Positions 1 to 42,636 of a stretch of DNA of 42,636 nucleotides are shown piece by piece. Location: positions 1 through 42,636 of the forward strand of contig JAUYSA010000157.1 of NCBI GenBank assembly GCA_030696545.1. The letters run 5' to 3'. A program made the position numbers and the translations under genes. This stretch comes from Hyphomonadaceae bacterium. GTDB taxonomy: Bacteria; Pseudomonadota; Alphaproteobacteria; Caulobacterales; Hyphomonadaceae. Each line of letters opens with the position of its first letter. Position 1 is the stretch's first letter. A model generated the notes under the pieces. It saw only the letters and a list, made by a program, of their open reading frames with translations, did no database searches and was not told where the DNA came from.

Positions 1-719
1 CCGGCATCCCATTCAAACTCCGGATAAAAGCGATCCATCATCCGCGAGACGTAAGCCACGAGGCGCGGCCGCGCGATTGCCGCATCGCGCACAGGCGTGT
101 CGAAGAAGGGCGTCATCGCCCCAGCGAGCGTCGCGAAAACAAACGCATCAGCGCCGCAAGGCCTGTCGCCCATCAGATACGGCTTGTCGCCAATGAACAC
201 CTCCAGCGCATCCAGCGAACGCTCGGCCAGCAAGGTGATCTCGTCCTCGCTATGCCGCGCAATTCCCCGCGCCATGAACCCGGCGCGCACACGCTCCAGC
301 ACATCCATCTTGATGGCTTCGCGCTGTTCCGCCGGCGCGCCATTGAAAAACTGCGCAGGCCCCTTCTCGAAATTCGCCGGCACGAGCCAGCGGAAATAGG
401 CAAAGGCCGGCGCCAGTTCGCGATCGATCATCAGCTCGATCGCCAGCGCCGTTGCGCGCTCCAGGGGTGAAAGGCCAGCATCGAAATCGATGCCGTACTC
501 GCGCTCAAGATGCATACGGATAAAGCTCGAGTCGCCGATCAGCTTACCGCCATCATCAATGAAAGGCAGCTGCCCCTTCGGCGCCTGTGCGGGATTTGCC
601 GCCTGCTTCTCATAGGCAAGCCCCGCCATGCGCAGATGCACCTCGGTCTTCGTCACATAGGGGCTCACTTCGGGAAGCTCGAAATTGGGACCGAAGCCGG
701 AAAGCGTGATCATGGTCAT
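1..719 (-). CDS. glutathione S-transferase family protein (C-terminal end runs off the window)
   Basis: Absent from the ORF track because it is open at the window edge. Manual minus-strand translation from ATG 719-717 gives MTMITLSGFGPNFELPEVSPYVTKTEVHLRMAGLAYEKQAANPAQAPKGQLPFIDDGGKL... I hand-translated only the first ~60 codons (719-541) and the last ~7 (...PEFEWDA, ending at base 3); absence of internal stops is inferred from a by-eye read and from the frame being missing from the stop-bounded ORF track. The start shows a GST N-domain (thioredoxin-like) pattern. Confidence 0.7.
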   Translation of the reverse strand, partial: MTMITLSGFGPNFELPEVSPYVTKTEVHLRMAGLAYEKQAANPAQAPKGQLPFIDDGGKLIGDSSFIRMHLEREYGIDFDAGLSPLERATALAIELMIDRELAPAFAYFRWLVPANFEKGPAQFFNGAPAEQREAIKMDVLERVRAGFMARGIARHSEDEITLLAERSLDALEVFIGDKPYLMGDRPCGADAFVFATLAGAMTPFFDTPVRDAAIARPRLVAYVSRMMDRFYPEFEWDA

Positions 720-822
720 TCCCCTTTTTTGTTGTCCGGCTTGCCTGTCCGAGCCTGATGACACATACCTGCCAGACGCCTGCTGACAGCATAGTGGCAG
801 CATGGATTGGGGAGGCGAAAAC

Positions 823-1563
823 ATGCGGAAGGCAGACCGTCTTTTCGAGATCATCCAGATCCTGCGGCGCTCGAAAAAGCCGATGACGGCCGACGCGATG
901 GCGCTCGAACTCGAAACCTCGAAACGCTCCGTCTATCGCGACATCGCAGCGCTCCTGGCCCAGCGCGTCCCCATCCGCGGCGAAGCCGGCATCGGCTATG
1001 TGCTCGACAAGGGGCTCGACATGCCGCCCCTGATGCTGACGACGGACGAGATCGAGGCGGCCGTCCTCGGCGCGCAATGGGTCATCAACCGCGGCGACCC
1101 GCAGCTATCGAAAGCCGCGCGCGACCTGCTCGCGAAAATCGAAGCCAGCATCCCCGAACGCCTGCGCCCGTATATCGACGATCCCGCCCATCGCGTCGTG
1201 CCCGCCTGGGATCGCATGAAGGACGCCATCGACCTCGGCGTCGTCCGCAACGCCATCAACGGCGCGCGCAAGATGAAGCTGGACTATCGCGACGCCGAAG
1301 GCCGCACGACGGAGCGCGTGATCTGGCCCATCCTGCTCGGCTACTACGAAACCACGCGCATCATCTGCGCCTGGTGCGAAACGCGAAAGGATTTCCGCTC
1401 CTTCCGCTCAGACCGCATCGTCAACGCCACCGTCCTCGAAGACCGCTATCCCGAACGCCCAGCCGTCATGCGCGTGAAATGGCGCAAGGCGATGGAAGCC
1501 GACTGGAAGAAACGCAAGGCCGAGTGGGAAAAACACAACGCCTGCGCCCCGGAAACTCCGTAA
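823..1563 (+). CDS. WYL-domain transcriptional regulator (YafY-like HTH + WYL)
   Basis: ORF 802..1563. Start placed at ATG 823 (MRKADRLFEIIQILR) behind GGAGG. N-terminal HTH is RSKKPMTADAMALELETSKRSVYRDIAAL. C-terminal WYL-like region is RVIWPILLGYYETTRIICAWCETRKDFRSFRSDRI. Divergent from the GST gene. Confidence 0.8.
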   Translation: MRKADRLFEIIQILRRSKKPMTADAMALELETSKRSVYRDIAALLAQRVPIRGEAGIGYVLDKGLDMPPLMLTTDEIEAAVLGAQWVINRGDPQLSKAARDLLAKIEASIPERLRPYIDDPAHRVVPAWDRMKDAIDLGVVRNAINGARKMKLDYRDAEGRTTERVIWPILLGYYETTRIICAWCETRKDFRSFRSDRIVNATVLEDRYPERPAVMRVKWRKAMEADWKKRKAEWEKHNACAPETP

Positions 1564-1587
1564 GCCGCATTCTCAGCAGACCGCCAC

Positions 1588-2075
1588 GACTTGTCATCCC
1601 GGAAGCGCGACTTGTCGCGCCGCCCCATCCCCCTCCGTCTCGCTTGCTACGCAAGCGATCCACCTCCCCCTGCTCCGCATGGGGAGGCAAACCACCACCG
1701 TTGCCTTGCCTCCACCGCCGAAGGCGGGGGAGGTGGATCGCTCGCACTTGCGAGCGAGACGGAGGGGGCTCACGCGCACCGCTGCCCGTCAGCCCCACTT
1801 CCCAACCCCTCAATCGTCATTCCGGACACGCGCGACGTGTCGCGCCGAAGCGCAGCAAAGGCGGAAGCGCGTGAGCCGGAACCCAGGAGCTAAACCCACC
1901 GCCCTCTCCCCACTCATCCCGGCGCAAGCCGGGACCCAGAGCCCCACCCACAACCTGTCATCCCGGAAGCGCGCAGCCCAAGAAGGCGACAATGTCCGGG
2001 ACCCATTCCGCGAGCACGACAGTCTCTCAATGGGTCCCGGCTCTCCGCTTCGCTACGGCCGGGATGACAAGCGTA
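1588..2075. repeat. cluster of REP/MITE-like palindromic intergenic repeats
   Basis: GTCATCCCGG-type motif at 1593, 1816 (GTCATTCCGG), 1913 (CTCATCCCGG) and 1957, and inverted at 2059-2068 (CCGGGATGAC). It is associated with GC palindromes GCGCGACTTGTCGCGC (1605-1620) and GCGCGACGTGTCGCGC (1830-1845). Overlapping ORFs in all frames are Arg/Pro-rich with no coding signal. Confidence 0.7.
1629..1768. repeat. large nested inverted repeat (about 42-nt arms, about 55-nt centre)
   Basis: Arm 1 (1629-1670) is CCCCCTCCGTCTCGCTTGCTACGCAAGCGATCCACCTCCCCC. The reverse complement of arm 2 (1726-1768) is CCCCCTCCGTCTCGCTCGCAAGTGCGAGCGATCCACCTCCCCC. The outer 16 and inner 16 nt are identical. Each arm has its own internal hairpin, and the centre has a further GGAGGCAA/TTGCCTCC stem. 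Confidence 0.75.
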
Positions 2076-2093
2076 GATGACGCAGGTTTTCCC

Positions 2094-2128
2094 CAAACAA
2101 AAACGCCGGCCCCGTGAAAGGCCGGCGT
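2094..2128 (-). terminator. Rho-independent terminator of the TonB-dependent receptor gene
   Basis: Stem CGCCGGCC (2104-2111) / GGCCGGCG (2120-2127). On the minus strand it is followed by TTTTTGTTTG. It lies 23 nt after the stop codon at 2151. Confidence 0.75.
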
Positions 2129-2150
2129 AATTGCTGTCAGTGACAGTCGA

Positions 2151-5039
2151 TTAGAAGCGGATCTGAAGCTCGGCGCCGAACGAACGCGGCAGGCGAAGCT
2201 GTTCCGATGTCGTGTAGCACGACGTTGCCGGACGTGCGCCCGGACCCGCCGTCGTGGCAGGCGTCGATTCGCACAGCGTCGGCGCGACTTCCTTGTTCAG
2301 GCCTTCGCGCAGACCGGCGTCCACGCCGTCGATTTCGTACTGGACTTCGTCGAACACGTTCTTGACCCAGCCGATCAGCGTGATGTTGCCGTCCGCATTG
2401 GTCCAGCTCAGGCGCGCGTCCGTCTGATCGAAGCTCGGAACCTTCGAGTAGCTCCGGTTGAAGATCGAGGTGAACGAGATGTCCTGCCAGAAATAGCTGA
2501 CCGAAGCATCGAGCGACGAGCCGTCGTCAAAGTCCCAGGTGTAAACGGTGTTCAGCGCGACCTTGTGCTTCGGGCTGTAGGGCAGAAGGTTGCCCTCGAC
2601 AGACTGACCCTGCTGTCCAAGGCAGGCCGGGCCGCCGCAGGCATCCGGATCCGGATCGGCCGGCGGTCCAAGCGGCTGGGCCGCCGGGTCCATGGCGTAA
2701 GGATCAAGGCCGTGAACCAGCGACGGCGATGCGCCGATTTCCGGGTTCGTGAAGCCGTAGTTCAGGATGAACCGCAGGTTGTCGGTCGGGTACCACATCG
2801 TCTCGAGCTCGAAGCCCGAAATGGTGGTCTCCGGCAGGTTCACGTAGGACGTGTAAGGCAGCGGACGCACGGCCGGGCCTGCGCCATCCGGATCGGACGG
2901 CACGACGCCGTTCGGCACCTGATAGCCTTTGTAGTCGTACAGGAAGGCCACGGCGTTCGTGGTCAGGTACCAGTCTTTCCAGTCACGCTTGAAACCGATC
3001 TCGTACGCGTCGACGAGTTCCTGGTCCGTGTACGGCGTCGCCTGCAGCAGCGCGTAAACGTCTTGCGCGCCCAGACCGCCGGGTTTGTAGCCACGGTTGT
3101 ACTTGCCGTAGATCAGCGTGTCGTCATCCGGCGTCCAGTCGATGCCAAGCACGCCCGTGATTTCTTCCCAGCTGGCGGCCAGGTCGCGGTAGCGGTTGCC
3201 CGTGGTCGGATCGAGATAGATGCCGACCTGCTCCTGACGGTCCGTGCTTGTCGGGTTGGCGTTGAGAACGCCGCGCCCCACCTGCCCCGTCGCCGGGTCA
3301 GTGCCGCCGAGTTCGCTGGTCAGATCGACACGCGCCGGAATGGTGGCTGTGACGAAGCCGAGCACGGCTGGTCCAAGAGCGTCAAGGAAGCCGTTCTCGA
3401 TGTCCTGTTCGACGACATAGTGGTTCACATAGCGCGCGTATTCGCGGCCGCTCTGACGATCCGTCGACCAGCGCAGGCCGGCGGTCAGCTTCCACTGGTC
3501 ATTGATCTGGTAGTCGCTCTGCACGAACGCGCCATAGGCGTTGTTCAGGTTCTGGTTGCTCGTGAACAGGATCAGCGACTCGCCAACCGGCGTCCCCGAA
3601 GCCGCATTCCGCCCGCCGCCATTCGCCAGGATCGGTAACGGCGCCAGCGGCGTGAACGGGCCAGCGCCTGTCAGGCCGTCCGCGTAGGCCAGGATATTGT
3701 TGAGCCCATAAACTGGCCCACCCGGATCAACAGCGTTCCCGACGAACACCGTCTGCGTGTAGTTCTCCTGATACTGGTAAAGCCCCGCCACCATCTGCAG
3801 CGGACCATCCCAGGTCGACAGGAAGTTGATCTCGTTCGAGAACCAGGCGCGATTCTCTGTATAATCAGATATCCGCTCCGACTCGATCACACGATCATAA
3901 TAAGCCCCCTCATGCGTATAACGCTTGATGGGAGAGCCATCCTGATCGTCTTGCAGGTTGTAGTTATAATACACGTACCCGCCGAGGTATTTGATGTCGA
4001 AATTATCGGCGTGCCAGATGGCTTCAGCCGCGATCTCGTTGGTCGGCGTCAGGTGCGCAACGGCGGTGAAGTCGCTGTTGAACGCATAGCGATCATTGAT
4101 CGCCGGGTTGGTGCTCTGCGAGCCAACCTGAACGCGATTCGGGTCAAGCAGGCCGGCAAAACCGTTCGGGCCGATATCGTCCGGACCGTTGGCGAACAGT
4201 GTCGAATAAGCCTGACGCGAGCCGACGCCGGTACGAGCGCCGGGGCCGCCCTGGCGATCCCACGACAGACGATTGTAGCGCAGCCACCATTCGAAATCGT
4301 CGCCAAACTCGCCCTCGAGTTGGGCCTCGAGATAATACTCGTCGTTGCGCAGGCCCTCACTCTCGAGGCCAGACGCATTGTTCAGGAAGCCTTCGTTCTG
4401 CGCGGAGCGGGCGCCGCCAAAGCGATAACGCAGCGAGTCCGTGATCGGACCCGAAACCGTGCCTTCAACTTTCATCGAGTCAAAGTTGCCGGCGCCGATG
4501 TTGAACTGGCCTTCGAATTCTTCTGTCGGGCGCTTGGAGATCAGGTTCAGCGCGCCGCCGATGGAGTCGCGACCGTAAAGCGTGCCTTGCGGCCCCCGCA
4601 CAACCTCGACGCGCTCAACGAAGAGCGCAGGACGGCCGGCAGGGATCGAGGACGAGTAATAAACGCCGTCGATATAGTTCGAGATGCCCGAGCGAATGCC
4701 GAAATTGTTCGATGTGCGCGTGACGCCGCGCATGCCCAGACGATCGCTGGCGCTTGAGTAGGTCAGGCCCGGAGCGAAGTTCGTGTAATCCGTGACCGTG
4801 GTGAGGCCGATCTGGTCACGCAGTTCCGACGTGATCGCGGTTACGGCGACCGCGATATCCTGAACGGTCTCTTCCCGCTTCTGGGCCGTAACAACTACAA
4901 CGTCGCGGCGATCATCCACTTCCTCCGGTGGCGCCTGTGGCGCAGTGTCGGGCGTGGCTTCGGTGACTTGCGCCATCGCCGGCATGGCGAGGCTGAGCGC
5001 GATCAAACTGACGAGCGAAAGGCGATTAAGCGGCGCCAT
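2151..5039 (-). CDS. TonB-dependent outer-membrane receptor
   Basis: ORF 2151..5132. Start moved to ATG 5039 (MAPLNRLSLVSLIALSLAMPAMAQ signal peptide, GGGAGA RBS). Plug motifs are VVVTAQKREETVQDIAVAVTAI and VEVVRGPQGTLYGRDSIGGALNLISK. The C-terminus ends in the aromatic residue typical of the barrel (ELQIRF). Confidence 0.9.
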   Translation of the reverse strand: MAPLNRLSLVSLIALSLAMPAMAQVTEATPDTAPQAPPEEVDDRRDVVVVTAQKREETVQDIAVAVTAITSELRDQIGLTTVTDYTNFAPGLTYSSASDRLGMRGVTRTSNNFGIRSGISNYIDGVYYSSSIPAGRPALFVERVEVVRGPQGTLYGRDSIGGALNLISKRPTEEFEGQFNIGAGNFDSMKVEGTVSGPITDSLRYRFGGARSAQNEGFLNNASGLESEGLRNDEYYLEAQLEGEFGDDFEWWLRYNRLSWDRQGGPGARTGVGSRQAYSTLFANGPDDIGPNGFAGLLDPNRVQVGSQSTNPAINDRYAFNSDFTAVAHLTPTNEIAAEAIWHADNFDIKYLGGYVYYNYNLQDDQDGSPIKRYTHEGAYYDRVIESERISDYTENRAWFSNEINFLSTWDGPLQMVAGLYQYQENYTQTVFVGNAVDPGGPVYGLNNILAYADGLTGAGPFTPLAPLPILANGGGRNAASGTPVGESLILFTSNQNLNNAYGAFVQSDYQINDQWKLTAGLRWSTDRQSGREYARYVNHYVVEQDIENGFLDALGPAVLGFVTATIPARVDLTSELGGTDPATGQVGRGVLNANPTSTDRQEQVGIYLDPTTGNRYRDLAASWEEITGVLGIDWTPDDDTLIYGKYNRGYKPGGLGAQDVYALLQATPYTDQELVDAYEIGFKRDWKDWYLTTNAVAFLYDYKGYQVPNGVVPSDPDGAGPAVRPLPYTSYVNLPETTISGFELETMWYPTDNLRFILNYGFTNPEIGASPSLVHGLDPYAMDPAAQPLGPPADPDPDACGGPACLGQQGQSVEGNLLPYSPKHKVALNTVYTWDFDDGSSLDASVSYFWQDISFTSIFNRSYSKVPSFDQTDARLSWTNADGNITLIGWVKNVFDEVQYEIDGVDAGLREGLNKEVAPTLCESTPATTAGPGARPATSCYTTSEQLRLPRSFGAELQIRF

Positions 5040-5336
5040 GTAGTTCTCCCTGGGCGGGTACGCGATCGCGTACCCGTATTGTTTTTCACGACATCCCGCG
5101 CGGGGATAGATATCCGCTTGCGTAAACGTCACCTTATAGCTGCGGTTCTAGCGGCAGCGAGGCCGTAAGGGAATGGCGTTACGTCCGCCATTACGCCCAT
5201 AGGCAACGTCATTCCTTTGCAAGGAGAAGTTTAACGCTACGTCACCACGCTTAGTGGATCGCGTTTTCGTCGCGGCGGTATGGTTTCGACGTCACAATTT
5301 CAGGACCGCCAATCCCAGCAGACTCGCCTGGCCAGC

Positions 5337-7073
5337 CTAGATGGCTTCCATGGTGATGCTGTCGAAATCACCCCGCCAGAGAGTTCTGGATTCCCTTAGG
5401 GAAGCCGCACCAGCCTTCGCCTGACCAAGTCCGTACTGGGCGCGCCCTAGCACCCAGAGCGCGAGCGGATCGTGTTTCCATTCCTTCAGAGAGGCCAAAG
5501 CCTCGGCCTCGGCTTTGGCGTAGTCGCCCGCCTTGAGGTAGGCGGCCGCCAGAGAGCGGCGAACCGGATACCACCAGTCCGGCGGGTCCATCCAACCGCC
5601 GAACTCTTTCTCCTGCAACGCAGCACCCTTGCTGAAGCTGGCGATCGCAACGCGCGGATTGCCTTCGGCCATGGCAAGACGCCCTTCGAGCACAGCGATG
5701 GCGACCTGAGCTTCGGGGTCGTCGGCGGAAACCTTGCGCAATTTTCCAAGTTCCGCCCGGGCGCCCGCAGCATCACCCTTCTGCAGCAGGGCCTCGCCCC
5801 GGCCGTAGGCGTGATAGGCGCGGAAATAGTCTTCGTCGCGCGAGCTGGGCTTGAGCGCGAGCATCTTGTCCGGTGCGTAGCGCGCGAGCGCGACATAGGT
5901 GCGGGGCGTGGGATCAAAGCGCTTCTTCTCCCCGACGTCAGGATAAGCCTTCGTCACATGTTCCGCATAACGCAGCGCGAGTTCGCCATCGCCCGACATC
6001 ATCGCGCCCGCGAGGCCAAACGCGAAATTGTGCGAATAGTACATGGGCATCTCGAAGCCCTTGATCATGGGCGGGCGAGGATCACCGCCGCTGGCCATCC
6101 ACGCAGAGTCGGTCGCGATCGCCTTGGCGTTCACAACTGCCGCATCCTGATAAAGTCCGGCGCGGAAGAATGTGTGAGCCGGCATGTGGACAAGATGGCT
6201 GGCCATGGGCGCGAGATCGCCGAGGCGCTTGGCATAGGGCAACGCATCTTCAGCGCGTTTATCGAACTCGGTGGCGTGTATGTAATAGTGGATCGCGCCC
6301 GTGTCGTTTGGGTGATCCTTCAGAACGGCCTCAAGGATGACCAGCGCAGCCTTGAGATCTGCGTTGCTCTCACGATTTGATGACATCATCAGGCTGTGCG
6401 CGGCGAGAACGCCAAGCTCTGCCTCGGCGGGATAATCGGCCGCGATCTTCGCAAGCGCTGTGGCGAAAGCGGGCTCCGTGCTCGCCTCTTCAGCCACGAC
6501 GCCGGCCTCCCCTGCCTTGCCGGCGGCGGCTTTCTCACCTGCAGAAGCAGGTGGTTCGGCATAGCGAGCCATCATGACTTCGGCCAGCCTGCGCGCCTTG
6601 TCATCGCCCGGCTTGGCGAGCGATTGCGCACGCACGGCAGCGGCGAGCGCCAATTTGCGCTCGTCATCCTTGATGCCGTAGTTGAGCGTCGGCCCCAGCG
6701 CCCATGCTTCGCCCCACGCGCACATCGAGCAGGTCGGATCGAGCTCGACCGCACGTTTCATCGCGGCCTTGGCGTCCTGATGGTAGAAGGCGTGACTAAG
6801 CGCGAGGCCATAGTTGAACCACGCCTGCGCTTCGCCGTTCGCCGTGTCGACCTTGAAGCCGCCCGTGCCCATGCCATCAGCAAGCTTCAGATTCGGGTTT
6901 GCCGTAGCGAGGCCGGAGGCCTCCGCCGAGCAGAGCGCGTTGAGCGCGAGCAATCCATCTACTGTCGGGTCGCCGAAAGAAGGCGCCAGCGCCGCGATCG
7001 GCGGCACGACGGCAGAGCCCGTTGCGCATGCCGAAAGTGCGATCATCGCCGTCGCCAAGATCCGTCTGTGCAT
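5337..7073 (-). CDS. TPR-repeat lipoprotein
   Basis: 578-aa ORF with signal peptide and lipobox (MIALSAC). It has repeated TPR-like helices, e.g. AWFNYGLALSHAFYHQDAKAAMKRAVELDP and YAKAEAEALASLKEWKHDPLALWVLGRAQYGLGQ. Confidence 0.6.
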   Translation of the reverse strand: MHRRILATAMIALSACATGSAVVPPIAALAPSFGDPTVDGLLALNALCSAEASGLATANPNLKLADGMGTGGFKVDTANGEAQAWFNYGLALSHAFYHQDAKAAMKRAVELDPTCSMCAWGEAWALGPTLNYGIKDDERKLALAAAVRAQSLAKPGDDKARRLAEVMMARYAEPPASAGEKAAAGKAGEAGVVAEEASTEPAFATALAKIAADYPAEAELGVLAAHSLMMSSNRESNADLKAALVILEAVLKDHPNDTGAIHYYIHATEFDKRAEDALPYAKRLGDLAPMASHLVHMPAHTFFRAGLYQDAAVVNAKAIATDSAWMASGGDPRPPMIKGFEMPMYYSHNFAFGLAGAMMSGDGELALRYAEHVTKAYPDVGEKKRFDPTPRTYVALARYAPDKMLALKPSSRDEDYFRAYHAYGRGEALLQKGDAAGARAELGKLRKVSADDPEAQVAIAVLEGRLAMAEGNPRVAIASFSKGAALQEKEFGGWMDPPDWWYPVRRSLAAAYLKAGDYAKAEAEALASLKEWKHDPLALWVLGRAQYGLGQAKAGAASLRESRTLWRGDFDSITMEAI

Positions 7074-7129
7074 CCCGCTCTCCCCGTTCGCGGCAATGCT
7101 AGCCTATGGCTTCGCTCAAGCCAAATACG

Positions 7130-7756
7130 TCAGGCGCGCCGCTCAAGCTGACGGATCACGCAAGCGACTTCGTTGTCGCTATCGGCTTCGATGCGGATCG
7201 CCGAAACCTCTCGCCAGTCCTTGCGATCGAAGTCGGGGAAGAACACGTCGGCCTCACGTTCGGCTTCCACATCGGTCAGCGTCATGTGGGTCGCGACCGC
7301 GAGACCTGCCGCATAGATTTCCGCCCCGCCAATGATCGATACTTCCGGAACTCCTGATTGCGCAGCCATCGCTCGCGCAGCCGCGAGAGCCGGCGGAAGG
7401 CTGGAATAAACAAACGCGCCGGGAGCAAGGAATTCGAGATTGCGGGTCGCGACGATATTCGGCCTGCCCGGCAGGGGGCGCTTCGGAAAACTTTCCCACG
7501 TCTTGCGGCCCATCACCAAAGGCGTCCGGGCTGTTACCTTGCGGAAATTGGCCATGTCGGCCTTCAGGCGGAACAGCAGCCGGTTTTCGAAGCCAAGCTC
7601 GCCGCGCTTGCCTATGGCGGCGACAATCCTGACGCCGATCGGGTCATTGCTGACGGGAAAGGTGGACGATGACACGGGGGAACCTGTATTGACGCTAAGC
7701 GCCGCAATAAGGGTCGCGGCGTCGGCAGTCGAACCCTCGTTCGTTCGCCGATGCAA
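7130..7756 (-). CDS. folA: dihydrofolate reductase
   Basis: Motifs IVAAIGKRGELGFENRLLFRLKADMANFRKVTARTPLVMGRKTWESFPKRPLPGRPNIV and IIGGAEIY. The start is uncertain: ATG 7756 gives an N-terminal extension of about 35 aa, and an alternative GTG lies at 7675. Confidence 0.85.
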   Translation of the reverse strand: MHRRTNEGSTADAATLIAALSVNTGSPVSSSTFPVSNDPIGVRIVAAIGKRGELGFENRLLFRLKADMANFRKVTARTPLVMGRKTWESFPKRPLPGRPNIVATRNLEFLAPGAFVYSSLPPALAAARAMAAQSGVPEVSIIGGAEIYAAGLAVATHMTLTDVEAEREADVFFPDFDRKDWREVSAIRIEADSDNEVACVIRQLERRA

Positions 7757-7776
7757 GTATTTAGAGCGGGTCGGGC

Positions 7777-8466
7777 ATGAACGCCTTCTGGAACGAGCTT
7801 GTCTCGGCCCTGACCAATGGTCAGCCGGCGCAGCTGCCTCTGGCTCTGCTCGGAATCGCCGTCACGGCTGGCCTGATCTGGTATCTCAAGGGTCGCACGT
7901 GGGCGTACATCTATGTGGCCCTGATTCCCCTGCTCAACTGGAGCTTCGGACGGCCGGAAGTTCCCCACGTTGATCTGACGCCTATGTTCGGCGGGATTTT
8001 CGGCGCATCGCACAACATCATCTTCAACCCGCTGACTATCGCCACCGGCATGGTGTTCGTGGTGCGCGACTTCGTTCAGCGCGAGATGGGGCATCGCGTG
8101 CTGGTGCTGATGGCGCTCGCGATCGGGTGGTCGTTTTACTATTCCTGGCCGGTGATCGCACTTGCCTCTGGCATTGCTTTCGCGATTTCGGAAACGGCTG
8201 ACTGGCTGCTCTTCACATTCACGAAATACAGGCTGTCGACGCGCATCCTTCTGTCGAGCGCCCTTGCGGCGCCAATCGACACGACGGTCTTCCTTTATGG
8301 CGCGGACCTGGCCCAGGTTATGGCTGGCGTGGCCGAGCCGGGAAGCCAGTTCAATGTCGCCAACTGGATCTTCTTCATCATCGGCAAGATGATCGGGGCT
8401 GTCGTTGTCTCCGCGATGATCCGCTACCGCGAGAAGCGAGGCGAGATTGATCCGGCCGCGGCCTGA
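7777..8466 (+). CDS. polytopic membrane protein, VUT/YhhQ-like (queuosine-precursor transporter family, DUF165)
   Basis: 229-aa hydrophobic ORF. Segments VFVVRDFVQREMG and AAPIDTTVFLYG resemble the YhhQ motifs ATDLTVRIFG and GNVSDTLAFFF. The family call is tentative. Confidence 0.5.
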   Translation: MNAFWNELVSALTNGQPAQLPLALLGIAVTAGLIWYLKGRTWAYIYVALIPLLNWSFGRPEVPHVDLTPMFGGIFGASHNIIFNPLTIATGMVFVVRDFVQREMGHRVLVLMALAIGWSFYYSWPVIALASGIAFAISETADWLLFTFTKYRLSTRILLSSALAAPIDTTVFLYGADLAQVMAGVAEPGSQFNVANWIFFIIGKMIGAVVVSAMIRYREKRGEIDPAAA

Positions 8467-8492
8467 TCTCTTCTGTCAAATGCACAAACAGA

Positions 8493-8518
8493 AAGGGCGG
8501 TCCTGGTGGACCGCCCTT
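8493..8518 (-). terminator. hairpin terminator between convergent genes
   Basis: AAGGGCGGTCC (8493-8503), loop TGGT, GGACCGCCCTT (8508-8518). On the minus strand it is followed by TCTGTTTGTG. Confidence 0.6.
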
Positions 8519-8561
8519 CCGCAGCTCTTGCGAGCTTCTTTAACGTCAGCAGGTCGGAGAC

Positions 8562-8804
8562 TTAGTGAGTCTCAGCCGGCGTCGTGGTGGTCGTGGTCGT
8601 GGTGGTTTCGGTCGGCGGAACAGCAGCCGGATCAACCGGGGCCGTCATGGCCGGGTCAACCGGAGCAGGAGCCGGGGTTTCCACGACCGCAGCCGGGGTT
8701 TCCACAGTCGTCGTCGTGGTGGTGGTTTCGGCCGGCGTCGATTCCGAGCAGGCAGCGAAGCCGAGCGCGGCAACCGCGACGAGCGCGGCAAAGGTCATTT
8801 TCAT
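8562..8804 (-). CDS. small Thr/Pro-rich lipoprotein
   Basis: Product is MKMTFAALVAVAALGFAACSESTPAETTTTTTTVETPAAVVETPAPAPVDPAMTAPVDPAAVPPTETTTTTTTTTPAETH. It has a signal peptide with lipobox GFAAC and a low-complexity mature part. Confidence 0.6.
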   Translation of the reverse strand: MKMTFAALVAVAALGFAACSESTPAETTTTTTTVETPAAVVETPAPAPVDPAMTAPVDPAAVPPTETTTTTTTTTPAETH

Positions 8805-9084
8805 AGGACAGATCCCTCCGACGGATCACACCCGCCTCGGGGATGAAGGTCCGGGCGGCAGTGGTTCATCATCTGCGGCGGGGAAAAGCACAAGATGTTG
8901 AATCATTGCGATTTCTACAGCTTGATTGCGTGAACCTTAACGTCCGGGCGATCAGCCTCTCAGGCTTGCATGGCAATCGCGTCGCGAAGCGACTGGCTGG
9001 TCATTTCGGTTACGGCGATATCCTTGAATCCATTCGGGTGTCACAGCAGCTGGAATTGCGGACGGCGACAACGCCCGGGGACGC

Positions 9085-9879
9085 TCAAACCGCAACCGGC
9101 GCCTTGATGTGAGCGTCGGGGGCGTAATCGACCAGCGTGAAATCTTCGTAATCCCATCCGAACAGGTCTGTTTTGGCCGGGTTGAGCTGAAGTTTCGGGA
9201 GCGCTTTCGGCTGGCGCTGCATCTGGAGCCGCGCCTGCTCGAAGTGATTCGAGTAGAGGTGGACGTCGCCGAATGTATGAACGAACTCGCCCGGCTCCAG
9301 CTTCGTGGCCTTCGCCATCAGGATAACCAGCAGCGCATAGGATGCGATGTTGAAGGGAACGCCGAGAAACACGTCGGCCGAACGCTGGTAGAGCTGGCAG
9401 GACAGCCGCCCGTTCGCCACGAAGAACTGGAACAGGCAGTGGCAGGGCGGCAGCGCCATGCCGTCGATATCGGCCGGATTCCAGGCCGATACGACAAGAC
9501 GGCGGGAGTTCGGGTTCTGGATGATCTCGTTCCGCACCCATTCGATCTGGTCGATCAGGCGGCCATCCGGCGCGGCCCAGCTGCGCCACTGCTTGCCGTA
9601 GACCGGGCCAAGCTCGCCGTTCTCGTCGGCCCACTCGTTCCAGATGCTGACGCCGCGTTCCTGCAGCCATTTCACGTTGGTTTCGCCGCGGAGGAACCAG
9701 AGCAGCTCGACGATGATCGAGCGCAGGTGAAGCTTCTTGGTGGTCAGCAGCGGGAAGCCGTCTGCGAGATCAAAGCGCATCTGGCGGCCGAATACGCCGC
9801 GCGTTCCGGTTCCGGTGCGGTCGCCGCGATCGACGCCGTGGTCCATGATGTCGCGAAGAAGATCGAGATACTGGCGCAT
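9085..9879 (-). CDS. thyA: thymidylate synthase
   Basis: 264 aa, [38 protein letters not shown]...[41 protein letters not shown]... This is the canonical ThyA sequence along its full length. Confidence 0.97.
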
Positions 9880-9995
9880 GTGCCCGCCCGAGTCGCTGGA
9901 ATGGCGTCAGTCATGCGGGCTTGAGGCCGCGTTGACAAGCTTTGCAGGCCCGCCCCGCCCTGTGCAAAACTCCCGCGACAGAACAGGGACTTTTC

Positions 9996-10283
9996 ATGCT
10001 GATCCTCAGTGTTTTCCTTCGTGTGCCGCCGGAACAGGTTGAAGCTTTGCGGCCTTACATGAGGACGGTGATAGCTGCTTCAAGGGCCGAGCCGGGCTGT
10101 CTGTTTTACACGCTCTCCGAGGACATGGCCGAGCCGGGGCTGATCCGGGCGTTCGAAATCTATGCCGATGACGACGCACTGAAAGCCCATGGCGAGAGCG
10201 ACCACTTCAAGGCCTGGCGAGCCGCGAGCGGCCAATACCCGCGCGAGGACCGCACACTCTACGATGCAACAAAGCGGGTCTGA
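9996..10283 (+). CDS. antibiotic-biosynthesis-monooxygenase (ABM) domain protein
   Basis: ORF 9942..10283. Start placed at ATG 9996 (MLILSVFLRVPPEQVEALRPYM...). It ends in the ABM-like pattern FEIYADDDALKAHGESDHFKAW. Confidence 0.65.
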   Translation: MLILSVFLRVPPEQVEALRPYMRTVIAASRAEPGCLFYTLSEDMAEPGLIRAFEIYADDDALKAHGESDHFKAWRAASGQYPREDRTLYDATKRV

Positions 10284-10285
10284 TC

Positions 10286-10498
10286 ATGGCCGCAAAGAAA
10301 GCCCCGCCCTCCTCCGACCTGCCAAAGCTCGCCGCGCCGGCACAGCGCGCCATCGCGGGCGCCGGGGTCAGCAGCCTGACAAAATTGGCTCAGATGACCG
10401 AGGCAGATGTCGTGGCGCTGCACGGCATGGGACCGAACGCCATGACAACACTCAAGACTGCAATGAAGGCGAAGAAGCTGAGCTTCGCGAAACGCTGA
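10286..10498 (+). CDS. small helix-hairpin-helix-like DNA-binding protein
   Basis: 70 aa, starting 3 nt after the previous stop. LTKLAQMTEADVVALHGMGPNAMTTLKTAMKAKKL resembles an HhH / RNAP-alpha-CTD-like motif. Confidence 0.45.
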   Translation: MAAKKAPPSSDLPKLAAPAQRAIAGAGVSSLTKLAQMTEADVVALHGMGPNAMTTLKTAMKAKKLSFAKR

Positions 10499-10502
10499 CG
10501 CG

Positions 10503-10679
10503 TCAGATCGCGTCGAGCCCTTCCATCAGGATCGGGTCGATCTCGACACGCTTCCCTTCGCGATAGGCGCCAACGGTGCGCACCGCCTCGTCGCGCGAAA
10601 GCCCTTGTCGCTTGATCAGGCGATCTACCAGCAGGCGCTCGTCACGGCGCGAGTCTTCGAGGGTGCGTGTTTCGACCAT
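10503..10679 (-). CDS. hypothetical small protein
   Basis: ORF 10503..10745. The internal ATG 10679 (MVETRTLEDSRRDERLLVDRLIKRQGLSRDEAVRTVGAYREGK...) is the more likely start. No recognisable family. Confidence 0.35.
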   Translation of the reverse strand: MVETRTLEDSRRDERLLVDRLIKRQGLSRDEAVRTVGAYREGKRVEIDPILMEGLDAI

Positions 10680-10877
10680 GGCGCAAACTCCCGCGTACTG
10701 ACGAACAAGTTCTGGAAGAACCCACGCGGCAAAACTCCCGCGCACGTCCCTTGTTCCGGTATCGCAACGCCAAAGTGGATCGGCGCTGCGGTCCTGTTGA
10801 AGCGTTCATATGGGGCGAGGATGCGGCGATGGAATGACAGGTATATTAAATCTGCTCACCTGCCAGCGCAGCTGCAC

Positions 10878-11393
10878 TCAATGCTGGAAGGATGCTGCAA
10901 TGCGATCAACGAGCTGCAGCGCACGGCGCGGCCCGCCCTGCCTGCTGGTGATCCAGATCGCAATGTTCAAGCCATTGCGATTTCCCGCAGCATAGAGCAG
11001 CGCTGGATCGTCATAGACGTCGAGCATTCCCACGCGGTGGACTGAAAGAAGCTGAACCAGCTCCGGGCCTTTATCGCCCTGACGCTCTTCAATCGGATAT
11101 TTTTGCTCGTTCGAGCTCCACGCAGTTCCGGCAACTGTATCCGCCGCGCTCCACTGGATCGAAAGACCGCCACGCGCCATGCGCATGAAATCGCGCAGGC
11201 TTGCGAAACGATCAGTCCGCGCGACCGTAATCATGCCGTCACATTCGGGATGACCCGACAGGGTGGAGCGCCAGTTACGATAGGCAACCAGCATGTCGTC
11301 GGCCAAGCGGTGCTTCTGCGCGTATGTCGGATAGCGCGGCTTGCGGTTGTACGGCTCGGTTATCAACACCGAGCCGCCACCTGGAATATCCAT
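10878..11393 (-). CDS. hypothetical protein
   Basis: 171-aa ORF with non-repetitive composition and no motif I recognise. It is flanked downstream by a locally AT-richer stretch (about 10800-10870). Confidence 0.45.
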   Translation of the reverse strand: MDIPGGGSVLITEPYNRKPRYPTYAQKHRLADDMLVAYRNWRSTLSGHPECDGMITVARTDRFASLRDFMRMARGGLSIQWSAADTVAGTAWSSNEQKYPIEERQGDKGPELVQLLSVHRVGMLDVYDDPALLYAAGNRNGLNIAIWITSRQGGPRRALQLVDRIAASFQH

Positions 11394-11428
11394 CCGCGTC
11401 TTCGAAAAGCCGAACAGGCAGGCCTCGC

Positions 11429-12178
11429 CTATTTCTTCGCGAGGTTGGCGGCCTGTTTCGTCATCTCGACGGCCTCTTCCGGCGTCGCAACCGGACCATC
11501 CGCTTCAAGCATCTTGGTCCGGAAAGCGAGGCCCGCCACCGCAGCACCAGCAAGCGGCGCGATGATGAAGAGCCACAGCTGTTGCAAAGCCGCGCCCTGC
11601 GCAAATACCGCTGGACCGAAGGAGCGCGCCGGGTTCACCGACACGCCCGTCACCTGGATGCCGACGATGTGGATAACCGTGAGCGTCAAACCGATGGCGA
11701 GACCCGCGAAGGCGGAAGGCGCCTTGGATTGCGTCGAACCGAGGATAACGACGACGAAGAGGAAGGTCGCCACGATTTCGAACGCAAGCGCGGCGGTCAT
11801 CGAATACCCGCCGAGATAATCATCGCCGAAACCATTCTGGCCGAGGCCGTTGACCGCAATGTCATAGCCCGCCTTGCCGCTGGCGATCGTGTAGAGGATG
11901 GCGGCGCCCACGAGCGCGCCCAGGAATTGCGCGACCCAGTACTGCACCATTTCGTTGATGCTCATCCGGCCGGCGAGATAGGCGCCGAACGACACCGCGG
12001 GATTCACATGACAGCCCGACACGGGACCGATCCCGTAGGCCATCGCAACAATCGCGAGGCCGAATGCGAAGGAAATTCCGAGCTGTCCAACCTCTGGGCC
12101 GGCGAGCACAGCCGAACCGCACCCGAGCAGGACCAGCGTGGCCGTACCGAGAAATTCCGCGAGCAGTTTCTTGAGCAT
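11429..12178 (-). CDS. aqpZ: aquaporin Z
   Basis: 249 aa, MLKKLLAEFLGTATLVLLGCGSAVLA... Both NPA boxes are present (SGCHVNPAVSFG and GVSVNPARSFGPA). Confidence 0.95.
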   Translation of the reverse strand: MLKKLLAEFLGTATLVLLGCGSAVLAGPEVGQLGISFAFGLAIVAMAYGIGPVSGCHVNPAVSFGAYLAGRMSINEMVQYWVAQFLGALVGAAILYTIASGKAGYDIAVNGLGQNGFGDDYLGGYSMTAALAFEIVATFLFVVVILGSTQSKAPSAFAGLAIGLTLTVIHIVGIQVTGVSVNPARSFGPAVFAQGAALQQLWLFIIAPLAGAAVAGLAFRTKMLEADGPVATPEEAVEMTKQAANLAKK

Positions 12179-12376
12179 CCGTCCCTCCCCAGGGCATCCG
12201 ACAATCGAACTATTGAATGATGCTTACGCCAAACCCGGCGCCGCGCCATACGGATTCAATTGGCGGGATCATCTTTCGGGCCGGCGGCTTCGCCGCAAAT
12301 GCCCCTTGCAACCGCGAATCTGATGTTCTACTTTTGTTCTACACCGACGGTCCGGGTGATTCGGGAGAAGTAGATC

Positions 12377-12793
12377 ATGGCATATGACGCCGGGTTTGCG
12401 AGTAGTCGGGTGTATCGGGCAAAGGCGCTCGCCACAGGATACGTCACGATGGGAACGCGGGATATCGTCCGCGCATCCCGGTTCTACGAACTGATCGCCC
12501 GTGAAATGGGCGTGGGCCGTTCTGCGGAATCCGAAGATTTCGTGGGCTGGGGCCTGCCAGGCGCCGCCGCCGGTTTCGGGGTTGCCCTGCCAGACGCCGT
12601 GCCGGAACTGGAACACGGAATGGTGCCGCTGCAGGTCGATGATCCTGAACAGGTGCAGAGGCTTTACGAGATCGCGCTGAGCAATGGCGGAGCGGCCGAA
12701 GGCGCGCCGAACTATTGCGGCGGGCTCTATGCCGCCTATTTCCGCGATCCCGATGGCAACAGGCTCAACGCCTTCTGCATCAGCGAACACTGA
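12377..12793 (+). CDS. VOC/glyoxalase-family protein
   Basis: 138 aa. GYVTMGTRDIVRASRFYE at the N-terminus and YAAYFRDPDGNRLNAF at the C-terminus are typical VOC beta-alpha-beta-beta-beta modules. The exact start is uncertain. Confidence 0.7.
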   Translation: MAYDAGFASSRVYRAKALATGYVTMGTRDIVRASRFYELIAREMGVGRSAESEDFVGWGLPGAAAGFGVALPDAVPELEHGMVPLQVDDPEQVQRLYEIALSNGGAAEGAPNYCGGLYAAYFRDPDGNRLNAFCISEH

Positions 12794-12844
12794 GACGTTC
12801 CGCTCAGCTCCGCGTTAGGCTGTTGCAGGCCAAGCGGAGAGCGG

Positions 12845-12958
12845 ATGTACAGGTTCTGGTATGCGATGCGCATTCTGGGCGCGGTGGCCATGCTTGGCTT
12901 TGTAGCGCTGATCCTGCTGACCATATTCGGCGTGGATGTTGGCCTTTTCCGACGCTGA
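12845..12958 (+). CDS. possible 37-aa single-pass membrane peptide
   Basis: Below the ORF-track size cutoff. GGAGAG lies 4 nt upstream of ATG 12845. Product is MYRFWYAMRILGAVAMLGFVALILLTIFGVDVGLFRR, one clear TM helix with a basic C-terminus. Confidence 0.35.
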   Translation: MYRFWYAMRILGAVAMLGFVALILLTIFGVDVGLFRR

Positions 12959-12968
12959 CGATGCGTTG

Positions 12969-12997
12969 TTGGCGCTTAACCTTTTAGCGCCTATATT
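12969..12997 (+). promoter_or_regulatory. candidate promoter of ssrA
   Basis: TTGGCG (12969-12974), 17-nt spacer, TATATT (12992-12997), directly upstream of the tmRNA acceptor piece. Assigned by sequence pattern only. Confidence 0.35.
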
Positions 12998-13004
12998 CAT
13001 TCCG

Positions 13005-13336
13005 TTCCGCAAGGAACTATGGCGATAAACCCTCGCGTAATAAGCGGACCGGACCCGGGGGCAGTGCCCGGCGGCTCCACCAGATTTCACCCCGGTCATG
13101 GCCGGGCTGTCTGGGGCCGACACAGGATCGACGGACGTGTAAAGGCGAAGACTTTGCCCGCTTTGGCCCCGATAGAAGCCTTTTACGCAATAGTTGCCAA
13201 TGACAACTTTGCTCAGGACCAAGCTCTTGCTGCGTAAGCAGCGGACCTAGTCCGAACACTTAAGTCCTTAGCTCTAGCCAGCTAAGGCGGGGCTCGGGGC
13301 GGCGCCTGGCAACAGAAGCCGCCCCACTTATTTTCG
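13005..13336 (+). ncRNA. ssrA: two-piece (circularly permuted) tmRNA
   Basis: The acceptor piece ends ...CCGGGGGCAGTGCCCGGCGGCTCCACCA at 13082. The coding piece starts GGGGCCGACACAGGATCGACGG at 13113. The strands GGGGCCG / CGGCTCC pair with a G3:U wobble, the alanine identity element. The tag frame 13196-13237 (GCCAATGACAACTTTGCTCAGGACCAAGCTCTTGCTGCGTAA) encodes ANDNFAQDQALAA*. A terminator stem GGGGCGGC / GCCGCCCC (13296-13325) is followed by ACTTATTTT. Outer boundaries are approximate. Confidence 0.9.
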
Positions 13337-13410
13337 CACAATCGGTCTCGAACGCTCCCCGCATCCGCGGCGCCGCCCTATGTTGCGATCAGCAACCTTG
13401 GAGGCATCCC

Positions 13411-13848
13411 ATGAAACGTACCGCTCAAGCTGTCTGGTCTGGCGCGCTCAAAGACGGAAACGGTTCGATCTCGCTCCAGAGCGGCGTGCTGAAGGAGCAG
13501 CCTTACTCGTTCAAGATGCGGTTCGAGGACGAAAGTGGAAAGTCTGGCACGAATCCGGAAGAGCTGATCGCGGCGGCCCATGCGAGCTGCTTCACGATGC
13601 AGCTGTCGCACTTCCTCGCCGAAGCAGGACACCCGGCCACAACGCTGACCACAGATGCAGAAGTGACAGTCGGCCCCGTTCCAAGCGGCGGTCAGGCCAT
13701 CTCGAAAAGCGCGCTGACGCTGCGCGGCCAGGTGCCAGGCATGGACGAGGCGCAGTTTATCGAGCTGGCGAAGAAGGCCAAGGAAGGCTGCCCCGTCTCC
13801 AAGGCGCTGGGCGCTATCGAGATCACGCTCGAAGCAAAACTGGAATAG
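13411..13848 (+). CDS. osmC: OsmC-family peroxiredoxin
   Basis: 145 aa, MKRTAQAVWSGALKDGNGSISLQSG...TNPEELIAAAHASCFTM...AKEGCPVSKAL. Both conserved Cys contexts of OsmC are present. Confidence 0.9.
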   Translation: MKRTAQAVWSGALKDGNGSISLQSGVLKEQPYSFKMRFEDESGKSGTNPEELIAAAHASCFTMQLSHFLAEAGHPATTLTTDAEVTVGPVPSGGQAISKSALTLRGQVPGMDEAQFIELAKKAKEGCPVSKALGAIEITLEAKLE

Positions 13849-13874
13849 CGACGTCTGCTCTCCGCCGCATGTAG

Positions 13875-15110
13875 TCACGCAGGCGGCGGGACGCCCTGCG
13901 TCTGCTCGATGTAGAAGCTGTGCATCCGCCATAGGGTTAGTGTGGACACCGCGATGTAGGCGAGCCCCGCCAAAGCCAGCAACGGCATGGCGCGCCGCAC
14001 GCGTATTGTCTGCCTCAAGCTATCCCGGTTCGTCGCCATGATGACCACGCAGGAAGCGATGAGCAGGCATGAGTTGACGTGATAGCGAGGCGTCATCGCC
14101 TGTATGAAGCCGGTGTCGAGACGACTTAGCGCGGCAAGACCGCCACTTGCGATGAGGAAGAAGCTGAACCACAGCAGCGGATCAGTGCTGCGAAATCTGG
14201 CCGCCAGGAACGTCCGCCACACCACCGCCCACAGCAGCAGGCCGAGCGCCGCGCATGCGGCCATCATCGCGAATGCCAGCGGACCTGACTCTACCGGGTA
14301 GCCAAGCGCTGATCCCGAGAAGATCAACGCAAACAGCATCACCTCGAACGGACGGCCGAGACTTGCCACAGGATCGGTGTTTCCGGCGACGGGAATGTAG
14401 CTGGCGAAATAGAGCGCAAGGAACACAGCAGTCGCTGCAGCCCATGCCGCTGTCGCAATCCAGCGCCGATCGAAAATCAGGAACAGGCACCCCAGCATCA
14501 GCACAAGAAAACCGTTGCCCTGCGAGAGGCCGGCGAGCAGCGCAGACCCCAGCGCCCCTATCGACCAGACAGCCCCGCTCCTTCCGGCCATCCAGAACGC
14601 AAGCAGCGCGAAGAGGATGACCCCGTAGTTGGACATCGCCGTCATCGCCCACAGCATGCTGTCGGCAGAGGTGTAGCTGAACGTCATCGTCGCCACGAAC
14701 AGGATAGCGGCTCCCGCAGCCGACCCAGCGGATCTCCAGGCACGAAGTGCCAGCACCGCAAAGATCGGCAGCAGCGACAGGTTTCCGATGAAGGCGAGCA
14801 GCGTGTAGTTGGGCGCCGCAACCGCCCTCTGCATCCAGAAGATCAGCTTTGTGATGACAGGACGATGTTCGTTGTGCTGCGACCACAGCTCCGGCCACGG
14901 ATTGGCAGCTGCGCGCGCACGCTCCACCGATTCAGAAATATGGATGTCGTCCATGAACGGCGCGCCGGGCGCGAGCAGCAGCACCAGCACAAAATAAAGC
15001 ACGATGACGGCAATAGCGGCTCCAAGCCAGATGGCTCCAACGCGCAAACCCGCGCCTTCATTTCCAGAAGTTTCTTGCACGCCCACTTCCCGTTCCCGCA
15101 ACGCGTTCAA
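13875..15110 (-). CDS. polytopic integral membrane protein (possibly GT-C-like glycosyltransferase)
   Basis: 411-aa ORF with at least 10 hydrophobic segments. Its start lies 1 nt after the P450 stop, so it is probably co-transcribed. The functional call is weak. Confidence 0.5.
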   Translation of the reverse strand: MNALREREVGVQETSGNEGAGLRVGAIWLGAAIAVIVLYFVLVLLLAPGAPFMDDIHISESVERARAAANPWPELWSQHNEHRPVITKLIFWMQRAVAAPNYTLLAFIGNLSLLPIFAVLALRAWRSAGSAAGAAILFVATMTFSYTSADSMLWAMTAMSNYGVILFALLAFWMAGRSGAVWSIGALGSALLAGLSQGNGFLVLMLGCLFLIFDRRWIATAAWAAATAVFLALYFASYIPVAGNTDPVASLGRPFEVMLFALIFSGSALGYPVESGPLAFAMMAACAALGLLLWAVVWRTFLAARFRSTDPLLWFSFFLIASGGLAALSRLDTGFIQAMTPRYHVNSCLLIASCVVIMATNRDSLRQTIRVRRAMPLLALAGLAYIAVSTLTLWRMHSFYIEQTQGVPPPA

Positions 15111-15111
15111 T

Positions 15112-16506
15112 CTAGCGCGCTTCGACGAACAGCGGCATCCCGCCCTCGGGCCTCAGCGTGATGCGTATGTTGGGCTCGACCGTATGAGCGGCGTTTGGCA
15201 GGAAGCGCAATGCCCGCACAAGCGTGGCGAGAATTGCGATCGCTTCCATGTACGCGAACTTCATGCCAATGCAGATGCGTGGCCCCGCGCCAAACGGCAT
15301 GAACTGGAATCGCGCAAACCCCTTTGCCCGCTCTTCTGAAAAGCGATCCGGATCGAAACGCTCCGGATGATCCCACAGCATCCTGTGACGATGCATGACG
15401 TAGATCAGCGCAAAGCCAAAATCGCCCTTCTTCACCTGCACGTCGCCAAGATCGATGTCTTCTGTTGCGACACGGTCTATGAGCGAAACAGGCGGATATA
15501 GCCGCATCGCCTCCTTGATCACCTGTTCGTGGAAAGGCATCGCATCGATCATCGCGGCGGTCACAGGCTTGTCGCCGCAAACGTCCAGAACCTCGCGCAG
15601 CAGCCGATCCTGTATCTCCGGCGCGTTCGCGATGAGGTACAGCGAGAAGGTCAGCGTCAACGCGGTCGTCTCATGGCCCGCGCCAATGAAGGTGATCACA
15701 TTGTCGCGTAGTTCGTCGTCGGAAAGACCCTTGCCCGTTTCCGGATCACGCGCGGCAAGCAAGAGGCCGAGAAGATCGTTACGCGTCTCACCACTTGCGC
15801 GCCGCCGCTCGATCGCATTTACCGCTGACCGCTTCAGCCCAGCCGCCGCCTTCCTGCCCTTGCCGCCCCATGGGCGCGGCACCCATGTCGGCGCGCCGAA
15901 CATGTCCAGCATGTCGGGCTTACCCATGGTCTGCATGTAATCCTCGACCGTCGTGGCGATATGGTCATAGCCGAAATTCGGGTCCGCACCGCCCAGAATA
16001 GTTTCGACGATCACATCGAGCGTGGCGTGCTGCATCTCGCCCATCATGTCGACGGTCCCACGCGTGGCGGCCGCCTTCTTGATCCGCTCAACCGTCGCCT
16101 CCGCCGACGAGGAGAATGCAGGAACCATCGCGCGCAGAGCATCGATGCGGAAAGCAGGCGACGCGGCGCGGCGCTGGAACTTCCAGTGCTCGCCTTCTGA
16201 CGTCAGAAGCCCTTCGCCGAGCGCCGGCCCCACCAGCTTTTTCTGGAACTGTGATTTCCGGAAGATGTCCGCGTGATCGAGGAACATCGCCTTCATGTGC
16301 TCAGGTCGCCGGAAATAGTGGAACGTCCGTCCGATCCAGCGCACGCCATGGTACGGATTTTCGTACATCGCCTGGGGCCAGACATGCAGCGGATTGGCGA
16401 TCATCTGCAGCAGGCCGCGCACAAGCGGCAAAGGCTTCTCAGGCGGCGTGACCGTCTGCGGAATGAAGGCGCTGCTGTCGGTCAGCGTGTCGGGCATGGC
16501 TTCCAA
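15112..16506 (-). CDS. cytochrome P450
   Basis: 464 aa. Heme-binding loop FMPFGAGPRICIGMKFA, I-helix FIGAGHETTA, and EAMRLYPP (ExxR region). Confidence 0.93.
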   Translation of the reverse strand: MEAMPDTLTDSSAFIPQTVTPPEKPLPLVRGLLQMIANPLHVWPQAMYENPYHGVRWIGRTFHYFRRPEHMKAMFLDHADIFRKSQFQKKLVGPALGEGLLTSEGEHWKFQRRAASPAFRIDALRAMVPAFSSSAEATVERIKKAAATRGTVDMMGEMQHATLDVIVETILGGADPNFGYDHIATTVEDYMQTMGKPDMLDMFGAPTWVPRPWGGKGRKAAAGLKRSAVNAIERRRASGETRNDLLGLLLAARDPETGKGLSDDELRDNVITFIGAGHETTALTLTFSLYLIANAPEIQDRLLREVLDVCGDKPVTAAMIDAMPFHEQVIKEAMRLYPPVSLIDRVATEDIDLGDVQVKKGDFGFALIYVMHRHRMLWDHPERFDPDRFSEERAKGFARFQFMPFGAGPRICIGMKFAYMEAIAILATLVRALRFLPNAAHTVEPNIRITLRPEGGMPLFVEAR

Positions 16507-16582
16507 CCTCTGGGCGACCCGCAGCCTATATGGGTTCCGGCAGGATCAGAACCCATTCCATGCGCACAATGGCCGCACAAAC

Positions 16583-17881
16583 TCAGGTTTCGAGCGCCTG
16601 CTCAATATCTGCGATCAGATCATCGGGGTTTTCGACGCCGATTGAGAGGCGGATCAGGCTTTCCGTAATCCCAAGCCTCTCGCGGCTCTGCTTGGGCACA
16701 TCCGAATGGGTCATCGCCGCCGGATGCGAGGCGAGCGTTTCAGTGCCGCCGAGGCTCACCGCCAGCTTGATGATCTGAAGCTTGTCCAGAAAGGCGAACG
16801 CATCCTTTTCGCCGCCATCGATCTCGAATGAGAAGGTGGAGCCTGCTGAGACGCACTGACGTTCGAATAGCGGACGATCCGGATGGTCTTTCGGCAGGAA
16901 GCCGAGATACCAGACCGATTTCACACGCGGATGCTTCTGCAGGTAAGCAGCAACCTTACGTGCGCCGAGTTCGGCGGCATCCATCCGCAGCTTCAGGGTC
17001 TCCAGCGAACGCAACAGCAGCCACGCCGTATGGGGATCCGTCATCGTGCCGAAGATGGTGCGGAAAACCGCAACCTGCCCGATCCAGCTGGCGGCGCCGG
17101 AAGCCGCCCCGGCGATCAGATCGGAATGACCGCCCACATACTTGGTGAGTGACGTGACACAGATGTCGGCGCCGAGTGAAAGCGGCTTCTGCCACAGCGG
17201 GCCGAGGAAGGTGTTATCGACGATCACGGGCGGGCGGCCTGCGGGGCCTTTCAGGCTTTCCGATATCTCGCGCGCTACGGCAATGTCGACCAACCCGTTG
17301 GTGGGGTTGGCCGGTGTCTCGACATAGATCGCCCCAACCTTGCCGCCACTCTTGGCCGCCAGCGCCGCCGCCTGTTTCGCTGCCTCGCGGAAGCCTGTCT
17401 CCCCGCCTTCCGCCATGAAGCCGACGCCCTGCGCTCCAAACTGCGGAAGGATGGTGTGAACCAGAAATTCCGTTCCGCCATAGACAGGCTCCGAGAAGAC
17501 GAAGCTGTCGCCCGGCCGAAGGAACGTCATCAGCGTTGTGGAGATCGCCGCCATTCCGGAAGCAAAGGCCAGAGCCTTCTCTGCGCCATCCCAGACAGCA
17601 AGCCGATCTTCCAGAACCTCAAGATTGGGGTTGTTGATGCGCGAATAGATGAGATGCATCTCTTCATCGCGCTTCTTCTCACGAAGACCATAGGCAAGCT
17701 CGAAGGAAGCTTTTCCTTCTTCGGCGTTACGGAAGACGAAGGTGGATGTCTGGAAAAGCGGCGGCTTAAGCGCGCCCTCAGACATGCTGGGTGCGTAGCC
17801 ATAGCCCATCATCAATGTCTCTGGGGAAAGCTCGCGCTCCCCAAGCTTCTTTGAACGATAAGACTTCGGAGGACGTGTCAT
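16583..17881 (-). CDS. Cys/Met-metabolism PLP-dependent enzyme (cystathionine gamma-synthase / methionine gamma-lyase family)
   Basis: 432 aa. PLP-lysine context VTSLTKYVGGHSDLIAG, and C-terminal GGTETLASHPAAMTHS...LIRLSIGVE, typical of the family. Confidence 0.85.
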   Translation of the reverse strand: MTRPPKSYRSKKLGERELSPETLMMGYGYAPSMSEGALKPPLFQTSTFVFRNAEEGKASFELAYGLREKKRDEEMHLIYSRINNPNLEVLEDRLAVWDGAEKALAFASGMAAISTTLMTFLRPGDSFVFSEPVYGGTEFLVHTILPQFGAQGVGFMAEGGETGFREAAKQAAALAAKSGGKVGAIYVETPANPTNGLVDIAVAREISESLKGPAGRPPVIVDNTFLGPLWQKPLSLGADICVTSLTKYVGGHSDLIAGAASGAASWIGQVAVFRTIFGTMTDPHTAWLLLRSLETLKLRMDAAELGARKVAAYLQKHPRVKSVWYLGFLPKDHPDRPLFERQCVSAGSTFSFEIDGGEKDAFAFLDKLQIIKLAVSLGGTETLASHPAAMTHSDVPKQSRERLGITESLIRLSIGVENPDDLIADIEQALET

Positions 17882-18069
17882 GGGCCTGACGATAAGGCTG
17901 TTTCACGTGCGACAAAATGAATTGTTCTGTACTGCCCTTGCCCAAAGCGAGTAGTTGAGCGTTATCGTTCAACGCAACGAGGCGCCGAAAATCGGTTCGC
18001 CTCCGGCTTGAACCTAATTTACCCATCTTGCATGAGGCCTTAGCTCTCAGGGCAAGGCGAGGGAGGGCT

Positions 18070-18582
18070 ATGTTGGACCGGACACCGGGATCCCCCACGG
18101 ATCATATCGGCTATAACGCCCTCACGCAGGCGGCGGCGCGTGGCGTCGTGCGCGCCGTGCTGCAAAACGCGTCGAAAATGGATCGCCTGCCCGGCGACCA
18201 TCATTTCTACGTCACCTTCCGCACACGTATGCAGGGTGTGCAGATGGCTGATCATCTGAAGGATCGCTTCCCTGACGAGATGACGATCGTGATCCAGCAT
18301 CAGTACTGGGACTTTGAAGTCGCTGACGATCATTTCGAGATCATCCTGAAGTTTTCGGGCGTGCCGCAACACATGCGCATCCCGTTTATGGCGGTCAGCC
18401 GCTTCTTTGATCCGTCGGTGAACTTCGGAATGCAGTTCGATACGGATGCTGCAGTTCCCGAGGGGCTGCCCTCGGTTATCGGTGGCGTTAGTGCGGAAAC
18501 ACCCGCAGCCGCGCCGCCCCCGGTGGCGCCCGAGCCCGCCGAAGGCACGGTCGTTTCGCTAGACGCCTTCAGGCGCAAGTGA
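18070..18582 (+). CDS. sspB: ClpXP adaptor SspB (alphaproteobacterial type)
   Basis: ORF 18028..18582. Start placed at ATG 18070 behind GGGAGGG. Motifs PGDHHFYVTFRT, FPDEMTIVIQHQYWDF, FDPSVNFGMQF and C-terminal VVSLDAFRRK match my recollection of Caulobacter SspB-alpha (PDEMTIVLQHQYWD, IVSLDQFRKK). Confidence 0.85.
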   Translation: MLDRTPGSPTDHIGYNALTQAAARGVVRAVLQNASKMDRLPGDHHFYVTFRTRMQGVQMADHLKDRFPDEMTIVIQHQYWDFEVADDHFEIILKFSGVPQHMRIPFMAVSRFFDPSVNFGMQFDTDAAVPEGLPSVIGGVSAETPAAAPPPVAPEPAEGTVVSLDAFRRK

Positions 18583-19043
18583 GCTCCGAAGACAGCAAAG
18601 TCGAACCACCTCGCCTGACGGACGAGGAGATGCTGGCGCGCTTCGCCAGATCCAAAAAGCGGCCCCCCTGCACCGAAACGGTGGGGATGCGTCTGACGCA
18701 TGTTGATCAGGCGAAGATGACCGCTGGCTTTGAGTTCGAGGCGCGGCAAGATTTCGCCAATCCCACGGGGGCGATCCAGGGTGGTTTCATCGCAGCGATG
18801 CTGGATGAAGCGATGAGCACGACAGCGATCATCGCCTCCAACGTCACCATGAACGCTCCAACACTCGAGATGAAAGTGTCTTTCCTGCGCCCGTTGTTCG
18901 TGGGCAAGGCGAGTGCGGAAGCGCGTATCCTGAAATGGGGCAAGGCAACCTGCTTCATCGAAGCTGAGCTTTTCGATCCAGCAGGACAACTTGTGGCCAA
19001 GGCCAGCGCCACCCAGGCGCCCAAACTGTTCAAACGGTTCTAG
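18579..19043 (+). CDS. PaaI-family hotdog-fold thioesterase
   Basis: The GTG start overlaps the sspB stop (GTGA). The pattern ANPTGAIQGGFIAAMLDEAMS...GKATCFIEAELFDPAGQLVAKAS is typical of PaaI/YbgC-like thioesterases. Confidence 0.75.
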   Translation: MSSEDSKVEPPRLTDEEMLARFARSKKRPPCTETVGMRLTHVDQAKMTAGFEFEARQDFANPTGAIQGGFIAAMLDEAMSTTAIIASNVTMNAPTLEMKVSFLRPLFVGKASAEARILKWGKATCFIEAELFDPAGQLVAKASATQAPKLFKRF

Positions 19044-19093
19044 GCCGCCGGGCGCTTCGTTGACTTCGATCGCCTTTGGCGGGAGGGAAGCGC

Positions 19094-19912
19094 GTGAACA
19101 GGACCCCAGAAATCTGCCAGTCGCATTTGGGCGTCGCTCCCTGGATGGACCCGCTCGCTGCTCGCCTGCCCGGTCTGCAGCCGGTGCAACCGGGCGAGTG
19201 GCTTCAGCGCGATGACGCATTTAGCGGCCAGATGGCCTATCGCGATGCCTTGCTTGCCGAGCGCGCGAGCGAGGTTCTGGCCGGGCCAGCCGAACCAGAC
19301 AAGGCCGAAAGCGATCTGCTCGATGCTGTACTCGCGTGGATCGATACTGACCGTGACTATGCGCGCACAGGCGACACGATCGTGCGCCCGGACGGCGTCG
19401 CCATAGCGATCAATGCGAACCGGCCGTTGGTGACAGCAGCGAGGCTTGTGCAGGAGGACATGCTGATCCTGCAGCCCGGCTCCGACGGCTACACGCTGAC
19501 ATCTGGCGTACTGTGCTTCCCCGCGAGCTGGACCCTTGGCCAGAAGGTCGGTCGCGGCATGATGGGCATCCATCAGCCCGTCGATCGCTACGACGAAGGG
19601 ATGGGAAAGCGCGTGGATCGCGTATTCGCCATGCTGCAGCCGGATCAGGCCGTCTGGCGTGCGAACCTGCTCTGCTACAACGATCCGGAGCTGTTCCAGC
19701 CACGGCTGGAGCATGAACGGCGGCCGTTTGATCGCGACAAGCCTGTATGGGTGCGCGTCGAACGCCAGACATTGCGCCGGCTTGGATCAAGCGCTGCGGT
19801 TGTCTTCACCATCCACACCTGGCTGACGCCGATCGATCGCCTCTCGCCAGAGCAGGCCGCAACCTTGCCCGAGGTCGTCCGCAACGGCGGCAGCATGGGC
19901 GAAACCAACTGA
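19094..19912 (+). CDS. DUF3445-domain protein (heme-dependent oxidative N-demethylase-like family)
   Basis: ORF 19076..19912. GTG 19094 behind GGGAGGGA is preferred as the start. Motif VLCFPASWTLGQKVGRGMMGIHQPVDRYDE...WRANLLCYNDPELFQPR. Confidence 0.7.
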   Translation: MNRTPEICQSHLGVAPWMDPLAARLPGLQPVQPGEWLQRDDAFSGQMAYRDALLAERASEVLAGPAEPDKAESDLLDAVLAWIDTDRDYARTGDTIVRPDGVAIAINANRPLVTAARLVQEDMLILQPGSDGYTLTSGVLCFPASWTLGQKVGRGMMGIHQPVDRYDEGMGKRVDRVFAMLQPDQAVWRANLLCYNDPELFQPRLEHERRPFDRDKPVWVRVERQTLRRLGSSAAVVFTIHTWLTPIDRLSPEQAATLPEVVRNGGSMGETN

Positions 19913-20433
19913 TGCCGCAGGCGGCAAAAACCCACATTCTTCCGGACCGGCTCGCGCCTGATCTGAAACTCTGGTTTGTCGGCACGGCGGCAGGGCCACG
20001 CTCGGCGGCCGAGCGCGCTTATTATGCGCATCCGGGCAATCGCTTCTGGCGTGCCGTGCATCAGGCCGGGATAACACCGCGACTGCTCGCGCCACACGAA
20101 TACCCGCTGATGCTCGATCTCGGCATCGGGTTGACGGATTTCTGCAAGGTCAGCTGGGGCGTCGACAGTCAGATCGCGAAGGAACATTTCGACGTCGCCA
20201 GCTTCACCCGGAAAGTGAAGCGGCTGAAACCCCGCGCGCTCGCCTTCACCAGCAAGACCGCCGCCAGCCTCTGGCTCGGCCGCGCCACCGGAAAAATCCA
20301 GCCGGGTCGGCAGTCTTTCGCCGATGCCGGCGAGCCAACGATCTTCGTGCTGCCTTCCCCATCGGGACTTGCGACCTCCTATTGGTCGATCAAGCCCTGG
20401 CGAGAGGTCGGTGTATTCCTCAGCAGCTTGTGA
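19912..20433 (+). CDS. mug: G:T/U mismatch-specific uracil-DNA glycosylase (Mug-like)
   Basis: ATG 19912 overlaps the upstream stop (ATGA-type overlap). Product runs MPQAAKTHILPDRLAPDLKLWFVGTAAGPRSAAERAYYAHPGNRFW...VLPSPSGLA, a UDG family 2 pattern. The N-terminal part of track ORF 19747..20433 is discarded. Confidence 0.8.
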   Translation: MPQAAKTHILPDRLAPDLKLWFVGTAAGPRSAAERAYYAHPGNRFWRAVHQAGITPRLLAPHEYPLMLDLGIGLTDFCKVSWGVDSQIAKEHFDVASFTRKVKRLKPRALAFTSKTAASLWLGRATGKIQPGRQSFADAGEPTIFVLPSPSGLATSYWSIKPWREVGVFLSSL

Positions 20434-20542
20434 GTTCTTGAGAGCGGGGGACGCGGCGTAACCTTCGCCCAAGGATAAAGCGCTCCAAAGGCGCTTTTTC
20501 TTGTGCCTTCCGCAAGCGCTACCGCTGATAGGGATATACCGC

Positions 20543-21184
20543 ATGATGCATTCAGACATCTCGTCAGACGTGGTGGAAGGCGTGCGCGAGAAGGGACACC
20601 TCGACCGCGCGACCATCGTGAGAACCGCCTTGCGCCTGCTGGATGAGGTCGGGATCGACGGGCTGTCGACGCGCCGGCTGGCGGCGGAACTCGGCATCAA
20701 GAGCGCGTCGCTCTATTGGCACTTCAAGGACAAGGGCGAACTGCTCAACGAGATGTCGGGCGTTATGTTCGAGGAATGCCTGCAACTCGGCGACACCAGC
20801 GATCCCGATTTCGACGCGCTTGAATGGCTGGCCGATGGCGCGCGTTCGATCCGCCGCACCGCTCTTTCCCGCCGCGATGGCGCACAAGTCATGGCCCGCC
20901 CTCGGCCACGGGCCCCGAACACCCGCATCCCGTTCGAGGACAATGTGAAGACGCTGATGCGTTCCGGCCTTGCCGACATGGAAGCACGGCTGACGATGCA
21001 GACGCTTCGTCGCTTCGCTATCGGCGCGGCCATGCAGGAGCAGTCCCCCATTGGAGCAGCCGGCATTGTCGGCACGGGCGACGAGAGTTTCGAGTTCGGC
21101 CTCCAAACCTTCATCGATGGGCTCAAGACCCGGATCGCCGATCGCAACACTGTCGCCAAATCCACGAAACGCGCGCGGAACTAG
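20543..21184 (+). CDS. TetR-family transcriptional regulator
   Basis: ORF 20501..21184, start at ATG 20543. The HTH is TALRLLDEVGIDGLSTRRLAAELGIKSASLYWHFKDKGELL. Confidence 0.88.
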   Translation: MMHSDISSDVVEGVREKGHLDRATIVRTALRLLDEVGIDGLSTRRLAAELGIKSASLYWHFKDKGELLNEMSGVMFEECLQLGDTSDPDFDALEWLADGARSIRRTALSRRDGAQVMARPRPRAPNTRIPFEDNVKTLMRSGLADMEARLTMQTLRRFAIGAAMQEQSPIGAAGIVGTGDESFEFGLQTFIDGLKTRIADRNTVAKSTKRARN

Positions 21185-21241
21185 GCTCTTTCTCGCCAAT
21201 TCCGGCACGAAACGACATGCTGCCTCATGCGTTAAGTGGGG

Positions 21242-21964
21242 ATGGCGGAGTGGATCCATCCGAACAGGCATGTTCGCAAGCTTGTCGGCATGGGCATTGT
21301 CACCGTGCTCATGGCGGTATGGGGGTGGTGGCTCTTCAACTGGCTAACGCCCGCGCAGGACAACCCGTTCAAGCCTCTTGAACTCGCCGAACGGCCGGGG
21401 CTTGCCACTGGCTTCAAGCTGGATCGCCTCGCCAAGGACCCGGCGCTGTGCTTCCAGCTGCTGGATGAGGCTGGCGTAAAATACACCCGTGTTGATCGCG
21501 AAGGCCCGCAGCCCCGGTGCGGACTGCACAACGCCCTCACACTCGACCAGTCACTGACCCCTTATTCCAGCACCCTGTCGATGAGCTGCCGTCTCGCGGC
21601 TTCGCTGCACGTCTGGGAGCGCCATGTCGTGATCCCGGCCGCGGAGCGCATTCTGGGCCAGAAGATCGACCGTATCGAAACCATGGGATCTTATTCCTGC
21701 CGGCGGGTGAACAGCGCGAGTGAGGGCCGGTGGAGCCAGCACGCCACGGGCGACGCGGTCGATATCTCTGGCTTCCGGTTGGCCGACGGAACGCGTGTGA
21801 TGATCAAGGACGCCTTCGGCAAGGATACAAGCGAGGGGCGCTTCCTGAAGGAAGTGCGCGACGAGGGCTGCAGGCTTTTCTCAACGACGCTTAGCCCAGA
21901 TTACAACAAACTTCACGCCGACCACCTCCACTTCGACATGGGCTTTTCGACAATCTGCTCGTGA
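21242..21964 (+). CDS. extensin-like C-terminal domain protein
   Basis: N-terminal TM segment. C-terminal part is SYSCRRVNSASEGRWSQHATGDAVDISGFRLADGTRV...YNKLHADHLHFDMG, typical of the Extensin-like_C family. The start is either GTG 21236 or ATG 21242. Confidence 0.75.
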   Translation: MAEWIHPNRHVRKLVGMGIVTVLMAVWGWWLFNWLTPAQDNPFKPLELAERPGLATGFKLDRLAKDPALCFQLLDEAGVKYTRVDREGPQPRCGLHNALTLDQSLTPYSSTLSMSCRLAASLHVWERHVVIPAAERILGQKIDRIETMGSYSCRRVNSASEGRWSQHATGDAVDISGFRLADGTRVMIKDAFGKDTSEGRFLKEVRDEGCRLFSTTLSPDYNKLHADHLHFDMGFSTICS

Positions 21965-22027
21965 GCATTGGCCCGGTGACTGATGCAGCTTCATGACCAC
22001 AGGCTCGGGACATACTATATAGGGAGA

Positions 22028-22729
22028 ATGATCCGCTCGATTGTCATTGCTAGCTTTGTGGCCCTGGCCTCGCCTGCCCTTGCTCAGGTGAGCGAGCCCT
22101 TGCCGCGCTTCGAGGCGCTGGAAAAGCAGCAGCAGATGGTCGAGCAGCGCGAGTTCGACAATCTCGAAACCAACCGCCAGCGTGACATGACACGGTCCGC
22201 TCTGCCCGGGTCGGGCGTCAGCGAGGCGGAGCGCGCGCTTCGCGGATTGCAGTACGACCGCACCCGTGAGGAACGCCTGCTTGAACTCGACCGCGACCGG
22301 CAGCGCGTGCAGCGCGAGCGCGATCTCGCCAACGCGGCCCTGCTGAATGCGCGTATCCCGCCAAACTCCAGTCTGGTTGTGACCGACATCGAGCGCTACA
22401 TCCTGCCGCCTGCGCCGCCGGGAAAATACTATGCCCGCGTCGAGGGACGTTTTGTTCTCGTGGATGAAGCGTCACAGCTCGTGACCAGCATCCTGCCCGT
22501 GCAACCGACTGACCCCACAGCCGATGTGCCGGCGGGACCCCGCCCCTTGCCTGATACAGGCCTGCCCGTCCGCCGCATATCGCCCACATCGGCAAGCGTT
22601 GTTCGCGACTTCCGCGAGCTTTCGCTGCCTGCCCCGCCGCCGGGACAATACTACGCCAGCGTCGATGGCCGGATCGTTCTGGTGGACGGACGAACCGAGC
22701 TGGCGATCAGGGCGATAAACCCCGGCTGA
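22028..22729 (+). CDS. secreted protein with two RcnB-like C-terminal repeats
   Basis: Start placed at ATG 22028 for the signal peptide MIRSIVIASFVALASPALAQ. Two repeats: LPPAPPGKYYARVEGRFVLVDEASQLVTSIL and LPAPPPGQYYASVDGRIVLVDGRTELAIRAI. Confidence 0.65.
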   Translation: MIRSIVIASFVALASPALAQVSEPLPRFEALEKQQQMVEQREFDNLETNRQRDMTRSALPGSGVSEAERALRGLQYDRTREERLLELDRDRQRVQRERDLANAALLNARIPPNSSLVVTDIERYILPPAPPGKYYARVEGRFVLVDEASQLVTSILPVQPTDPTADVPAGPRPLPDTGLPVRRISPTSASVVRDFRELSLPAPPPGQYYASVDGRIVLVDGRTELAIRAINPG

Positions 22730-22815
22730 TCTGGCTCTACAGACCGCCTCTTGCGCAACGCGAAAACCACCCCCACTCTCATCTCCATCGTCAATCAGCG
22801 AAAGGAGGTGATCCA

Positions 22816-22896
22816 ATGTCAGTCATTAAGAGCCGGGGCTTTGCCTTGACCAGCGATCTGTCGTTCGGAGCAACCTTCGTTCGCAGCATCGCCTGA
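22816..22896 (+). CDS. 26-codon small ORF with a near-perfect Shine-Dalgarno sequence
   Basis: AAAGGAGGTGATCC (22801-22814) is complementary to the canonical 16S 3-prime end, 7 nt before ATG 22816. Product is MSVIKSRGFALTSDLSFGATFVRSIA*. A terminator follows at 22971-23011. Confidence 0.45.
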   Translation: MSVIKSRGFALTSDLSFGATFVRSIA

Positions 22897-22970
22897 TCGG
22901 GCTCTGGATCGCCTCCACAACGGGATGGCGATCTATTGAAGCCAAGGGGCCTTGCCCCGCTCAATGACGG

Positions 22971-23011
22971 GAAGGGCCGCCGGCAACGCCGCGCGGCCCT
23001 TCTTGTTTTTT
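22971..23011 (+). terminator. Rho-independent terminator / possible attenuator
   Basis: GAAGGGCCGC (22971-22980), 12-nt loop, GCGGCCCTTC (22993-23002), then TTGTTTTTT (23003-23011). It lies between the small ORF and the amine oxidase start at 23102. Confidence 0.7.
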
Positions 23012-23101
23012 GCCCGCCGGTTTTCGACCGGGCGTCTAATCCCGCGCTTGTTTCCCGAGTCCGGTCTGCCATACATCGTTCCTCATTCCGGGGAGGGATT
23101 G

Positions 23102-24682
23102 ATGGCGCATACCCAGCTGTTCGGGCGTATCCGGCTTGCAATCGCGAGCGCGCGTGCAGCGCTTCCTGACGCACCGCCGCCGGGCCCCCGCGCCATTTCA
23201 CGCCGCTCGATGCTGGCGCTGATGACAGCGGCGGCGGCCTGTACGCCCCGCGAGCAATCGGAGCCGGGCACGCCTGACGCGGTGGCCATTGTCGGCAGCG
23301 GAACGGCTGGACTGGTGACGGCTTGGCGGCTCGCCAATGCGGGCATCGCTTGCGAGATTTTTGAAAGCAGCGGACGCACCGGCGGACGCATGTTCACGCT
23401 GCGCGACTTCACGCCCGAGGGGCAGTTCTGCGAGCTGGGCGGCGAGCTGGTGGATTCGGGCCATGCCGAGCTGATCAAGCTGTGCGAAGAACTGGGCATC
23501 ACCATCCAGCGGCTGCGCCCGGAAGGCAGCGCCGCAAGCGATATCTACGATGTCGGCGGCAAGCCAAGGCTGGCGGGCGACCTGCTTGATCCCGCCGCAC
23601 AGACAGGCGCCTTCCTTCCGGTAGCGGCGCGGATCGCTGCCGATCAGGCCTCCCTGCTCGACGCTGATGACAACTGGACGGCTCGGGCGCTGGAACTCGA
23701 TGCGCTGCCGCTGTCGCAATATCTCGAGAGTCTTGCCAGCTCCACCGAGCGCTGGGTGATCGATCTTCTCGCACTGGCCTATCACGCGGAGTACGGCATT
23801 CCGGTTGACCAGCAATCGTCGCTGAACCTCGTCGACCTCATCGGTACGGAAGCGACGGGCGAATTCGCCATTTTCGGCGACAGCGATGAAGCACATCGCA
23901 TTGCCGGCGGATCGAGCACCCTGCCGGATACGCTGGTCTCGCGTCTGTCAGTCGCTCCGCTGGCGGAGCGCGTGCAGATCAACCTGCGCCACGAGCTTGC
24001 GAACATCGCGTATGAAGGTGACGGCTTCCGTCTGACGTTCAGGAACGAGACCAGGCCGCCGGTCGAACGCAACTTCAAGCGCGTGGTTCTGGCCCTGCCC
24101 TTCACGCGGTTACGCGAAGTAAAAGGACTGGGCGGACTGGGTCTGTCAGCTGACAAGATGAAGGTGATCAACGAGCTCGGCTATGGCGTGAACTCCAAGC
24201 TGATGGTCGGAACCACGTCGCGGCCCTGGACTGGGCAGCTGCTAGGCATCAATTCGCCGCTGACAGGCACGATCTATTCCGACCGCGGATTCCAGGTCGT
24301 GTGGGACACCAGCGCCGGACAGGAAGGCGCGGGCGGCGTGCTGACCAACTTTATCACTGGTGCTGCAGCAAAGACCGAGGAATCTGCCGTGCTGGGCACG
24401 CTTGAGTCTTCGCTCGCATCACTGTCGCCGGATCTGGCGTCGGCGCTGAACACGCGCATCCGGGCGAGCTTCTTCTGGCCGAACCATCCGCACACCAAGG
24501 CGAGTTATGCCGGGCCGCTGGCGGGGCAGTACACCAGCTTCGCGGATCATGCGGCGCGGGCTGAACTCAACAACCGCCTGTTCTTCGCGGGCGAGCACAC
24601 CAGCGCCGGAAGCCAGGGCTTCATGAACGGCGCGGTTGAATCAGGCGAGCGGGTCGCCAGGGAAGTCCTTGCCGCAGGTTAG
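23102..24682 (+). CDS. flavin-containing amine oxidase family protein, Tat-signal
   Basis: ORF 22952..24682. Start placed at ATG 23102 behind GGGGAGGG. Twin-arginine-like SRRSMLALMTAAAAC, dinucleotide-binding AIVGSGTAGLVTAWRL...EIFESSGRTGGR, and C-terminal FFAGEHTS. Confidence 0.85.
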   Translation: MAHTQLFGRIRLAIASARAALPDAPPPGPRAISRRSMLALMTAAAACTPREQSEPGTPDAVAIVGSGTAGLVTAWRLANAGIACEIFESSGRTGGRMFTLRDFTPEGQFCELGGELVDSGHAELIKLCEELGITIQRLRPEGSAASDIYDVGGKPRLAGDLLDPAAQTGAFLPVAARIAADQASLLDADDNWTARALELDALPLSQYLESLASSTERWVIDLLALAYHAEYGIPVDQQSSLNLVDLIGTEATGEFAIFGDSDEAHRIAGGSSTLPDTLVSRLSVAPLAERVQINLRHELANIAYEGDGFRLTFRNETRPPVERNFKRVVLALPFTRLREVKGLGGLGLSADKMKVINELGYGVNSKLMVGTTSRPWTGQLLGINSPLTGTIYSDRGFQVVWDTSAGQEGAGGVLTNFITGAAAKTEESAVLGTLESSLASLSPDLASALNTRIRASFFWPNHPHTKASYAGPLAGQYTSFADHAARAELNNRLFFAGEHTSAGSQGFMNGAVESGERVAREVLAAG

Positions 24683-24741
24683 CCTGGAACGCCGGTGCGG
24701 TTCATGGGTTAGAAACCCGAACCAATATGGGAGCACCTGCC

Positions 24742-24924
24742 ATGAACGCCATCCTTCTCGGCGCCGCCAGCCTCGGGGCTCTGGTCTCGATTTTCACCGC
24801 AGACACGGGCCAAATTGAAGCCGCACAGCGGGGCGAAGATGTGGGTGCGATGGAGCGCACCACGCTGGTCGATACCGGCACGGGTGAAATAACGCAGTTG
24901 AGCGTCATCTCGTTTATCGACTGA
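24742..24924 (+). CDS. hypothetical small protein with N-terminal hydrophobic segment
   Basis: ORF 24727..24924, with ATG 24742 behind GGGAG. Product is MNAILLGAASLGALVSIFTADTGQIEAAQRGEDVG... No recognisable family. Confidence 0.4.
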   Translation: MNAILLGAASLGALVSIFTADTGQIEAAQRGEDVGAMERTTLVDTGTGEITQLSVISFID

Positions 24925-24927
24925 CGC

Positions 24928-24984
24928 TGGTGCGGGAGGTGGGGGTCGAACCCACAAATCCGTTAGGACGACGGATTTTGAGTC
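24928..24984 (-). pseudogene. 3-prime fragment of a disrupted tRNA-Leu(CAA) (anticodon loop to CCA)
   Basis: Minus strand reads GACTCAAAATCCGTCGTCCTAACGGATTTGTGGGTTCGACCCCCACCTCCCGCACCA. That is the anticodon loop, 3-prime anticodon stem, long variable arm, T-arm (GTGGG TTCGACC CCCAC), 3-prime acceptor strand CTCCCGC, discriminator A and CCA. Its 5-prime partner is at 41045-41086. Confidence 0.9.
24973..24984. repeat. attL core (direct repeat GGATTTTGAGTC)
   Basis: The exact 12-mer is repeated at 41045-41056. It corresponds to the anticodon loop (CTCAAAA) plus adjacent stem bases of tRNA-Leu(CAA). Confidence 0.85.
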
Positions 24985-25123
24985 ACAAAATCTGAGTCCT
25001 GCCGACTCCTCCCGAGCCCAAATCGTGGCTTACGACCCTTAGTTTTCAAGACAAAATCTCCTCTGTGCTCCCTCTGGCTCCCGACTGCGGTCGGGCCTGG
25101 AGCTTGGCCTTTGGAGAACTTCA

Positions 25124-26269
25124 GTGACAACGAAAATTACGCAGGCCCTGGTGGACAGGGTGATGGACGAGTGCGCGCCTGGCAAACAGGTCTACGACGA
25201 CCAAGTCTCGGGCCTCCGCATCGTGGTGGGCAAGAAGAGCGCCAGCTTCAAGCTGGTAGGCTTCCTGAACGACGGGACGGGTCGGTACTTCTCCTCGATG
25301 ATCGGGCGCACGGACGAGGTGAGCCTGAAGACCGCAAGGACGCGGGCGATCGACCTAAAGCAGAAAGCCCGGCAAGGCGTCGATCCCCGCAAGCCAAAGT
25401 CGACGGTTCCGACGCTGGACGAGGCGCTTCAACGATATCTCGACAGCCGCGGTGCATCGCTGCAGCCTCGTACTCGCGACTGGTACGCCGAGAAGGTGCA
25501 AGGGCCTCTGTCGAGCCTGCGCAAGCTGCCGGTGGACCGCATCGACCGCGAGCAGGTCCGTGCGCTGCACGAGCGCATAACGAAAAAGAACGGCCCTGCC
25601 TGCGCCAATGGCAGCATGCGCACTCTCAAACTTCTACTCAACGACGTGGCGAGGACGGTGGATTTGCCGGCCAATCCCGTCTCCCGCGCCGTGCGGCTGA
25701 ACGAGGAGCGCCCGCGAGACTGGTCGGTGGCCCCCGACGACATGCCCGAGCTGTGGCGCCGCCTCGACGCCATGAGCGACCGCGTGAGGCGAGCCTGCTG
25801 GCTCCTGATGCTGACGACGGGGCTGAGATGTCATGACGCGCGCAGCATGAAGTGGGCGCATATCGACGCGGACGGTATTGTTACCTTGCCGTCGCCGAAG
25901 GGCGGCCCGTCGAAGGCGTTCAAGCTCCCGCTGCCGCGCCTGTTCCTGCAGGCGCTGGAAGAGGTGCGCGAACTGACGAAGCCTTTCGAGAGCGAGTACG
26001 TCTTCGCCTCGGCCGTGAGCAAGTCAGGGTACATCGAGCAAATGAGGAGGACGGACGAGTTCGGATGGGCGCCGCACGCGATGAGGCACACCTACCGGTG
26101 CTACGCTCTGGAAGCGGGCATCGACTTCCAGACCATCACCCTCCTGATGAACCACGCTAACCCCCACGTCTCGTTCAACTACATCACGCGTCACAACATG
26201 ATCGGGCACATGGCGGAGATGCAGGAGAAGGTCTGCGCGAAGCTTGTGAGCTACCGCCGGTCTGCATGA
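25124..26269 (+). CDS. int: tyrosine site-specific integrase (P4-type N-terminal arm-binding domain)
   Basis: GTG 25124 behind GGAGA. N-terminal DUF4102-like part VYDDQVSGLRIVVGKKSASFKLVGF. Catalytic region LLMLTTGLRCHDARSMKW...HAMRHTYRCYALEAGIDFQTITLLMNHANPHVSFNYI shows the R, HxxR and Y elements. Confidence 0.93.
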   Translation: MTTKITQALVDRVMDECAPGKQVYDDQVSGLRIVVGKKSASFKLVGFLNDGTGRYFSSMIGRTDEVSLKTARTRAIDLKQKARQGVDPRKPKSTVPTLDEALQRYLDSRGASLQPRTRDWYAEKVQGPLSSLRKLPVDRIDREQVRALHERITKKNGPACANGSMRTLKLLLNDVARTVDLPANPVSRAVRLNEERPRDWSVAPDDMPELWRRLDAMSDRVRRACWLLMLTTGLRCHDARSMKWAHIDADGIVTLPSPKGGPSKAFKLPLPRLFLQALEEVRELTKPFESEYVFASAVSKSGYIEQMRRTDEFGWAPHAMRHTYRCYALEAGIDFQTITLLMNHANPHVSFNYITRHNMIGHMAEMQEKVCAKLVSYRRSA

Positions 26270-27120
26270 CGGTGGCGCTTGCCATCGTGAAGCGACCCTT
26301 TGATGCGGTTCATGGCCTTCGAAAGGGGGACGGTGTTGGAGTAGTGGAATGCCGCTTGCTGTCCCTTGTCCGAGGAGAGGTCATGCGCTGCGATAGGCAC
26401 GATGTGGTCGATCTCCCACATCTCACCCCAATTTTCCCACGTCATGTTCGGATCGAATAGGCTCTCAAGATAGGTGCGGTACTGCTCGGCAGAGCAGCCG
26501 AGAAGTTCGATTGTTGTTCTCGATTTGCCGGGCGAGCCGACAGCGCACTTGAGGGCCTGTTTGATACGCCCGGACACGACCTTTCGAACCTTGAAAATCG
26601 GATCGTTGGCATATCGATTGTTCTGGTAGGTGTTCGCTTTTCTCTTCGCTCCTTCGGGATCAGCCGCGCGCCAACGCTGCATTCGTTCGCGGCCCCGCTC
26701 CGGATGGTCAAGTTGATATTGGCGGGCCGCTTCGAGTACACGGCAGCGGTTCGCCTCATACCAGCGTCTATCCTTCTCGAAAATTCTCTCTGCGTTTGCT
26801 TCAGCCCAGCGACGGTTGATCTTGCTGACTTGCTCTGCGTTCGCCCGCTTCCAGCGACGGCCTGCTTCTTGACTCTTAGTTTGCCAGTCTTCTGTGTGGA
26901 GCGCCGGGGCAAGCCAGTTATAGACATGCTTGTCGCTCCACTCGAAGCCGAGATGATCCCGAGCTGCTTTTGCAAGTTGCTGCCTTAAGCCGAAGTGGGG
27001 CGAACGTCGCGATTGCGATGTCGGAACGAACGCGATCACGCGAGCGCCCAGCTCGCGCGCTGTCTTCACTCCCTCCAAATGCGGTAGCAGCGCTTCAATG
27101 GTCGTCACGGTCTGGCCCAT
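26251..27120 (-). CDS. HNH endonuclease-domain protein with repeated RRW-x-AN helical motifs
   Basis: The C-terminal WEIDHIVPIAAHDLSSDKGQQAAFHYSNTVPLSKAMNRIKG fits the HNH pattern (DH...N...N). The central part has repeats RRWKRANAEQV / RRWAEANAERI / RRWYEANRCRV. It converges on int with a 19-nt overlap. Confidence 0.75.
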   Translation of the reverse strand: MGQTVTTIEALLPHLEGVKTARELGARVIAFVPTSQSRRSPHFGLRQQLAKAARDHLGFEWSDKHVYNWLAPALHTEDWQTKSQEAGRRWKRANAEQVSKINRRWAEANAERIFEKDRRWYEANRCRVLEAARQYQLDHPERGRERMQRWRAADPEGAKRKANTYQNNRYANDPIFKVRKVVSGRIKQALKCAVGSPGKSRTTIELLGCSAEQYRTYLESLFDPNMTWENWGEMWEIDHIVPIAAHDLSSDKGQQAAFHYSNTVPLSKAMNRIKGSLHDGKRHRHADRR

Positions 27121-27248
27121 GTCCTTTCATGCCGTGCGACCAGCTGACGAGACGCCATCGTTTGCCCCGTGCGGTCCCTCCGGGTCCAAATGCTGGTTTG
27201 CGCGATCCTCGCCAGCACGCATCCTGATGCCTGCAATCGCATCAGGAG

Positions 27249-27500
27249 TTGGACGTGCAGGAAGTTCTGGATCGGCTCGATCGCATCGAGCAAATGCTGG
27301 AGTCGCAGTCGCGACCAGTGGAGTACCTCGACACCGATGGCGCCTCGCGCTTCACCGGCATCTCGGCAAAGCAGCTGGAGAACTGGCGCAGCGACCGCAC
27401 CGGCGGCCCGGCCTATACGAAGCGGGGTCGCTCGGTGTTCTACGCGATCTCGGACCTCAGAAGCTTCATGCAGGCCAAGCGTGTGGAGCCCCTGCAATGA
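27249..27500 (+). CDS. AlpA/excisionase-like HTH protein
   Basis: 83 aa. EYLDTDGASRFTGISAKQLENWRSDRTGGPAYTKRGRSVFYAISDLRSFMQ fits the MerR-type HTH_17 / excisionase pattern. The start (TTG 27249 or a downstream ATG) is uncertain. Confidence 0.7.
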   Translation: MDVQEVLDRLDRIEQMLESQSRPVEYLDTDGASRFTGISAKQLENWRSDRTGGPAYTKRGRSVFYAISDLRSFMQAKRVEPLQ

Positions 27501-27850
27501 AAACGTCAGCGACAAGGCCTCCCAATCATCCCAACGACTGGAGCCTTCCCGATAAAAATGCCTTCGTGGCGCTGGTCACCCAGACCTACGCCCGAATGGC
27601 CCGTGGCGAGAACAATGTGGTCGCAGCGCACGAGGCCGCGAGGGAGATCGGGCTGGAAAGCGGCGAGCGGCACTGGCTCACGGACGAGGTGCTGGGCGGC
27701 TGCTTCGGTGTCTTCTACGCGCCGTCATCGGACCTCTACGCCAACGCCCGGGACTTCGTGAAATGGGCGGACGCGCGCGACCTGGCCCACATCGGCCCGG
27801 ATGGCGTGGAGTGGGCCCGCGTGTTGGCGGACGCCGAGACGGATCACTGA
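27497..27850 (+). CDS. hypothetical protein
   Basis: ATG 27497 overlaps the previous stop (ATGA). It covers 117 aa of track ORF 27098..27850 (MKTSATRPPNHPNDWSLPDKNAFVALVTQTYARM...). No recognisable family. Confidence 0.5.
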   Translation: MKTSATRPPNHPNDWSLPDKNAFVALVTQTYARMARGENNVVAAHEAAREIGLESGERHWLTDEVLGGCFGVFYAPSSDLYANARDFVKWADARDLAHIGPDGVEWARVLADAETDH

Positions 27851-28060
27851 GCCATCGTTTCCCGGCCCGCGAGCATTGCTGGCATCCCGGGGCGAAACAC
27901 CTTGGCATGCTGTGAGAGTCGGCCGCCCGACCTCAACGGGCGGGCGACCTAATCTCAGGTTGGCACATGGTTTGCTGGCGTTCGCAGCGTCAGCGTGTGG
28001 TTCACAGACAGGAGATTAGGAAGAGCATCATCCCATCACCGCCTATGGAGGGCGGGAACC

Positions 28061-28291
28061 ATGACCGAACATAACGAGACGGGCGTCGCAGGTACGCCCT
28101 CGAACGAAGCCGACATCATCCTCGCGCCGACCGTGGCCGCGCTGATGGGCATCACTTACAACACCTTCCGGTCCTACAGGGCCAACGCTCGCGGCCAGAC
28201 GCCGCCTCCCCTCGGCAAGAGGGCGAGCAACTACCTCTGGTCAATGAAACAGGTCGAGGCATGGCTCGCCGCACGCAGCGAGCGCGGCTGA
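28061..28291 (+). CDS. second excisionase/AlpA-like HTH protein
   Basis: ATG 28061 behind GGAGGG. ILAPTVAALMGITYNTFRSYRANARGQTPPPLGKRASNYLWSMKQVEAWL fits an HTH_17-like pattern. It lies immediately upstream of the primase gene. Confidence 0.6.
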   Translation: MTEHNETGVAGTPSNEADIILAPTVAALMGITYNTFRSYRANARGQTPPPLGKRASNYLWSMKQVEAWLAARSERG

Positions 28292-28294
28292 GCC

Positions 28295-30673
28295 ATGGAC
28301 ATCGACACCAAGCAACTGCGCCGCCTGGCGGACGCGGGCCTGCAGCTCATCCCTCTTCACAGCTGGGACGCGAAGAGCACCGACGCCAAGGGTCGCAAGC
28401 GCGATGACGGCAAACGGCCGCTCGACGCCAGCTGGACCACCCGGCCCTACGACACCCTGAAGGTCGTCGAGCGTGCGGAGCACACCAACTCAAACGTCGG
28501 CGTCCGGCTAACCGCCGAGCAAGTCGTCCTCGACTGGGACCCGCGCGCCGACACCGGCGAATACTCCGACCCCGCGATAAATGCTTTCGTTGAGTTCGTG
28601 CTGTGGCATGGCCTCAACCCCGACGACTTCCCGCAAGTCGAGACGGGCGGCGGCGGGCTGCACATCTACATGGCGAAGCCAGCCGACGTGGCAGTACTCG
28701 GCAGCCTGGAGAACTACCCTGGCGTGGAGTTCAAGACGAAAGGCCAACAGGTCGTGGCGCCGGGCTCGGTCCATCCTAATGGCAAAATCTACGTACTGGT
28801 CGAGGACTTCAACGACATTGGATCGCCCGATCAGGCGCCGAAACATCTGCTCGACGCCATCGTCCGGACGACCACGAGCGCAGCTGTCACCGAAGGCGGC
28901 CAGTACGACCAAGAGCTCATCGCGGCCATGCTCGAAGGCCTCGACCCGGGCGACTTCGGCGAGCACGACAAGTGGCTCAAGCTGATGATGGCGTGCCACC
29001 ATGCATCCGCCGGCGCCGCACGCGAGGAGTTCATCGAATGGTCTACCAAGGACCCGGTGTATCAGGACGACGCCTGGATCATCGGTCGGCGCTGGGACTC
29101 GCTGCACGCGAAGCGGGACGGTGCCACCGTCACCTATAAGTCACTCAACAAGTTCCTGTGCGACGTGGGAAGGGGCGATCTGATCCCCTCTACCGCCGCA
29201 GAGGACTTCGGGGACGACGATCCGGCCATGGCCGATGAGCCGTCGGGCGGAGAGCTGCCTCAGGGACCGCTCACCGGCATGAACGAGAAGTTCTGGGCCG
29301 TGCTCAACGCTGGTCGCTTCCGGATCATGTGGCTGGCGGATGACCCCGAGGAGCCGGGACGCCGCTTCTGGAAGTCGCTGGCGAAGCCGGACTTCGAGGC
29401 GTACCTGTCCAACCGCAAGATCGAGAAGCCTGCGAAGAACAAGAAGGGCGAGACGGTCACCGAGACCACGCCCCTCGCAAAGGCGTGGCTCGACTGGGGC
29501 CATCGGCGCCAGGCGGAGGACGTGGTGTTCGTCCCCGACCGCGAGGTGCCGGGCAGCCTCAACCTCTGGACCGGATGGGGCGTGGATCGCGGTGAGAGCG
29601 GCGAGTGCCGGCTCATGCTGGAGATGATCCGCGACGTGCTCTGCTCGGGCGTGCAGGAGCACTACGACTACCTGATGCGGTGGATGGCCTGGAAGGTACA
29701 GAACCCCGGCGAGCCGAACGAGGTCGCGGTGGTCTTCAAGGGCGCGAAGGGCGTGGGCAAGACGACGCTCGGCGAGTCGCTGGCGAAGATCTTCGGATCG
29801 CACGGCCTGGTGCTGAGCTCGGTGGAACAGATCGCGGGTCGGTTCTCGGGCCATCTCGCGACCGTCTGCTTCCTCTTCGGCGACGAGATATTCTGGGGCG
29901 GCAACAAGACCCACGAGGGCACGCTCAAGAAGATCATCACCGACAGGGAGGTCATGCGCGAGGCCAAGGGTGTGGACATGGTGAGGGCGCGCAACCGCAT
30001 CAGCCTCATGATGGCGACGAACGAGAAGTGGGCCGTCCCGGCATCGCTGGAGGGCGAGCGCCGCTTCTTCGTGCTCAATGTCTCCAGTGAAAGGAAGGTA
30101 CCCGACAGCGCCCCGGCGGACCATCCGAACCGGCTCTACTGGAACGCCGTGCACGACGAGATCAGAGACGGCGGCAGGGCGGCCTTCCTCCGCCACCTGA
30201 TGGCGATGGACCTCGGTCGCTTCCATCCGCGCTCTGCCGTACCGGAGACGGAGGGCATGTCGGAGCAGAAGGTGCACAGCCTCGATCCGCTCCAACGCTG
30301 GCTGCTGTCTGCCACCGAGCTGGGCGTCCTTCCCGGATACCCGAGCACGAAGGACCAGAAGCAGCTTCGCCGTACCGACTGGGAGCTGAAGCAGGACTGG
30401 TCGCAGGTGGAAGCACACGACCCGCCTCGGCTCGACCCCACCTCCGTCATGGAGAACGTCGAGGCCCACTGGTCGAAGCTCCGCTCGCCGGTCCCAGGTG
30501 TGCTGACCGTCAAGAACATGCTGGAGGAGTTCGGCTGGCAGAGCAGGAAGTCGAACGGGGTGGTGACGTGGCGACCGCCGACCCTGGAGCAGGCACGACA
30601 GGAGTGGCGGCGGCGGCTGCCCGGCCTCACGGTCTTCGAGGCGCCGCCCGAGGACGATGAGTGGGACAGCTGA
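28295..30673 (+). CDS. bifunctional primase-polymerase (PrimPol) fused to a D5/P4-type SF3 helicase
   Basis: 792 aa. N-terminal PrimPol motifs LIPLHSWD, VGVRLTAEQVVLDWD, GGGGLHIYMAKP, GVEFKTKGQQVVAPGSVHPNG. Central PriCT-like helical region. C-terminal Walker A VVFKGAKGVGKTTLGESL and Walker B-like CFLFGDE. Confidence 0.88.
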   Translation: MDIDTKQLRRLADAGLQLIPLHSWDAKSTDAKGRKRDDGKRPLDASWTTRPYDTLKVVERAEHTNSNVGVRLTAEQVVLDWDPRADTGEYSDPAINAFVEFVLWHGLNPDDFPQVETGGGGLHIYMAKPADVAVLGSLENYPGVEFKTKGQQVVAPGSVHPNGKIYVLVEDFNDIGSPDQAPKHLLDAIVRTTTSAAVTEGGQYDQELIAAMLEGLDPGDFGEHDKWLKLMMACHHASAGAAREEFIEWSTKDPVYQDDAWIIGRRWDSLHAKRDGATVTYKSLNKFLCDVGRGDLIPSTAAEDFGDDDPAMADEPSGGELPQGPLTGMNEKFWAVLNAGRFRIMWLADDPEEPGRRFWKSLAKPDFEAYLSNRKIEKPAKNKKGETVTETTPLAKAWLDWGHRRQAEDVVFVPDREVPGSLNLWTGWGVDRGESGECRLMLEMIRDVLCSGVQEHYDYLMRWMAWKVQNPGEPNEVAVVFKGAKGVGKTTLGESLAKIFGSHGLVLSSVEQIAGRFSGHLATVCFLFGDEIFWGGNKTHEGTLKKIITDREVMREAKGVDMVRARNRISLMMATNEKWAVPASLEGERRFFVLNVSSERKVPDSAPADHPNRLYWNAVHDEIRDGGRAAFLRHLMAMDLGRFHPRSAVPETEGMSEQKVHSLDPLQRWLLSATELGVLPGYPSTKDQKQLRRTDWELKQDWSQVEAHDPPRLDPTSVMENVEAHWSKLRSPVPGVLTVKNMLEEFGWQSRKSNGVVTWRPPTLEQARQEWRRRLPGLTVFEAPPEDDEWDS

Positions 30674-30677
30674 TCGG

Positions 30678-30965
30678 CTCACAGTGCTCGGTGGCGGACC
30701 GTTCCGGATTGAGCACTGTGCCCAGTCACTGAAAAAGCTCAGCGTTTCCTAGGCAAAGTTCTCACAGTGCTCATAGTGCTCAATAGTATTTGTTTTTATG
30801 CATGAAGAAGAGACTGCAGCAGCTGGTACGACTGGGTAGGCGCTGTGTTGTTCGTCCGTATACGGAACTCGAAACCGGCGAGCCCTGGAGCCCTGGAGCA
30901 CTTTCGCTTCAGAACCAAGGCGTTGCGCAGTGCTAGCTGGAACCCAGTCCGATCACTGAAGCACT
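30678..30965. repeat. candidate replication origin: iterons plus AT-rich tract
   Basis: CACAGTGCTC at 30680-30689 and 30763-30772, variant CATAGTGCTC at 30772-30781, and an inverted copy GAGCACTGTG at 30711-30720. Half-sites GAGCACT at 30896-30902, CAGTGCT at 30928-30934 and AGCACT at 30960-30965. The lowest-GC stretch I noticed by eye is AATAGTATTTGTTTTTATGCATGAAGAAGAG (30782-30812). Tandem CCCTGGAG x2 at 30883-30898. Confidence 0.55.
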
Positions 30966-31197
30966 TTCCCGCCGAGGGGACGCAGCCTGGCGAACCTTGC
31001 AGGGAGCCTTGCAACGCTGGGTTACGGCGCCGAGAACACGCGCCAATCTGAGTCGAGAGTGTGAGACGGCCTCGCGCATATGCGCGCGTAGATCGCCCCT
31101 CATGACGTCTGATCATATGTCCCTCCTACCGGCCCGAAATGCCCTTCCGATCCAAGGCGATGGAGGGGGCTAGTCTCGGAGCCCGACGAGGGGCCCG

Positions 31198-31770
31198 ATG
31201 GAGATCAATGCCGTGACGACTGGAAGACTGCCCGCGGTGATCGAGCGGGAGCGCGACGACGTAGTGGACCGCTTCCTGGAGATCGTCCGCTCGACTGGCA
31301 ATTCCAGCGGCGCCGCCAGAGCCGTGGGGCTGAGCCGCCAGGCGTTCTACGAGCGCGCCGTTCGTGATCCCGACTTTCGGCAAGAATGGGAGCACGCCCA
31401 GCGCCAGTCTCGCAGCCACATCGCCCAGGAGATCATGGATAAGGCGGTGGTGCTCACCGGCCGCGTGATCGAGGAACCGCTCCTGGACCTCCAGGGCAAC
31501 CAGGTCCTGGATGAGAACCTGGAGGCCGTAACGATCCGCCGAGTCGTGGATTACGACGCGCGCATCCTGTCGAAGCTTCTCGATAAGCTGCTCGCATCCG
31601 AGGACGGCGCACCGATCACTGCTGTTCAGGTCAACCTGCCGCCTCCTCCCCCGCCACCTCCGGCCCCTCCGCGTGTCGCGCGCCTGGTCTTCGCGGATGC
31701 TCGGCCTGACGACTCGGCGCCGAGAGTCACCGAAGCGATCCAGGATGCGACCTGGGAGCCTGTGGGATGA
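31198..31770 (+). CDS. terminase-small-subunit-like HTH protein
   Basis: 190 aa. STGNSSGAARAVGLSRQAFYERAVRDPDFRQEWEHAQRQSRSHIAQEIMD...DYDARILSKLLDKLL matches the HTH + helical pattern of proteobacterial prophage TerS proteins. It has a poly-Pro run (PPPPPPPPAPP) near the C-terminus. Confidence 0.55.
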   Translation: MEINAVTTGRLPAVIERERDDVVDRFLEIVRSTGNSSGAARAVGLSRQAFYERAVRDPDFRQEWEHAQRQSRSHIAQEIMDKAVVLTGRVIEEPLLDLQGNQVLDENLEAVTIRRVVDYDARILSKLLDKLLASEDGAPITAVQVNLPPPPPPPPAPPRVARLVFADARPDDSAPRVTEAIQDATWEPVG

Positions 31771-32090
31771 GCGGTATCGTCTTTAAGTTCTTCAGCCTGG
31801 GCGGCGTGATCCTGGAACAGTTCTGCGACCCGGACGCACCAGGCGGCGTTGCGCTTCTGCCAGCCAGGGTCTTCCTGGCGGACCCCAGGGAGTCACGCGA
31901 TGGTTTGGTGGCCGAAATGGCCCGGCGCCTGCCAGCCGAAAGGCGCATCCCCTGGATCGACCACGAGGCGAGAGACCTGGCGGCCCGCACGCTGGGCGCC
32001 GACAACCTGGTCGCCGACGCGGACGCGTACATCCGATCCACGCCCGCATACGAGGGCAGCTCGGACCTCTACCGCGGAGACGACTCGTGA
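31767..32090 (+). CDS. hypothetical protein (paralog pair member 1)
   Basis: ATGA overlap with the TerS-like stop. 107 aa. Shares GLVAEMARRLPAERRIPWIDHE with the next gene. Confidence 0.5.
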   Translation: MSGIVFKFFSLGGVILEQFCDPDAPGGVALLPARVFLADPRESRDGLVAEMARRLPAERRIPWIDHEARDLAARTLGADNLVADADAYIRSTPAYEGSSDLYRGDDS

Positions 32091-32380
32091 GGGTCGAGTT
32101 TCCCAGTGGCGTTGGTGCGTGCGCGATCGCCGACCCAGGTGCGCCAGGGCGCTCGACGACGCTGAGCTTCAGGGTGCTGCTCGGCAACGCGTGCGACGAC
32201 GAGGGGATACTGGCGGAGATGGAGCGGAAACTTCCCGCGGAGAAGCGACTGCCCTGGCGGGACCGAGAGAGCCACGCCTGGGCCATCACGCAGCTGGAGC
32301 GCGGTCCCTATCCAGGCATGTCGGAGGAAGAACAGCGCGCCGCCGTCCAGTATGTCAGGGAGACAGCCTACTATGAGTGA
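32087..32380 (+). CDS. hypothetical protein (paralog pair member 2)
   Basis: GTGA overlap with the previous stop. 97 aa. Motif GILAEMERKLPAEKRLPWRDRE. Confidence 0.5.
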   Translation: MRVEFPSGVGACAIADPGAPGRSTTLSFRVLLGNACDDEGILAEMERKLPAEKRLPWRDRESHAWAITQLERGPYPGMSEEEQRAAVQYVRETAYYE

Positions 32381-32675
32381 CATGGATGCCTTGGTGGCTG
32401 AGGCCGTGAAGGACGCGCCGCCTCTTCCCCACCTCACCCAGGGCGAGAACATCGCCAGGGTCGTATGGGCCATGCTCCACATCACCGGAACGCTGGAGTT
32501 CGGCCGGGGATGGGCTGCTCCTGTCGCAAGGGCGTTCGAGCGAGCTGGCCTCCGTGCTCCTTCCGCAGACGTTCTGTACGCTGAAAAATCCTCCCTGCGC
32601 CGCGACCCACGTCACCGTTCCGCGCACTGTCCTGACCCGGCGCTCATCGAGGACGTGCTCTCCGGTAGGGCCTGA
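32373..32675 (+). CDS. hypothetical protein
   Basis: ATG 32373 overlaps the previous gene by 8 nt. Product MSDMDALVAEAVKDAPPLPHLTQGENIARVVWAMLHITG... No recognisable family. Confidence 0.45.
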   Translation: MSDMDALVAEAVKDAPPLPHLTQGENIARVVWAMLHITGTLEFGRGWAAPVARAFERAGLRAPSADVLYAEKSSLRRDPRHRSAHCPDPALIEDVLSGRA

Positions 32676-32921
32676 CGCCTGGCCTTGGCCGAGTAGCTTC
32701 CTAACGCCTTGGTACGACTCGCCTTCCCGAGCCTTTCGGGGCGCATGTGATCCGCAGTCTGTCGCGCCCGAGGACGCCCGCGTCCTCGAAGGACTCCCAG
32801 GGGAGGCCTGCCATCGTTTCTCGACCGAGGGTTTCCGACGCTGATCGATCGCCACAAGCTGCTCCTCGAACGCACCCATGCCCGCCCGCCCACGAGCGGA
32901 CGCGCGATAGAGGAAAAAGCG

Positions 32922-33482
32922 ATGAAGGCCGACAGGATCAAAGAGCTGACTGCCAGGGGCAACGCCGCTGAGACAGGCGTCGAAAATCTAGATCAAGAAA
33001 TCGCCATCGCGATCGCCGACGGCGTGGACGACGAGATCATCGACGACATGCGCCGCCGCCGCCGGGAACTGATCGAGCAGGCCAGCGACCTCGGAGACGC
33101 CCTCCTCGTCCTTGAGAAGAGAGCCGCTGATCCCCGCGAGAAGCTCCAGGCGTCGATCATCGCTGGCGGTCTTCGCGACGCCAGGCGAGAAGCCGACACC
33201 TACATTCAGTCCGCCGCGGCCGTGGACGCCGCATTGGTTGCGGTCGAGAAGGCGCTGACCGACCTTCGCAAGCATGGCTCGGACCTTAGCCGCGCTCTCC
33301 GCATCGCCGGCGTCGATGACAAGGCCCGTCTCAGCAACACACTGCATTCAGCCACGCGCTGGGCAATATGGAAGAGCTCGCCATCGCTCGCGGAACTGGC
33401 TCAGGTGCCCCATACGCCAGCCAACAAGCGGTTCGCGCTCGCCCACAGCATGCGGCGCGTGATGCCCGCGATCCCGGAGTAG
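32922..33482 (+). CDS. hypothetical coiled-coil protein
   Basis: 186 aa, with RBS GAGGAAAAAG upstream. Charged heptad-like sequence (DDMRRRRRELIEQASDLGDALLVLEKRAADPREKLQ). Confidence 0.5.
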   Translation: MKADRIKELTARGNAAETGVENLDQEIAIAIADGVDDEIIDDMRRRRRELIEQASDLGDALLVLEKRAADPREKLQASIIAGGLRDARREADTYIQSAAAVDAALVAVEKALTDLRKHGSDLSRALRIAGVDDKARLSNTLHSATRWAIWKSSPSLAELAQVPHTPANKRFALAHSMRRVMPAIPE

Positions 33483-33486
33483 AGCC

Positions 33487-33744
33487 ATGACGGGAAAACT
33501 CCCACCGCGCGTCACCGGCGGCACGCTGGCCGCAGACCACCACGACTTCATCGACGCCGCATCGAAGACCGACGTCGATCTTGAGGCAGAGGTGAAGGCC
33601 TTGGAGCAAAGGCGCGACGAACTGGAAGCCGAACTTGCGGCGATCATCATCAACGAGGCCAACCAAAAGCTGGCCGACGAACTCAGACAGCAGGTCGAGA
33701 ACCTGGAAAACGAACTGGCCCAGAGCCAGTCAAGCAAGGAATAG
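33487..33744 (+). CDS. hypothetical coiled-coil protein
   Basis: 85 aa, 4 nt after the previous stop. DLEAEVKALEQRRDELEAELAAIIINEANQKLADELRQQVENLENELAQ. Confidence 0.5.
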   Translation: MTGKLPPRVTGGTLAADHHDFIDAASKTDVDLEAEVKALEQRRDELEAELAAIIINEANQKLADELRQQVENLENELAQSQSSKE

Positions 33745-33748
33745 CCCC

Positions 33749-34042
33749 ATGAGTGACTACCAGAAAGCCACCGACGCAGCGATGCACACGCTGGAGCAGC
33801 TGGAGGAGGGCGTGAACAAACACGCCGAGAGCTTCGGCGTAATCAGAAAGCGAGCGGATGACCTCTACCAGAGCAGGGTCGCCCAGATCGCGAAGGCCAA
33901 CAACGTCGACGTCAACAAGGCGCACGCCCTGGCGGTCGATGATCCCGTCGCCAGCCGAGCCTACGCGCTCTCCGAGGAACTGGCCGAGCGACAGAATGGT
34001 GCGCATGACGCTGGCGAGCAGATCGCAGCGTACCTCGACTAG
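33749..34042 (+). CDS. hypothetical helical protein
   Basis: ATG 33749 behind AAGGAA. 97 aa, MSDYQKATDAAMHTLEQLEEGVNKHAESFGVIRKRADDLYQSRVAQIAK... The N-terminal part of track ORF 33635..34042 is discarded. Confidence 0.5.
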   Translation: MSDYQKATDAAMHTLEQLEEGVNKHAESFGVIRKRADDLYQSRVAQIAKANNVDVNKAHALAVDDPVASRAYALSEELAERQNGAHDAGEQIAAYLD

Positions 34043-34284
34043 ATCAGAAAGGCGTGGAGTAGCCTCGCCCTCGGGTCCTTGCGTTCGGATGCGCGCCGGG
34101 ACCCGCCCAATCCAGGGACACTCGTCTCCCTACGGCGGAGCAGGTTCCACCGAACACCCGCAGGCTGACCGTCATCCGGTCCGCGGCGTGCGGCCCCGGC
34201 GAGTGGTTGCGTCGGGGCCGACCATTTCAAGCTAGACCGCGCAAACGGCCCCTCCTTGGGCACGCCACGTCGGCGCGGAACCTG

Positions 34285-34327
34285 GCCCCCGCTGCGGTCC
34301 TCATGGCCCCGCGGCGGGGGCATTTTT
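34285..34327 (+). terminator. Rho-independent terminator closing the plus-strand small-gene operon
   Basis: GCCCCCGCTGCGG (34285-34297) pairs with CCGCGGCGGGGGC (34309-34321) with one mismatch, followed by ATTTTT. Confidence 0.65.
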
Positions 34328-34681
34328 CTATCTGCGCTTCGCAGGCTTCGCTGAGCCACGCTCGCGCGCCCGCCTGACTTCGGCGTCCGTCAGCACGCCT
34401 GGCTTGTCCTTGCGCAGCCTTGACCTGTACCAGCTGATTGACCGCAGGGTCGTCGCGGCGCCCGGGTGAGTGCGGAAAACCGCCTCCAGCGCCTCATCGT
34501 TCGTGCCGCCACTCAGGATCACGCGCTGCGCGACCTCCGCTACGCCCAGCCAGTGGCCCTCGAACAGGAACCGGCTCACGGCCTCGCGCACCACGTCGCT
34601 GACCGAGCTGCCAGCCACCGAGGCGGCGTCCTCCAGCCCTTCTACCAACTCCTCCGGGATCGTCACATTCATCCGCCGCAT
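34328..34681 (-). CDS. ribbon-helix-helix (CopG-like) regulator with C-terminal extension
   Basis: ORF 34328..34798. Start placed at ATG 34681 (or 34672). The start MRRMNVTIPEELVEGLEDAASVAGSSVSDVVREAVSRFL is a typical RHH N-terminus. It is divergent from the 34789 gene. Confidence 0.7.
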   Translation of the reverse strand: MRRMNVTIPEELVEGLEDAASVAGSSVSDVVREAVSRFLFEGHWLGVAEVAQRVILSGGTNDEALEAVFRTHPGAATTLRSISWYRSRLRKDKPGVLTDAEVRRARERGSAKPAKRR

Positions 34682-34788
34682 CGGGCGGTCCGGCCCCTGC
34701 ATTGCACACCTCATGGCATGGCTGGTGTCTACCGGCCCATCTTTGGACACTTCCGTCCACGGTGGTCGCACATAGGAGTAAATGTGCC
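34682..34788. promoter_or_regulatory. divergent promoter/operator region
   Basis: 107-bp gap between the RHH gene and the plus-strand module. The inverted repeat GCACAT-N8-ATGTGC (34768-34787) spans the AGGAG RBS of the 34789 gene. Confidence 0.35.
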
Positions 34789-35382
34789 ATGAACGCAACT
34801 AAGGGTGGCTACCAACAGCCGAACGACTACCCGGCCCACACTCAAGAGTGGGCGCTGCGCCAGCTGGCGAACGTCGGCCTGCCCGGCGGCGCCAGCTCAG
34901 CCGAGCTGTCCGCGTTCGCTGCGGCGGCAGATCAGCTCCAGGCCGCACTCCGGACCTTCGATCAGACCTTCGTCGACCATGGCCCCGCAATGATCGCGGC
35001 GGTGCTGGTAGACCACGTCGGCGCCGGCTACGTGCTGGACTGCGGCTACTGCTTCGACATCCTGCAGATCGCCAGGGCGGAGTGCGGCTCCGACCGCGGA
35101 GAGATACCGGACGGCCCGCACGCGCGGACGCCTGGGTCCGTGGAAGACCTGACGTTCCTGCTGGACAGCGGCCAGTTCGACAACCTCGATCTGTGCCACG
35201 CCGCATTCGCGGCTGGCCTGGAGGGCCCGACCGAGATCGCCAAGGCAACGGGCGTGAAGGTGACCGTGGTCTCGGGCTGCCTCCACTGGATAAGGAAGGC
35301 GAACGGCGACCTCGCCGAGGCCCGCCGGCTCCGGAACGAGCGCGCCCGAGTGCGTCCTGGCACACCGGCTAGCGGTGAATGA
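34789..35382 (+). CDS. hypothetical protein with C-terminal HTH-like module
   Basis: ATG 34789, 10 nt after AGGAG. 197 aa. The C-terminal EIAKATGVKVTVVSGCLHWIRKANGDLAEARRLRNERA is shared with the next gene. Confidence 0.55.
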   Translation: MNATKGGYQQPNDYPAHTQEWALRQLANVGLPGGASSAELSAFAAAADQLQAALRTFDQTFVDHGPAMIAAVLVDHVGAGYVLDCGYCFDILQIARAECGSDRGEIPDGPHARTPGSVEDLTFLLDSGQFDNLDLCHAAFAAGLEGPTEIAKATGVKVTVVSGCLHWIRKANGDLAEARRLRNERARVRPGTPASGE

Positions 35383-35383
35383 C

Positions 35384-35695
35384 ATGAAGAAGACAGATCA
35401 GCTCTCCGTCGTACACGCCGCCTACATCACTGGCGCCGACACGGGCACTAAGGTCGAGAACGCGACGGGCGTGTCCTACAACTCCGCCAACGACTGCCTG
35501 TGCTGGATCAGGAAGGCCGACGGCGACCTCGAACGCGCGCGGCGTCTTCGCAGCCAACACAGTGTCGCTGTCTACATGCGCAGGTACAATTCGGACCCCG
35601 AGTTTCGTGCTCGTGCGAGGGCGCGCAACACCGCCGCGGAAAGCAGGCTCCGTCAAGAAAAGCGGGCCGCCCGCAACAACGGGGCGACGATGTAA
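35384..35695 (+). CDS. hypothetical protein with the same HTH-like module
   Basis: ATG 35384 lies 1 nt after the previous stop (GTG 35375 is an alternative start). Contains KVENATGVSYNSANDCLCWIRKADGDLERARRLRSQHS, then a YMRRYNSDPEFRARARARN tail. Confidence 0.5.
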   Translation: MKKTDQLSVVHAAYITGADTGTKVENATGVSYNSANDCLCWIRKADGDLERARRLRSQHSVAVYMRRYNSDPEFRARARARNTAAESRLRQEKRAARNNGATM

Positions 35696-35743
35696 CGCCG
35701 TAAGGGCCGCGCGCCCGTAAGCGCCGAATCATTCGCTGACAGG

Positions 35744-35773
35744 AAAAGGCCGGGAGCGATCCCGGCCTTTTTC
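35744..35773 (+). terminator. Rho-independent terminator
   Basis: GGCCGGGA (35748-35755), loop GCGA, TCCCGGCC (35760-35767), then TTTTTC. An A-run precedes it, so it could act in both directions. Confidence 0.75.
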
Positions 35774-35879
35774 ATTCGTAGCATTTTGTCGTCCCCGCCC
35801 CCGGCTCGCGGGCGCCAGCATGCGCGACACGCTCTCCCTCATCGACGCCACCCCGGCGCCGACCAACGGAGACAGTCAC

Positions 35880-36251
35880 ATGGACATGACGAAGATGACT
35901 GCGGGCGAGCTGCTCGCGGTCCACAACGAGCGGTGCCCCAAATCGGACCGCCTCACATCTTGGAAGGCATCGAAGGCGGCGCTGATCGCGAAGATCGAGA
36001 AGCTCGGTGAGCGCTCGAAGCAGACGAGTAAGCCGAAGGCCACCGAGAAGGCGAAACACGCGCCGACGGCCACCATAAGCGACTCGGTGAGGCGTCTGCT
36101 CGCCGATCCCAAGTTGAGTTACGCCGACATTGTTGAACTCGTACTCGCCGCCCATCCCGACGCCGCCACCACGACGCGCTCCATCGCCTCCGTCGCGAGT
36201 GTTCTTCGCAAGAAGGGCACAGCGGTCCCGATGCGGAAGGGAGCGAACTGA
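35880..36251 (+). CDS. hypothetical protein sharing the C-terminal domain of the RHH regulator
   Basis: ORF 35820..36251, with ATG 35880 behind GGAGA. The C-terminal ADIVELVLAAHPDAATTTRSIASVASVLRKKG resembles EALEAVFRTHPGAATTLRSISWYRSRLRKDKPG of the product of 34328..34681. Confidence 0.5.
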   Translation: MDMTKMTAGELLAVHNERCPKSDRLTSWKASKAALIAKIEKLGERSKQTSKPKATEKAKHAPTATISDSVRRLLADPKLSYADIVELVLAAHPDAATTTRSIASVASVLRKKGTAVPMRKGAN

Positions 36252-36252
36252 G

Positions 36253-36549
36253 ATGACCGAATTTTTGGGATGGGGCGTTGCGGTGAAGATCGCGGAGAAA
36301 TTCCACGAACGCATCCGCGCCGAGCTTGGCGAGCACTTGACGGAGATCGACAATCTGAATGCCAAGCAGAAGGACTGCTGTGGAACGCATCTCTACTGTG
36401 ACCCCAACGACTACATGGGGGATGCATTTTTCGAGACGGTCGGAAGAGAGATCAACGTGCAAAGCGGCCACGACCTCGCTGTCTTCGACGTGGCGTGGGG
36501 AATTGCGCGGCGCCGCGGGTTTTCGAGGACGTGGGGGATTGGCGCATGA
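36253..36549 (+). CDS. hypothetical protein
   Basis: ATG 36253 lies 1 nt after the previous stop. 98 aa, MTEFLGWGVAVKIAEKFHERIRAELGEHLTEIDNLNAKQKDCCGTHLYCDPNDYMGDAFFE... No recognisable family. Confidence 0.45.
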   Translation: MTEFLGWGVAVKIAEKFHERIRAELGEHLTEIDNLNAKQKDCCGTHLYCDPNDYMGDAFFETVGREINVQSGHDLAVFDVAWGIARRRGFSRTWGIGA

Positions 36550-36731
36550 TCGGCTTCCTTGAGCTGCCGTGCCTCAGCGGCCCCGCCCTCATCCGTCTCG
36601 ATAGGGTGGTCCTCGTGAGGCCCGACCCCACGGCGGCCGCCACGCGTACTCTCATCGTGTTGGACGGCGCCCAAGAGGTTCTCATCACCAAGCCCGCCGC
36701 GGAGGTGGTGAGCGCGATGAAGGCGGTCTAA
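36546..36731 (+). CDS. hypothetical small protein
   Basis: ATGA overlap with the previous stop. 61 aa, MIGFLELPCLSGPALIRLDRVVLVRPDPTAAATRTLIVLDGAQEVLITKPAAEVVSAMKAV. Confidence 0.4.
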   Translation: MIGFLELPCLSGPALIRLDRVVLVRPDPTAAATRTLIVLDGAQEVLITKPAAEVVSAMKAV

Positions 36732-36756
36732 TCCGGCCAAGGCGAAGAACTGTGTG

Positions 36757-36785
36757 AGGGCGCGGAGCGATCCGCGCCCTTTCTC
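36757..36785. terminator. hairpin terminator between convergent operons
   Basis: AGGGCGCGGA (36757-36766), loop GCGA, TCCGCGCCCT (36771-36780), then TTCTCTATTC on the plus strand. It abuts the stop of the HEPN-like gene. Confidence 0.65.
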
Positions 36786-37273
36786 TATTCTGCTGCGAGC
36801 GGCATCGGTCCGACCATCTCATTGAGCTTCCCATGGAACGCCTTGAGAGCTTCCTGCCCGACCGTCATCGAGCGCATGAGCATCAGCACAGCAGTTCCAG
36901 CGACAAGAAGGTCCACGTCTCGATCCGTCGCCGTCTTGTCGCCGTGGAAGAAGTTGTTCCGCACGTCTTTCAGGTGATCGACGAGCTTGGCGGCGTCCGT
37001 CGAGGCGGCGGGGAAGTCTCCCCAAACCGGCGGACCGTCTTCCGGACCCATGACCAGCTTCCGGGGCGGATGGTCGATCAGATGCCGCGCCTGCGGGAGC
37101 AAGCTGGCCTTGGCGAAGAAGTCGGCGGGCAGCATGAGGACGAACGTCGTCCAGTCGGCGGCCGCGGGTTTACCGGTCTTCCACTTCGTTCCCTTACAGT
37201 GGAGGCCGCCCCGCTTCATCGCGTACTCGAACGCTCCGAACAGCCTCGCGAACTCCATTGCCTGCGGGTACAT
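36785..37273 (-). CDS. HEPN-like protein (R-x4-H motif)
   Basis: 162 aa. RNNFFH at residues 105-110 (nt 36944-36961, verified as CGGAACAACTTCTTCCAC) sits in the context LKDVRNNFFHGDK. The protein is helical, with an N-terminal EFARLFGAFEYAMKRGG helix. It is the last gene of the four-gene operon. Confidence 0.5.
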   Translation of the reverse strand: MYPQAMEFARLFGAFEYAMKRGGLHCKGTKWKTGKPAAADWTTFVLMLPADFFAKASLLPQARHLIDHPPRKLVMGPEDGPPVWGDFPAASTDAAKLVDHLKDVRNNFFHGDKTATDRDVDLLVAGTAVLMLMRSMTVGQEALKAFHGKLNEMVGPMPLAAE

Positions 37274-37285
37274 GGCGGCCTCTCG

Positions 37286-37594
37286 CTAGATCTTGCTCTG
37301 GATGCTGAGCTGCGCCTGCGCGAGCGCGGCCCGTGCTTCCGCGAGCGCGGCGACGGCGGCATGGGCAGACTGTCCGCTCAGGTACGGGCCGGGCGCAGGC
37401 AGATCAGAGGTCGGCGCGGCCGCGACGTGCGGGAAGCTGTCACCAGTGGCGACGTTGGCGATTCGTCCGCCGTTGACGCCGAACCAGCTGGCGATGTCGT
37501 GCTGACGGTCGCCGCGCGCGAGCATGCCCTTCACTATGGCGGCGTCGGCGGCGGTGAGACGGATGCCGCTCGAAGGCGCGCGTTTCCTGGTCAT
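37286..37594 (-). CDS. small HTH protein
   Basis: ORF 37286..37660, with ATG 37594 behind AAAGGA. MTRKRAPSSGIRLTAADAAIVKGMLARGDRQHDIASWFGVNGGRIANVATG fits a sigma-70 region 4 / GcrA-like HTH pattern. Confidence 0.5.
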   Translation of the reverse strand: MTRKRAPSSGIRLTAADAAIVKGMLARGDRQHDIASWFGVNGGRIANVATGDSFPHVAAAPTSDLPAPGPYLSGQSAHAAVAALAEARAALAQAQLSIQSKI

Positions 37595-37608
37595 GGTGAG
37601 GTGTCCTT

Positions 37609-37794
37609 TCACTTCGTGTCGTTGGCGGGTGTGGGAGGCGGGCTGTTTTCGGGAATGCACCCATCAAACAGCTTCGACCGGACGTACTCAGAACGGTCGC
37701 AGTGCCGCTCTTGGGCCGCCCGGTCGAGCGCGTCGCACTGCTCCTCGGTGACCCGGACGGTGACGTACTTGATGCGCTTGGAACCCTTGGCCAT
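37609..37794 (-). CDS. small ribbon-helix-helix protein (MobC/CopG-like)
   Basis: ORF 37609..37938, with ATG 37794 behind GAGGGTGAG. 61 aa, MAKGSKRIKYVTVRVTEEQCDALDRAAQERHCDRSEYVRSKLF. Confidence 0.55.
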   Translation of the reverse strand: MAKGSKRIKYVTVRVTEEQCDALDRAAQERHCDRSEYVRSKLFDGCIPENSPPPTPANDTK

Positions 37795-37805
37795 GACGCT
37801 CACCC

Positions 37806-39506
37806 TCACGCTGCGCGCTTGCGTAGGACGAGGCCCGGGACCTCGGGAAACGGCTCCTTGCGCGGGCCGACCTGCTGCCACTTCAGCGTCGCCACGGGCC
37901 GGTCTTGAAGGTAAGCGTTCCATGCCTTGATGATCCATGCGGCGCGCTCAGCGTCCGGAATGCTGACCTTCTTGTCGATCTTGGCGCGCACGAGCTGGTC
38001 GCGCAGGGTCAGGATCGGGTGGCGCGCCGGGAGCTCGGCGCCGTCCGTCAGGCGATTGAGGAAGAAGTCAGCCTTCCTCGGGTGCACGCGGCGGAAGAAG
38101 TAGTGCAGCGCAATGACGAGCGTCGGCGCGGTGATGTCACGGATCTTCTGACCGTTGCGCACGCTGTCACGGAGCTCGGGGTGCGCCTTCAGCGTGGACA
38201 TCAACTCGGCGTTGGTGGGAGCAGCTCCGCGAGACTGGAGCAGCCCGTTCTCGAAGAGCCAGACCTGACGGAGGCACGCGGCAAGAAGGCTGGTATTCGT
38301 CTCGCCCAGATCCCGCAGAATATCGCCGAAGGCGCGCTTCGACCCGAGGTCGAACGTCTCGAACACCGAGGGATCGAGGCCCCTGACGATCATCGCAGGA
38401 AAGGGCTTGTTCGCAAGAACGCCCGCCTGGAGCCGGTGCTGGCCGTCCAGCAGCCGTCCGTCCTTGGCGACCTTGATAGTCTGGCCGTTGAGCTTCCACG
38501 CCCCGGACTTGATGTCCCTGGCGTACTTCTTCACCACCATACCGGAGATGGGCCGGTTATGATCGTTCCGCTCCAGCAGCATCTCGGCCATGGCCGGATC
38601 TACGTCGACGATCTCCACCTCGATGCCACGGGCGTTGAGGCGTGGACGCCGGCCGCCTGCCGCCGCCTCAGGCACCGAAGCAAGGCCGGTGCGCAGCGCG
38701 TCTTCATCAATCCCACTCACACGAGGCGGGTTGTCGGTCCCGGGCACGAAGCGGAGCTGCTTCATCGGCTCACCGGCGACGAAGGCCTCCCACGCCTTGA
38801 TGAACAGGCCGATCACCAGACCTTGGGACTTCATGCCCCTGGTATCCTGGAGGGCCTGGAGCTGGCGCCGGAGGAGGTAAGCGGGCCCCTCGTCCACTTC
38901 CTCATCTACAAGCTCGTGGAAAAACTCGTTGGCCTTCTCGGGGTCGCGCTTCCAGAACAGGTAGTGCATGGCAGCGACCACGCCGAGCGACATGAACGAA
39001 GACGCGTCGGCGGCCAGCGCCATGCTCAGCCGGACATCCGGGTTGTTCGCCAGGATCTGGAGACGCTGCTGGGCCGTCACCTTCCGCCCAGGAGCGGCGT
39101 AGTTGTCATTCGCATACCGCCAGAGGACTGCCAGCGCCGCAGCAAGGGCGCGCCCGTTCTCCTCGTCCTTGATCGACAGGATGTCCCCAACGGTGCGGCT
39201 GCGCACTGCATCGATCGTGTCGAATGCAGAGTCTGCAACGCCTCGGACCAGCAACGCGGGGAAGGGAACCTTGGCTTGGACGCCTGCCGCCAGACGCAAA
39301 ACGCCGTCGAGAACTTGCCCGCTCTGGCCAAGGATGACAGGCTCGCCGTTCATGCGCCAGCGGCCCATTCTCATGTCTTCGGCGAAGGCCTCGACCTGCT
39401 GGGGGTTCAGGCGCCGCTCCAGCCGCTTCTTTTGGAGAAGCAAGGCGGCCTCTGCTGGCTTGATGAGGACGATCTCGTGGGTGATCTTGGCGGGCGGGCG
39501 CTTCAT
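37806..39506 (-). CDS. tandem-duplicated ParB/Srx-like (DGQHR-type) protein
   Basis: 566 aa made of two homologous halves of about 280 aa. Repeat 2 has ISGMVVKKYARDIKSGAWKLNGQTIKVAKDGRLLDGQHRLQAGV (DGQHR at nt 38433-38447, verified as GACGGCCAGCACCGG). Repeat 1 has the degenerate NPQQVEAFAEDMRMGRWRMNGEPVILGQSGQVLDGVLRLAAGV. Both are followed by similar helical domains (IKAWEAF / IKAWNAY). Confidence 0.65.
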   Translation of the reverse strand: MKRPPAKITHEIVLIKPAEAALLLQKKRLERRLNPQQVEAFAEDMRMGRWRMNGEPVILGQSGQVLDGVLRLAAGVQAKVPFPALLVRGVADSAFDTIDAVRSRTVGDILSIKDEENGRALAAALAVLWRYANDNYAAPGRKVTAQQRLQILANNPDVRLSMALAADASSFMSLGVVAAMHYLFWKRDPEKANEFFHELVDEEVDEGPAYLLRRQLQALQDTRGMKSQGLVIGLFIKAWEAFVAGEPMKQLRFVPGTDNPPRVSGIDEDALRTGLASVPEAAAGGRRPRLNARGIEVEIVDVDPAMAEMLLERNDHNRPISGMVVKKYARDIKSGAWKLNGQTIKVAKDGRLLDGQHRLQAGVLANKPFPAMIVRGLDPSVFETFDLGSKRAFGDILRDLGETNTSLLAACLRQVWLFENGLLQSRGAAPTNAELMSTLKAHPELRDSVRNGQKIRDITAPTLVIALHYFFRRVHPRKADFFLNRLTDGAELPARHPILTLRDQLVRAKIDKKVSIPDAERAAWIIKAWNAYLQDRPVATLKWQQVGPRKEPFPEVPGLVLRKRAA

Positions 39507-39840
39507 CGGGTTTGACCTGCGGCGGGCAACAGGGCTTGCCCAAGAGCAATCTCTGCCCGTCGCCTAACATGAGCAAGAAGATTCGTGTTGCACGCCTCGT
39601 CACCGTCAACTGGGTTGACCATGGGAGAAGGTAAAATCCGTCCTATGCCCCTGATTATTCAGCCTAAAACACGATCAAGAAGGGTGCGATGAGGATTCAG
39701 CAGTGCCGACTTTGTTCTTCCCATACGGAAGCATGATCCGTGTCGTCGCGGGGGTCATCAGCACGGCGTCGGCGGTCCTGCGATTCTCATGCAAAGCAAA
39801 CGCTGGTCCCCTTCTAGCATAAAACGCAGCAACATGGGCT

Positions 39841-40461
39841 ATGGAAACAGCCCACCAACGCCTGGCGGCCGCCCTGCACCGGGAAGGCATCGCGAACGAA
39901 GAGTCCGCCTCGCCGGAGGCGGCTGGACGCCTTTGCGCAGAGCTGGGTATCTCACCGAAGAGCCTGCGAAACCGGCGCTGGGAGCTCAAAAAGGCCTCTG
40001 AAGCGGGCTGCGAGGCAAACCAAGGACCGGTTAGCGCGCAGGGGCGAAGATACAGGTCGGACCCAGCCTACGCTGCCGCGATGCGTGAAAAGGCGCGGAG
40101 AGCCCGCGTGAGGAACTACGCCTATCACGTATTCAAGAACACGCGCGGCAACGCACGGAAACGCGGCCTGCGCTTCGAGCTCACGCGAGAACAAGTCGCT
40201 GAACTGCTGGTGCCGATGCAATGCTCGATGACCGGCCTCCCGCTTCTGCCAGATTGGGACGGTCCCGGCCGCAACCCGTGGTGGCCCAGCCTCGATCAGA
40301 TCGACCCGTGCGCTGGCTACACAAGGCAGAATGTCCGAGTGGTCTGCTGGGCCTATAACGTGATGAAGGGCGAACTGACCGACCAAGAGGTCCGTATCTA
40401 CGCCTCCGCCCTGTTGCGCGGCCCCTCGGGCCGGACCCGGAGGCCGGGGACAAGATCATAG
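39841..40461 (+). CDS. HNH-like (DRID-GY-NV motif) protein, paralog 1
   Basis: 206 aa. ARKRGLRFELTREQVAELLVPMQCSMTGLPL...PSLDQIDPCAGYTRQNVRVVCWAYNVMKG matches a pattern I recognise from phage-associated HNH-type proteins (S-DRID-x-GY-x-NV). Confidence 0.55.
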   Translation: METAHQRLAAALHREGIANEESASPEAAGRLCAELGISPKSLRNRRWELKKASEAGCEANQGPVSAQGRRYRSDPAYAAAMREKARRARVRNYAYHVFKNTRGNARKRGLRFELTREQVAELLVPMQCSMTGLPLLPDWDGPGRNPWWPSLDQIDPCAGYTRQNVRVVCWAYNVMKGELTDQEVRIYASALLRGPSGRTRRPGTRS

Positions 40462-40505
40462 CCGCACGTCTCTACAGCAACGGGGTCTCCGCGTCGGCGC
40501 ACCTG

Positions 40506-40856
40506 ATGCGCACGTGGCGGGCGAGTGCTGGCGGCAGAGGCCTAGAGTTCTCGCTGACCTACGACTGGCTCAGTCCACGCCTGACGAGGGGAGTATGCGA
40601 GGTCACGGGTCTACCGCTGGCGATGGAGTACGGAGGGCGTGCGCACCGGAACCCTCTCGTTCCGAGCGCAGACCGGATCGACGGCTCGAAGGGATACTCC
40701 CCTGAGAACGTGCGCCTCGTCTGCGGCTGGTTCAACTACGCCCGACAGGACTGGCCTGATGAGGTCGTCAGGAAGGTGGCGCTGGGACTATTGCGCCTCA
40801 GTTCTCGTGCCGCTTTCCGGAGTCGAACCGGAACGACCGAAGTCGCCGCATTTTGA
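40506..40856 (+). CDS. HNH-like (DRID-GY-NV motif) protein, paralog 2
   Basis: 116 aa. GGRGLEFSLTYDWLSPRLTRGVCEVTGLPL...PSADRIDGSKGYSPENVRLVCGWFNYARQ. The last ~49 nt run into the antisense tRNA-Leu gene, so the C-terminus is doubtful. Confidence 0.45.
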   Translation: MRTWRASAGGRGLEFSLTYDWLSPRLTRGVCEVTGLPLAMEYGGRAHRNPLVPSADRIDGSKGYSPENVRLVCGWFNYARQDWPDEVVRKVALGLLRLSSRAAFRSRTGTTEVAAF

Positions 40857-40889
40857 GTGCGGTGCGTCTACCAATTCCGCCAAAGCGGC
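40808..40889 (-). tRNA. tRNA-Leu(CAA), intact, carried inside the element, no encoded CCA
   Basis: Minus strand reads GCCGCTTTGGCGGAATTGGTAGACGCACCGCACTCAAAATGCGGCGACTTCGGTCGTTCCGGTTCGACTCCGGAAAGCGGCA (82 nt). Acceptor GCCGCTT/AAGCGGC, anticodon stem CCGCA/TGCGG with loop CTCAAAA, long variable arm, T-arm TCCGG TTCGACT CCGGA. The downstream bases are CGAG, not CCA. Confidence 0.9.
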
Positions 40890-41044
40890 ACGAGCGGGCG
40901 TTCTAACCCGATCGATCGGATAGCGGAAGTCCGGCTTGGCCTATGTGTGGCTTTTCGGGCTTCGAGATCTGGCCGGACTCGTCCAGAGAGCCGCAACGCC
41001 TTGATCCGGAGTCGATTTTCGTGATGGGCCGCGAGAGGCACTCA

Positions 41045-41056
41045 GGATTTTGAGTC
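41045..41056. repeat. attR core (direct repeat GGATTTTGAGTC)
   Basis: Identical to 24973-24984. Confidence 0.85.
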
Positions 41057-41086
41057 CGTTGCGTCTGCCAATTCCGCCACTCCCGC
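41045..41086 (-). pseudogene. 5-prime fragment of the disrupted tRNA-Leu(CAA) (acceptor to anticodon loop)
   Basis: Minus strand reads GCGGGAGTGGCGGAATTGGCAGACGCAACGGACTCAAAATCC. GCGGGAG pairs with CTCCCGC of the 24928-24984 fragment, and ACGGA pairs with TCCGT there. What follows it (TGAGTGCCTCTCGCGG...) cannot complete a tRNA. Confidence 0.9.
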
Positions 41087-41371
41087 GAGCGCGAGGGGCG
41101 GTGTTAGCGCAGGTGCGCGGCCAGTTAAAGAGGCCGTCTATCAGCTGGAGATCGTGGCCGGGCTTATGAGCTGGATGCTGAAATAGGCGCCAAGGATCAC
41201 GCACATTGCCCAATGCGGGGCAACGCGGAGCGATACAGAACGGATGTTGCGGAGGGTGCGCATAGGGACGACCCGAAACTCTAAGCCGCGGCGGACCATC
41301 CGGCGCGTGATCAGAGCCTCGCCCAAGATCGCAAATATCCGGTTCACGAGATGCAGAAATTTTGATCGAAT

Positions 41372-42019
41372 TTAGTGGATCAGCGCAGCCGCCGCGAAGC
41401 CGCCGATCAGGATCACCACGAAAAGCAGCATGAAGAGGCCGACCCGCTTCTCGATGATCGGGGCCAGGGTCGGGCCAAATTTCTGGAACAGCCACCCGAC
41501 CAGGAAGAATCTGGCCGCACGCGTGACCAGACAGGACGCAATGAACATCAGTGGGTCCATGCCCGCCGCGCCCGAGACGATCGTGACCAGCTTGAAGGGG
41601 ATCGGCGTCAGGCCTTTGATCAGGATGATCCAGACGCCCACCGTGGCGTAAGCCGTGCGGAATTCCTCTTCCTTGCCGCCATAGCCGAAGAAATTCAGAA
41701 TGTGCGCGCCGACCGCCTCGAACAGGTAGAAGCCGATCGCGTAACCGAGCATGGCGCCGGCCACGGAGGCTATTGTGCAGCCCAAGGCATAACGCGCCCA
41801 GCGTTCCGGCCGGGCGAAGCACATCGGGGCGAGCATCACGTCGGGCGGGATCGGGAAGAACGAGCTTTCCGCAAAGGATACGGTCCAGAGCGCCGGTTCG
41901 GCGCTTTTCCCGCCAGCGAGGCGGATCACCCAGTTATAGAGGGCGCCGAGGGGGCCTTTCGCCTTGGGCGTGTGCGGCGCAACGGCAGGAGCCTCGGCAA
42001 CGGTGGTGGCGTCAGTCAT
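41372..42019 (-). CDS. DedA/YqaA-family membrane protein
   Basis: ORF 41372..42037 (TTG). ATG 42019 is preferred as the start. Motif SFAESSFFPIPPDVMLAPM plus several TM segments is typical of the SNARE-associated / DedA (YqaA) family. Confidence 0.8.
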   Translation of the reverse strand: MTDATTVAEAPAVAPHTPKAKGPLGALYNWVIRLAGGKSAEPALWTVSFAESSFFPIPPDVMLAPMCFARPERWARYALGCTIASVAGAMLGYAIGFYLFEAVGAHILNFFGYGGKEEEFRTAYATVGVWIILIKGLTPIPFKLVTIVSGAAGMDPLMFIASCLVTRAARFFLVGWLFQKFGPTLAPIIEKRVGLFMLLFVVILIGGFAAAALIH

Positions 42020-42219
42020 CGGATGGCTGTCCCGCAATGCACAAAATCGGACCGATCCAAGCGAGTAGCACGGGACGGGCCAGATGAAACCTCAACAAGG
42101 CGACACGATAGGAGCAAGTGATTGAACCTAACGTCAACGGCGTTTCGCCGCGCTGCCGTACGGGTGAACTGCTGTTTCGTCGCATTGTCGCCCATCTGCC
42201 CCCCGATAGCTTGATACCT

Positions 42220-42636
42220 ATGGAGAAGCTGCCGTTTGATCGGGTTAGATGGCCGCTGGTCGCCCTGCTTGCCTCGGCGGGGATGCTGGCTGCGGCCTAT
42301 GGCATCTTCGAAACCCTGCTGCATCTTGCGCCCTGTCAGATGTGCTGGTGGCAGCGTTATGCGCATTTTGCAGCCTGCGGCGTGGCGCTGGTCGCCATCG
42401 TCCTGAACTGGCGCGGCGCCGGGCCACGGACGATGACGGGGTTTTCGATCCTGCTGGGGCTCACGTTTGCGGTAAGCTTCTTCCTGGGCGGTTGGCACGC
42501 CCTGTTCGAGTGGAACCTCGCGCCGGGGCCAGACACCTGCGTGGCGACGACGGGATCTGAGCCGATCACGGGCAATCTTTCGGATATACTGAGCAAGCCG
42601 ATCGGCATCGTCTCCTGCAAGGAAGCGATGTGGCGC
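42220..42636 (+). CDS. dsbB: disulfide bond formation protein B family (3-prime end beyond window)
   Basis: Absent from the ORF track because it is open at the window edge. Manual translation from ATG 42220 gives MEKLPFDRVRWPLVALLASAGMLAAAYGIFETLLHLAPCQMCWWQRYAHFAACGVALVAI...GGWHALFEWNLAPGPDTCVATTG...IVSCKEAMWR. It has the CxxC pair in TM1 and a second Cys pair in the periplasmic loop. Confidence 0.75.
   Translation, partial: MEKLPFDRVRWPLVALLASAGMLAAAYGIFETLLHLAPCQMCWWQRYAHFAACGVALVAIVLNWRGAGPRTMTGFSILLGLTFAVSFFLGGWHALFEWNLAPGPDTCVATTGSEPITGNLSDILSKPIGIVSCKEAMWR

Follow-up and report, generated by a model that had tools for sequence, protein, structure and literature searches.

An Integrative Island That Splits and Replaces a tRNA-Leu Gene in an Alphaproteobacterium, Read as a Candidate Phage Satellite

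Overall Organization of the Island

The window (the whole 42,636-nucleotide stretch analyzed, from a Hyphomonadaceae bacterium) contains an island of 16,072 bp at 24985–41056, which interrupts a minus-strand tRNA-Leu(CAA) gene at its anticodon loop. The island and its junctions comprise the following features.

24928–24984, minus: host tRNA-Leu(CAA) 3′ half, ending in the attL core
24973–24984, unstranded: attL copy of the core GGATTTTGAGTC, comprising the 7-nt anticodon loop with 2 and 3 stem bases
24985–25123, unstranded: P′ arm of attP, with a candidate arm-type site, GTCGGGCCTGGAGCTTGGCCT, at 25090–25110 (motif comparison)
25124–26269, plus: P4-type tyrosine integrase with an N-terminal arm-binding domain (Pfam, PHROGs)
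26251–27120, minus: variable slot 1, here a 289-aa endonuclease VII/HNH-like protein (phrog_1035, 3.4e-7)
27249–27500, plus: AlpA-like HTH protein, candidate excisionase or activator (Pfam HTH_17, phrog_66)
27497–27850, plus: conserved 117-aa protein (64% identical in L001)
28061–28291, plus: second small HTH DNA-binding protein, kept in L001 (phrog_597, 4.2e-7; phrog_66, 4.6e-5)
28295–30673, plus: PrimPol-PriCT_2-DUF5906/VapE (D5-like helicase) replicase (Pfam; phrog_1156, 9.4e-91)
30674–30990, unstranded: candidate replication origin (iteron repeats, conservation)
31045–31107, unstranded: second conserved non-coding block, with palindrome GCGCATATGCGC, upstream of the TerS-like operon (alignment)
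31198–31770, plus: TerS-like protein, with GTG at 31213 a possible start (phrog_4044, AF2, Foldseek)
31767–34042, plus: conserved small-gene module encoding proteins of 107 and 97 aa (paralogues), 100, 186, 85, and 97 aa (collinearity with L001)
32922–33482, plus: 186-aa helical-hairpin protein of this module (AF2 model)
34328–34798, minus: ribbon-helix-helix (RHH) regulator, divergent from the next module (Pfam RHH_1, 6.6e-6; Arc-like repressor in PHROGs)
34702–36549, plus: partly conserved small-gene module (PHROGs, comparison with L001)
36785–37273, minus: conserved 162-aa protein (phrog_19013; 41–42% identical in L001)
37286–39506, minus: variable cargo operon encoding a 566-aa protein, a small, weakly NikA-like RHH protein, and a 124-aa protein (PHROGs)
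39841–40856, plus: two endonuclease VII/HNH-like genes, 39841–40461 and 40506–40856 (phrog_3322, 4.4e-29 and 5.7e-26)
40807–40889, minus: island-borne intact tRNA-Leu(CAA), 83 nt (ARAGORN; Rfam tRNA, 56.8 bits)
40890–41044, unstranded: P arm of attP, the spacer from island tRNA to core, with a candidate arm-type site at about 40935–40962 (motif position kept across islands)
41045–41086, minus: host tRNA-Leu(CAA) 5′ half, with a core copy at 41045–41056 (repeat search, flank joining, alignment to L162)

The order P4-type integrase, variable slot, AlpA-like HTH, PrimPol-helicase, iteron origin, TerS-like protein, small helical proteins, RHH protein, and variable cargo is conserved among related islands, in which the core genes are collinear and two slots hold variable cargo. 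This architecture, with intact ends and ORFs and core genes 37–81% identical, is seen in at least six genomes or metagenomes, and complete islands span 13.4–16.3 kb despite their differing cargo. L163 and L165 carry a related island at the same DedA/tRNA-Leu(CAA) site, and L168 is an island-only contig of 16,263 bp, broken exactly at the att core. Pfam and PHROGs confirmed the gene order given in an earlier note on this DNA, with two amendments: the genes it called HNH are endonuclease VII/HNH-like (phrog_3322, phrog_1035), and the tRNA it placed at the right end, 40807–40889, is a complete second tRNA-Leu(CAA), borne by the island and lying outside the split host gene.

Insertion Splits the Host tRNA Gene

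The 12-bp core occurs in the window in exactly two copies, against a chance expectation of 0.01; that these direct repeats are exact and sit in the two halves of one tRNA-Leu(CAA), as previously noted, stands. Joining 24700–24984 to 41057–41300 yields an 87-nt tRNA-Leu(caa) with CCA encoded (ARAGORN), made up of 24928–24984 and 41057–41086, in line with the claim that the outer flanks together restore a tRNA. No tRNA was predicted from attL alone or from attR alone. The 3′ half of the rebuilt tRNA shares 95% identity with the intact tRNA at an empty site in L162, a 4.58-Mb contig (approximately 77% nucleotide identity) of the same gene order, in which amine oxidase, an intact tRNA-Leu(caa), and DedA follow one another. 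The L162 alignment jumps from 41045 to 24984, the two flank alignments overlapping in exactly the 12 core bases, and the comparison with relatives that the earlier note had suggested places the breakpoint within the same 12 bp. Stem bases match across the window's two tRNA halves (CGGA/TCCG, versus TGGA/TCCA in L162). As read from the sequence, the insertion split the host gene, and neither junction keeps a functional tRNA.

The integrase matches Pfam Phage_integrase (3.8e-12) and Arm-DNA-bind_3 (8.6e-7), and phrog_1 (3.6e-40); all six integrases 60–65% identical to it adjoin a tRNA-Leu 3′ half ending TTTTAAG. A GGGCCT-N4-6-GGSCY pair lies at approximately +120 to +150 from the core in five of the five islands compared, and such pairs may represent integrase arm sites. 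The imperfect inverted repeat reported earlier for attP is present as quoted, matching at 12 of 13 bases with a single indel, and the closest same-site relative does not keep its sequence.

The Island Supplies a Replacement tRNA

The most distinctive feature of the island, missed by the earlier note, is that the split tRNA is not restored; instead the island supplies a whole replacement with the same anticodon. The island tRNA-Leu(CAA), 155 bp inward of attR, has the orientation of the host tRNA, to which it is 67% identical, and carries A73 without an encoded CCA. The same split-plus-replacement design is found in four related islands, L163 (CAA) and L001, L053, and L080 (UAA), such that the anticodon follows the target; in the L168 contig, likewise, the tRNA is of the UAA type and agrees with the att core TTTTAAG. 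Between core and replacement tRNA are 110–230 bp; the tRNA shares the strand of the retained host 5′ half and follows immediately downstream of it, and that of one relative contains a group I intron. Promoter prediction near the island tRNA gave none, and transcription may proceed from the retained host tRNA promoter.

The island tRNA would make good the lost decoding. tRNA-Leu(UAA) is able to read UUG, and tRNA-Leu(CAA) may thus be dispensable, so that compensation in the window's own island could be non-essential. No tRNA other than tRNA-Leu(UAA) is known to read UUA; therefore, in the UAA-type islands, splitting the host gene should be lethal unless a working copy is present. Alternatively, the island tRNA might be a leftover of serial integrations, i.e., a captured attB copy that acts as a landing pad only, with no selected decoding role. 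L053 contains tandem 5′ halves and a displaced 3′ half of island type, and islands therefore do integrate into island-borne tRNAs; the L163 spacer retains a fragment of another island's tRNA; and L049, from the same integrase clade, restores its tRNA classically. However, the island tRNAs are full length with canonical folds (56.8 bits in Rfam for that of the window), and A73 and the target-matched anticodon are kept in all five split-tRNA islands compared, which, together with the L168 tRNA and the lethality expected for the UAA type, makes a mere leftover unlikely. A mobile, tRNA-replacing island is well supported.

Replacement of a split tRNA has an experimental precedent in the tRNA-dependent lysogeny of the actinobacteriophages Fionnbharth, with tRNA-Lys(UUU), and Gaia, with tRNA-Leu(CAA) (Guerrero-Bustamante & Hatfull 2024, PMC10865867). 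Both systems combine an arm-binding tyrosine integrase with an attP/attB common core of approximately 8–12 bp inside a tRNA gene, neither junction rebuilds a functional tRNA, and close relatives have the classical restoring arrangement (here L049). In contrast, the present host is an alphaproteobacterium, the island is known from sequence alone, and its crossover is in the anticodon loop, whereas attB overlaps the 3′ half or 3′ end in the actinophages (PMC10865867); the 110–230 bp between replacement tRNA and core, and the intron of one relative, also set the islands apart. Since it has no virion genes, the element is an island rather than a temperate phage, and the logic shown for actinophages in 2024 is met here in a non-phage island of Alphaproteobacteria.

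Replication Module and Candidate Origin

The replicase is 81% identical to that of L001 and approximately 41% identical to primases of the Roseobacter phages RDJL Phi 1 and RDJL6 and of Xanthomonas phages. The endonuclease VII/HNH-like pair is at most 50% identical to an endonuclease of Pseudomonas phage PaMx28, and endonuclease relatives occur in 55–65-kb phage contigs that also encode a related PrimPol; the nearest phage relatives of PrimPol and of the endonucleases lie in similar 55–65-kb phages. Downstream of the replicase gene, the iterons CTCACAGTGCTC (30678–89, 30709–20 in inverted orientation, 30761–72, and 30770–81) are followed by an AT-rich stretch at approximately 30785–30815. The candidate origin is approximately 90% identical to L001, versus 74% for the core overall; in L168, which has a diverged PrimPol, different iterons occupy this position. 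Conservation is thus higher in the iteron region than in the genes, and the region varies in step with PrimPol. The second non-coding block is kept in five of the five islands aligned, L168 included, and moves together with the TerS module, with a possible role as operator, promoter, or pac site.

The TerS-like Protein and Satellite Status

The TerS-like protein matches the small terminase family phrog_4044 (4.4e-9) over residues 23–85 only, i.e., the HTH and part of a helix, and the same family is matched by 42 of its 42 closest HMMER relatives. Two HMMER relatives viewed in context (E 1e-28 and 2e-37) both lie in islands, not phages. The AF2 model (pLDDT 62) has an HTH, a long helix, and a beta hairpin, for which Foldseek against BFVD returned phage TerS proteins at E 8e-6 to 1e-3, including those of the Roseobacter phage RDJL Phi 2, Ab18, and PaMx28, with low TM-scores (0.3–0.4). 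The best match in the PDB, Sf6 TerS, was not significant, and no detectable sequence homologue is encoded by GenBank phages. The adjacent small-gene module is collinear in L001 (37–76% identity) and is also found in L163–L169; its members have no family matches in Pfam or PHROGs. The 85-aa member is a coiled coil, and the AF2 model of the 186-aa member (pLDDT 80) is all-helical, with no match in the PDB.

None of the island ORFs scanned matched capsid, portal, TerL, tail, or lysis families (Pfam, PHROGs), which agrees with the earlier note in its failure to recognize capsid, portal, large terminase, or tail genes; Sid/Psu/Delta, Cpm, Ppi, and capsid genes were not detected either, nor was any of the capsid-remodelling genes by which P4 and classical PICIs are defined. 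A decayed prophage, its structural genes deleted, would be consistent with the phage relatives of PrimPol, the endonucleases, and the TerS-like gene. It is, however, highly improbable given that the same compact architecture recurs with intact ends and ORFs, that sizes cluster at 13–16 kb, that ORF scans gave no structural-gene fragments, and that the L162 empty site has a clean breakpoint.

A possible, if doubtful, alternative is a site-specific self-replicating island without helper packaging (a defence/cargo island or integrated plasmid-like replicon), in which the TerS-like protein would be an HTH regulator or origin-binding accessory protein and spread would occur by mobilisation, generalised transduction, gene transfer agents, or transformation. 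The confinement of the PHROGs match to residues 23–85 and the weak NikA-like RHH protein among the cargo would fit such an element, and Int, AlpA, and PrimPol also occur together in elements not proven to be satellites, the three alone defining a low-confidence 'Type C PICI' in SatelliteFinder (PMC10085698). Database searches turned up neither a helper phage nor virion-derived sequence nor an excised attP junction; IMG/VR, queried with TerS, PrimPol, the attP junction, and the origin pattern, yielded no relative of the island, the JGI metagenomes searched yielded nothing, and the window contains no prophage. Conversely, scans of the island ORFs detected neither a relaxase nor any gene associated with oriT or type IV secretion, the 42 close relatives all match TerS PHROGs, the whole-model fold search gives phage TerS at E down to 8e-6, and the small spread in island size and the constant placement of the TerS-like gene beside the origin fit a packaging role. 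The segment 24985–41056 is an integrative island of a previously undescribed alphaproteobacterial family, and we lean towards reading it as a PICI/VEIME-like phage satellite, a status that is plausible but unproven. The ends, conserved gene order, lack of structural genes, and TerS-like protein favour the PICI, P4-like, or VEIME interpretation offered earlier; the lifestyle itself we infer.

As a satellite, the island would be excised and activated by the AlpA-like and HTH proteins and repressed by the RHH protein, and the excised circle would be replicated by the PrimPol-helicase from the adjacent iteron origin. The TerS-like protein may then redirect the terminase of a helper phage, probably an RDJL/PaMx28-like siphovirus of 55–65 kb, onto island DNA, and the small helical proteins may interfere with or adapt helper assembly.

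Comparison with Known Satellites and Related Elements

Gram-negative PICIs such as EcCICFT073 and PmCI172 were reportedly described by Fillol-Salom and colleagues in 2018. Like these, the island has an end integrase, an AlpA-type regulator, a primase/replicase, an origin, a packaging module with a small-terminase homologue, and accessory cargo, and falls within approximately 10–16 kb without structural or lysis genes (SatelliteFinder definition, PMC10085698). In contrast to PICIs, it belongs to another host class, has a split, unrestored tRNA target, has no gene detectably homologous in sequence to those for packaging or capsid morphogenesis in PICIs, and is known only as sequence. VEIMEs (virion-encapsidated integrative mobile elements) of marine viromes include Alphaproteobacteria-associated modules with a tyrosine integrase, primase/helicase, AlpA, TerS homologues, and HNH endonucleases, and the TerS genes of VEIMEs most resemble those of phages found alongside them (Eppley et al. 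2022, PMC9618062). Their publication qualifies the otherwise fair statement in the earlier note that satellites of this type have been little characterised beyond Gammaproteobacteria and Firmicutes. What defines a VEIME is its recovery from virus particles, whereas the island is known from its genes and was compared by description; the word tRNA has no occurrence in the text of the VEIME paper (PMC9618062).

The island shares with satellite phage P4 a P4-type integrase (Arm-DNA-bind_3 and catalytic domain), an AlpA-like regulator, and a PrimPol-helicase replicase. Both target tRNA-Leu(CAA), which for P4 is leuX of E. coli. However, P4 restores the tRNA, uses cos sites, and lacks TerS, and PHROGs scans of the island ORFs found no Sid, Psu, Delta, or Epsilon homologues. 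Tycheposons of Prochlorococcus, reportedly described by Hackl and colleagues, are elements of marine bacteria that resemble the island in their replicative modules, their variable cargo, and their tyrosine recombinases directed at tRNA genes; they are reportedly proposed to travel in particles or vesicles and, unlike the island, are said to restore the tRNA with a partial copy.

Regulators and Variable Cargo

The AlpA-like protein matches HTH_17 at 3.8e-5 (24.3 bits, just under the 27-bit cut-off) and the excisionase/regulator family phrog_66, and is 54–55% identical in L001; the conserved 117-aa protein has no family match in Pfam or PHROGs. The RHH regulator, whose true start is probably internal (near 34678), has same-position counterparts in L001, L163, and L168, and its C-terminal domain is shared by a 143-aa protein (35820–36251) of the divergent module.

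The variable slots may hold defence-type cargo. The slot 1 protein has no match in Pfam, and G+C content is lower in this region (0.577 for 26001–27000); elsewhere the slot holds a HEPN-like gene (L001) or a DUF5677-like gene (L168), or is empty (L164/L165). The cargo operon gave no match in PADLOC, NCBIfam, or the PDB; its 566-aa protein consists of two tandem phrog_5931 domains (7.9e-111, in two stretches), and the NikA-like match of its small RHH protein scores 26.6 bits, under the cut-off. Other cargo takes the place of this operon in L001, L163, L168, and L170, and the cargo of relatives includes a SMODS/CBASS-like gene, an M78 peptidase with HTH, and restriction-modification genes.

Integration Splits and Replaces a Host tRNA Gene

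The 12-mer GGATTTTGAGTC is present exactly twice in the window (24973–24984 and 41045–41056; about 0.01 occurrences expected by chance), and spans the 7-nt anticodon loop of a tRNA-Leu(CAA) gene plus 2 and 3 stem bases. On the minus strand the tRNA 3′ half, with a terminal CCA, occupies 24928–24984, and the 5′ half, which starts with the second core copy, occupies 41045–41086. ARAGORN detected no tRNA at the left (attL) or right (attR) junction alone; joining 24700–24984 to 41057–41300 yielded an 87-nt tRNA-Leu(CAA). The exact-match count and the ARAGORN join thus bear out the proposal of the earlier note that exact repeats lie within one tRNA-Leu(CAA), which the flanks rebuild. The common attP/attB core is 12 bp in this island and 7–10 bp in its relatives.

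The window, a 42.6-kb NCBI contig, encodes a thymidylate synthase that clusters at 90% with proteins of Hyphomonadaceae MAGs. The empty-site comparison proposed in the same note was possible with a syntenic relative (L162), reached via a protein in the 90%-identity cluster of the window methionine gamma-lyase. L162 is part of a 4.58-Mb contig with the window gene order (~77% nucleotide identity), in which an amine oxidase gene, a small ORF, a single intact tRNA-Leu(CAA), and a DedA/VTT gene adjoin. L162 1–1090 aligns with window 42137–41045 and L162 1079–1137 with window 24984–24926; the two alignments share exactly the 12-bp core, placing the breakpoint in the same 12 bp. The anticodon stem is TGGA/TCCA in L162 and CGGA/TCCG in the window, a compensatory change that spans both separated halves, which were therefore formerly one gene.

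Elements that target tRNA genes classically bring the 3′ part of the tRNA, such that a working tRNA is rebuilt. The window island carries a complete tRNA-Leu(CAA) of its own (40807–40889, minus strand, ARAGORN), distinct from the host tRNA (67% identity). It is 83 nt in length, has A73 but lacks an encoded CCA, and scores 56.8 bits against Rfam tRNA. It lies 155 bp inside attR, on the host-gene strand and directly downstream of the retained host 5′ half. The host tRNA is replaced by the island tRNA rather than repaired, a feature that the earlier reading overlooked. A promoter/terminator scan around the island tRNA predicted neither.

The same design recurs in related islands. L001, an island locus with a PrimPol replicase 81% identical to that of the window, splits a tRNA-Leu(UAA) at the loop sequence TTTTAAG and brings its own tRNA-Leu(UAA); L080 (Litorivita) and L053 (a Sulfitobacter MAG) follow the same split-and-replace design, also with UAA. 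L163 and L165 hold a third island in the DedA/tRNA-Leu(CAA) site used in the window, with its own tRNA-Leu(CAA). The anticodon of the island tRNA matches that of the target in L001, L053, L080, and L163, and this CAA/UAA co-variation argues for selection on the replacement tRNA. The island tRNA would likely be necessary for integrant survival in UAA-type islands, and might be in CAA-type islands.

A tRNA-dependent lysogeny has been demonstrated experimentally in mycobacteriophages, one of which targets tRNA-Leu(CAA), and its authors posed its prevalence beyond actinophages as a question (PMC10865867). The window island shares with these phages a short core in a tRNA gene, the lack of a tRNA at attL and attR, and an element-borne tRNA; unlike them, it is not a temperate phage, having no virion or lysis genes. 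A mobile island with tRNA-splitting, tRNA-replacing integration is very well supported by these observations. If correct, tRNA-dependent lysogeny, shown in 2024 only in actinophages, extends to Proteobacteria and to non-phage elements, and island-finding tools, which assume tRNA restoration at one junction, would mis-call or miss such islands.

All six GTDB loci with an integrase 60–65% identical to that of the window have a tRNA-Leu 3′ half ending TTTTAAG immediately upstream of int. Every island compared has a paired motif, GGGCCT-N4-6-GGSCY, on both sides of the core, at ~−80 to −110 and at ~+120 to +150, and its two copies are candidate arm-type sites for the Arm-DNA-bind_3 domain. The classical arrangement is found in Erythrobacter sp. 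NAP1 (L049; 5085–5138 and 18527–18613), where the 3′ half is island supplied and the tRNA is restored. The L049 integrase belongs to the same clade (62% identity to the window integrase), so the restoring and replacing modes coexist in one lineage. Litorivita sp. NS0012-18 likewise has an integrase of this tRNA-Leu-targeting clade.

Gene Content of the Island

The gene order proposed in the earlier note was confirmed by Pfam and PHROGs, and is as follows.

Features of the island (window coordinates, strand)
25124–26269, plus: P4-type integrase (Pfam/PHROGs)
26251–27120, minus: variable slot of lower GC, occupied by an endonuclease VII/HNH-like gene (Pfam/PHROGs scan)
27249–27500, plus: AlpA-like HTH, under the Pfam cut-off, supported by phrog_66 and conserved position
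27497–27850, plus: conserved 117-aa protein
28061–28291, plus: second HTH
28295–30673, plus: PrimPol-PriCT_2-DUF5906 replicase (phrog_1156, 9.4e-91)
30674–31197, no strand: 525-bp non-coding region
31198–31770, plus: TerS-like protein (phrog_4044)
31767–34042, plus: six small conserved genes
34328–34798, minus: RHH regulator, divergently transcribed
34702–36549, plus: more small genes
36785–37273, minus: conserved 162-aa gene
37286–39506, minus: cargo operon (566-aa protein with two phrog_5931 domains, small RHH, 124-aa protein)
39841–40856, plus: two endonuclease VII-like genes
40807–40889, minus: island tRNA-Leu(CAA)

No island ORF matched capsid, portal, large terminase (TerL), tail, or lysis families in the Pfam and PHROGs scans, in agreement with the earlier reading, which had recognized no capsid, portal, TerL, or tail gene. 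PADLOC and NCBIfam returned nothing useful for the window cargo and small genes, and an Rfam scan of the island returned only tRNA, the conserved intergenic block matching no known RNA family.

The adjacent 107-aa and 97-aa genes (31767–32380) are paralogues, each matching the L001 orthologue of the other at ~35%; the duplication is kept in L001, L163, L166, and L168. A conserved 186-aa protein is modeled as an all-helical hairpin, for which a fold search gave generic helical hairpins only and no informative match; a scaffold or Sid-like role for it would be pure speculation and is not claimed. The 566-aa cargo protein (37806–39506, minus strand) is a tandem duplication of the phage family phrog_5931 (7.9e-111, two stretches), and by eye both halves bear a ParB/DGQHR-like motif, e.g. 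LLDGQHRLQAG; it had no match in Pfam, PADLOC, NCBIfam, or the PDB.

Conserved Core and Exchangeable Modules

All genes from the AlpA-like gene to that of the 162-aa protein are common to the window island and L001 and collinear, with 37%–81% identity (integrase 63%). Islands differ in the slot that follows int and in their right-hand cargo: in these places L001 carries an SMODS/CBASS-like gene, a HEPN-like gene, and an M78 peptidase with HTH, L163 an N6/N4 methyltransferase, L168 a DNA methylase and a GHKL-type ATPase-domain gene (HATPase_c_3), and L170 a SmaI/Vsr restriction-modification set. L168 combines the int/attP region of L001 (89%) and the TerS block of the window (82%) with a diverged PrimPol. 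The island modules are exchangeable.

Two non-coding blocks are associated with these modules. Over the ~310 nt directly after PrimPol, the window and L001 share ~90% identity, compared with 74% overall. This stretch includes an AT-rich part and CTCACAGTGCTC in four copies; at this position L168 has different iterons alongside its different PrimPol. This block is a candidate replication origin. The second (31045–31107), with the palindrome GCGCATATGCGC, is retained in L168 and travels with the TerS module, and may be a TerS-operon control or pac region.

A wider set of loci (L043–L068 and L075, i.e. 17 Rhodobacterales/Paracoccaceae loci, with L073, L170, and L171) comes from Roseobacter-group and other alphaproteobacterial genomes, including a TARA Oceans scaffold. 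These loci share a layout in which int (~30% identity) and PrimPol are followed, ~3 kb downstream, by a TerS-like gene, and the 100-aa and 143-aa proteins often have homologues there as well; where ARAGORN detected a nearby tRNA (four loci), it was in each case Ser, Thr, or Asn, not Leu. The island family is probably large.

Relationship to Known Satellites and Phages

The earlier note had read the gene set as following PICI, P4-like, or VEIME satellite logic. The resemblance to Gram-negative PICIs and VEIMEs stands, whereas P4-like hijack genes were not found. As in Gram-negative PICIs, genes for an integrase, an AlpA-type regulator, and a primase/replicase next to a candidate ori are collinear, capsid, tail, and lysis genes are lacking, and the size is comparable (16.07 kb versus about 10–15 kb for PICIs). 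The TerS-like gene is a candidate packaging/hijack gene (phrog_4044, with BFVD fold matches from a low-confidence model); its product shows no homology to the TerS, Rpp, Ppi, or Cpm proteins of PICIs. Unlike in P4-like satellites, no island ORF had a PHROG or Pfam match to Sid, Psu, Delta, or Epsilon (Ash), and unlike in cfPICIs, no capsid, portal, protease, or head-tail connector genes of its own were detected. The island is therefore outside the P4-like satellites and the capsid-forming PICIs, and is not a phage. VEIMEs were recovered from purified virus particles; the window island, which protein and DNA patterns did not recover from IMG/VR or the JGI metagenomes, is compared with them by their description. 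Alphaproteobacterial VEIME modules with a comparable gene set are already on record (PMC9618062). No account of such islands in Rhodobacterales or Hyphomonadaceae emerged from a literature search.

A satellite lifestyle is the best-supported reading of this gene set, and one that we consider somewhat probable. A prophage remnant was rejected because the compact architecture recurs intact. A conjugative or mobilizable element is not favored, as no relaxase was found and the one NikA-like RHH scores below threshold. Several observations weigh against a satellite: no helper phage, virome match, or attP junction turned up; phage records gave no sequence homologue of the TerS-like protein, and its fold matches have low TM-scores; known capsid-remodeling genes are lacking in the island; the conserved 186-aa protein has no informative match; and both close relatives of the TerS-like protein with context checked sit in islands.

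In favor of a satellite, the TerS-like protein matches the small terminase family phrog_4044 (4.4e-9), as do all 42 of its closest relatives among the 614 found by exhaustive HMMER search. Its AF2 model (pLDDT 62) comprises an HTH, a long helix, and a β hairpin, and Foldseek against viral models (BFVD) returned small terminases at E 8e-6 to 1e-3, with low TM-scores, including those of Roseobacter phage RDJL Phi 2, Pseudomonas phages Ab18 and PaMx28, and PhiJL001 (gp58). A tblastn search of phage records gave no homologue, and a PDB sequence search with the TerS-like profile gave nothing. PrimPol shares ~41% identity with primases of RDJL Phi 1, RDJL6, and 55–65-kb Xanthomonas phages, and the island endonucleases reach up to 50% identity with a gene of PaMx28. 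Thus three gene families of the island lead to similar siphoviruses of 55–65 kb, namely RDJL-type roseophages and phages like PaMx28. Despite differing cargo, complete islands span 13.4–16.3 kb, about one-quarter of RDJL Phi 1 (62,668 bp).

Further searches gave no additional island: whole-island megablast against GenBank phages and PLSDB plasmids gave no match; a GTDB genome scan with the 186-aa protein gave pattern matches only and no true relative; and IMG/VR yielded nothing with the TerS-like alignment and, with PrimPol, only 55–65-kb phages (≤46% identity) and no island. Neither the attP-junction pattern (exact or degenerate), and thereby no excised form, nor the conserved ori pattern was found in JGI metagenomes or IMG/VR, and no helper phage was found.

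A five-part joint reading, which as a whole we hold to be rather unlikely, is that the islands constitute the first recognized alphaproteobacterial phage-satellite family, with Hyphomonadaceae, Rhodobacterales, and Erythrobacter-type hosts. The islands would parasitize RDJL/PaMx28-like 55–65-kb siphoviruses, or possibly gene transfer agents, and would be packaged as roughly four-unit concatemers, since 4 × 15.7 kb is ~62.7 kb. They would hold their place by destroying the host tRNA-Leu gene and substituting their own tRNA, which might be driven by the captured host tRNA promoter and in turn offer a landing pad to a later island. The replacement tRNA gene of some lineages might be split by a group I intron exactly at the crossover, shielding it from the integrase. 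Should the satellite reading itself be correct, satellite biology would gain a defined, conserved family in Alphaproteobacteria, a class whose satellites have so far been glimpsed only in viromes, and the helper hypothesis (RDJL-like roseophages) would be testable in culturable Roseobacter-group isolates with relatives of the island, such as Jannaschia rubra CECT 5088 and Roseobacter sinensis WL0113.

tRNA Genes in Related Islands

In the replacement tRNA-Leu(UAA) of L168 (15810–16125, minus strand), U34 and A35 are separated by a group I-like intron of 222 nt, at the classical position of tRNA-Leu(UAA) introns. The intron scores 27 bits against Rfam Intron_gpI (E 9e-5, under the gathering score), and both ARAGORN with introns allowed and in-silico splicing give an 87-nt tRNA-Leu(taa). 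It interrupts the tRNA gene precisely at the integrase core position and, speculatively, could shield the island tRNA from use as an att site. The L168 sequence (1–16263; ENA ERZ25039499, contig_26049) is an island-only contig that starts TAAG and ends TTTT, so its break lies inside the TTTTAAG att core, which suggests that the sample held the island either as an excised circle or as a presence/absence polymorphism.

In L053, two tandem tRNA 5′ halves follow the island tRNA (20303–20700), with spacer sequence repeated after the island tRNA and after the first 5′ half, and the displaced 3′ half beside int (5041–5095) is of island type. This layout fits serial integration of an island into the tRNA of an earlier one. 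The spacer between the island tRNA and att core of L163 (11905–11935) holds a ~20-nt fragment, CCAAAGCGGCACGAGCGGG, which corresponds to the window island tRNA at its 5′ end and in the flank upstream (40876–40896) and was probably left behind by module exchange or by a previous island. In L001, the tRNA-Leu(UAA) carried by the island (17702–17777) is just 76 nt and is without the long variable arm typical of bacterial tRNA-Leu.

Follow-up and report, generated by a model that had tools for sequence, protein, structure and literature searches.

Four closely spaced genes, here called A to D, lie at one end of a satellite-like island in a Hyphomonadaceae bacterium (contig JAUYSA010000157.1; the window is the whole stretch of 42,636 nucleotides that was analysed). 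We consider it probable that this block represents three independently mobile accessory units (A-B, C and D) that were packed head-to-tail by chance, as opposed to a single four-component system. Two of the families in the block are uncharacterised, and the preliminary description of the block as matching no named system is in keeping with PADLOC, which gave 0 matches for all four proteins.

Table 1. Features of the gene block and its host island (window coordinates).
Feature	Position	Strand	Remarks
Host island, satellite-like	24973-41056		16,072 bp between repeated 12-bp cores
Hairpin, GC-rich	36756-36781		11-bp stem, 8 G-C pairs; between convergent D (-) and ORF 36495-36731 (+)
Gene D, 162 aa	36785-37273	-	ORF list and translation
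Rx4H motif of D, R105-N-N-F-F-H110	36944-36961	-	At the C-terminal end of helix 94-110, ahead of G111 and K113
HEPN signature Ex3[KR] of D, E16-x3-K20	37214-37228	-	First long helix of D
Gene C, 102 aa	37286-37594	-	ORF list and translation
Gene B, 61 aa	37609-37794	-	Internal ATG inside a longer ORF
Gene A, 566 aa	37806-39506	-	ORF list and translation
A, C-terminal module	37809-38624	-	Residues ~295-566; intact motif set
A, DGQHR pentapeptide	38433-38447	-	Residues 354-358; at ParB Box II / Srx GxxR position
A, N-terminal module	38682-39485	-	Residues ~8-275
Intergenic region, 334 bp	39507-39840		Upstream of A, common to divergent HNH-endonuclease gene

Locus organization and host island

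The layout first described for this locus, four genes on the minus strand with gaps of 11, 14 and 12 nt, agrees with the ORF coordinates, as do the positions of the DGQHR and RNNFFH motifs with coordinates and translations (Table 1). A, C and D are real coding frames given the GC excess at their third codon positions (GC3 0.80-0.83 versus ~0.43-0.56 at codon position 2) in a genome of 62-66% GC, and homolog alignment backs the start codons assigned to B and C. The block has, as had been noted, its own upstream region of 334 bp reaching to the divergent HNH gene. This is presumed to be a putative promoter/operator region, in which no sigma-70 consensus match was found and inverted repeats are short ones only. 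The hairpin thought to end the operon is real, but its T-rich tail is on the plus strand and it is therefore more likely to terminate the convergent plus-strand ORF, or to act in both directions. With spacings of 11-14 nt, one upstream intergenic region and one hairpin, the four genes are probably co-transcribed in this island, and these signs of joint expression mean that their products may interact functionally in this particular island.

The attR-proximal placement in a satellite-like island was likewise borne out. The 12-bp core GGATTTTGAGTC occurs at 24973-24984 and again at 41045-41056, and in-silico deletion of 24985-41056 restores an intact tRNA-Leu(CAA). The island encodes an integrase, an HTH_17 (excisionase-like) protein, a PrimPol-helicase/DUF5906 protein and TerS-like, EndoVII-like and HNH proteins, and the four genes occupy its attR-proximal cargo region, ~1.5 kb from the right end.

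Co-occurrence of the four genes

It had been proposed that the block encodes a single conflict system of its own, with a ParB-like sensor of DNA or nucleotides that activates a HEPN RNase and with the RHH and HTH proteins as antitoxin or regulators. The compact, co-oriented layout and the cargo position would suit such a system, each gene type is a plausible conflict-system part, and no named system matches. The check that the preliminary description had itself set for this idea, co-occurrence of the homologs, went against it: A, C and D were found apart in the sampled loci. No C or D homolog was recovered by phmmer in 88 loci with A relatives, and in the D-family loci that were inspected, the called or annotated genes flanking D included no A homolog, a result drawn from neighbour calls and annotations alone. 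The samples (~22 double-module loci and ~36 D-family loci) were limited and came from motif-based scans, so rare co-occurrences may have escaped. Also against a four-gene system, A-B is complete alone, D relatives occur singly as morons among unrelated genes, and the nearest relative of D, at 43% identity, comes after a pair of XRE and M78-peptidase (ImmA) genes, not a ParB-like gene. We regard the dedicated four-gene system as improbable, and three stacked units as the better account of the block.

Gene A, a duplicated ParB/Srx-like protein

The two tandem modules ascribed to A are well founded, as A is an internal tandem duplication of a module of ~270 aa (N-domain and helical domain). Its N and C halves align by hhalign with Prob 100, E 4.6e-69 and 32% identity over 263 columns, and phrog_5931 matches A (E 7.9e-111) in two stretches. 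The further assignment of these modules as ParB/Srx-like is probable from motif and fold comparison. In its favour, A carries the GxxR/DGQHR motif, and local hhalign sets QTIKV..LLDGQHRLQAG of A against QPLIVR..IVAGERRFRAA of ParB (P 0.002-0.006), within hhalign values for the ParB assignment that reach P 0.002-0.017 only. The AF2 model of A has pLDDT 88.5 and pTM 0.82, and the four best Foldseek matches of A in the PDB are SspE and ParB-CDP structures (6sdk_B, prob 0.96, E 0.056), with SspE top by E-value at a best E-value of ~0.05. On the other side, no Pfam or NCBIfam profile assigns A to ParB, and none of 92 homologs has a Pfam domain. PGAP labels a 30%-identical double-module relative as 'ParB/RepB/Spo0J family partition protein'.

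In an alignment of 41 homologs the C-terminal module holds (near-)invariant N314, N317, R318, D331, W337, G341, Q342, K345, G350, L352, L353, D354, G355, Q356, H357 and R358. The nucleotide-motif position of the N-terminal module is degenerate (LDGVLRL versus the consensus LxGRLRL), with only G68 and R71 kept; in this module G54, G68, R71 and A74 are invariant, and equivalents of N314, N317, R318, K345, D354, Q356 and H357 are absent. Relatives of A with a single module came from 89 phage records and from no fewer than 539 stretches of IMG/VR, the best 80 loci were all single-module, and in phages these relatives are early genes beside a cro/repressor switch. We think it probable that A is a single-chain pseudo-dimer from a duplicated phage-type module, whose C-terminal copy retains the full set of nucleotide-binding motifs, DGQHR among them, and whose N-terminal copy retains the GxxR core only.

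Gene B and the A-B cassette

B is a ribbon-helix-helix protein, as previously described (Pfam NikA-like, E 1.8e-6, 28.4 bits versus a cutoff of 27), with weaker matches to TacA1, RHH_1, VapB and RelB. Together A and B are a conserved, self-contained two-gene cassette. An RHH ORF of 52-73 aa lies directly 3' of A in 17 of the 22 distinct double-module loci, all from Alphaproteobacteria, at spacings that in most loci run from a 4-8 nt overlap up to an 18-nt gap (the outliers being a 20-nt overlap in locus L011 and a 104-nt gap in locus L022). The RHH core of B aligns gap-free with the partner ORFs of other loci, and the top 5 phmmer matches of B are exactly the RHH ORFs downstream of A relatives. 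The cassette usually ends at a convergent gene, which follows it in at least 8 of the 17 loci. Beyond this pair the neighbourhoods are variable: BLASTP clustering of neighbours at 23 double-module loci gave A as the only shared family, a Pfam scan of 107 neighbours in 12 loci gave no recurrent partner, and no conserved small ORF was seen upstream of A.

One alternative for this cassette is a toxin-antitoxin-like addiction or abortive-infection module, with A as a ParB-fold NTPase or nuclease toxin, B as RHH antitoxin and autorepressor, and C and D as separate cargo. For instance, the 4-8 nt stop/start overlap in many loci is typical of coupled toxin-antitoxin pairs, B weakly matches antitoxin families (TacA, VapB, RelB), and B evolves much faster than A (13-29% versus 35-59% identity among homologs). 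The cassette is a solitary insertion in unrelated contexts, a plasmid and a metagenomic contig carry it in the company of ParDE, PIN/Phd and ParE modules, and a preprint reports a ParB-CTPase fold repurposed as an ATPase toxin (bioRxiv 10.64898/2026.05.05.722872). A 566-aa toxin in first position would be atypical, however, an RHH protein of 52-73 aa leaves little room for a toxin-binding tail, and single-module relatives in phages and Actinobacteria are without an RHH partner. The scan of the twelve further loci showed no clear defence or toxin-antitoxin enrichment among A-B neighbours, and a conflict role of the cassette is therefore uncertain. On balance we judge the toxin-antitoxin reading unlikely, while giving it some weight.

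Alternatively, the cassette might serve maintenance or packaging of the excised satellite, A being a ParB-like binder of a centromere or pac site and B an RHH adaptor. The PGAP name, the TerS-like and HNH genes of the island and one A homolog carried by a plasmid of 22 kb alongside a ParA gene point this way. That ParA, however, is ~4 kb off with its own 82-aa partner, no ParA adjoins an A-family gene in any locus, the N-terminus of A shows no ParA-binding motif of the LG[KR]GL type, and many of the loci lie on chromosomes among housekeeping genes, with mobile-element genes absent. This is the least probable of the explanations we considered.

Within the three-unit reading that we prefer, we suggest with low confidence, and by analogy to KorB with KorA or TrbA, that A would be an NTP-gated DNA-binding switch and that B, translationally coupled to A, would be its operator-binding partner or autoregulator.

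Gene C

The HTH label given to C comes solely from a weak KorA (TrfB) match (E 0.037), and C is probably a small HTH DNA-binding protein. It is an orphan relative to A/B and D: phmmer found no C homolog in 125 loci, even at E 10. Its closest homolog (60.6% identity), on Ensifer adhaerens pCasidaAB, sits in a defence island, flanked by an XRE regulator on one side and by AspBHI/Mrr and AIPR genes on the other. C would be the second unit, an orphan DNA-binding protein of small size that elsewhere keeps company with defence genes and here is probably a local regulator of the downstream gene.

Gene D, a HEPN-type candidate

The family of D numbers 1,240 cluster representatives at E<=1e-3. A search at E<=1e-5 gave 3,032 clusters, every one of them labelled 'hypothetical' and without a Pfam domain. 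No HEPN Pfam family matched D above threshold, and the sub-threshold matches were HEPN_Apea, DUF4145 (which we take to be another HEPN-clan family) and HEPN_Swt1. The earlier description of D as HEPN is nonetheless supported by sequence hallmarks. Among 46 diverse members R105, H110, G111, K113 and E16 are invariant, and N106, N107 and K20 are at least 90% conserved; the Ex3[KR] motif, the Rx4H motif at a helix end and the long insert ahead of it agree with the definition of HEPN domains (PMC3710099). In addition, the RNxxxH of D aligned to catalytic R401/N402/H406 of Marinitoga Csx1-Crn2 in the top 4 PDB profile matches. Foldseek searches of D against the PDB and BFVD did not recover a HEPN fold; in the AF2 model (pLDDT 92.6) the order of the helices would fit a bundle that is permuted or shortened at its N-terminus. 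From its sequence, D appears to be a stand-alone HEPN-type protein and a candidate RNase.

Relatives of D are found between P2 gpA and portal/terminase genes, a slot defined as a hotspot of P2 (PMC9122126), and, in P2-like prophages of E. coli, in the slot that separates the genes for tail-fibre assembly from those for the tail sheath (12 of 5,426 genomes). Some are directly 3' of integrases, one, with Mrr and NB-ARC genes adjacent, follows a PIN-TPR-GreABC protein, and another is beside cNMP-TIR, cyclase and E2 genes. With moderate confidence we propose that D, the third unit, would dimerise to form a composite Rx4H active site for metal-free RNA cleavage, and would act alone as an abortive-infection or phage-exclusion effector, like single-gene HEPN Abi proteins.

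Comparison with known systems

One of the closest parallels to A-B is KorB with KorA or TrbA of plasmid RK2, a ParB-CTPase clamp with a small DNA-binding partner (PMC11790492, PMC13584720). Both involve a ParB-fold protein on a mobile element with such a partner instead of ParA, and the weak KorA match of C adds to the likeness. Unlike KorB, A fails the PF02195 profile and consists of two fused tandem copies, of which one has a degenerate site. The partner conserved with A is of the RHH and not the HTH type, and NTP binding, clamping and repression by A are putative. Orphan ParB-CTPase-fold proteins on mobile elements have been surveyed from a PF02195 seed (PMC12704722); the A family resembles these as ParB-like proteins without ParA, enriched in phages, plasmids and islands, with Box III divergent or absent, but does not match that seed, and the words 'tandem' and 'RHH' are absent from the text of that survey. 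Phage ParB-like proteins also activate thymidine dioxygenases (PMC13229309), whereas A adjoins no dioxygenase or DNA-modification gene.

A link to DndB and phosphorothioation had been drawn from the DGQHR motif. A does share DGQ(H/Q)R on a ParB/Srx-type strand-turn-helix with DndB and DUF262 proteins (GmrS, the SspE N-domain), and SspE is its top structural match. The link was not sustained, as A matches no TIGR03187/PF14072 or DUF262 profile, has NR and FxTFD in place of the QR pair and FxxxN motifs of DGQHR/DndB-type proteins (PMC4619093), and is neither accompanied by dnd or ssp genes nor fused to HNH/DUF1524.

As regards D, it falls below every HEPN Pfam threshold, unlike known HEPN RNases, no HEPN structure is recovered by Foldseek, and its RNase activity is putative. 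It shares with HEPN proteins the Rx4H at a helix end, where R precedes a polar residue, as well as an upstream Ex3K and the long pre-motif insert, with Csx1 the alignment to catalytic residues, and with HEPN Abi proteins a small, stand-alone, phage- or defence-associated character. The HEPN classification includes the single-gene AbiD/F, AbiJ, AbiU2 and AbiV and, among other RNases, RnlA/LsoA and Csx1/Csm6 (PMC3710099). D is unrelated in sequence to the P2 moron proteins Old, Tin and Fun, and its exclusion role is putative; unlike P4, the island is alphaproteobacterial and its sequence is not P4-like. The fun(Z) moron of P2 lies between G and FI. The exclusion morons old/tin sit between gpA and gpQ (PMC9122126). 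In P2-like prophages, members of the D family are found in both of these places, and D itself lies at the cargo-carrying end of a satellite-like island, in a manner reminiscent of the P2 moron and P4 psu-int hotspots.

The four genes as a likely mosaic

The preliminary description of this region had proposed that gene A (a 566-aa tandem ParB-like protein), gene B (a 61-aa ribbon-helix-helix, RHH, protein), gene C (a 102-aa putative HTH protein) and gene D (a 162-aa HEPN-type protein) together form one conflict or defence system in the cargo slot of an island. The ORF calls place all four genes where it had put them, with gaps of 11, 14 and 12 nt (A/B, B/C and C/D), and coordinates taken from the translations do the same for the DGQHR motif of A and the RNNFFH motif of D (see table). 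GC at the third codon position is 0.80-0.83 in A, C and D (genome GC 62-66%), and we therefore regard these as genuine coding frames. The suggestion that no named system has this composition also agrees with our searches: PADLOC-DB v2.0.0 returned no family at E ≤ 1 for any of the four proteins and holds no model for D, and profile searches of the four against Pfam, NCBIfam, PADLOC and PHROGs gave no ParBc, DGQHR, HEPN or defence-system match. The sole matches in these profile searches were to phrog_5931 and phrog_19013, both of unknown function, and to RHH families, together with a weak match of C to KorA.

The proposal of a single A-B-C-D system did not withstand comparison with other genomes. 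Homologs of C or D were absent from 88 loci with relatives of A, the neighbours of D relatives are unrelated, and a homolog of C occurs without A, B or D; co-occurrence or synteny of the four families was found neither in the A loci nor in the D loci nor in the C-homolog locus examined. We read the four genes as a mosaic, consisting of an A-B cassette, then C, then D; these families are not mutually dependent elsewhere. We note that tight operon-like packing in an island cargo slot does not make a system, as the same spacing here joins three separately travelling units.

Packed so tightly in this island, A-B-C-D are probably read as one transcript, and co-transcription may couple the expression of A-B, C and D here. 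The hairpin thought to end the operon is present, but with its T-tail on the plus strand it may serve mainly as a terminator of the convergent ORF beyond it. A promoter scan and repeat search of the intergenic region 5' of A gave no convincing match, an Rfam scan matched no RNA family in the operon region, and blastn of the operon against phages gave a single 69-nt match only, over the DGQHR-coding stretch.

Features of the operon, its island and the surrounding window
Feature	Position (nt)	Strand	Remarks
tmRNA gene, two-piece (permuted)	12965-13328		alphaproteobacterial; RF01849, 238 bits (Rfam scan of the window)
Host tRNA-Leu(CAA), split	24912-24984 and 41045-41087		
12-bp direct repeat	24973-24984 and 41045-41056		GGATTTTGAGTC
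Endonuclease VII-like gene	26251-27120		phrog_1035, E 3e-7
Small-terminase-like gene	31198-31770		phrog_4044, E 4e-9
Adjacent ORFs left of the operon	34702-35382 and 35375-35695		
57-nt direct repeat	35277-35333 and 35494-35550		74% identity
ORF convergent with the operon	36495-36731		
GC-rich hairpin 3' of D	36756-36781		11-bp stem, T-tail on plus strand
Gene D	36785-37273	-	ORF, 162 aa
RNNFFH of D	36944-36961	-	residues 105-110
Gene C	37286-37594	-	ORF, 102 aa
Gene B	37609-37794	-	ORF, 61 aa
Gene A	37806-39506	-	ORF, 566 aa
DGQHR of A	38433-38447	-	residues 354-358
Intergenic region 5' of A	39507-39840		334 bp, common to A and the divergent HNH-endonuclease gene
HNH-endonuclease gene	39841-40461		divergent from A; phrog_3322, E 4e-29
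HNH-endonuclease-like ORF	40506-40856		
Island tRNA-Leu(CAA)	40807-40889		complete

The host island

The element measures 16,072 bp between its direct repeats, and in-silico deletion of 24985-41056 yields an intact 87-nt tRNA-Leu(CAA). Its genes include those for a tyrosine integrase, an HTH_17 protein, a PrimPol/DUF5906 primase-helicase, an excisionase-like DNA-binding protein, small-terminase-like and EndoVII-like proteins and HNH endonuclease(s), and it carries a complete tRNA-Leu(CAA) of its own. With the integrase, PrimPol and TerS-like genes, the repeats and the tRNA restoration, the earlier label of a satellite-like island with attR-proximal cargo is a fair one, and the predicted terminase-like, EndoVII-like and HNH products point to a satellite that hijacks packaging. 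Neither capsid nor helper-phage genes were observed, and a PrimPol query for related islands, with a view to cargo-slot variability, returned only four distant metagenomic loci in which synteny was limited to the primase.

We also made several observations on the surroundings of the operon. The insertion splits the host tRNA-Leu(CAA) within its anticodon stem-loop, and no tRNA is re-formed at either junction; the island's own tRNA-Leu(CAA), different from the host's and lying 155 bp inside the right end, is apparently a replacement for it. The attP junction, GGATTTTGAGTC directly followed by ACAAAATC, is an imperfect inverted repeat. Between the operon and the island tRNA lie two paralogous HNH-endonuclease-like ORFs with a common motif (...DRID..KGY...NV..VC). 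The second of them runs antisense across the 3' part of the tRNA-Leu gene and so may be decayed. Adjacent ORFs immediately to the left of the operon each contain one copy of the 57-nt repeat, which suggests two tandem paralogous small genes. Outside the island, the two-piece tmRNA gene marks the window as alphaproteobacterial; the genes to its right run from 13378 onward on the minus strand.

Gene A

The tandem two-module structure claimed for A is well founded. A matches phrog_5931 over two stretches (E 7.9e-111), and hhalign of its two halves (Prob 100, E 4.6e-69, 32% identity over 263 columns) indicates that they are homologous along their whole length; each half also aligns to the same single gene of ~270 aa in 89 phage records. 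The AlphaFold2 model, built from a 41-sequence alignment, is confident (pLDDT 88.5, pTM 0.82) and shows a unit that occurs twice, in which a strand-rich N-domain leads into about eight helices. Across the 41 homologs, N314, N317, R318, D331, K345, D354, G355, Q356, H357 and R358 of the C-module are invariant or near-invariant, and within the pentapeptide D354, G355 and R358 are invariant and Q356 and H357 at least 90% conserved. DGQHR is present only in this C-terminal module; the N-terminal module lacks the pentapeptide and retains just G68-x-x-R71 of the motif. Given the full motif set in one repeat and only G68/R71 in the other, A resembles a pseudo-dimer in which one site is live and the other degenerate.

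That the A repeat is ParB/Srx-like is probable, though not proven. The order of motifs in the repeat, N-x-x-N-R, strand, strand-DGQHR-helix, is the order of ParB Box I and Box II, and in the C-module the GxxR of Box II is found within N314-x-x-N317-R318 ... QTIKV ... LLDGQHRLxA, modelled as strand-strand-helix. Alignment of the A modules by hhalign to a profile of three ParB sequences (6sdk, 7bnk and 1vz0) sets QTIKV..LLDGQHRLQAG of A on QPLIVR..IVAGERRFRAA of ParB, which is the correct Box II register, but at only P 0.002-0.017, and P stayed low when 50 single-module relatives were added. When the whole model was compared by Foldseek with 350,542 PDB chains, the best four were SspE (E 0.052, prob 0.10) and the ParB-CDP chains 6sdk_B, 6sdk_A and 7bnk_B (E 0.056-0.22, prob 0.80-0.96, target-normalised TM 0.38-0.43), none of the four at E ≤ 0.001. 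Relatives of A are named 'ParB-like' by one phage annotator and 'ParB/RepB/Spo0J' by PGAP. Neither A nor any of the 41 homologs matched a Pfam, NCBIfam or PADLOC model at E ≤ 1, PF02195 included, and a profile search of A against PDB sequences gave no match at E ≤ 10. Neither in the window nor in the loci sampled does a ParA gene adjoin A, and an LG[KR]GL-type ParA-binding motif was not found at its N-terminus.

The pentapeptide had also been connected with DndB-like proteins and, through them, with DNA phosphorothioation. It does stand at residues 354-358, but other features of the DGQHR/DndB family were not found: TIGR03187 and PF14072 do not match A at E ≤ 1, NR and FxTFD occupy the positions expected for the QR pair and FxxxN motifs that define this family (PMC4619093), and the window holds no dnd genes near A. 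We therefore rejected a DndB assignment, and the phosphorothioation link falls with it.

The A-B cassette

The single-module form of the A family abounds in phages, yet no Pfam model covers it; the confirmed IMG/VR stretches number at least 539, of which the best 80 were all single-module. It is also common in Actinobacteria and Lysobacter genomes, and in phages its members are early genes adjoining the cro/repressor switch. In Mycobacterium phage prophiGD43A-1 (L124, genes 9-13) and Rhizobium phage RHph_TM3_3_10 (L125) the single-module relatives stand directly after a cro-like gene or at a divergent early promoter, and the gene after the relative in prophiGD43A-1 is annotated 'ParB-like DNA binding domain protein'.

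The double-module form comprises about 90 proteins (35-59% identity), mainly alphaproteobacterial, whose genes are found on chromosomes, a ~22-kb plasmid and islands. Directly 3' of A, 17 of 22 distinct double-module loci have an RHH ORF of 52-73 aa whose start lies anywhere from 8 nt upstream to 18 nt downstream of the A stop, the exceptions in spacing being a 20-nt overlap (L011) and a 104-nt gap (L022). The identification of B as an RHH protein was correct: it scores 28.4 bits with PF21983 (NikA-like; E 1.8e-6), above the gathering score of 27, matches RHH_1 and TacA1 more weakly, and belongs with 18 A-linked small proteins that align gap-free across the strand-helix-helix core, A-linked RHH ORFs being the only matches of B in phmmer (E 0.002-0.06). 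B is the sole conserved neighbour of A in double-module loci. BLASTP clustering of the A-B neighbours produced no common family, and phmmer on small ORFs upstream of A-B no conserved one. When 107 neighbours from 12 loci were scanned with Pfam, no partner recurred: HTH_3 was found in three proteins, integrase and ParA-like families twice each, and all others once, mostly housekeeping families and one Tn3 transposase. At least eight loci have a convergent gene next, so A-B is a complete unit. We rejected a relaxase-accessory role for B, its NikA-like match notwithstanding: relaxase genes do not adjoin it in loci with called or annotated genes, none is among the Pfam families of the 107 neighbours, and the MobA gene of the plasmid lies ~5 kb off.

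We tentatively propose that A-B would be a DNA-binding switch of the ParB type, single-chain and NTP-gated, whose RHH partner binds the operator. The main alternative is a toxin-antitoxin (TA)-like cassette with a ParB-fold toxin. The pair is conserved in 17 of 22 loci, and under a type II TA reading A would be toxic and its small DNA-binding partner would neutralise it. In favour of this alternative are the overlap of the A stop and RHH start codons, the weak matches of B to antitoxin families, the TA-rich surroundings of A-B in two loci, and a recently reported ParB-fold ATPase toxin (bioRxiv 10.64898/2026.05.05.722872). The size and order of the A and B genes, however, argue against it, as do the single-module relatives, beside which no RHH partner was found.

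Gene C

The sole family signal of C is its KorA match (E 0.037), and no homolog was found among 125 loci, even at E 10. At 60.6% identity over residues 1-71, the nearest relative lacks annotation and lies on Ensifer adhaerens pCasidaAB, where a 313-aa XRE regulator is followed by the C homolog and then by DUF3800-like, AspBHI/Mrr type IV restriction enzyme and AIPR genes. As this defence island has no A, B or D, C is an independently mobile small protein that travels alongside defence genes. C is probably a DNA-binding protein and might, with low confidence, be a local transcriptional regulator. The pCasidaAB stretch (L126, record 7043-17252) is defence-island-like and is without gene features in the PLSDB table.

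Gene D

Homologs of D numbered two in a word-indexed search, 1,240 cluster representatives in an exhaustive profile search and 3,032 clusters in a profile-seeded search, these clusters all being ~150-170 aa, 'hypothetical' and without a Pfam domain; tblastn of D against GenBank phages gave no match. Invariant positions in 46 diverse members are M1, E16, W41, R105, H110, G111 and K113, with K20, N106 and N107 conserved at 90% or more.

[quoted passage not shown] In the AlphaFold2 model (pLDDT 92.6), helix 3-21 bears E16 and K20 (FEYAMKR), an insert of short helices and a beta-hairpin (22-93) precedes helix 94-110, which R105-N106-N107-x-x-H110 is predicted to close, and helices 117-137 and 141-154 follow. 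In support, though below threshold, Pfam gave HEPN_Apea in 4 of the 46 members (best E 0.01), then DUF4145 and HEPN_Swt1. The top four matches of the D profile in the PDB were Marinitoga Csx1-Crn2 (E 0.054-0.095), with R-N-x-x-x-H of D aligned to R401/N402/H406, experimentally defined HEPN catalytic residues. Foldseek against the PDB and BFVD returned no HEPN structure and no convincing match. Overall, D is likely a HEPN protein.

The closest D relative (43% identity) follows an XRE and M78-peptidase pair, being the third gene of an XRE-HTH and M78 (ImmA/IrrE-type) peptidase operon (L005 1777-3496). CapH/CapP-type regulator pairs, which the XRE-M78 pair resembles, occur in other defence systems, and this analogy hints at damage- or infection-induced expression. 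Another relative lies 26 nt after the gene for a 1,297-aa PIN-TPR-GreABC protein and adjoins Mrr and NB-ARC/WD40 genes, and another is beside cNMP-binding TIR, cyclase and E2-like genes. On 30 IMG/VR contigs, D relatives occur directly after integrases, after an IS110 transposase, a SRAP peptidase or tail-fibre assembly genes, and in the interval that separates P2 gpA from the portal and terminase genes, the gpA-portal interval being the P2 anti-phage hotspot of Rousset et al. (PMC9122126). Among 5,426 complete E. coli genomes, 12 have a member in a P2-like prophage, where tail-fibre assembly genes flank it on one side and tail sheath genes on the other. This interval is the fun(Z) slot of P2. 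With mutually unrelated neighbours and, in many cases, its own upstream intergenic region, D behaves as a single-gene moron. With moderate confidence, D would be a dimeric, metal-independent HEPN RNase that works alone as an effector of abortive infection or exclusion.

A hypothetical gene of 241 aa (L132 6644-7369 in E. coli UPEC132), conserved and recurring in loci L114-L116 and L119, stands convergent with the D-family gene and immediately 3' of it, in the P2-like tail-fibre assembly/tail sheath slot, and might be either another moron or a partner.

Discussion

The proposed four-gene system is not supported, and two real, unannotated families remain, A-B and D, both missed by annotation for want of a Pfam, NCBIfam or PADLOC match (B itself matches RHH). 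The outcome is corrective, in that a tempting false lead is removed, and is not categorically new. By its motifs, the D family appears to be a new stand-alone HEPN effector-type member with an unusually clear positional link to phage-exclusion slots: it exceeds 3,000 clusters and is found in the gpA-portal hotspot, in the tail-fibre/tail-sheath slot, after integrases and beside Pycsar-like, Mrr and NLR-like genes, and an E. coli member (WP_021578468.1) eases phage-resistance testing.

A bolder joint reading, which we consider unlikely as a whole, is that A is an asymmetric single-chain ParB clamp with one live site that, with its RHH partner, forms a hitherto unrecognised, self-contained cassette silencing or attacking incoming DNA, and that D is a new, very widespread single-gene HEPN anti-phage effector in P2 exclusion slots. 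If so, A-B would be a ParB-fold conflict module overlooked by profile-based surveys. The fused pseudo-dimer of A, with its one degenerate site, would lend itself naturally to testing how ParB-type switches are gated by engagement of their N-domains.

The tandem ParB-like and RHH cassette probably represents a new variant of the orphan ParB-CTPase-fold theme. A PF02195-seeded survey of this fold mentions neither 'tandem' folds nor RHH partners in its text (PMC12704722), and the A family lies outside its census. As a DNA-binding switch with an operator-binding partner, A-B is tentatively proposed to work like KorB with KorA or TrbA.

Follow-up and report, generated by a model that had tools for sequence, protein, structure and literature searches.

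Among the described systems that resemble the locus studied here, the first to be considered is the tRNA-dependent lysogeny of the actinobacteriophages Fionnbharth (K4), LeBron (L), Cain (K6) and Gaia (X) (Guerrero-Bustamante and Hatfull, mBio 2024, PMC10865867). These phages combine a tyrosine-family integrase with an attB in a host tRNA gene, and in the respective experiments, including those with Gaia at tRNA-Leu-CAA, the phage tRNA was required for viable integration. We describe here an island from a Hyphomonadaceae bacterium that lies within a stretch of 42,636 nucleotides (GenBank assembly GCA_030696545.1, contig JAUYSA010000157.1, positions 1 to 42,636; in the following referred to as the window). 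This island also possesses a tyrosine integrase and an attB within a tRNA gene of the host, and the target, tRNA-Leu(CAA), is the same as that of Gaia (PMC10865867). The likeness further comprises a short core, of 12 bp in the window, the lack of a tRNA at the junctions and a tRNA of its own with the matching anticodon. There are also differences. The host of the island belongs to the Alphaproteobacteria and not to the Actinobacteria, and the elements known from tRNA-dependent lysogeny are temperate phages, whereas no virion genes were found in the island. Moreover, the integrase is unrelated to those of the actinobacteriophages: a comparison with the phages in GenBank gave no close relative, the best match was approximately 25% identical, and no Mycobacterium or Gordonia phage was among the matches listed.

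The classical islands of the anticodon-loop type (classes of Williams 2002; Islander, PMC4383910) likewise use a tyrosine integrase that acts on an attB in the anticodon stem-loop of a tRNA gene, and likewise a displaced 3' fragment of the host gene marks one end of the island. However, their attP carries the 3' part of the tRNA (approximately 40-50 bp of identity) and the gene is rebuilt at one junction, whereas in the window the identity ends after 12 bp. In addition, an orphan 5' half is present in the window, which the classical mechanism never leaves behind. Closer in terms of the host are phage-related sequences of Sinorhizobium meliloti, also an alphaproteobacterium, in which a tRNA gene is inactivated and an isoacceptor of foreign type is brought along (PMC11476347; restated in PMC12429752), although neither a family-wide layout nor an attP structure is described in that report (PMC11476347). 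The phiLM21-like prophages at tRNA-Leu(UAA), in contrast, are reported to rebuild the gene. As far as it is presented in the citing paper (PMC10865867), the Lactobacillus johnsonii prophage Lj965 resembles our island, since its target tRNA is not rebuilt and a cognate tRNA is encoded, but it is a prophage of the Firmicutes.

In our view the region is, with a probability of about 85%, an integrative island of 16 kb that is similar to phage satellites and uses tRNA-dependent integration. This reading builds on what can be observed directly: the host gene is split and not repaired, the island carries an intact cognate tRNA, the site is empty in relatives, and the same layout recurs throughout a family of islands. 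The preliminary description of the locus had proposed such an arrangement of disruption and complementation, and this proposal is supported by the anatomy of the locus, the empty sites, the family-wide layout with matching anticodons and the experiments with actinobacteriophages (PMC10865867). Whereas the need for the tRNA has been established by experiment in the actinobacteriophages, for the island in the window we infer that its tRNA is expressed, charged and needed.

The tRNA-Leu(CAA) gene of the host lies on the minus strand and consists of a 5' half (41086-41045) and a 3' half with an encoded CCA (24984-24928), which are separated by the island of 16,060 bp. Both halves contain the 12-bp repeat GACTCAAAATCC, which is found in two identical copies at either end of the island, one in the integrase-proximal 3' half (24973-24984) and one in the 5' half (41045-41056). 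The identity between attB and attP is restricted to these 12 bp, that is, to the 7-nt anticodon loop and 2 and 3 bases of the stem. By our own arithmetic, done without a tool, approximately 50 repeats of 12 bp are expected by chance in 42.6 kb, so that the repeat alone would be meaningless. Joined at the repeat, the two halves form a perfect 87-nt cloverleaf tRNA-Leu(CAA) according to ARAGORN, which detected no tRNA at either junction and none in the reconstructed attP. The Rfam tRNA model gave 24.7 bits for the 5' junction, which is below the gathering score of 29 and lacks a T-arm, and reported nothing for the 3' junction. This confirms the claim of the preliminary description that the host gene is split in its anticodon loop without repair; its statements on the junction sequences, positions and stems all hold, and the search for a tRNA spanning either junction, which it had named as a possible refutation, gave none above the threshold.

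At the 5' junction, the island bases CTCTCGC are able to pair with the orphan acceptor strand. Nevertheless, a functional tRNA without T-arm at this position was rejected on account of the Rfam score below the threshold, and no such pairing exists in two related loci (L012 and L065). Two other explanations of the unrepaired split were rejected as well. A large serine recombinase does not come into question, since the 566-aa open reading frame of the island is no recombinase and a tyrosine integrase is located at the junction, and a target-site duplication caused by a transposon is not compatible with the fact that in all relatives the repeat coincides with the target's anticodon loop.

In three island-free loci (L061, L062 and L063) an intact tRNA-Leu(CAA) gene is present at the same position with conserved flanks, and in L061 and L062 the neighboring amine oxidase is 90% identical to that of the window. 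The alignment with these three loci also revealed a conserved block directly upstream of the host tRNA gene, TCTTTAAC...GCTAACACC (41087-41131, minus strand), which is presumed to be the promoter or leader of the host tRNA and which now faces both the orphan 5' half and the tRNA of the island. A comparison with island-free relatives had been proposed in the preliminary description as a way of refuting its own claims; it revealed the host-type tRNA at this locus, and the island tRNA is absent from all three empty sites.

These relatives also bear on the question whether the boundaries were misread or the contig is chimeric, in which case the tRNA at 40807-40889 would be a resident tRNA of the host and the two halves would be unrelated debris or the result of faulty assembly. 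In favor of this, the window consists of one contig of 42.6 kb that is probably of metagenomic origin, and a 12-bp repeat by itself could be due to chance. However, the rejoined tRNA differs in only three positions from the intact gene of L061 and L062 with flanks that align on both sides, and the island tRNA is missing where the island is missing. Moreover, the same layout occurs on independent contigs of other assemblies, and a 70%-identical integrase adjoins the same orphan 3' half in two further loci (L109 and L110). We therefore regard this explanation as largely refuted already and as hardly credible.

The complete tRNA-Leu(CAA) of the island (40807-40889, minus strand) is the only tRNA that ARAGORN detected in the whole window, and it scores 56.8 bits with the Rfam model RF00005 (gathering score 29). 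It is a type II tRNA-Leu with cloverleaf, long variable arm and the discriminator A73, and its CCA is not encoded. It shares the strand of the split gene and is located 155 bp inside the far end of the island. In an alignment of 89 positions, host and island tRNA agree at 60, and the acceptor stem is GCGGGAG in the host tRNA but GCCGCTT in that of the island. The claim that a complete and different tRNA-Leu(CAA) with unrelated stems is encoded 155 bp inside the right end is therefore correct, and the spacer has a length of exactly 155 bp (40890-41044). The observation that the island tRNA lacks an encoded CCA, which is present in the host 3' half, also stands, but it cannot serve as a sign of foreign origin: CCA is encoded in the island tRNAs of seven related loci (L012, L041, L057, L065, L093, L095 and L107) and is missing only in the window and in L044. 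The absence of CCA is accordingly not a trait of the family, and the argument fails.

It had also been suggested that the island could be addictive for its host. This idea is weak, since a precise, site-specific excision at the 12-bp core reunites both halves and thereby restores the intact host tRNA, so that a clean loss of the island goes unpenalised. The island tRNA would instead make the integration survivable, and a dependence on the island would require that the unused host halves decay later, as seems to have occurred in L095.

The attP has the order P arm, core and P' arm, with paired putative arm-type sites in each arm. The P arm between the core and the integrase gene (24985-25123) contains the putative pair AGGCCCG (25092-25098) and AGGCCAA (25104-25110) on the minus strand. 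The P' arm is the 155-bp spacer by which core and island tRNA are separated, and it contains a conserved GATCAAGGCGTTGCG block and three putative arm-type sites (40936-40942, 40947-40953 and 40956-40962). Paired motifs of the AGGCCCG type are found in both arms of L012, L041, L057 and L065 too, and spacers homologous to the P' arm exist in these four loci and in L095, L044, L093 and L107. Since a copy of the tRNA's 3' part is missing from the island, the integration leaves two dead halves, and the complete tRNA-Leu(CAA) immediately behind the P' arm would cover the loss of the split gene.

The position of the island tRNA also bears on its transcription. Scans for sigma-70 promoters and terminators revealed no promoter-like site and no terminator on the same strand in the spacers of the window, L012, L057 and L065, and in L107 the distance between the last arm site and the tRNA is just 11 nt. 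The scan of L012 revealed a promoter-like site immediately upstream of its orphan 5' half. The promoter scans were based on the consensus of E. coli, which makes them weak evidence in Alphaproteobacteria. Transcription might start at the host tRNA promoter and proceed through the orphan 5' half and the spacer into the island tRNA; RNase P and a processing of the 3' end would then release the island tRNA from the read-through transcript. Such a read-through from the host tRNA promoter in the integrated state, followed by processing, is something that we infer more weakly than the need for the tRNA. In this respect the island differs from Fionnbharth: the tRNA in the window is located directly behind the P' arm, has the same orientation as the split gene and may be without a promoter of its own, whereas that of Fionnbharth is located elsewhere in the phage genome and has a demonstrated promoter (PMC10865867). 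Both tRNAs have in common that they overlap with the 3' end of a coding gene on the opposite strand (PMC10865867). Excision, which is probably aided by small HTH/Xis-like proteins, would rejoin the halves and restore the host tRNA.

The integrase of the window has 215 homologs (E ≤ 1e-20), and its family is spread across Alphaproteobacteria from the sea and from soil (Rhodobacterales, Hyphomicrobiales, Hyphomonadaceae and others). Among the carriers are the isolates Sulfitobacter marinus DSM 23422, Cypionkella aquatica NBRC 111766, Allorhizobium undicola ATCC 700741, Erythrobacter sp. NAP1 and Devosia ureilytica XJ19-45. Genomes and metagenomes together gave 75 distinct integrase loci, and in 61 of them an orphan 3' half of a tRNA-Leu is located approximately 200 bp from the integrase gene, with no intact tRNA there, and more distant integrases of the family adjoin orphan tRNA-Asn halves. 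The far end of the island was within reach in six independent cases (the window, L012=L070, L041, L057, L065 and L095=L102), and about 40 other loci are readable to 10 kb only. All six far ends possess an orphan 5' half, a spacer of 100-155 bp and a complete tRNA-Leu on the same strand, and in all of them the anticodon of the cargo tRNA is identical to the split anticodon (CAA once, TAA five times); the only far end seen for a member targeting CAA is that of the window itself. The cores measured in the window, L012, L041, L057 and L065 have a length of 10-12 bp. The layout is not kept by every member, since in L071 an intact tRNA abuts the host flank and the spacer is lost.

L071 and also L095, in which the integrase match is truncated and the core is mutated, demonstrate that degenerate copies exist. 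One could therefore assume that the island of the window is itself the decaying relic of a classical element that once rebuilt its tRNA, that the rebuilt gene has drifted inward through rearrangement, and that the island is immobile and its layout without functional logic. However, the integrase frame of the window has full length, the two cores are identical and both arms contain paired putative arm-type sites. Furthermore, in three independent junctions of the attP form (L044, L093=L099 and L107=L108), which originate from tandem or circular copies and indicate recent recombination activity, the tRNA is located directly behind the P' arm. Conservation of the layout among integrases with no more than about 55-70% identity also speaks for selection. 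A relic is thus very unlikely.

The matching anticodons bear on a different explanation, according to which the island carries its tRNA for another purpose, either as codon capacity for the island or its helper phage or as a replacement of a tRNA cut by a host anticodon nuclease, and the host simply tolerates the split of its gene. Such roles have been proposed for phage tRNAs (PMC10865867). However, this explanation does not account for the agreement of cargo and split anticodon at all six far ends or for the location of the tRNA, which is always on the same strand at the border of attP. Most members of the family split tRNA-Leu(UAA), which is normally the sole reader of UUA. Moreover, UUG is rarer in the island's own genes (4.2 per 1000 codons) than in the host genes of the window (6.5 per 1000 codons). 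In these host genes UUA reaches only 0.4 per 1000 codons, and the greater use of UUG is in favor of a need for the CAA tRNA. On the whole, a cargo function is quite unlikely. What speaks for it is that leuX, and hence the CAA isoacceptor, is dispensable in E. coli, as tRNA-Leu(UAA) also reads UUG. The loss of the CAA isoacceptor might therefore be tolerated in the host of the window, and complementation may be helpful rather than essential there.

The gene content of the island is compatible with a satellite-like element. The tyrosine integrase gene (25124-26269, plus strand) is a full-length frame with matches to the Pfam families Phage_integrase (3.8e-12) and Arm-DNA-bind_3 (8.6e-07). It is followed by a gene for an endonuclease VII/HNH-like protein (26251-27120, minus strand; phrog_1035 in PHROG, 3.4e-07) with homologs in L041 and L042; the island contains three genes of this kind. 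The small HTH_17 (AlpA/Xis-like) DNA-binding protein (27249-27500, plus strand; Pfam HTH_17, 3.8e-05) has a score of 24.3 bits, just below the cutoff of 27 bits; an HTH_17 gene adjoining the integrase gene is kept in 33 loci, and its product is a candidate for an excision directionality factor or a regulator. A second small excisionase-like DNA-binding protein (27995-28291, plus strand) matches phrog_597 and phrog_66 ("excisionase and transcriptional regulator"). The replication module encodes a primase-helicase with Prim-Pol, PriCT_2 and DUF5906 domains according to Pfam (28295-30673, plus strand) and is kept in 29 loci of the family, and the gene for a protein similar to the small terminase subunit (31198-31770, plus strand; phrog_4044, 4.4e-09), although a short and weak match, is kept in 16 loci. 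The backbone as a whole is kept in about 30 loci.

The cargo comprises a 566-aa protein with two copies of one domain (37806-39506, minus strand), which matches phrog_5931 over two stretches (7.9e-111) but has no match in Pfam or PADLOC and only distant ones (27-36% identity) in IMG/VR. Close to the far end, two endonuclease-like genes are arranged in tandem (39841-40461 and 40506-40856, plus strand; phrog_3322, 4.4e-29 and 5.7e-26), and it is the 3' end of the second one that overlaps with the island tRNA. In L057 the same gene pair adjoins the island tRNA. PADLOC detected no defence system among eight cargo frames. Two open reading frames of the window, taken from the longest possible start, gave no exact protein match, and their start codons probably differ from those of the called genes.

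With Pfam and PHROG, the scanned open reading frames of the island gave no match to proteins of the capsid, tail, portal, large terminase or lysis type, and a scan of IMG/VR with the integrase alignment revealed no relatives. This suggests a satellite or island and not a temperate phage. The logic is the same as in the actinobacteriophages, but since virion genes are missing the term lysogeny is not strictly applicable. Judged from the genes alone, the island resembles PICI-like and P4-like satellites in its gene set (integrase, AlpA-like HTH protein, primase-helicase and terS-like protein), its size of approximately 16 kb and the lack of capsid and tail genes. To our knowledge, however, the known PICIs and P4-like elements rebuild the tRNA or other target site. 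Among the plasmids in PLSDB no close relative of the integrase exists apart from one partial match of 61% on a Rhizobium gallicum plasmid, and our literature search gave descriptions of the general phenomenon only and none of this family of integrases or islands.

A more far-reaching reading, which we put forward tentatively and with the odds slightly against it, is that the island belongs to a family of alphaproteobacterial satellite-like islands that is widespread and has not been described until now, with a complete tRNA gene built into the attachment module. The co-oriented island tRNA would then be driven by the tRNA promoter of the host in the integrated state, and the replacement would be produced precisely at the time when the host gene is disrupted. 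The core of attP would switch jointly with the anticodon of the cargo tRNA, from UAA to CAA by the change of one base, and the decay of the unused host halves would lead to a permanent horizontal replacement of the tRNA gene.

The tRNA-dependent strategy as such is known and was shown experimentally only in 2024; what is new here is its occurrence in satellite-like islands of Alphaproteobacteria. This extends tRNA-dependent integration beyond the actinobacteriophages to an unrelated family of integrases and to elements that are not phages. Since the direct repeat has a length of only 10-12 bp, island finders that need a rebuilt tRNA and a long direct repeat miss such islands or delimit them incorrectly, and in the tRNA annotation of carrier genomes the foreign tRNA is silently reported as resident. 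The compact cassettes of integrase, attP and tRNA (the smallest relative has approximately 2.4 kb) could serve as self-complementing integration vectors for Alphaproteobacteria. For the bacteria themselves, this family of islands offers a natural route for the horizontal turnover of tRNA genes.

ARAGORN detects a single tRNA in the whole window, a tRNA-Leu(CAA) (minus strand, 40807-40889), which scores 56.8 bits with the Rfam tRNA model (gathering score 29). A second, host tRNA-Leu(CAA) is present as two halves at a distance of 16 kb. The 5' half runs from 41086 on the minus strand through the anticodon loop (GCGGGAGTGGCGGAATTGGCAGACGCAACGGACTCAAAATCC) and is followed, in the minus-strand reading, by the non-tRNA sequence TGAGTGCCTCTCGCGG. 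The 3' half (24984-24928, minus strand; GACTCAAAATCCGTCGTCCTAACGGATTTGTGGGTTCGACCCCCACCTCCCGCACCA) is preceded by ...GATTTTGT. Both halves contain the same 12 bp, GACTCAAAATCC (24973-24984 and 41045-41056). By itself, such a repeat has no significance in 42.6 kb. When the halves are joined at this core, ARAGORN recognises a tRNA-Leu(CAA) of 87 nt that forms a perfect cloverleaf and encodes CCA. Neither at the two junctions nor in the reconstructed attP did ARAGORN find a tRNA; the 5' junction, which is without a T-arm, reaches 24.7 bits and stays below the Rfam threshold, and the other (3') junction gives no Rfam match. Exactly 155 bp separate the junction from the island tRNA, which matches the host tRNA at 60 of 89 aligned positions, differs from it in the acceptor stem and does not encode CCA. 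A preliminary description made from the sequence had claimed an unrepaired split of the host gene, which encodes CCA, and a complete, different tRNA-Leu(CAA) without CCA on the island. Judged by the tRNA calls, the rejoined halves, the junction scores, the spacing and the alignment, all its sequence statements are correct, and so, in the main, is its interpretation.

The island bases CTCTCGC, seven after the core, could form six Watson-Crick pairs and one G-U pair with GCGGGAG, the orphan acceptor strand (41030-41044 with 41080-41086), which explains why a T-armless tRNA is matched with 24.7 bits. A like pairing exists at a comparable position (6/7) in the related loci L057 and L041 and is absent from L012 and L065; it may be due to chance.

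The gene to the left of the host 3' half encodes an amine oxidase, whose closest homologues are 72-92% identical and, in the few cases where a source name is given, labelled Hyphomonadaceae. In three relatives (L061, L062 and L063), the gene order is amine oxidase, intact tRNA-Leu(CAA) and a VTT/DedA-family gene; the right-flank gene of the window belongs to this last family too. A fourth contig has the identical gene order, which was the only feature compared there. The amine oxidase and DedA-type genes lie about 0.7-1.1 kb apart in the relatives versus about 16.7 kb in the window. Only three positions distinguish the tRNA of L061 and L062 from the rejoined tRNA of the window, two of them being a compensatory pair in the anticodon stem, and the flanks align on both sides; the aligned part takes in a conserved block that immediately precedes the tRNA. 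The preliminary description had named beforehand, as a finding that would speak against it, the presence of the island tRNA in island-free relatives. What these relatives carry is the intact host-type tRNA, and the island tRNA is absent from the amine oxidase/tRNA/DedA loci compared. Going by these alignments, the arrangement in the window is an insertion into the host tRNA-Leu(CAA).

At E ≤ 1e-20, 215 homologues of the integrase were found. Among the matches listed, they are 53-70% identical to the integrase of the window and originate from Rhodobacterales, Hyphomicrobiales, Erythrobacter, Methylobacterium and other Alphaproteobacteria. Our family set comprised 99 loci from representative genomes and JGI metagenomes, with 75 distinct loci offering enough upstream sequence. 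An orphan tRNA-Leu 3' half that starts in the anticodon loop is located about 200 bp from the integrase gene in 61 of these 75; by the strict motif, 60 are of the UAA and one is of the CAA type, and none of the 61 loci has an intact tRNA beside the integrase. Several of the remaining loci are variants that the strict motif overlooked. The CAA-targeting group consists of the window, its closest relatives L109/L110 and L112/L113 (integrases P0002 and P0008, with 70% and 67% identity), L039 and L054.

Far ends were read only within a reach of 10 kb, which yielded six independent cases (the window, L012=L070, L041, L057, L065 and L095=L102). In all six, the orphan 5' half of the host gene is separated by a spacer of about 100-155 bp from a complete tRNA-Leu, which has the anticodon and the strand of the split gene; the measured cores comprise 10-12 bp. 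Integration thus splits a host tRNA without repair, a structurally sound cognate tRNA arrives with the element, and this arrangement is conserved across a diverse family. The missing CCA cannot be taken as a mark of foreign origin, as previously proposed, since most island tRNAs of the relatives encode CCA and its absence is therefore no family feature.

Three further independent contigs contain junctions in attP form, in the order integrase gene, P arm, core, P' arm and tRNA (L044, 9576-10000; L093=L099, 2762-3184; L107=L108, 1560-1888), which indicates tandem arrays or circular forms. L044, from the isolate genome of Cypionkella aquatica, is a tandem array, because a second copy of an island gene lies on the other side. 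As a backbone, the family members have int - HTH_17 - Prim-Pol - terS-like in common. The 26.8-kb Tara Oceans contig L107 additionally carries a SocA_Panacea-domain protein beside the tRNA (1014-1538) and a Vsr endonuclease/DNA cytosine methylase pair (11353-12526), so that the cargo differs considerably between family members. L041, the smallest relative with about 2.4 kb, apparently contains only the integrase gene, an endonuclease-like remnant (1966-2112) and the tRNA (2457-2533). The latter has 77 nt, a short variable loop (class I shape) and the anticodon UAA, an uncommon combination in a bacterial tRNA-Leu and a questionable one for charging by LeuRS.

The core is made up of the 7-nt anticodon loop together with two and three stem bases, which fits the anticodon-loop class of tRNA-targeting integrases reportedly described by Williams in 2002. 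Both attP arms contain an AGGCCCG-like motif as paired direct repeats, 11-12 bp apart from start to start, for example AGGCCCG-GACGA-AGGCCCG (P arm) and AGGCCCG-ATAT-AGGCCCG (P' arm) in L065, AGGCCAA-GCTCC-AGGCCCG (P arm) and AAGCCCG, AAGCCAC and AGGCCAA (P' arm) in the window. Such putative arm-type sites would be expected where the integrase has an arm-binding domain. A block resembling GATCAAGGCGTTGCG recurs in the P' arm, with about 40 bp between it and the core.

The island sequence from one core to the other (24985-41044; 16,060 bp) has a GC content of 64.2% (flanks 62%). Next to the orphan 3' half, it encodes the tyrosine integrase with an arm-type DNA-binding domain. Its further products are two small HTH/excisionase-like proteins, a Prim-Pol/PriCT_2/DUF5906 primase-helicase, a terminase-small-subunit-like protein and a ribbon-helix-helix protein. 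A 566-aa duplicated-domain protein (37806-39506) contains two copies of the phrog_5931 domain (7.9e-111), has no match in Pfam or PADLOC and has distant relatives (27-36% identity) on the IMG/VR viral contigs L001-L004. Of three endonuclease VII/HNH-like genes, one is located at 26251-27120 and two form a tandem pair beside the tRNA (39841-40461 and 40506-40856); an equivalent pair flanks the island tRNA in L057 (13779-14639). The 3' end of the open reading frame at 40506-40856 (plus strand) overlaps the oppositely oriented island tRNA by 50 bp, similar to the odd overlap of the tRNA of phage Fionnbharth with gene 37 (PMC10865867). Among the island ORFs scanned, no virion, lysis or known defence gene was detected. 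The island appears to resemble PICI- or P4-like satellites in its gene set. Coding regions also contain two internal direct repeats (period about 220 bp, 72-74% identity), at 22403-22710 in the host-flank ORF 21983-22729 and at 35277-35550 in the island; duplicated protein domains probably account for them.

In actinobacteriophages, int-attP plasmids integrate only in the presence of the phage tRNA, and mutants without the tRNA form no lysogens (PMC10865867). By analogy, we infer that the island tRNA is expressed, becomes charged and would cover the lost host tRNA. More tentatively, the host tRNA promoter may drive its transcription in the integrated state. Such a read-through is suggested by several observations. 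The island tRNA is always co-oriented with the split gene, and only 11 nt separate the last arm site from the tRNA start in L107. The spacers of four loci (window, L012, L057 and L065) were scanned, with an E. coli-type consensus for promoters, and neither a promoter-like site nor a same-strand terminator was detected; in L012 a promoter-like site is located directly upstream of the orphan 5' half. In L057 (14868-15008), an intact tRNA-Leu(CAA) precedes the split tRNA-Leu(UAA) by 17 bp, and due to this short gap the two were probably once co-transcribed. The island split only the second gene there, and its cargo tRNA is now inside the former two-tRNA operon.

Since UUG is about 17 times more common than UUA in the host genes of the window, a tRNA that reads it matters, although tRNA-Leu(UAA) may do so as well. 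The suggestion that the island might be addictive is unlikely to hold in a simple sense. Excision at the core would rebuild the host tRNA, as the rejoined halves indicate, and a clean loss of the island would thus cost nothing. The island tRNA would be a licence to integrate and not a poison-antidote device. Dependence could arise secondarily, as the unused halves decay, and L095 (9700-12990) looks like such a state: its integrase match is limited to residues 2-227, the core of its orphan 3' half is mutated (ATTTAAAATC versus ACTTAAAATC) and its island tRNA is intact. Going by these features, it looks like a decayed copy in which a horizontally acquired tRNA has permanently replaced the host tRNA-Leu(UAA).

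The sole exception to the layout is L071 (9700-12821), where an intact tRNA-Leu(UAA) abuts the host flank and the far end has neither an orphan 5' half nor a spacer. Since the 3' part of this tRNA is of the island type and the orphan 5' half is nearly identical to the island tRNA, recombination between these two probably deleted the spacer and one attachment junction. Beside more distant integrases (51-55% identity), we found an orphan tRNA-Asn(GTT) 3' half that starts in the anticodon loop (in L043 and L056 some 250 bp before the integrase gene; in L080 at 1621-1695), which indicates that the integrase family also targets tRNA-Asn. No cognate cargo tRNA is present within the 10-kb reach at these loci.

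The mechanism itself is already established elsewhere. tRNA-dependent lysogeny was named in 2024 for several clusters of actinobacteriophages, and phage Gaia likewise uses tRNA-Leu-CAA as attB, with a core of 8 bp versus 12 bp in the window (PMC10865867). A like phenomenon was noted for the Lactobacillus prophage Lj965, as far as the citing passage in PMC10865867 conveys. For the alphaproteobacterium S. meliloti, it has been mentioned that an element-borne tRNA took the place of an inactivated one, with prophages that carry tRNA-Leu(UAG) named as the source (PMC11476347; PMC12429752). The integrase is at most about 25% identical to GenBank phage integrases, with no actinophage among the matches listed, and has no relatives in IMG/VR. 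An integrase family that appears unrelated to the actinophage ones and its apparent carriage on non-phage elements are new here, as are the family-wide conservation and the fixed placement of the tRNA at the attP edge. Our literature searches found no description of this alphaproteobacterial integrase/island family, which is large and undescribed. The finding matters for the delimitation of islands, for tRNA annotation and for the understanding of tRNA gene turnover.
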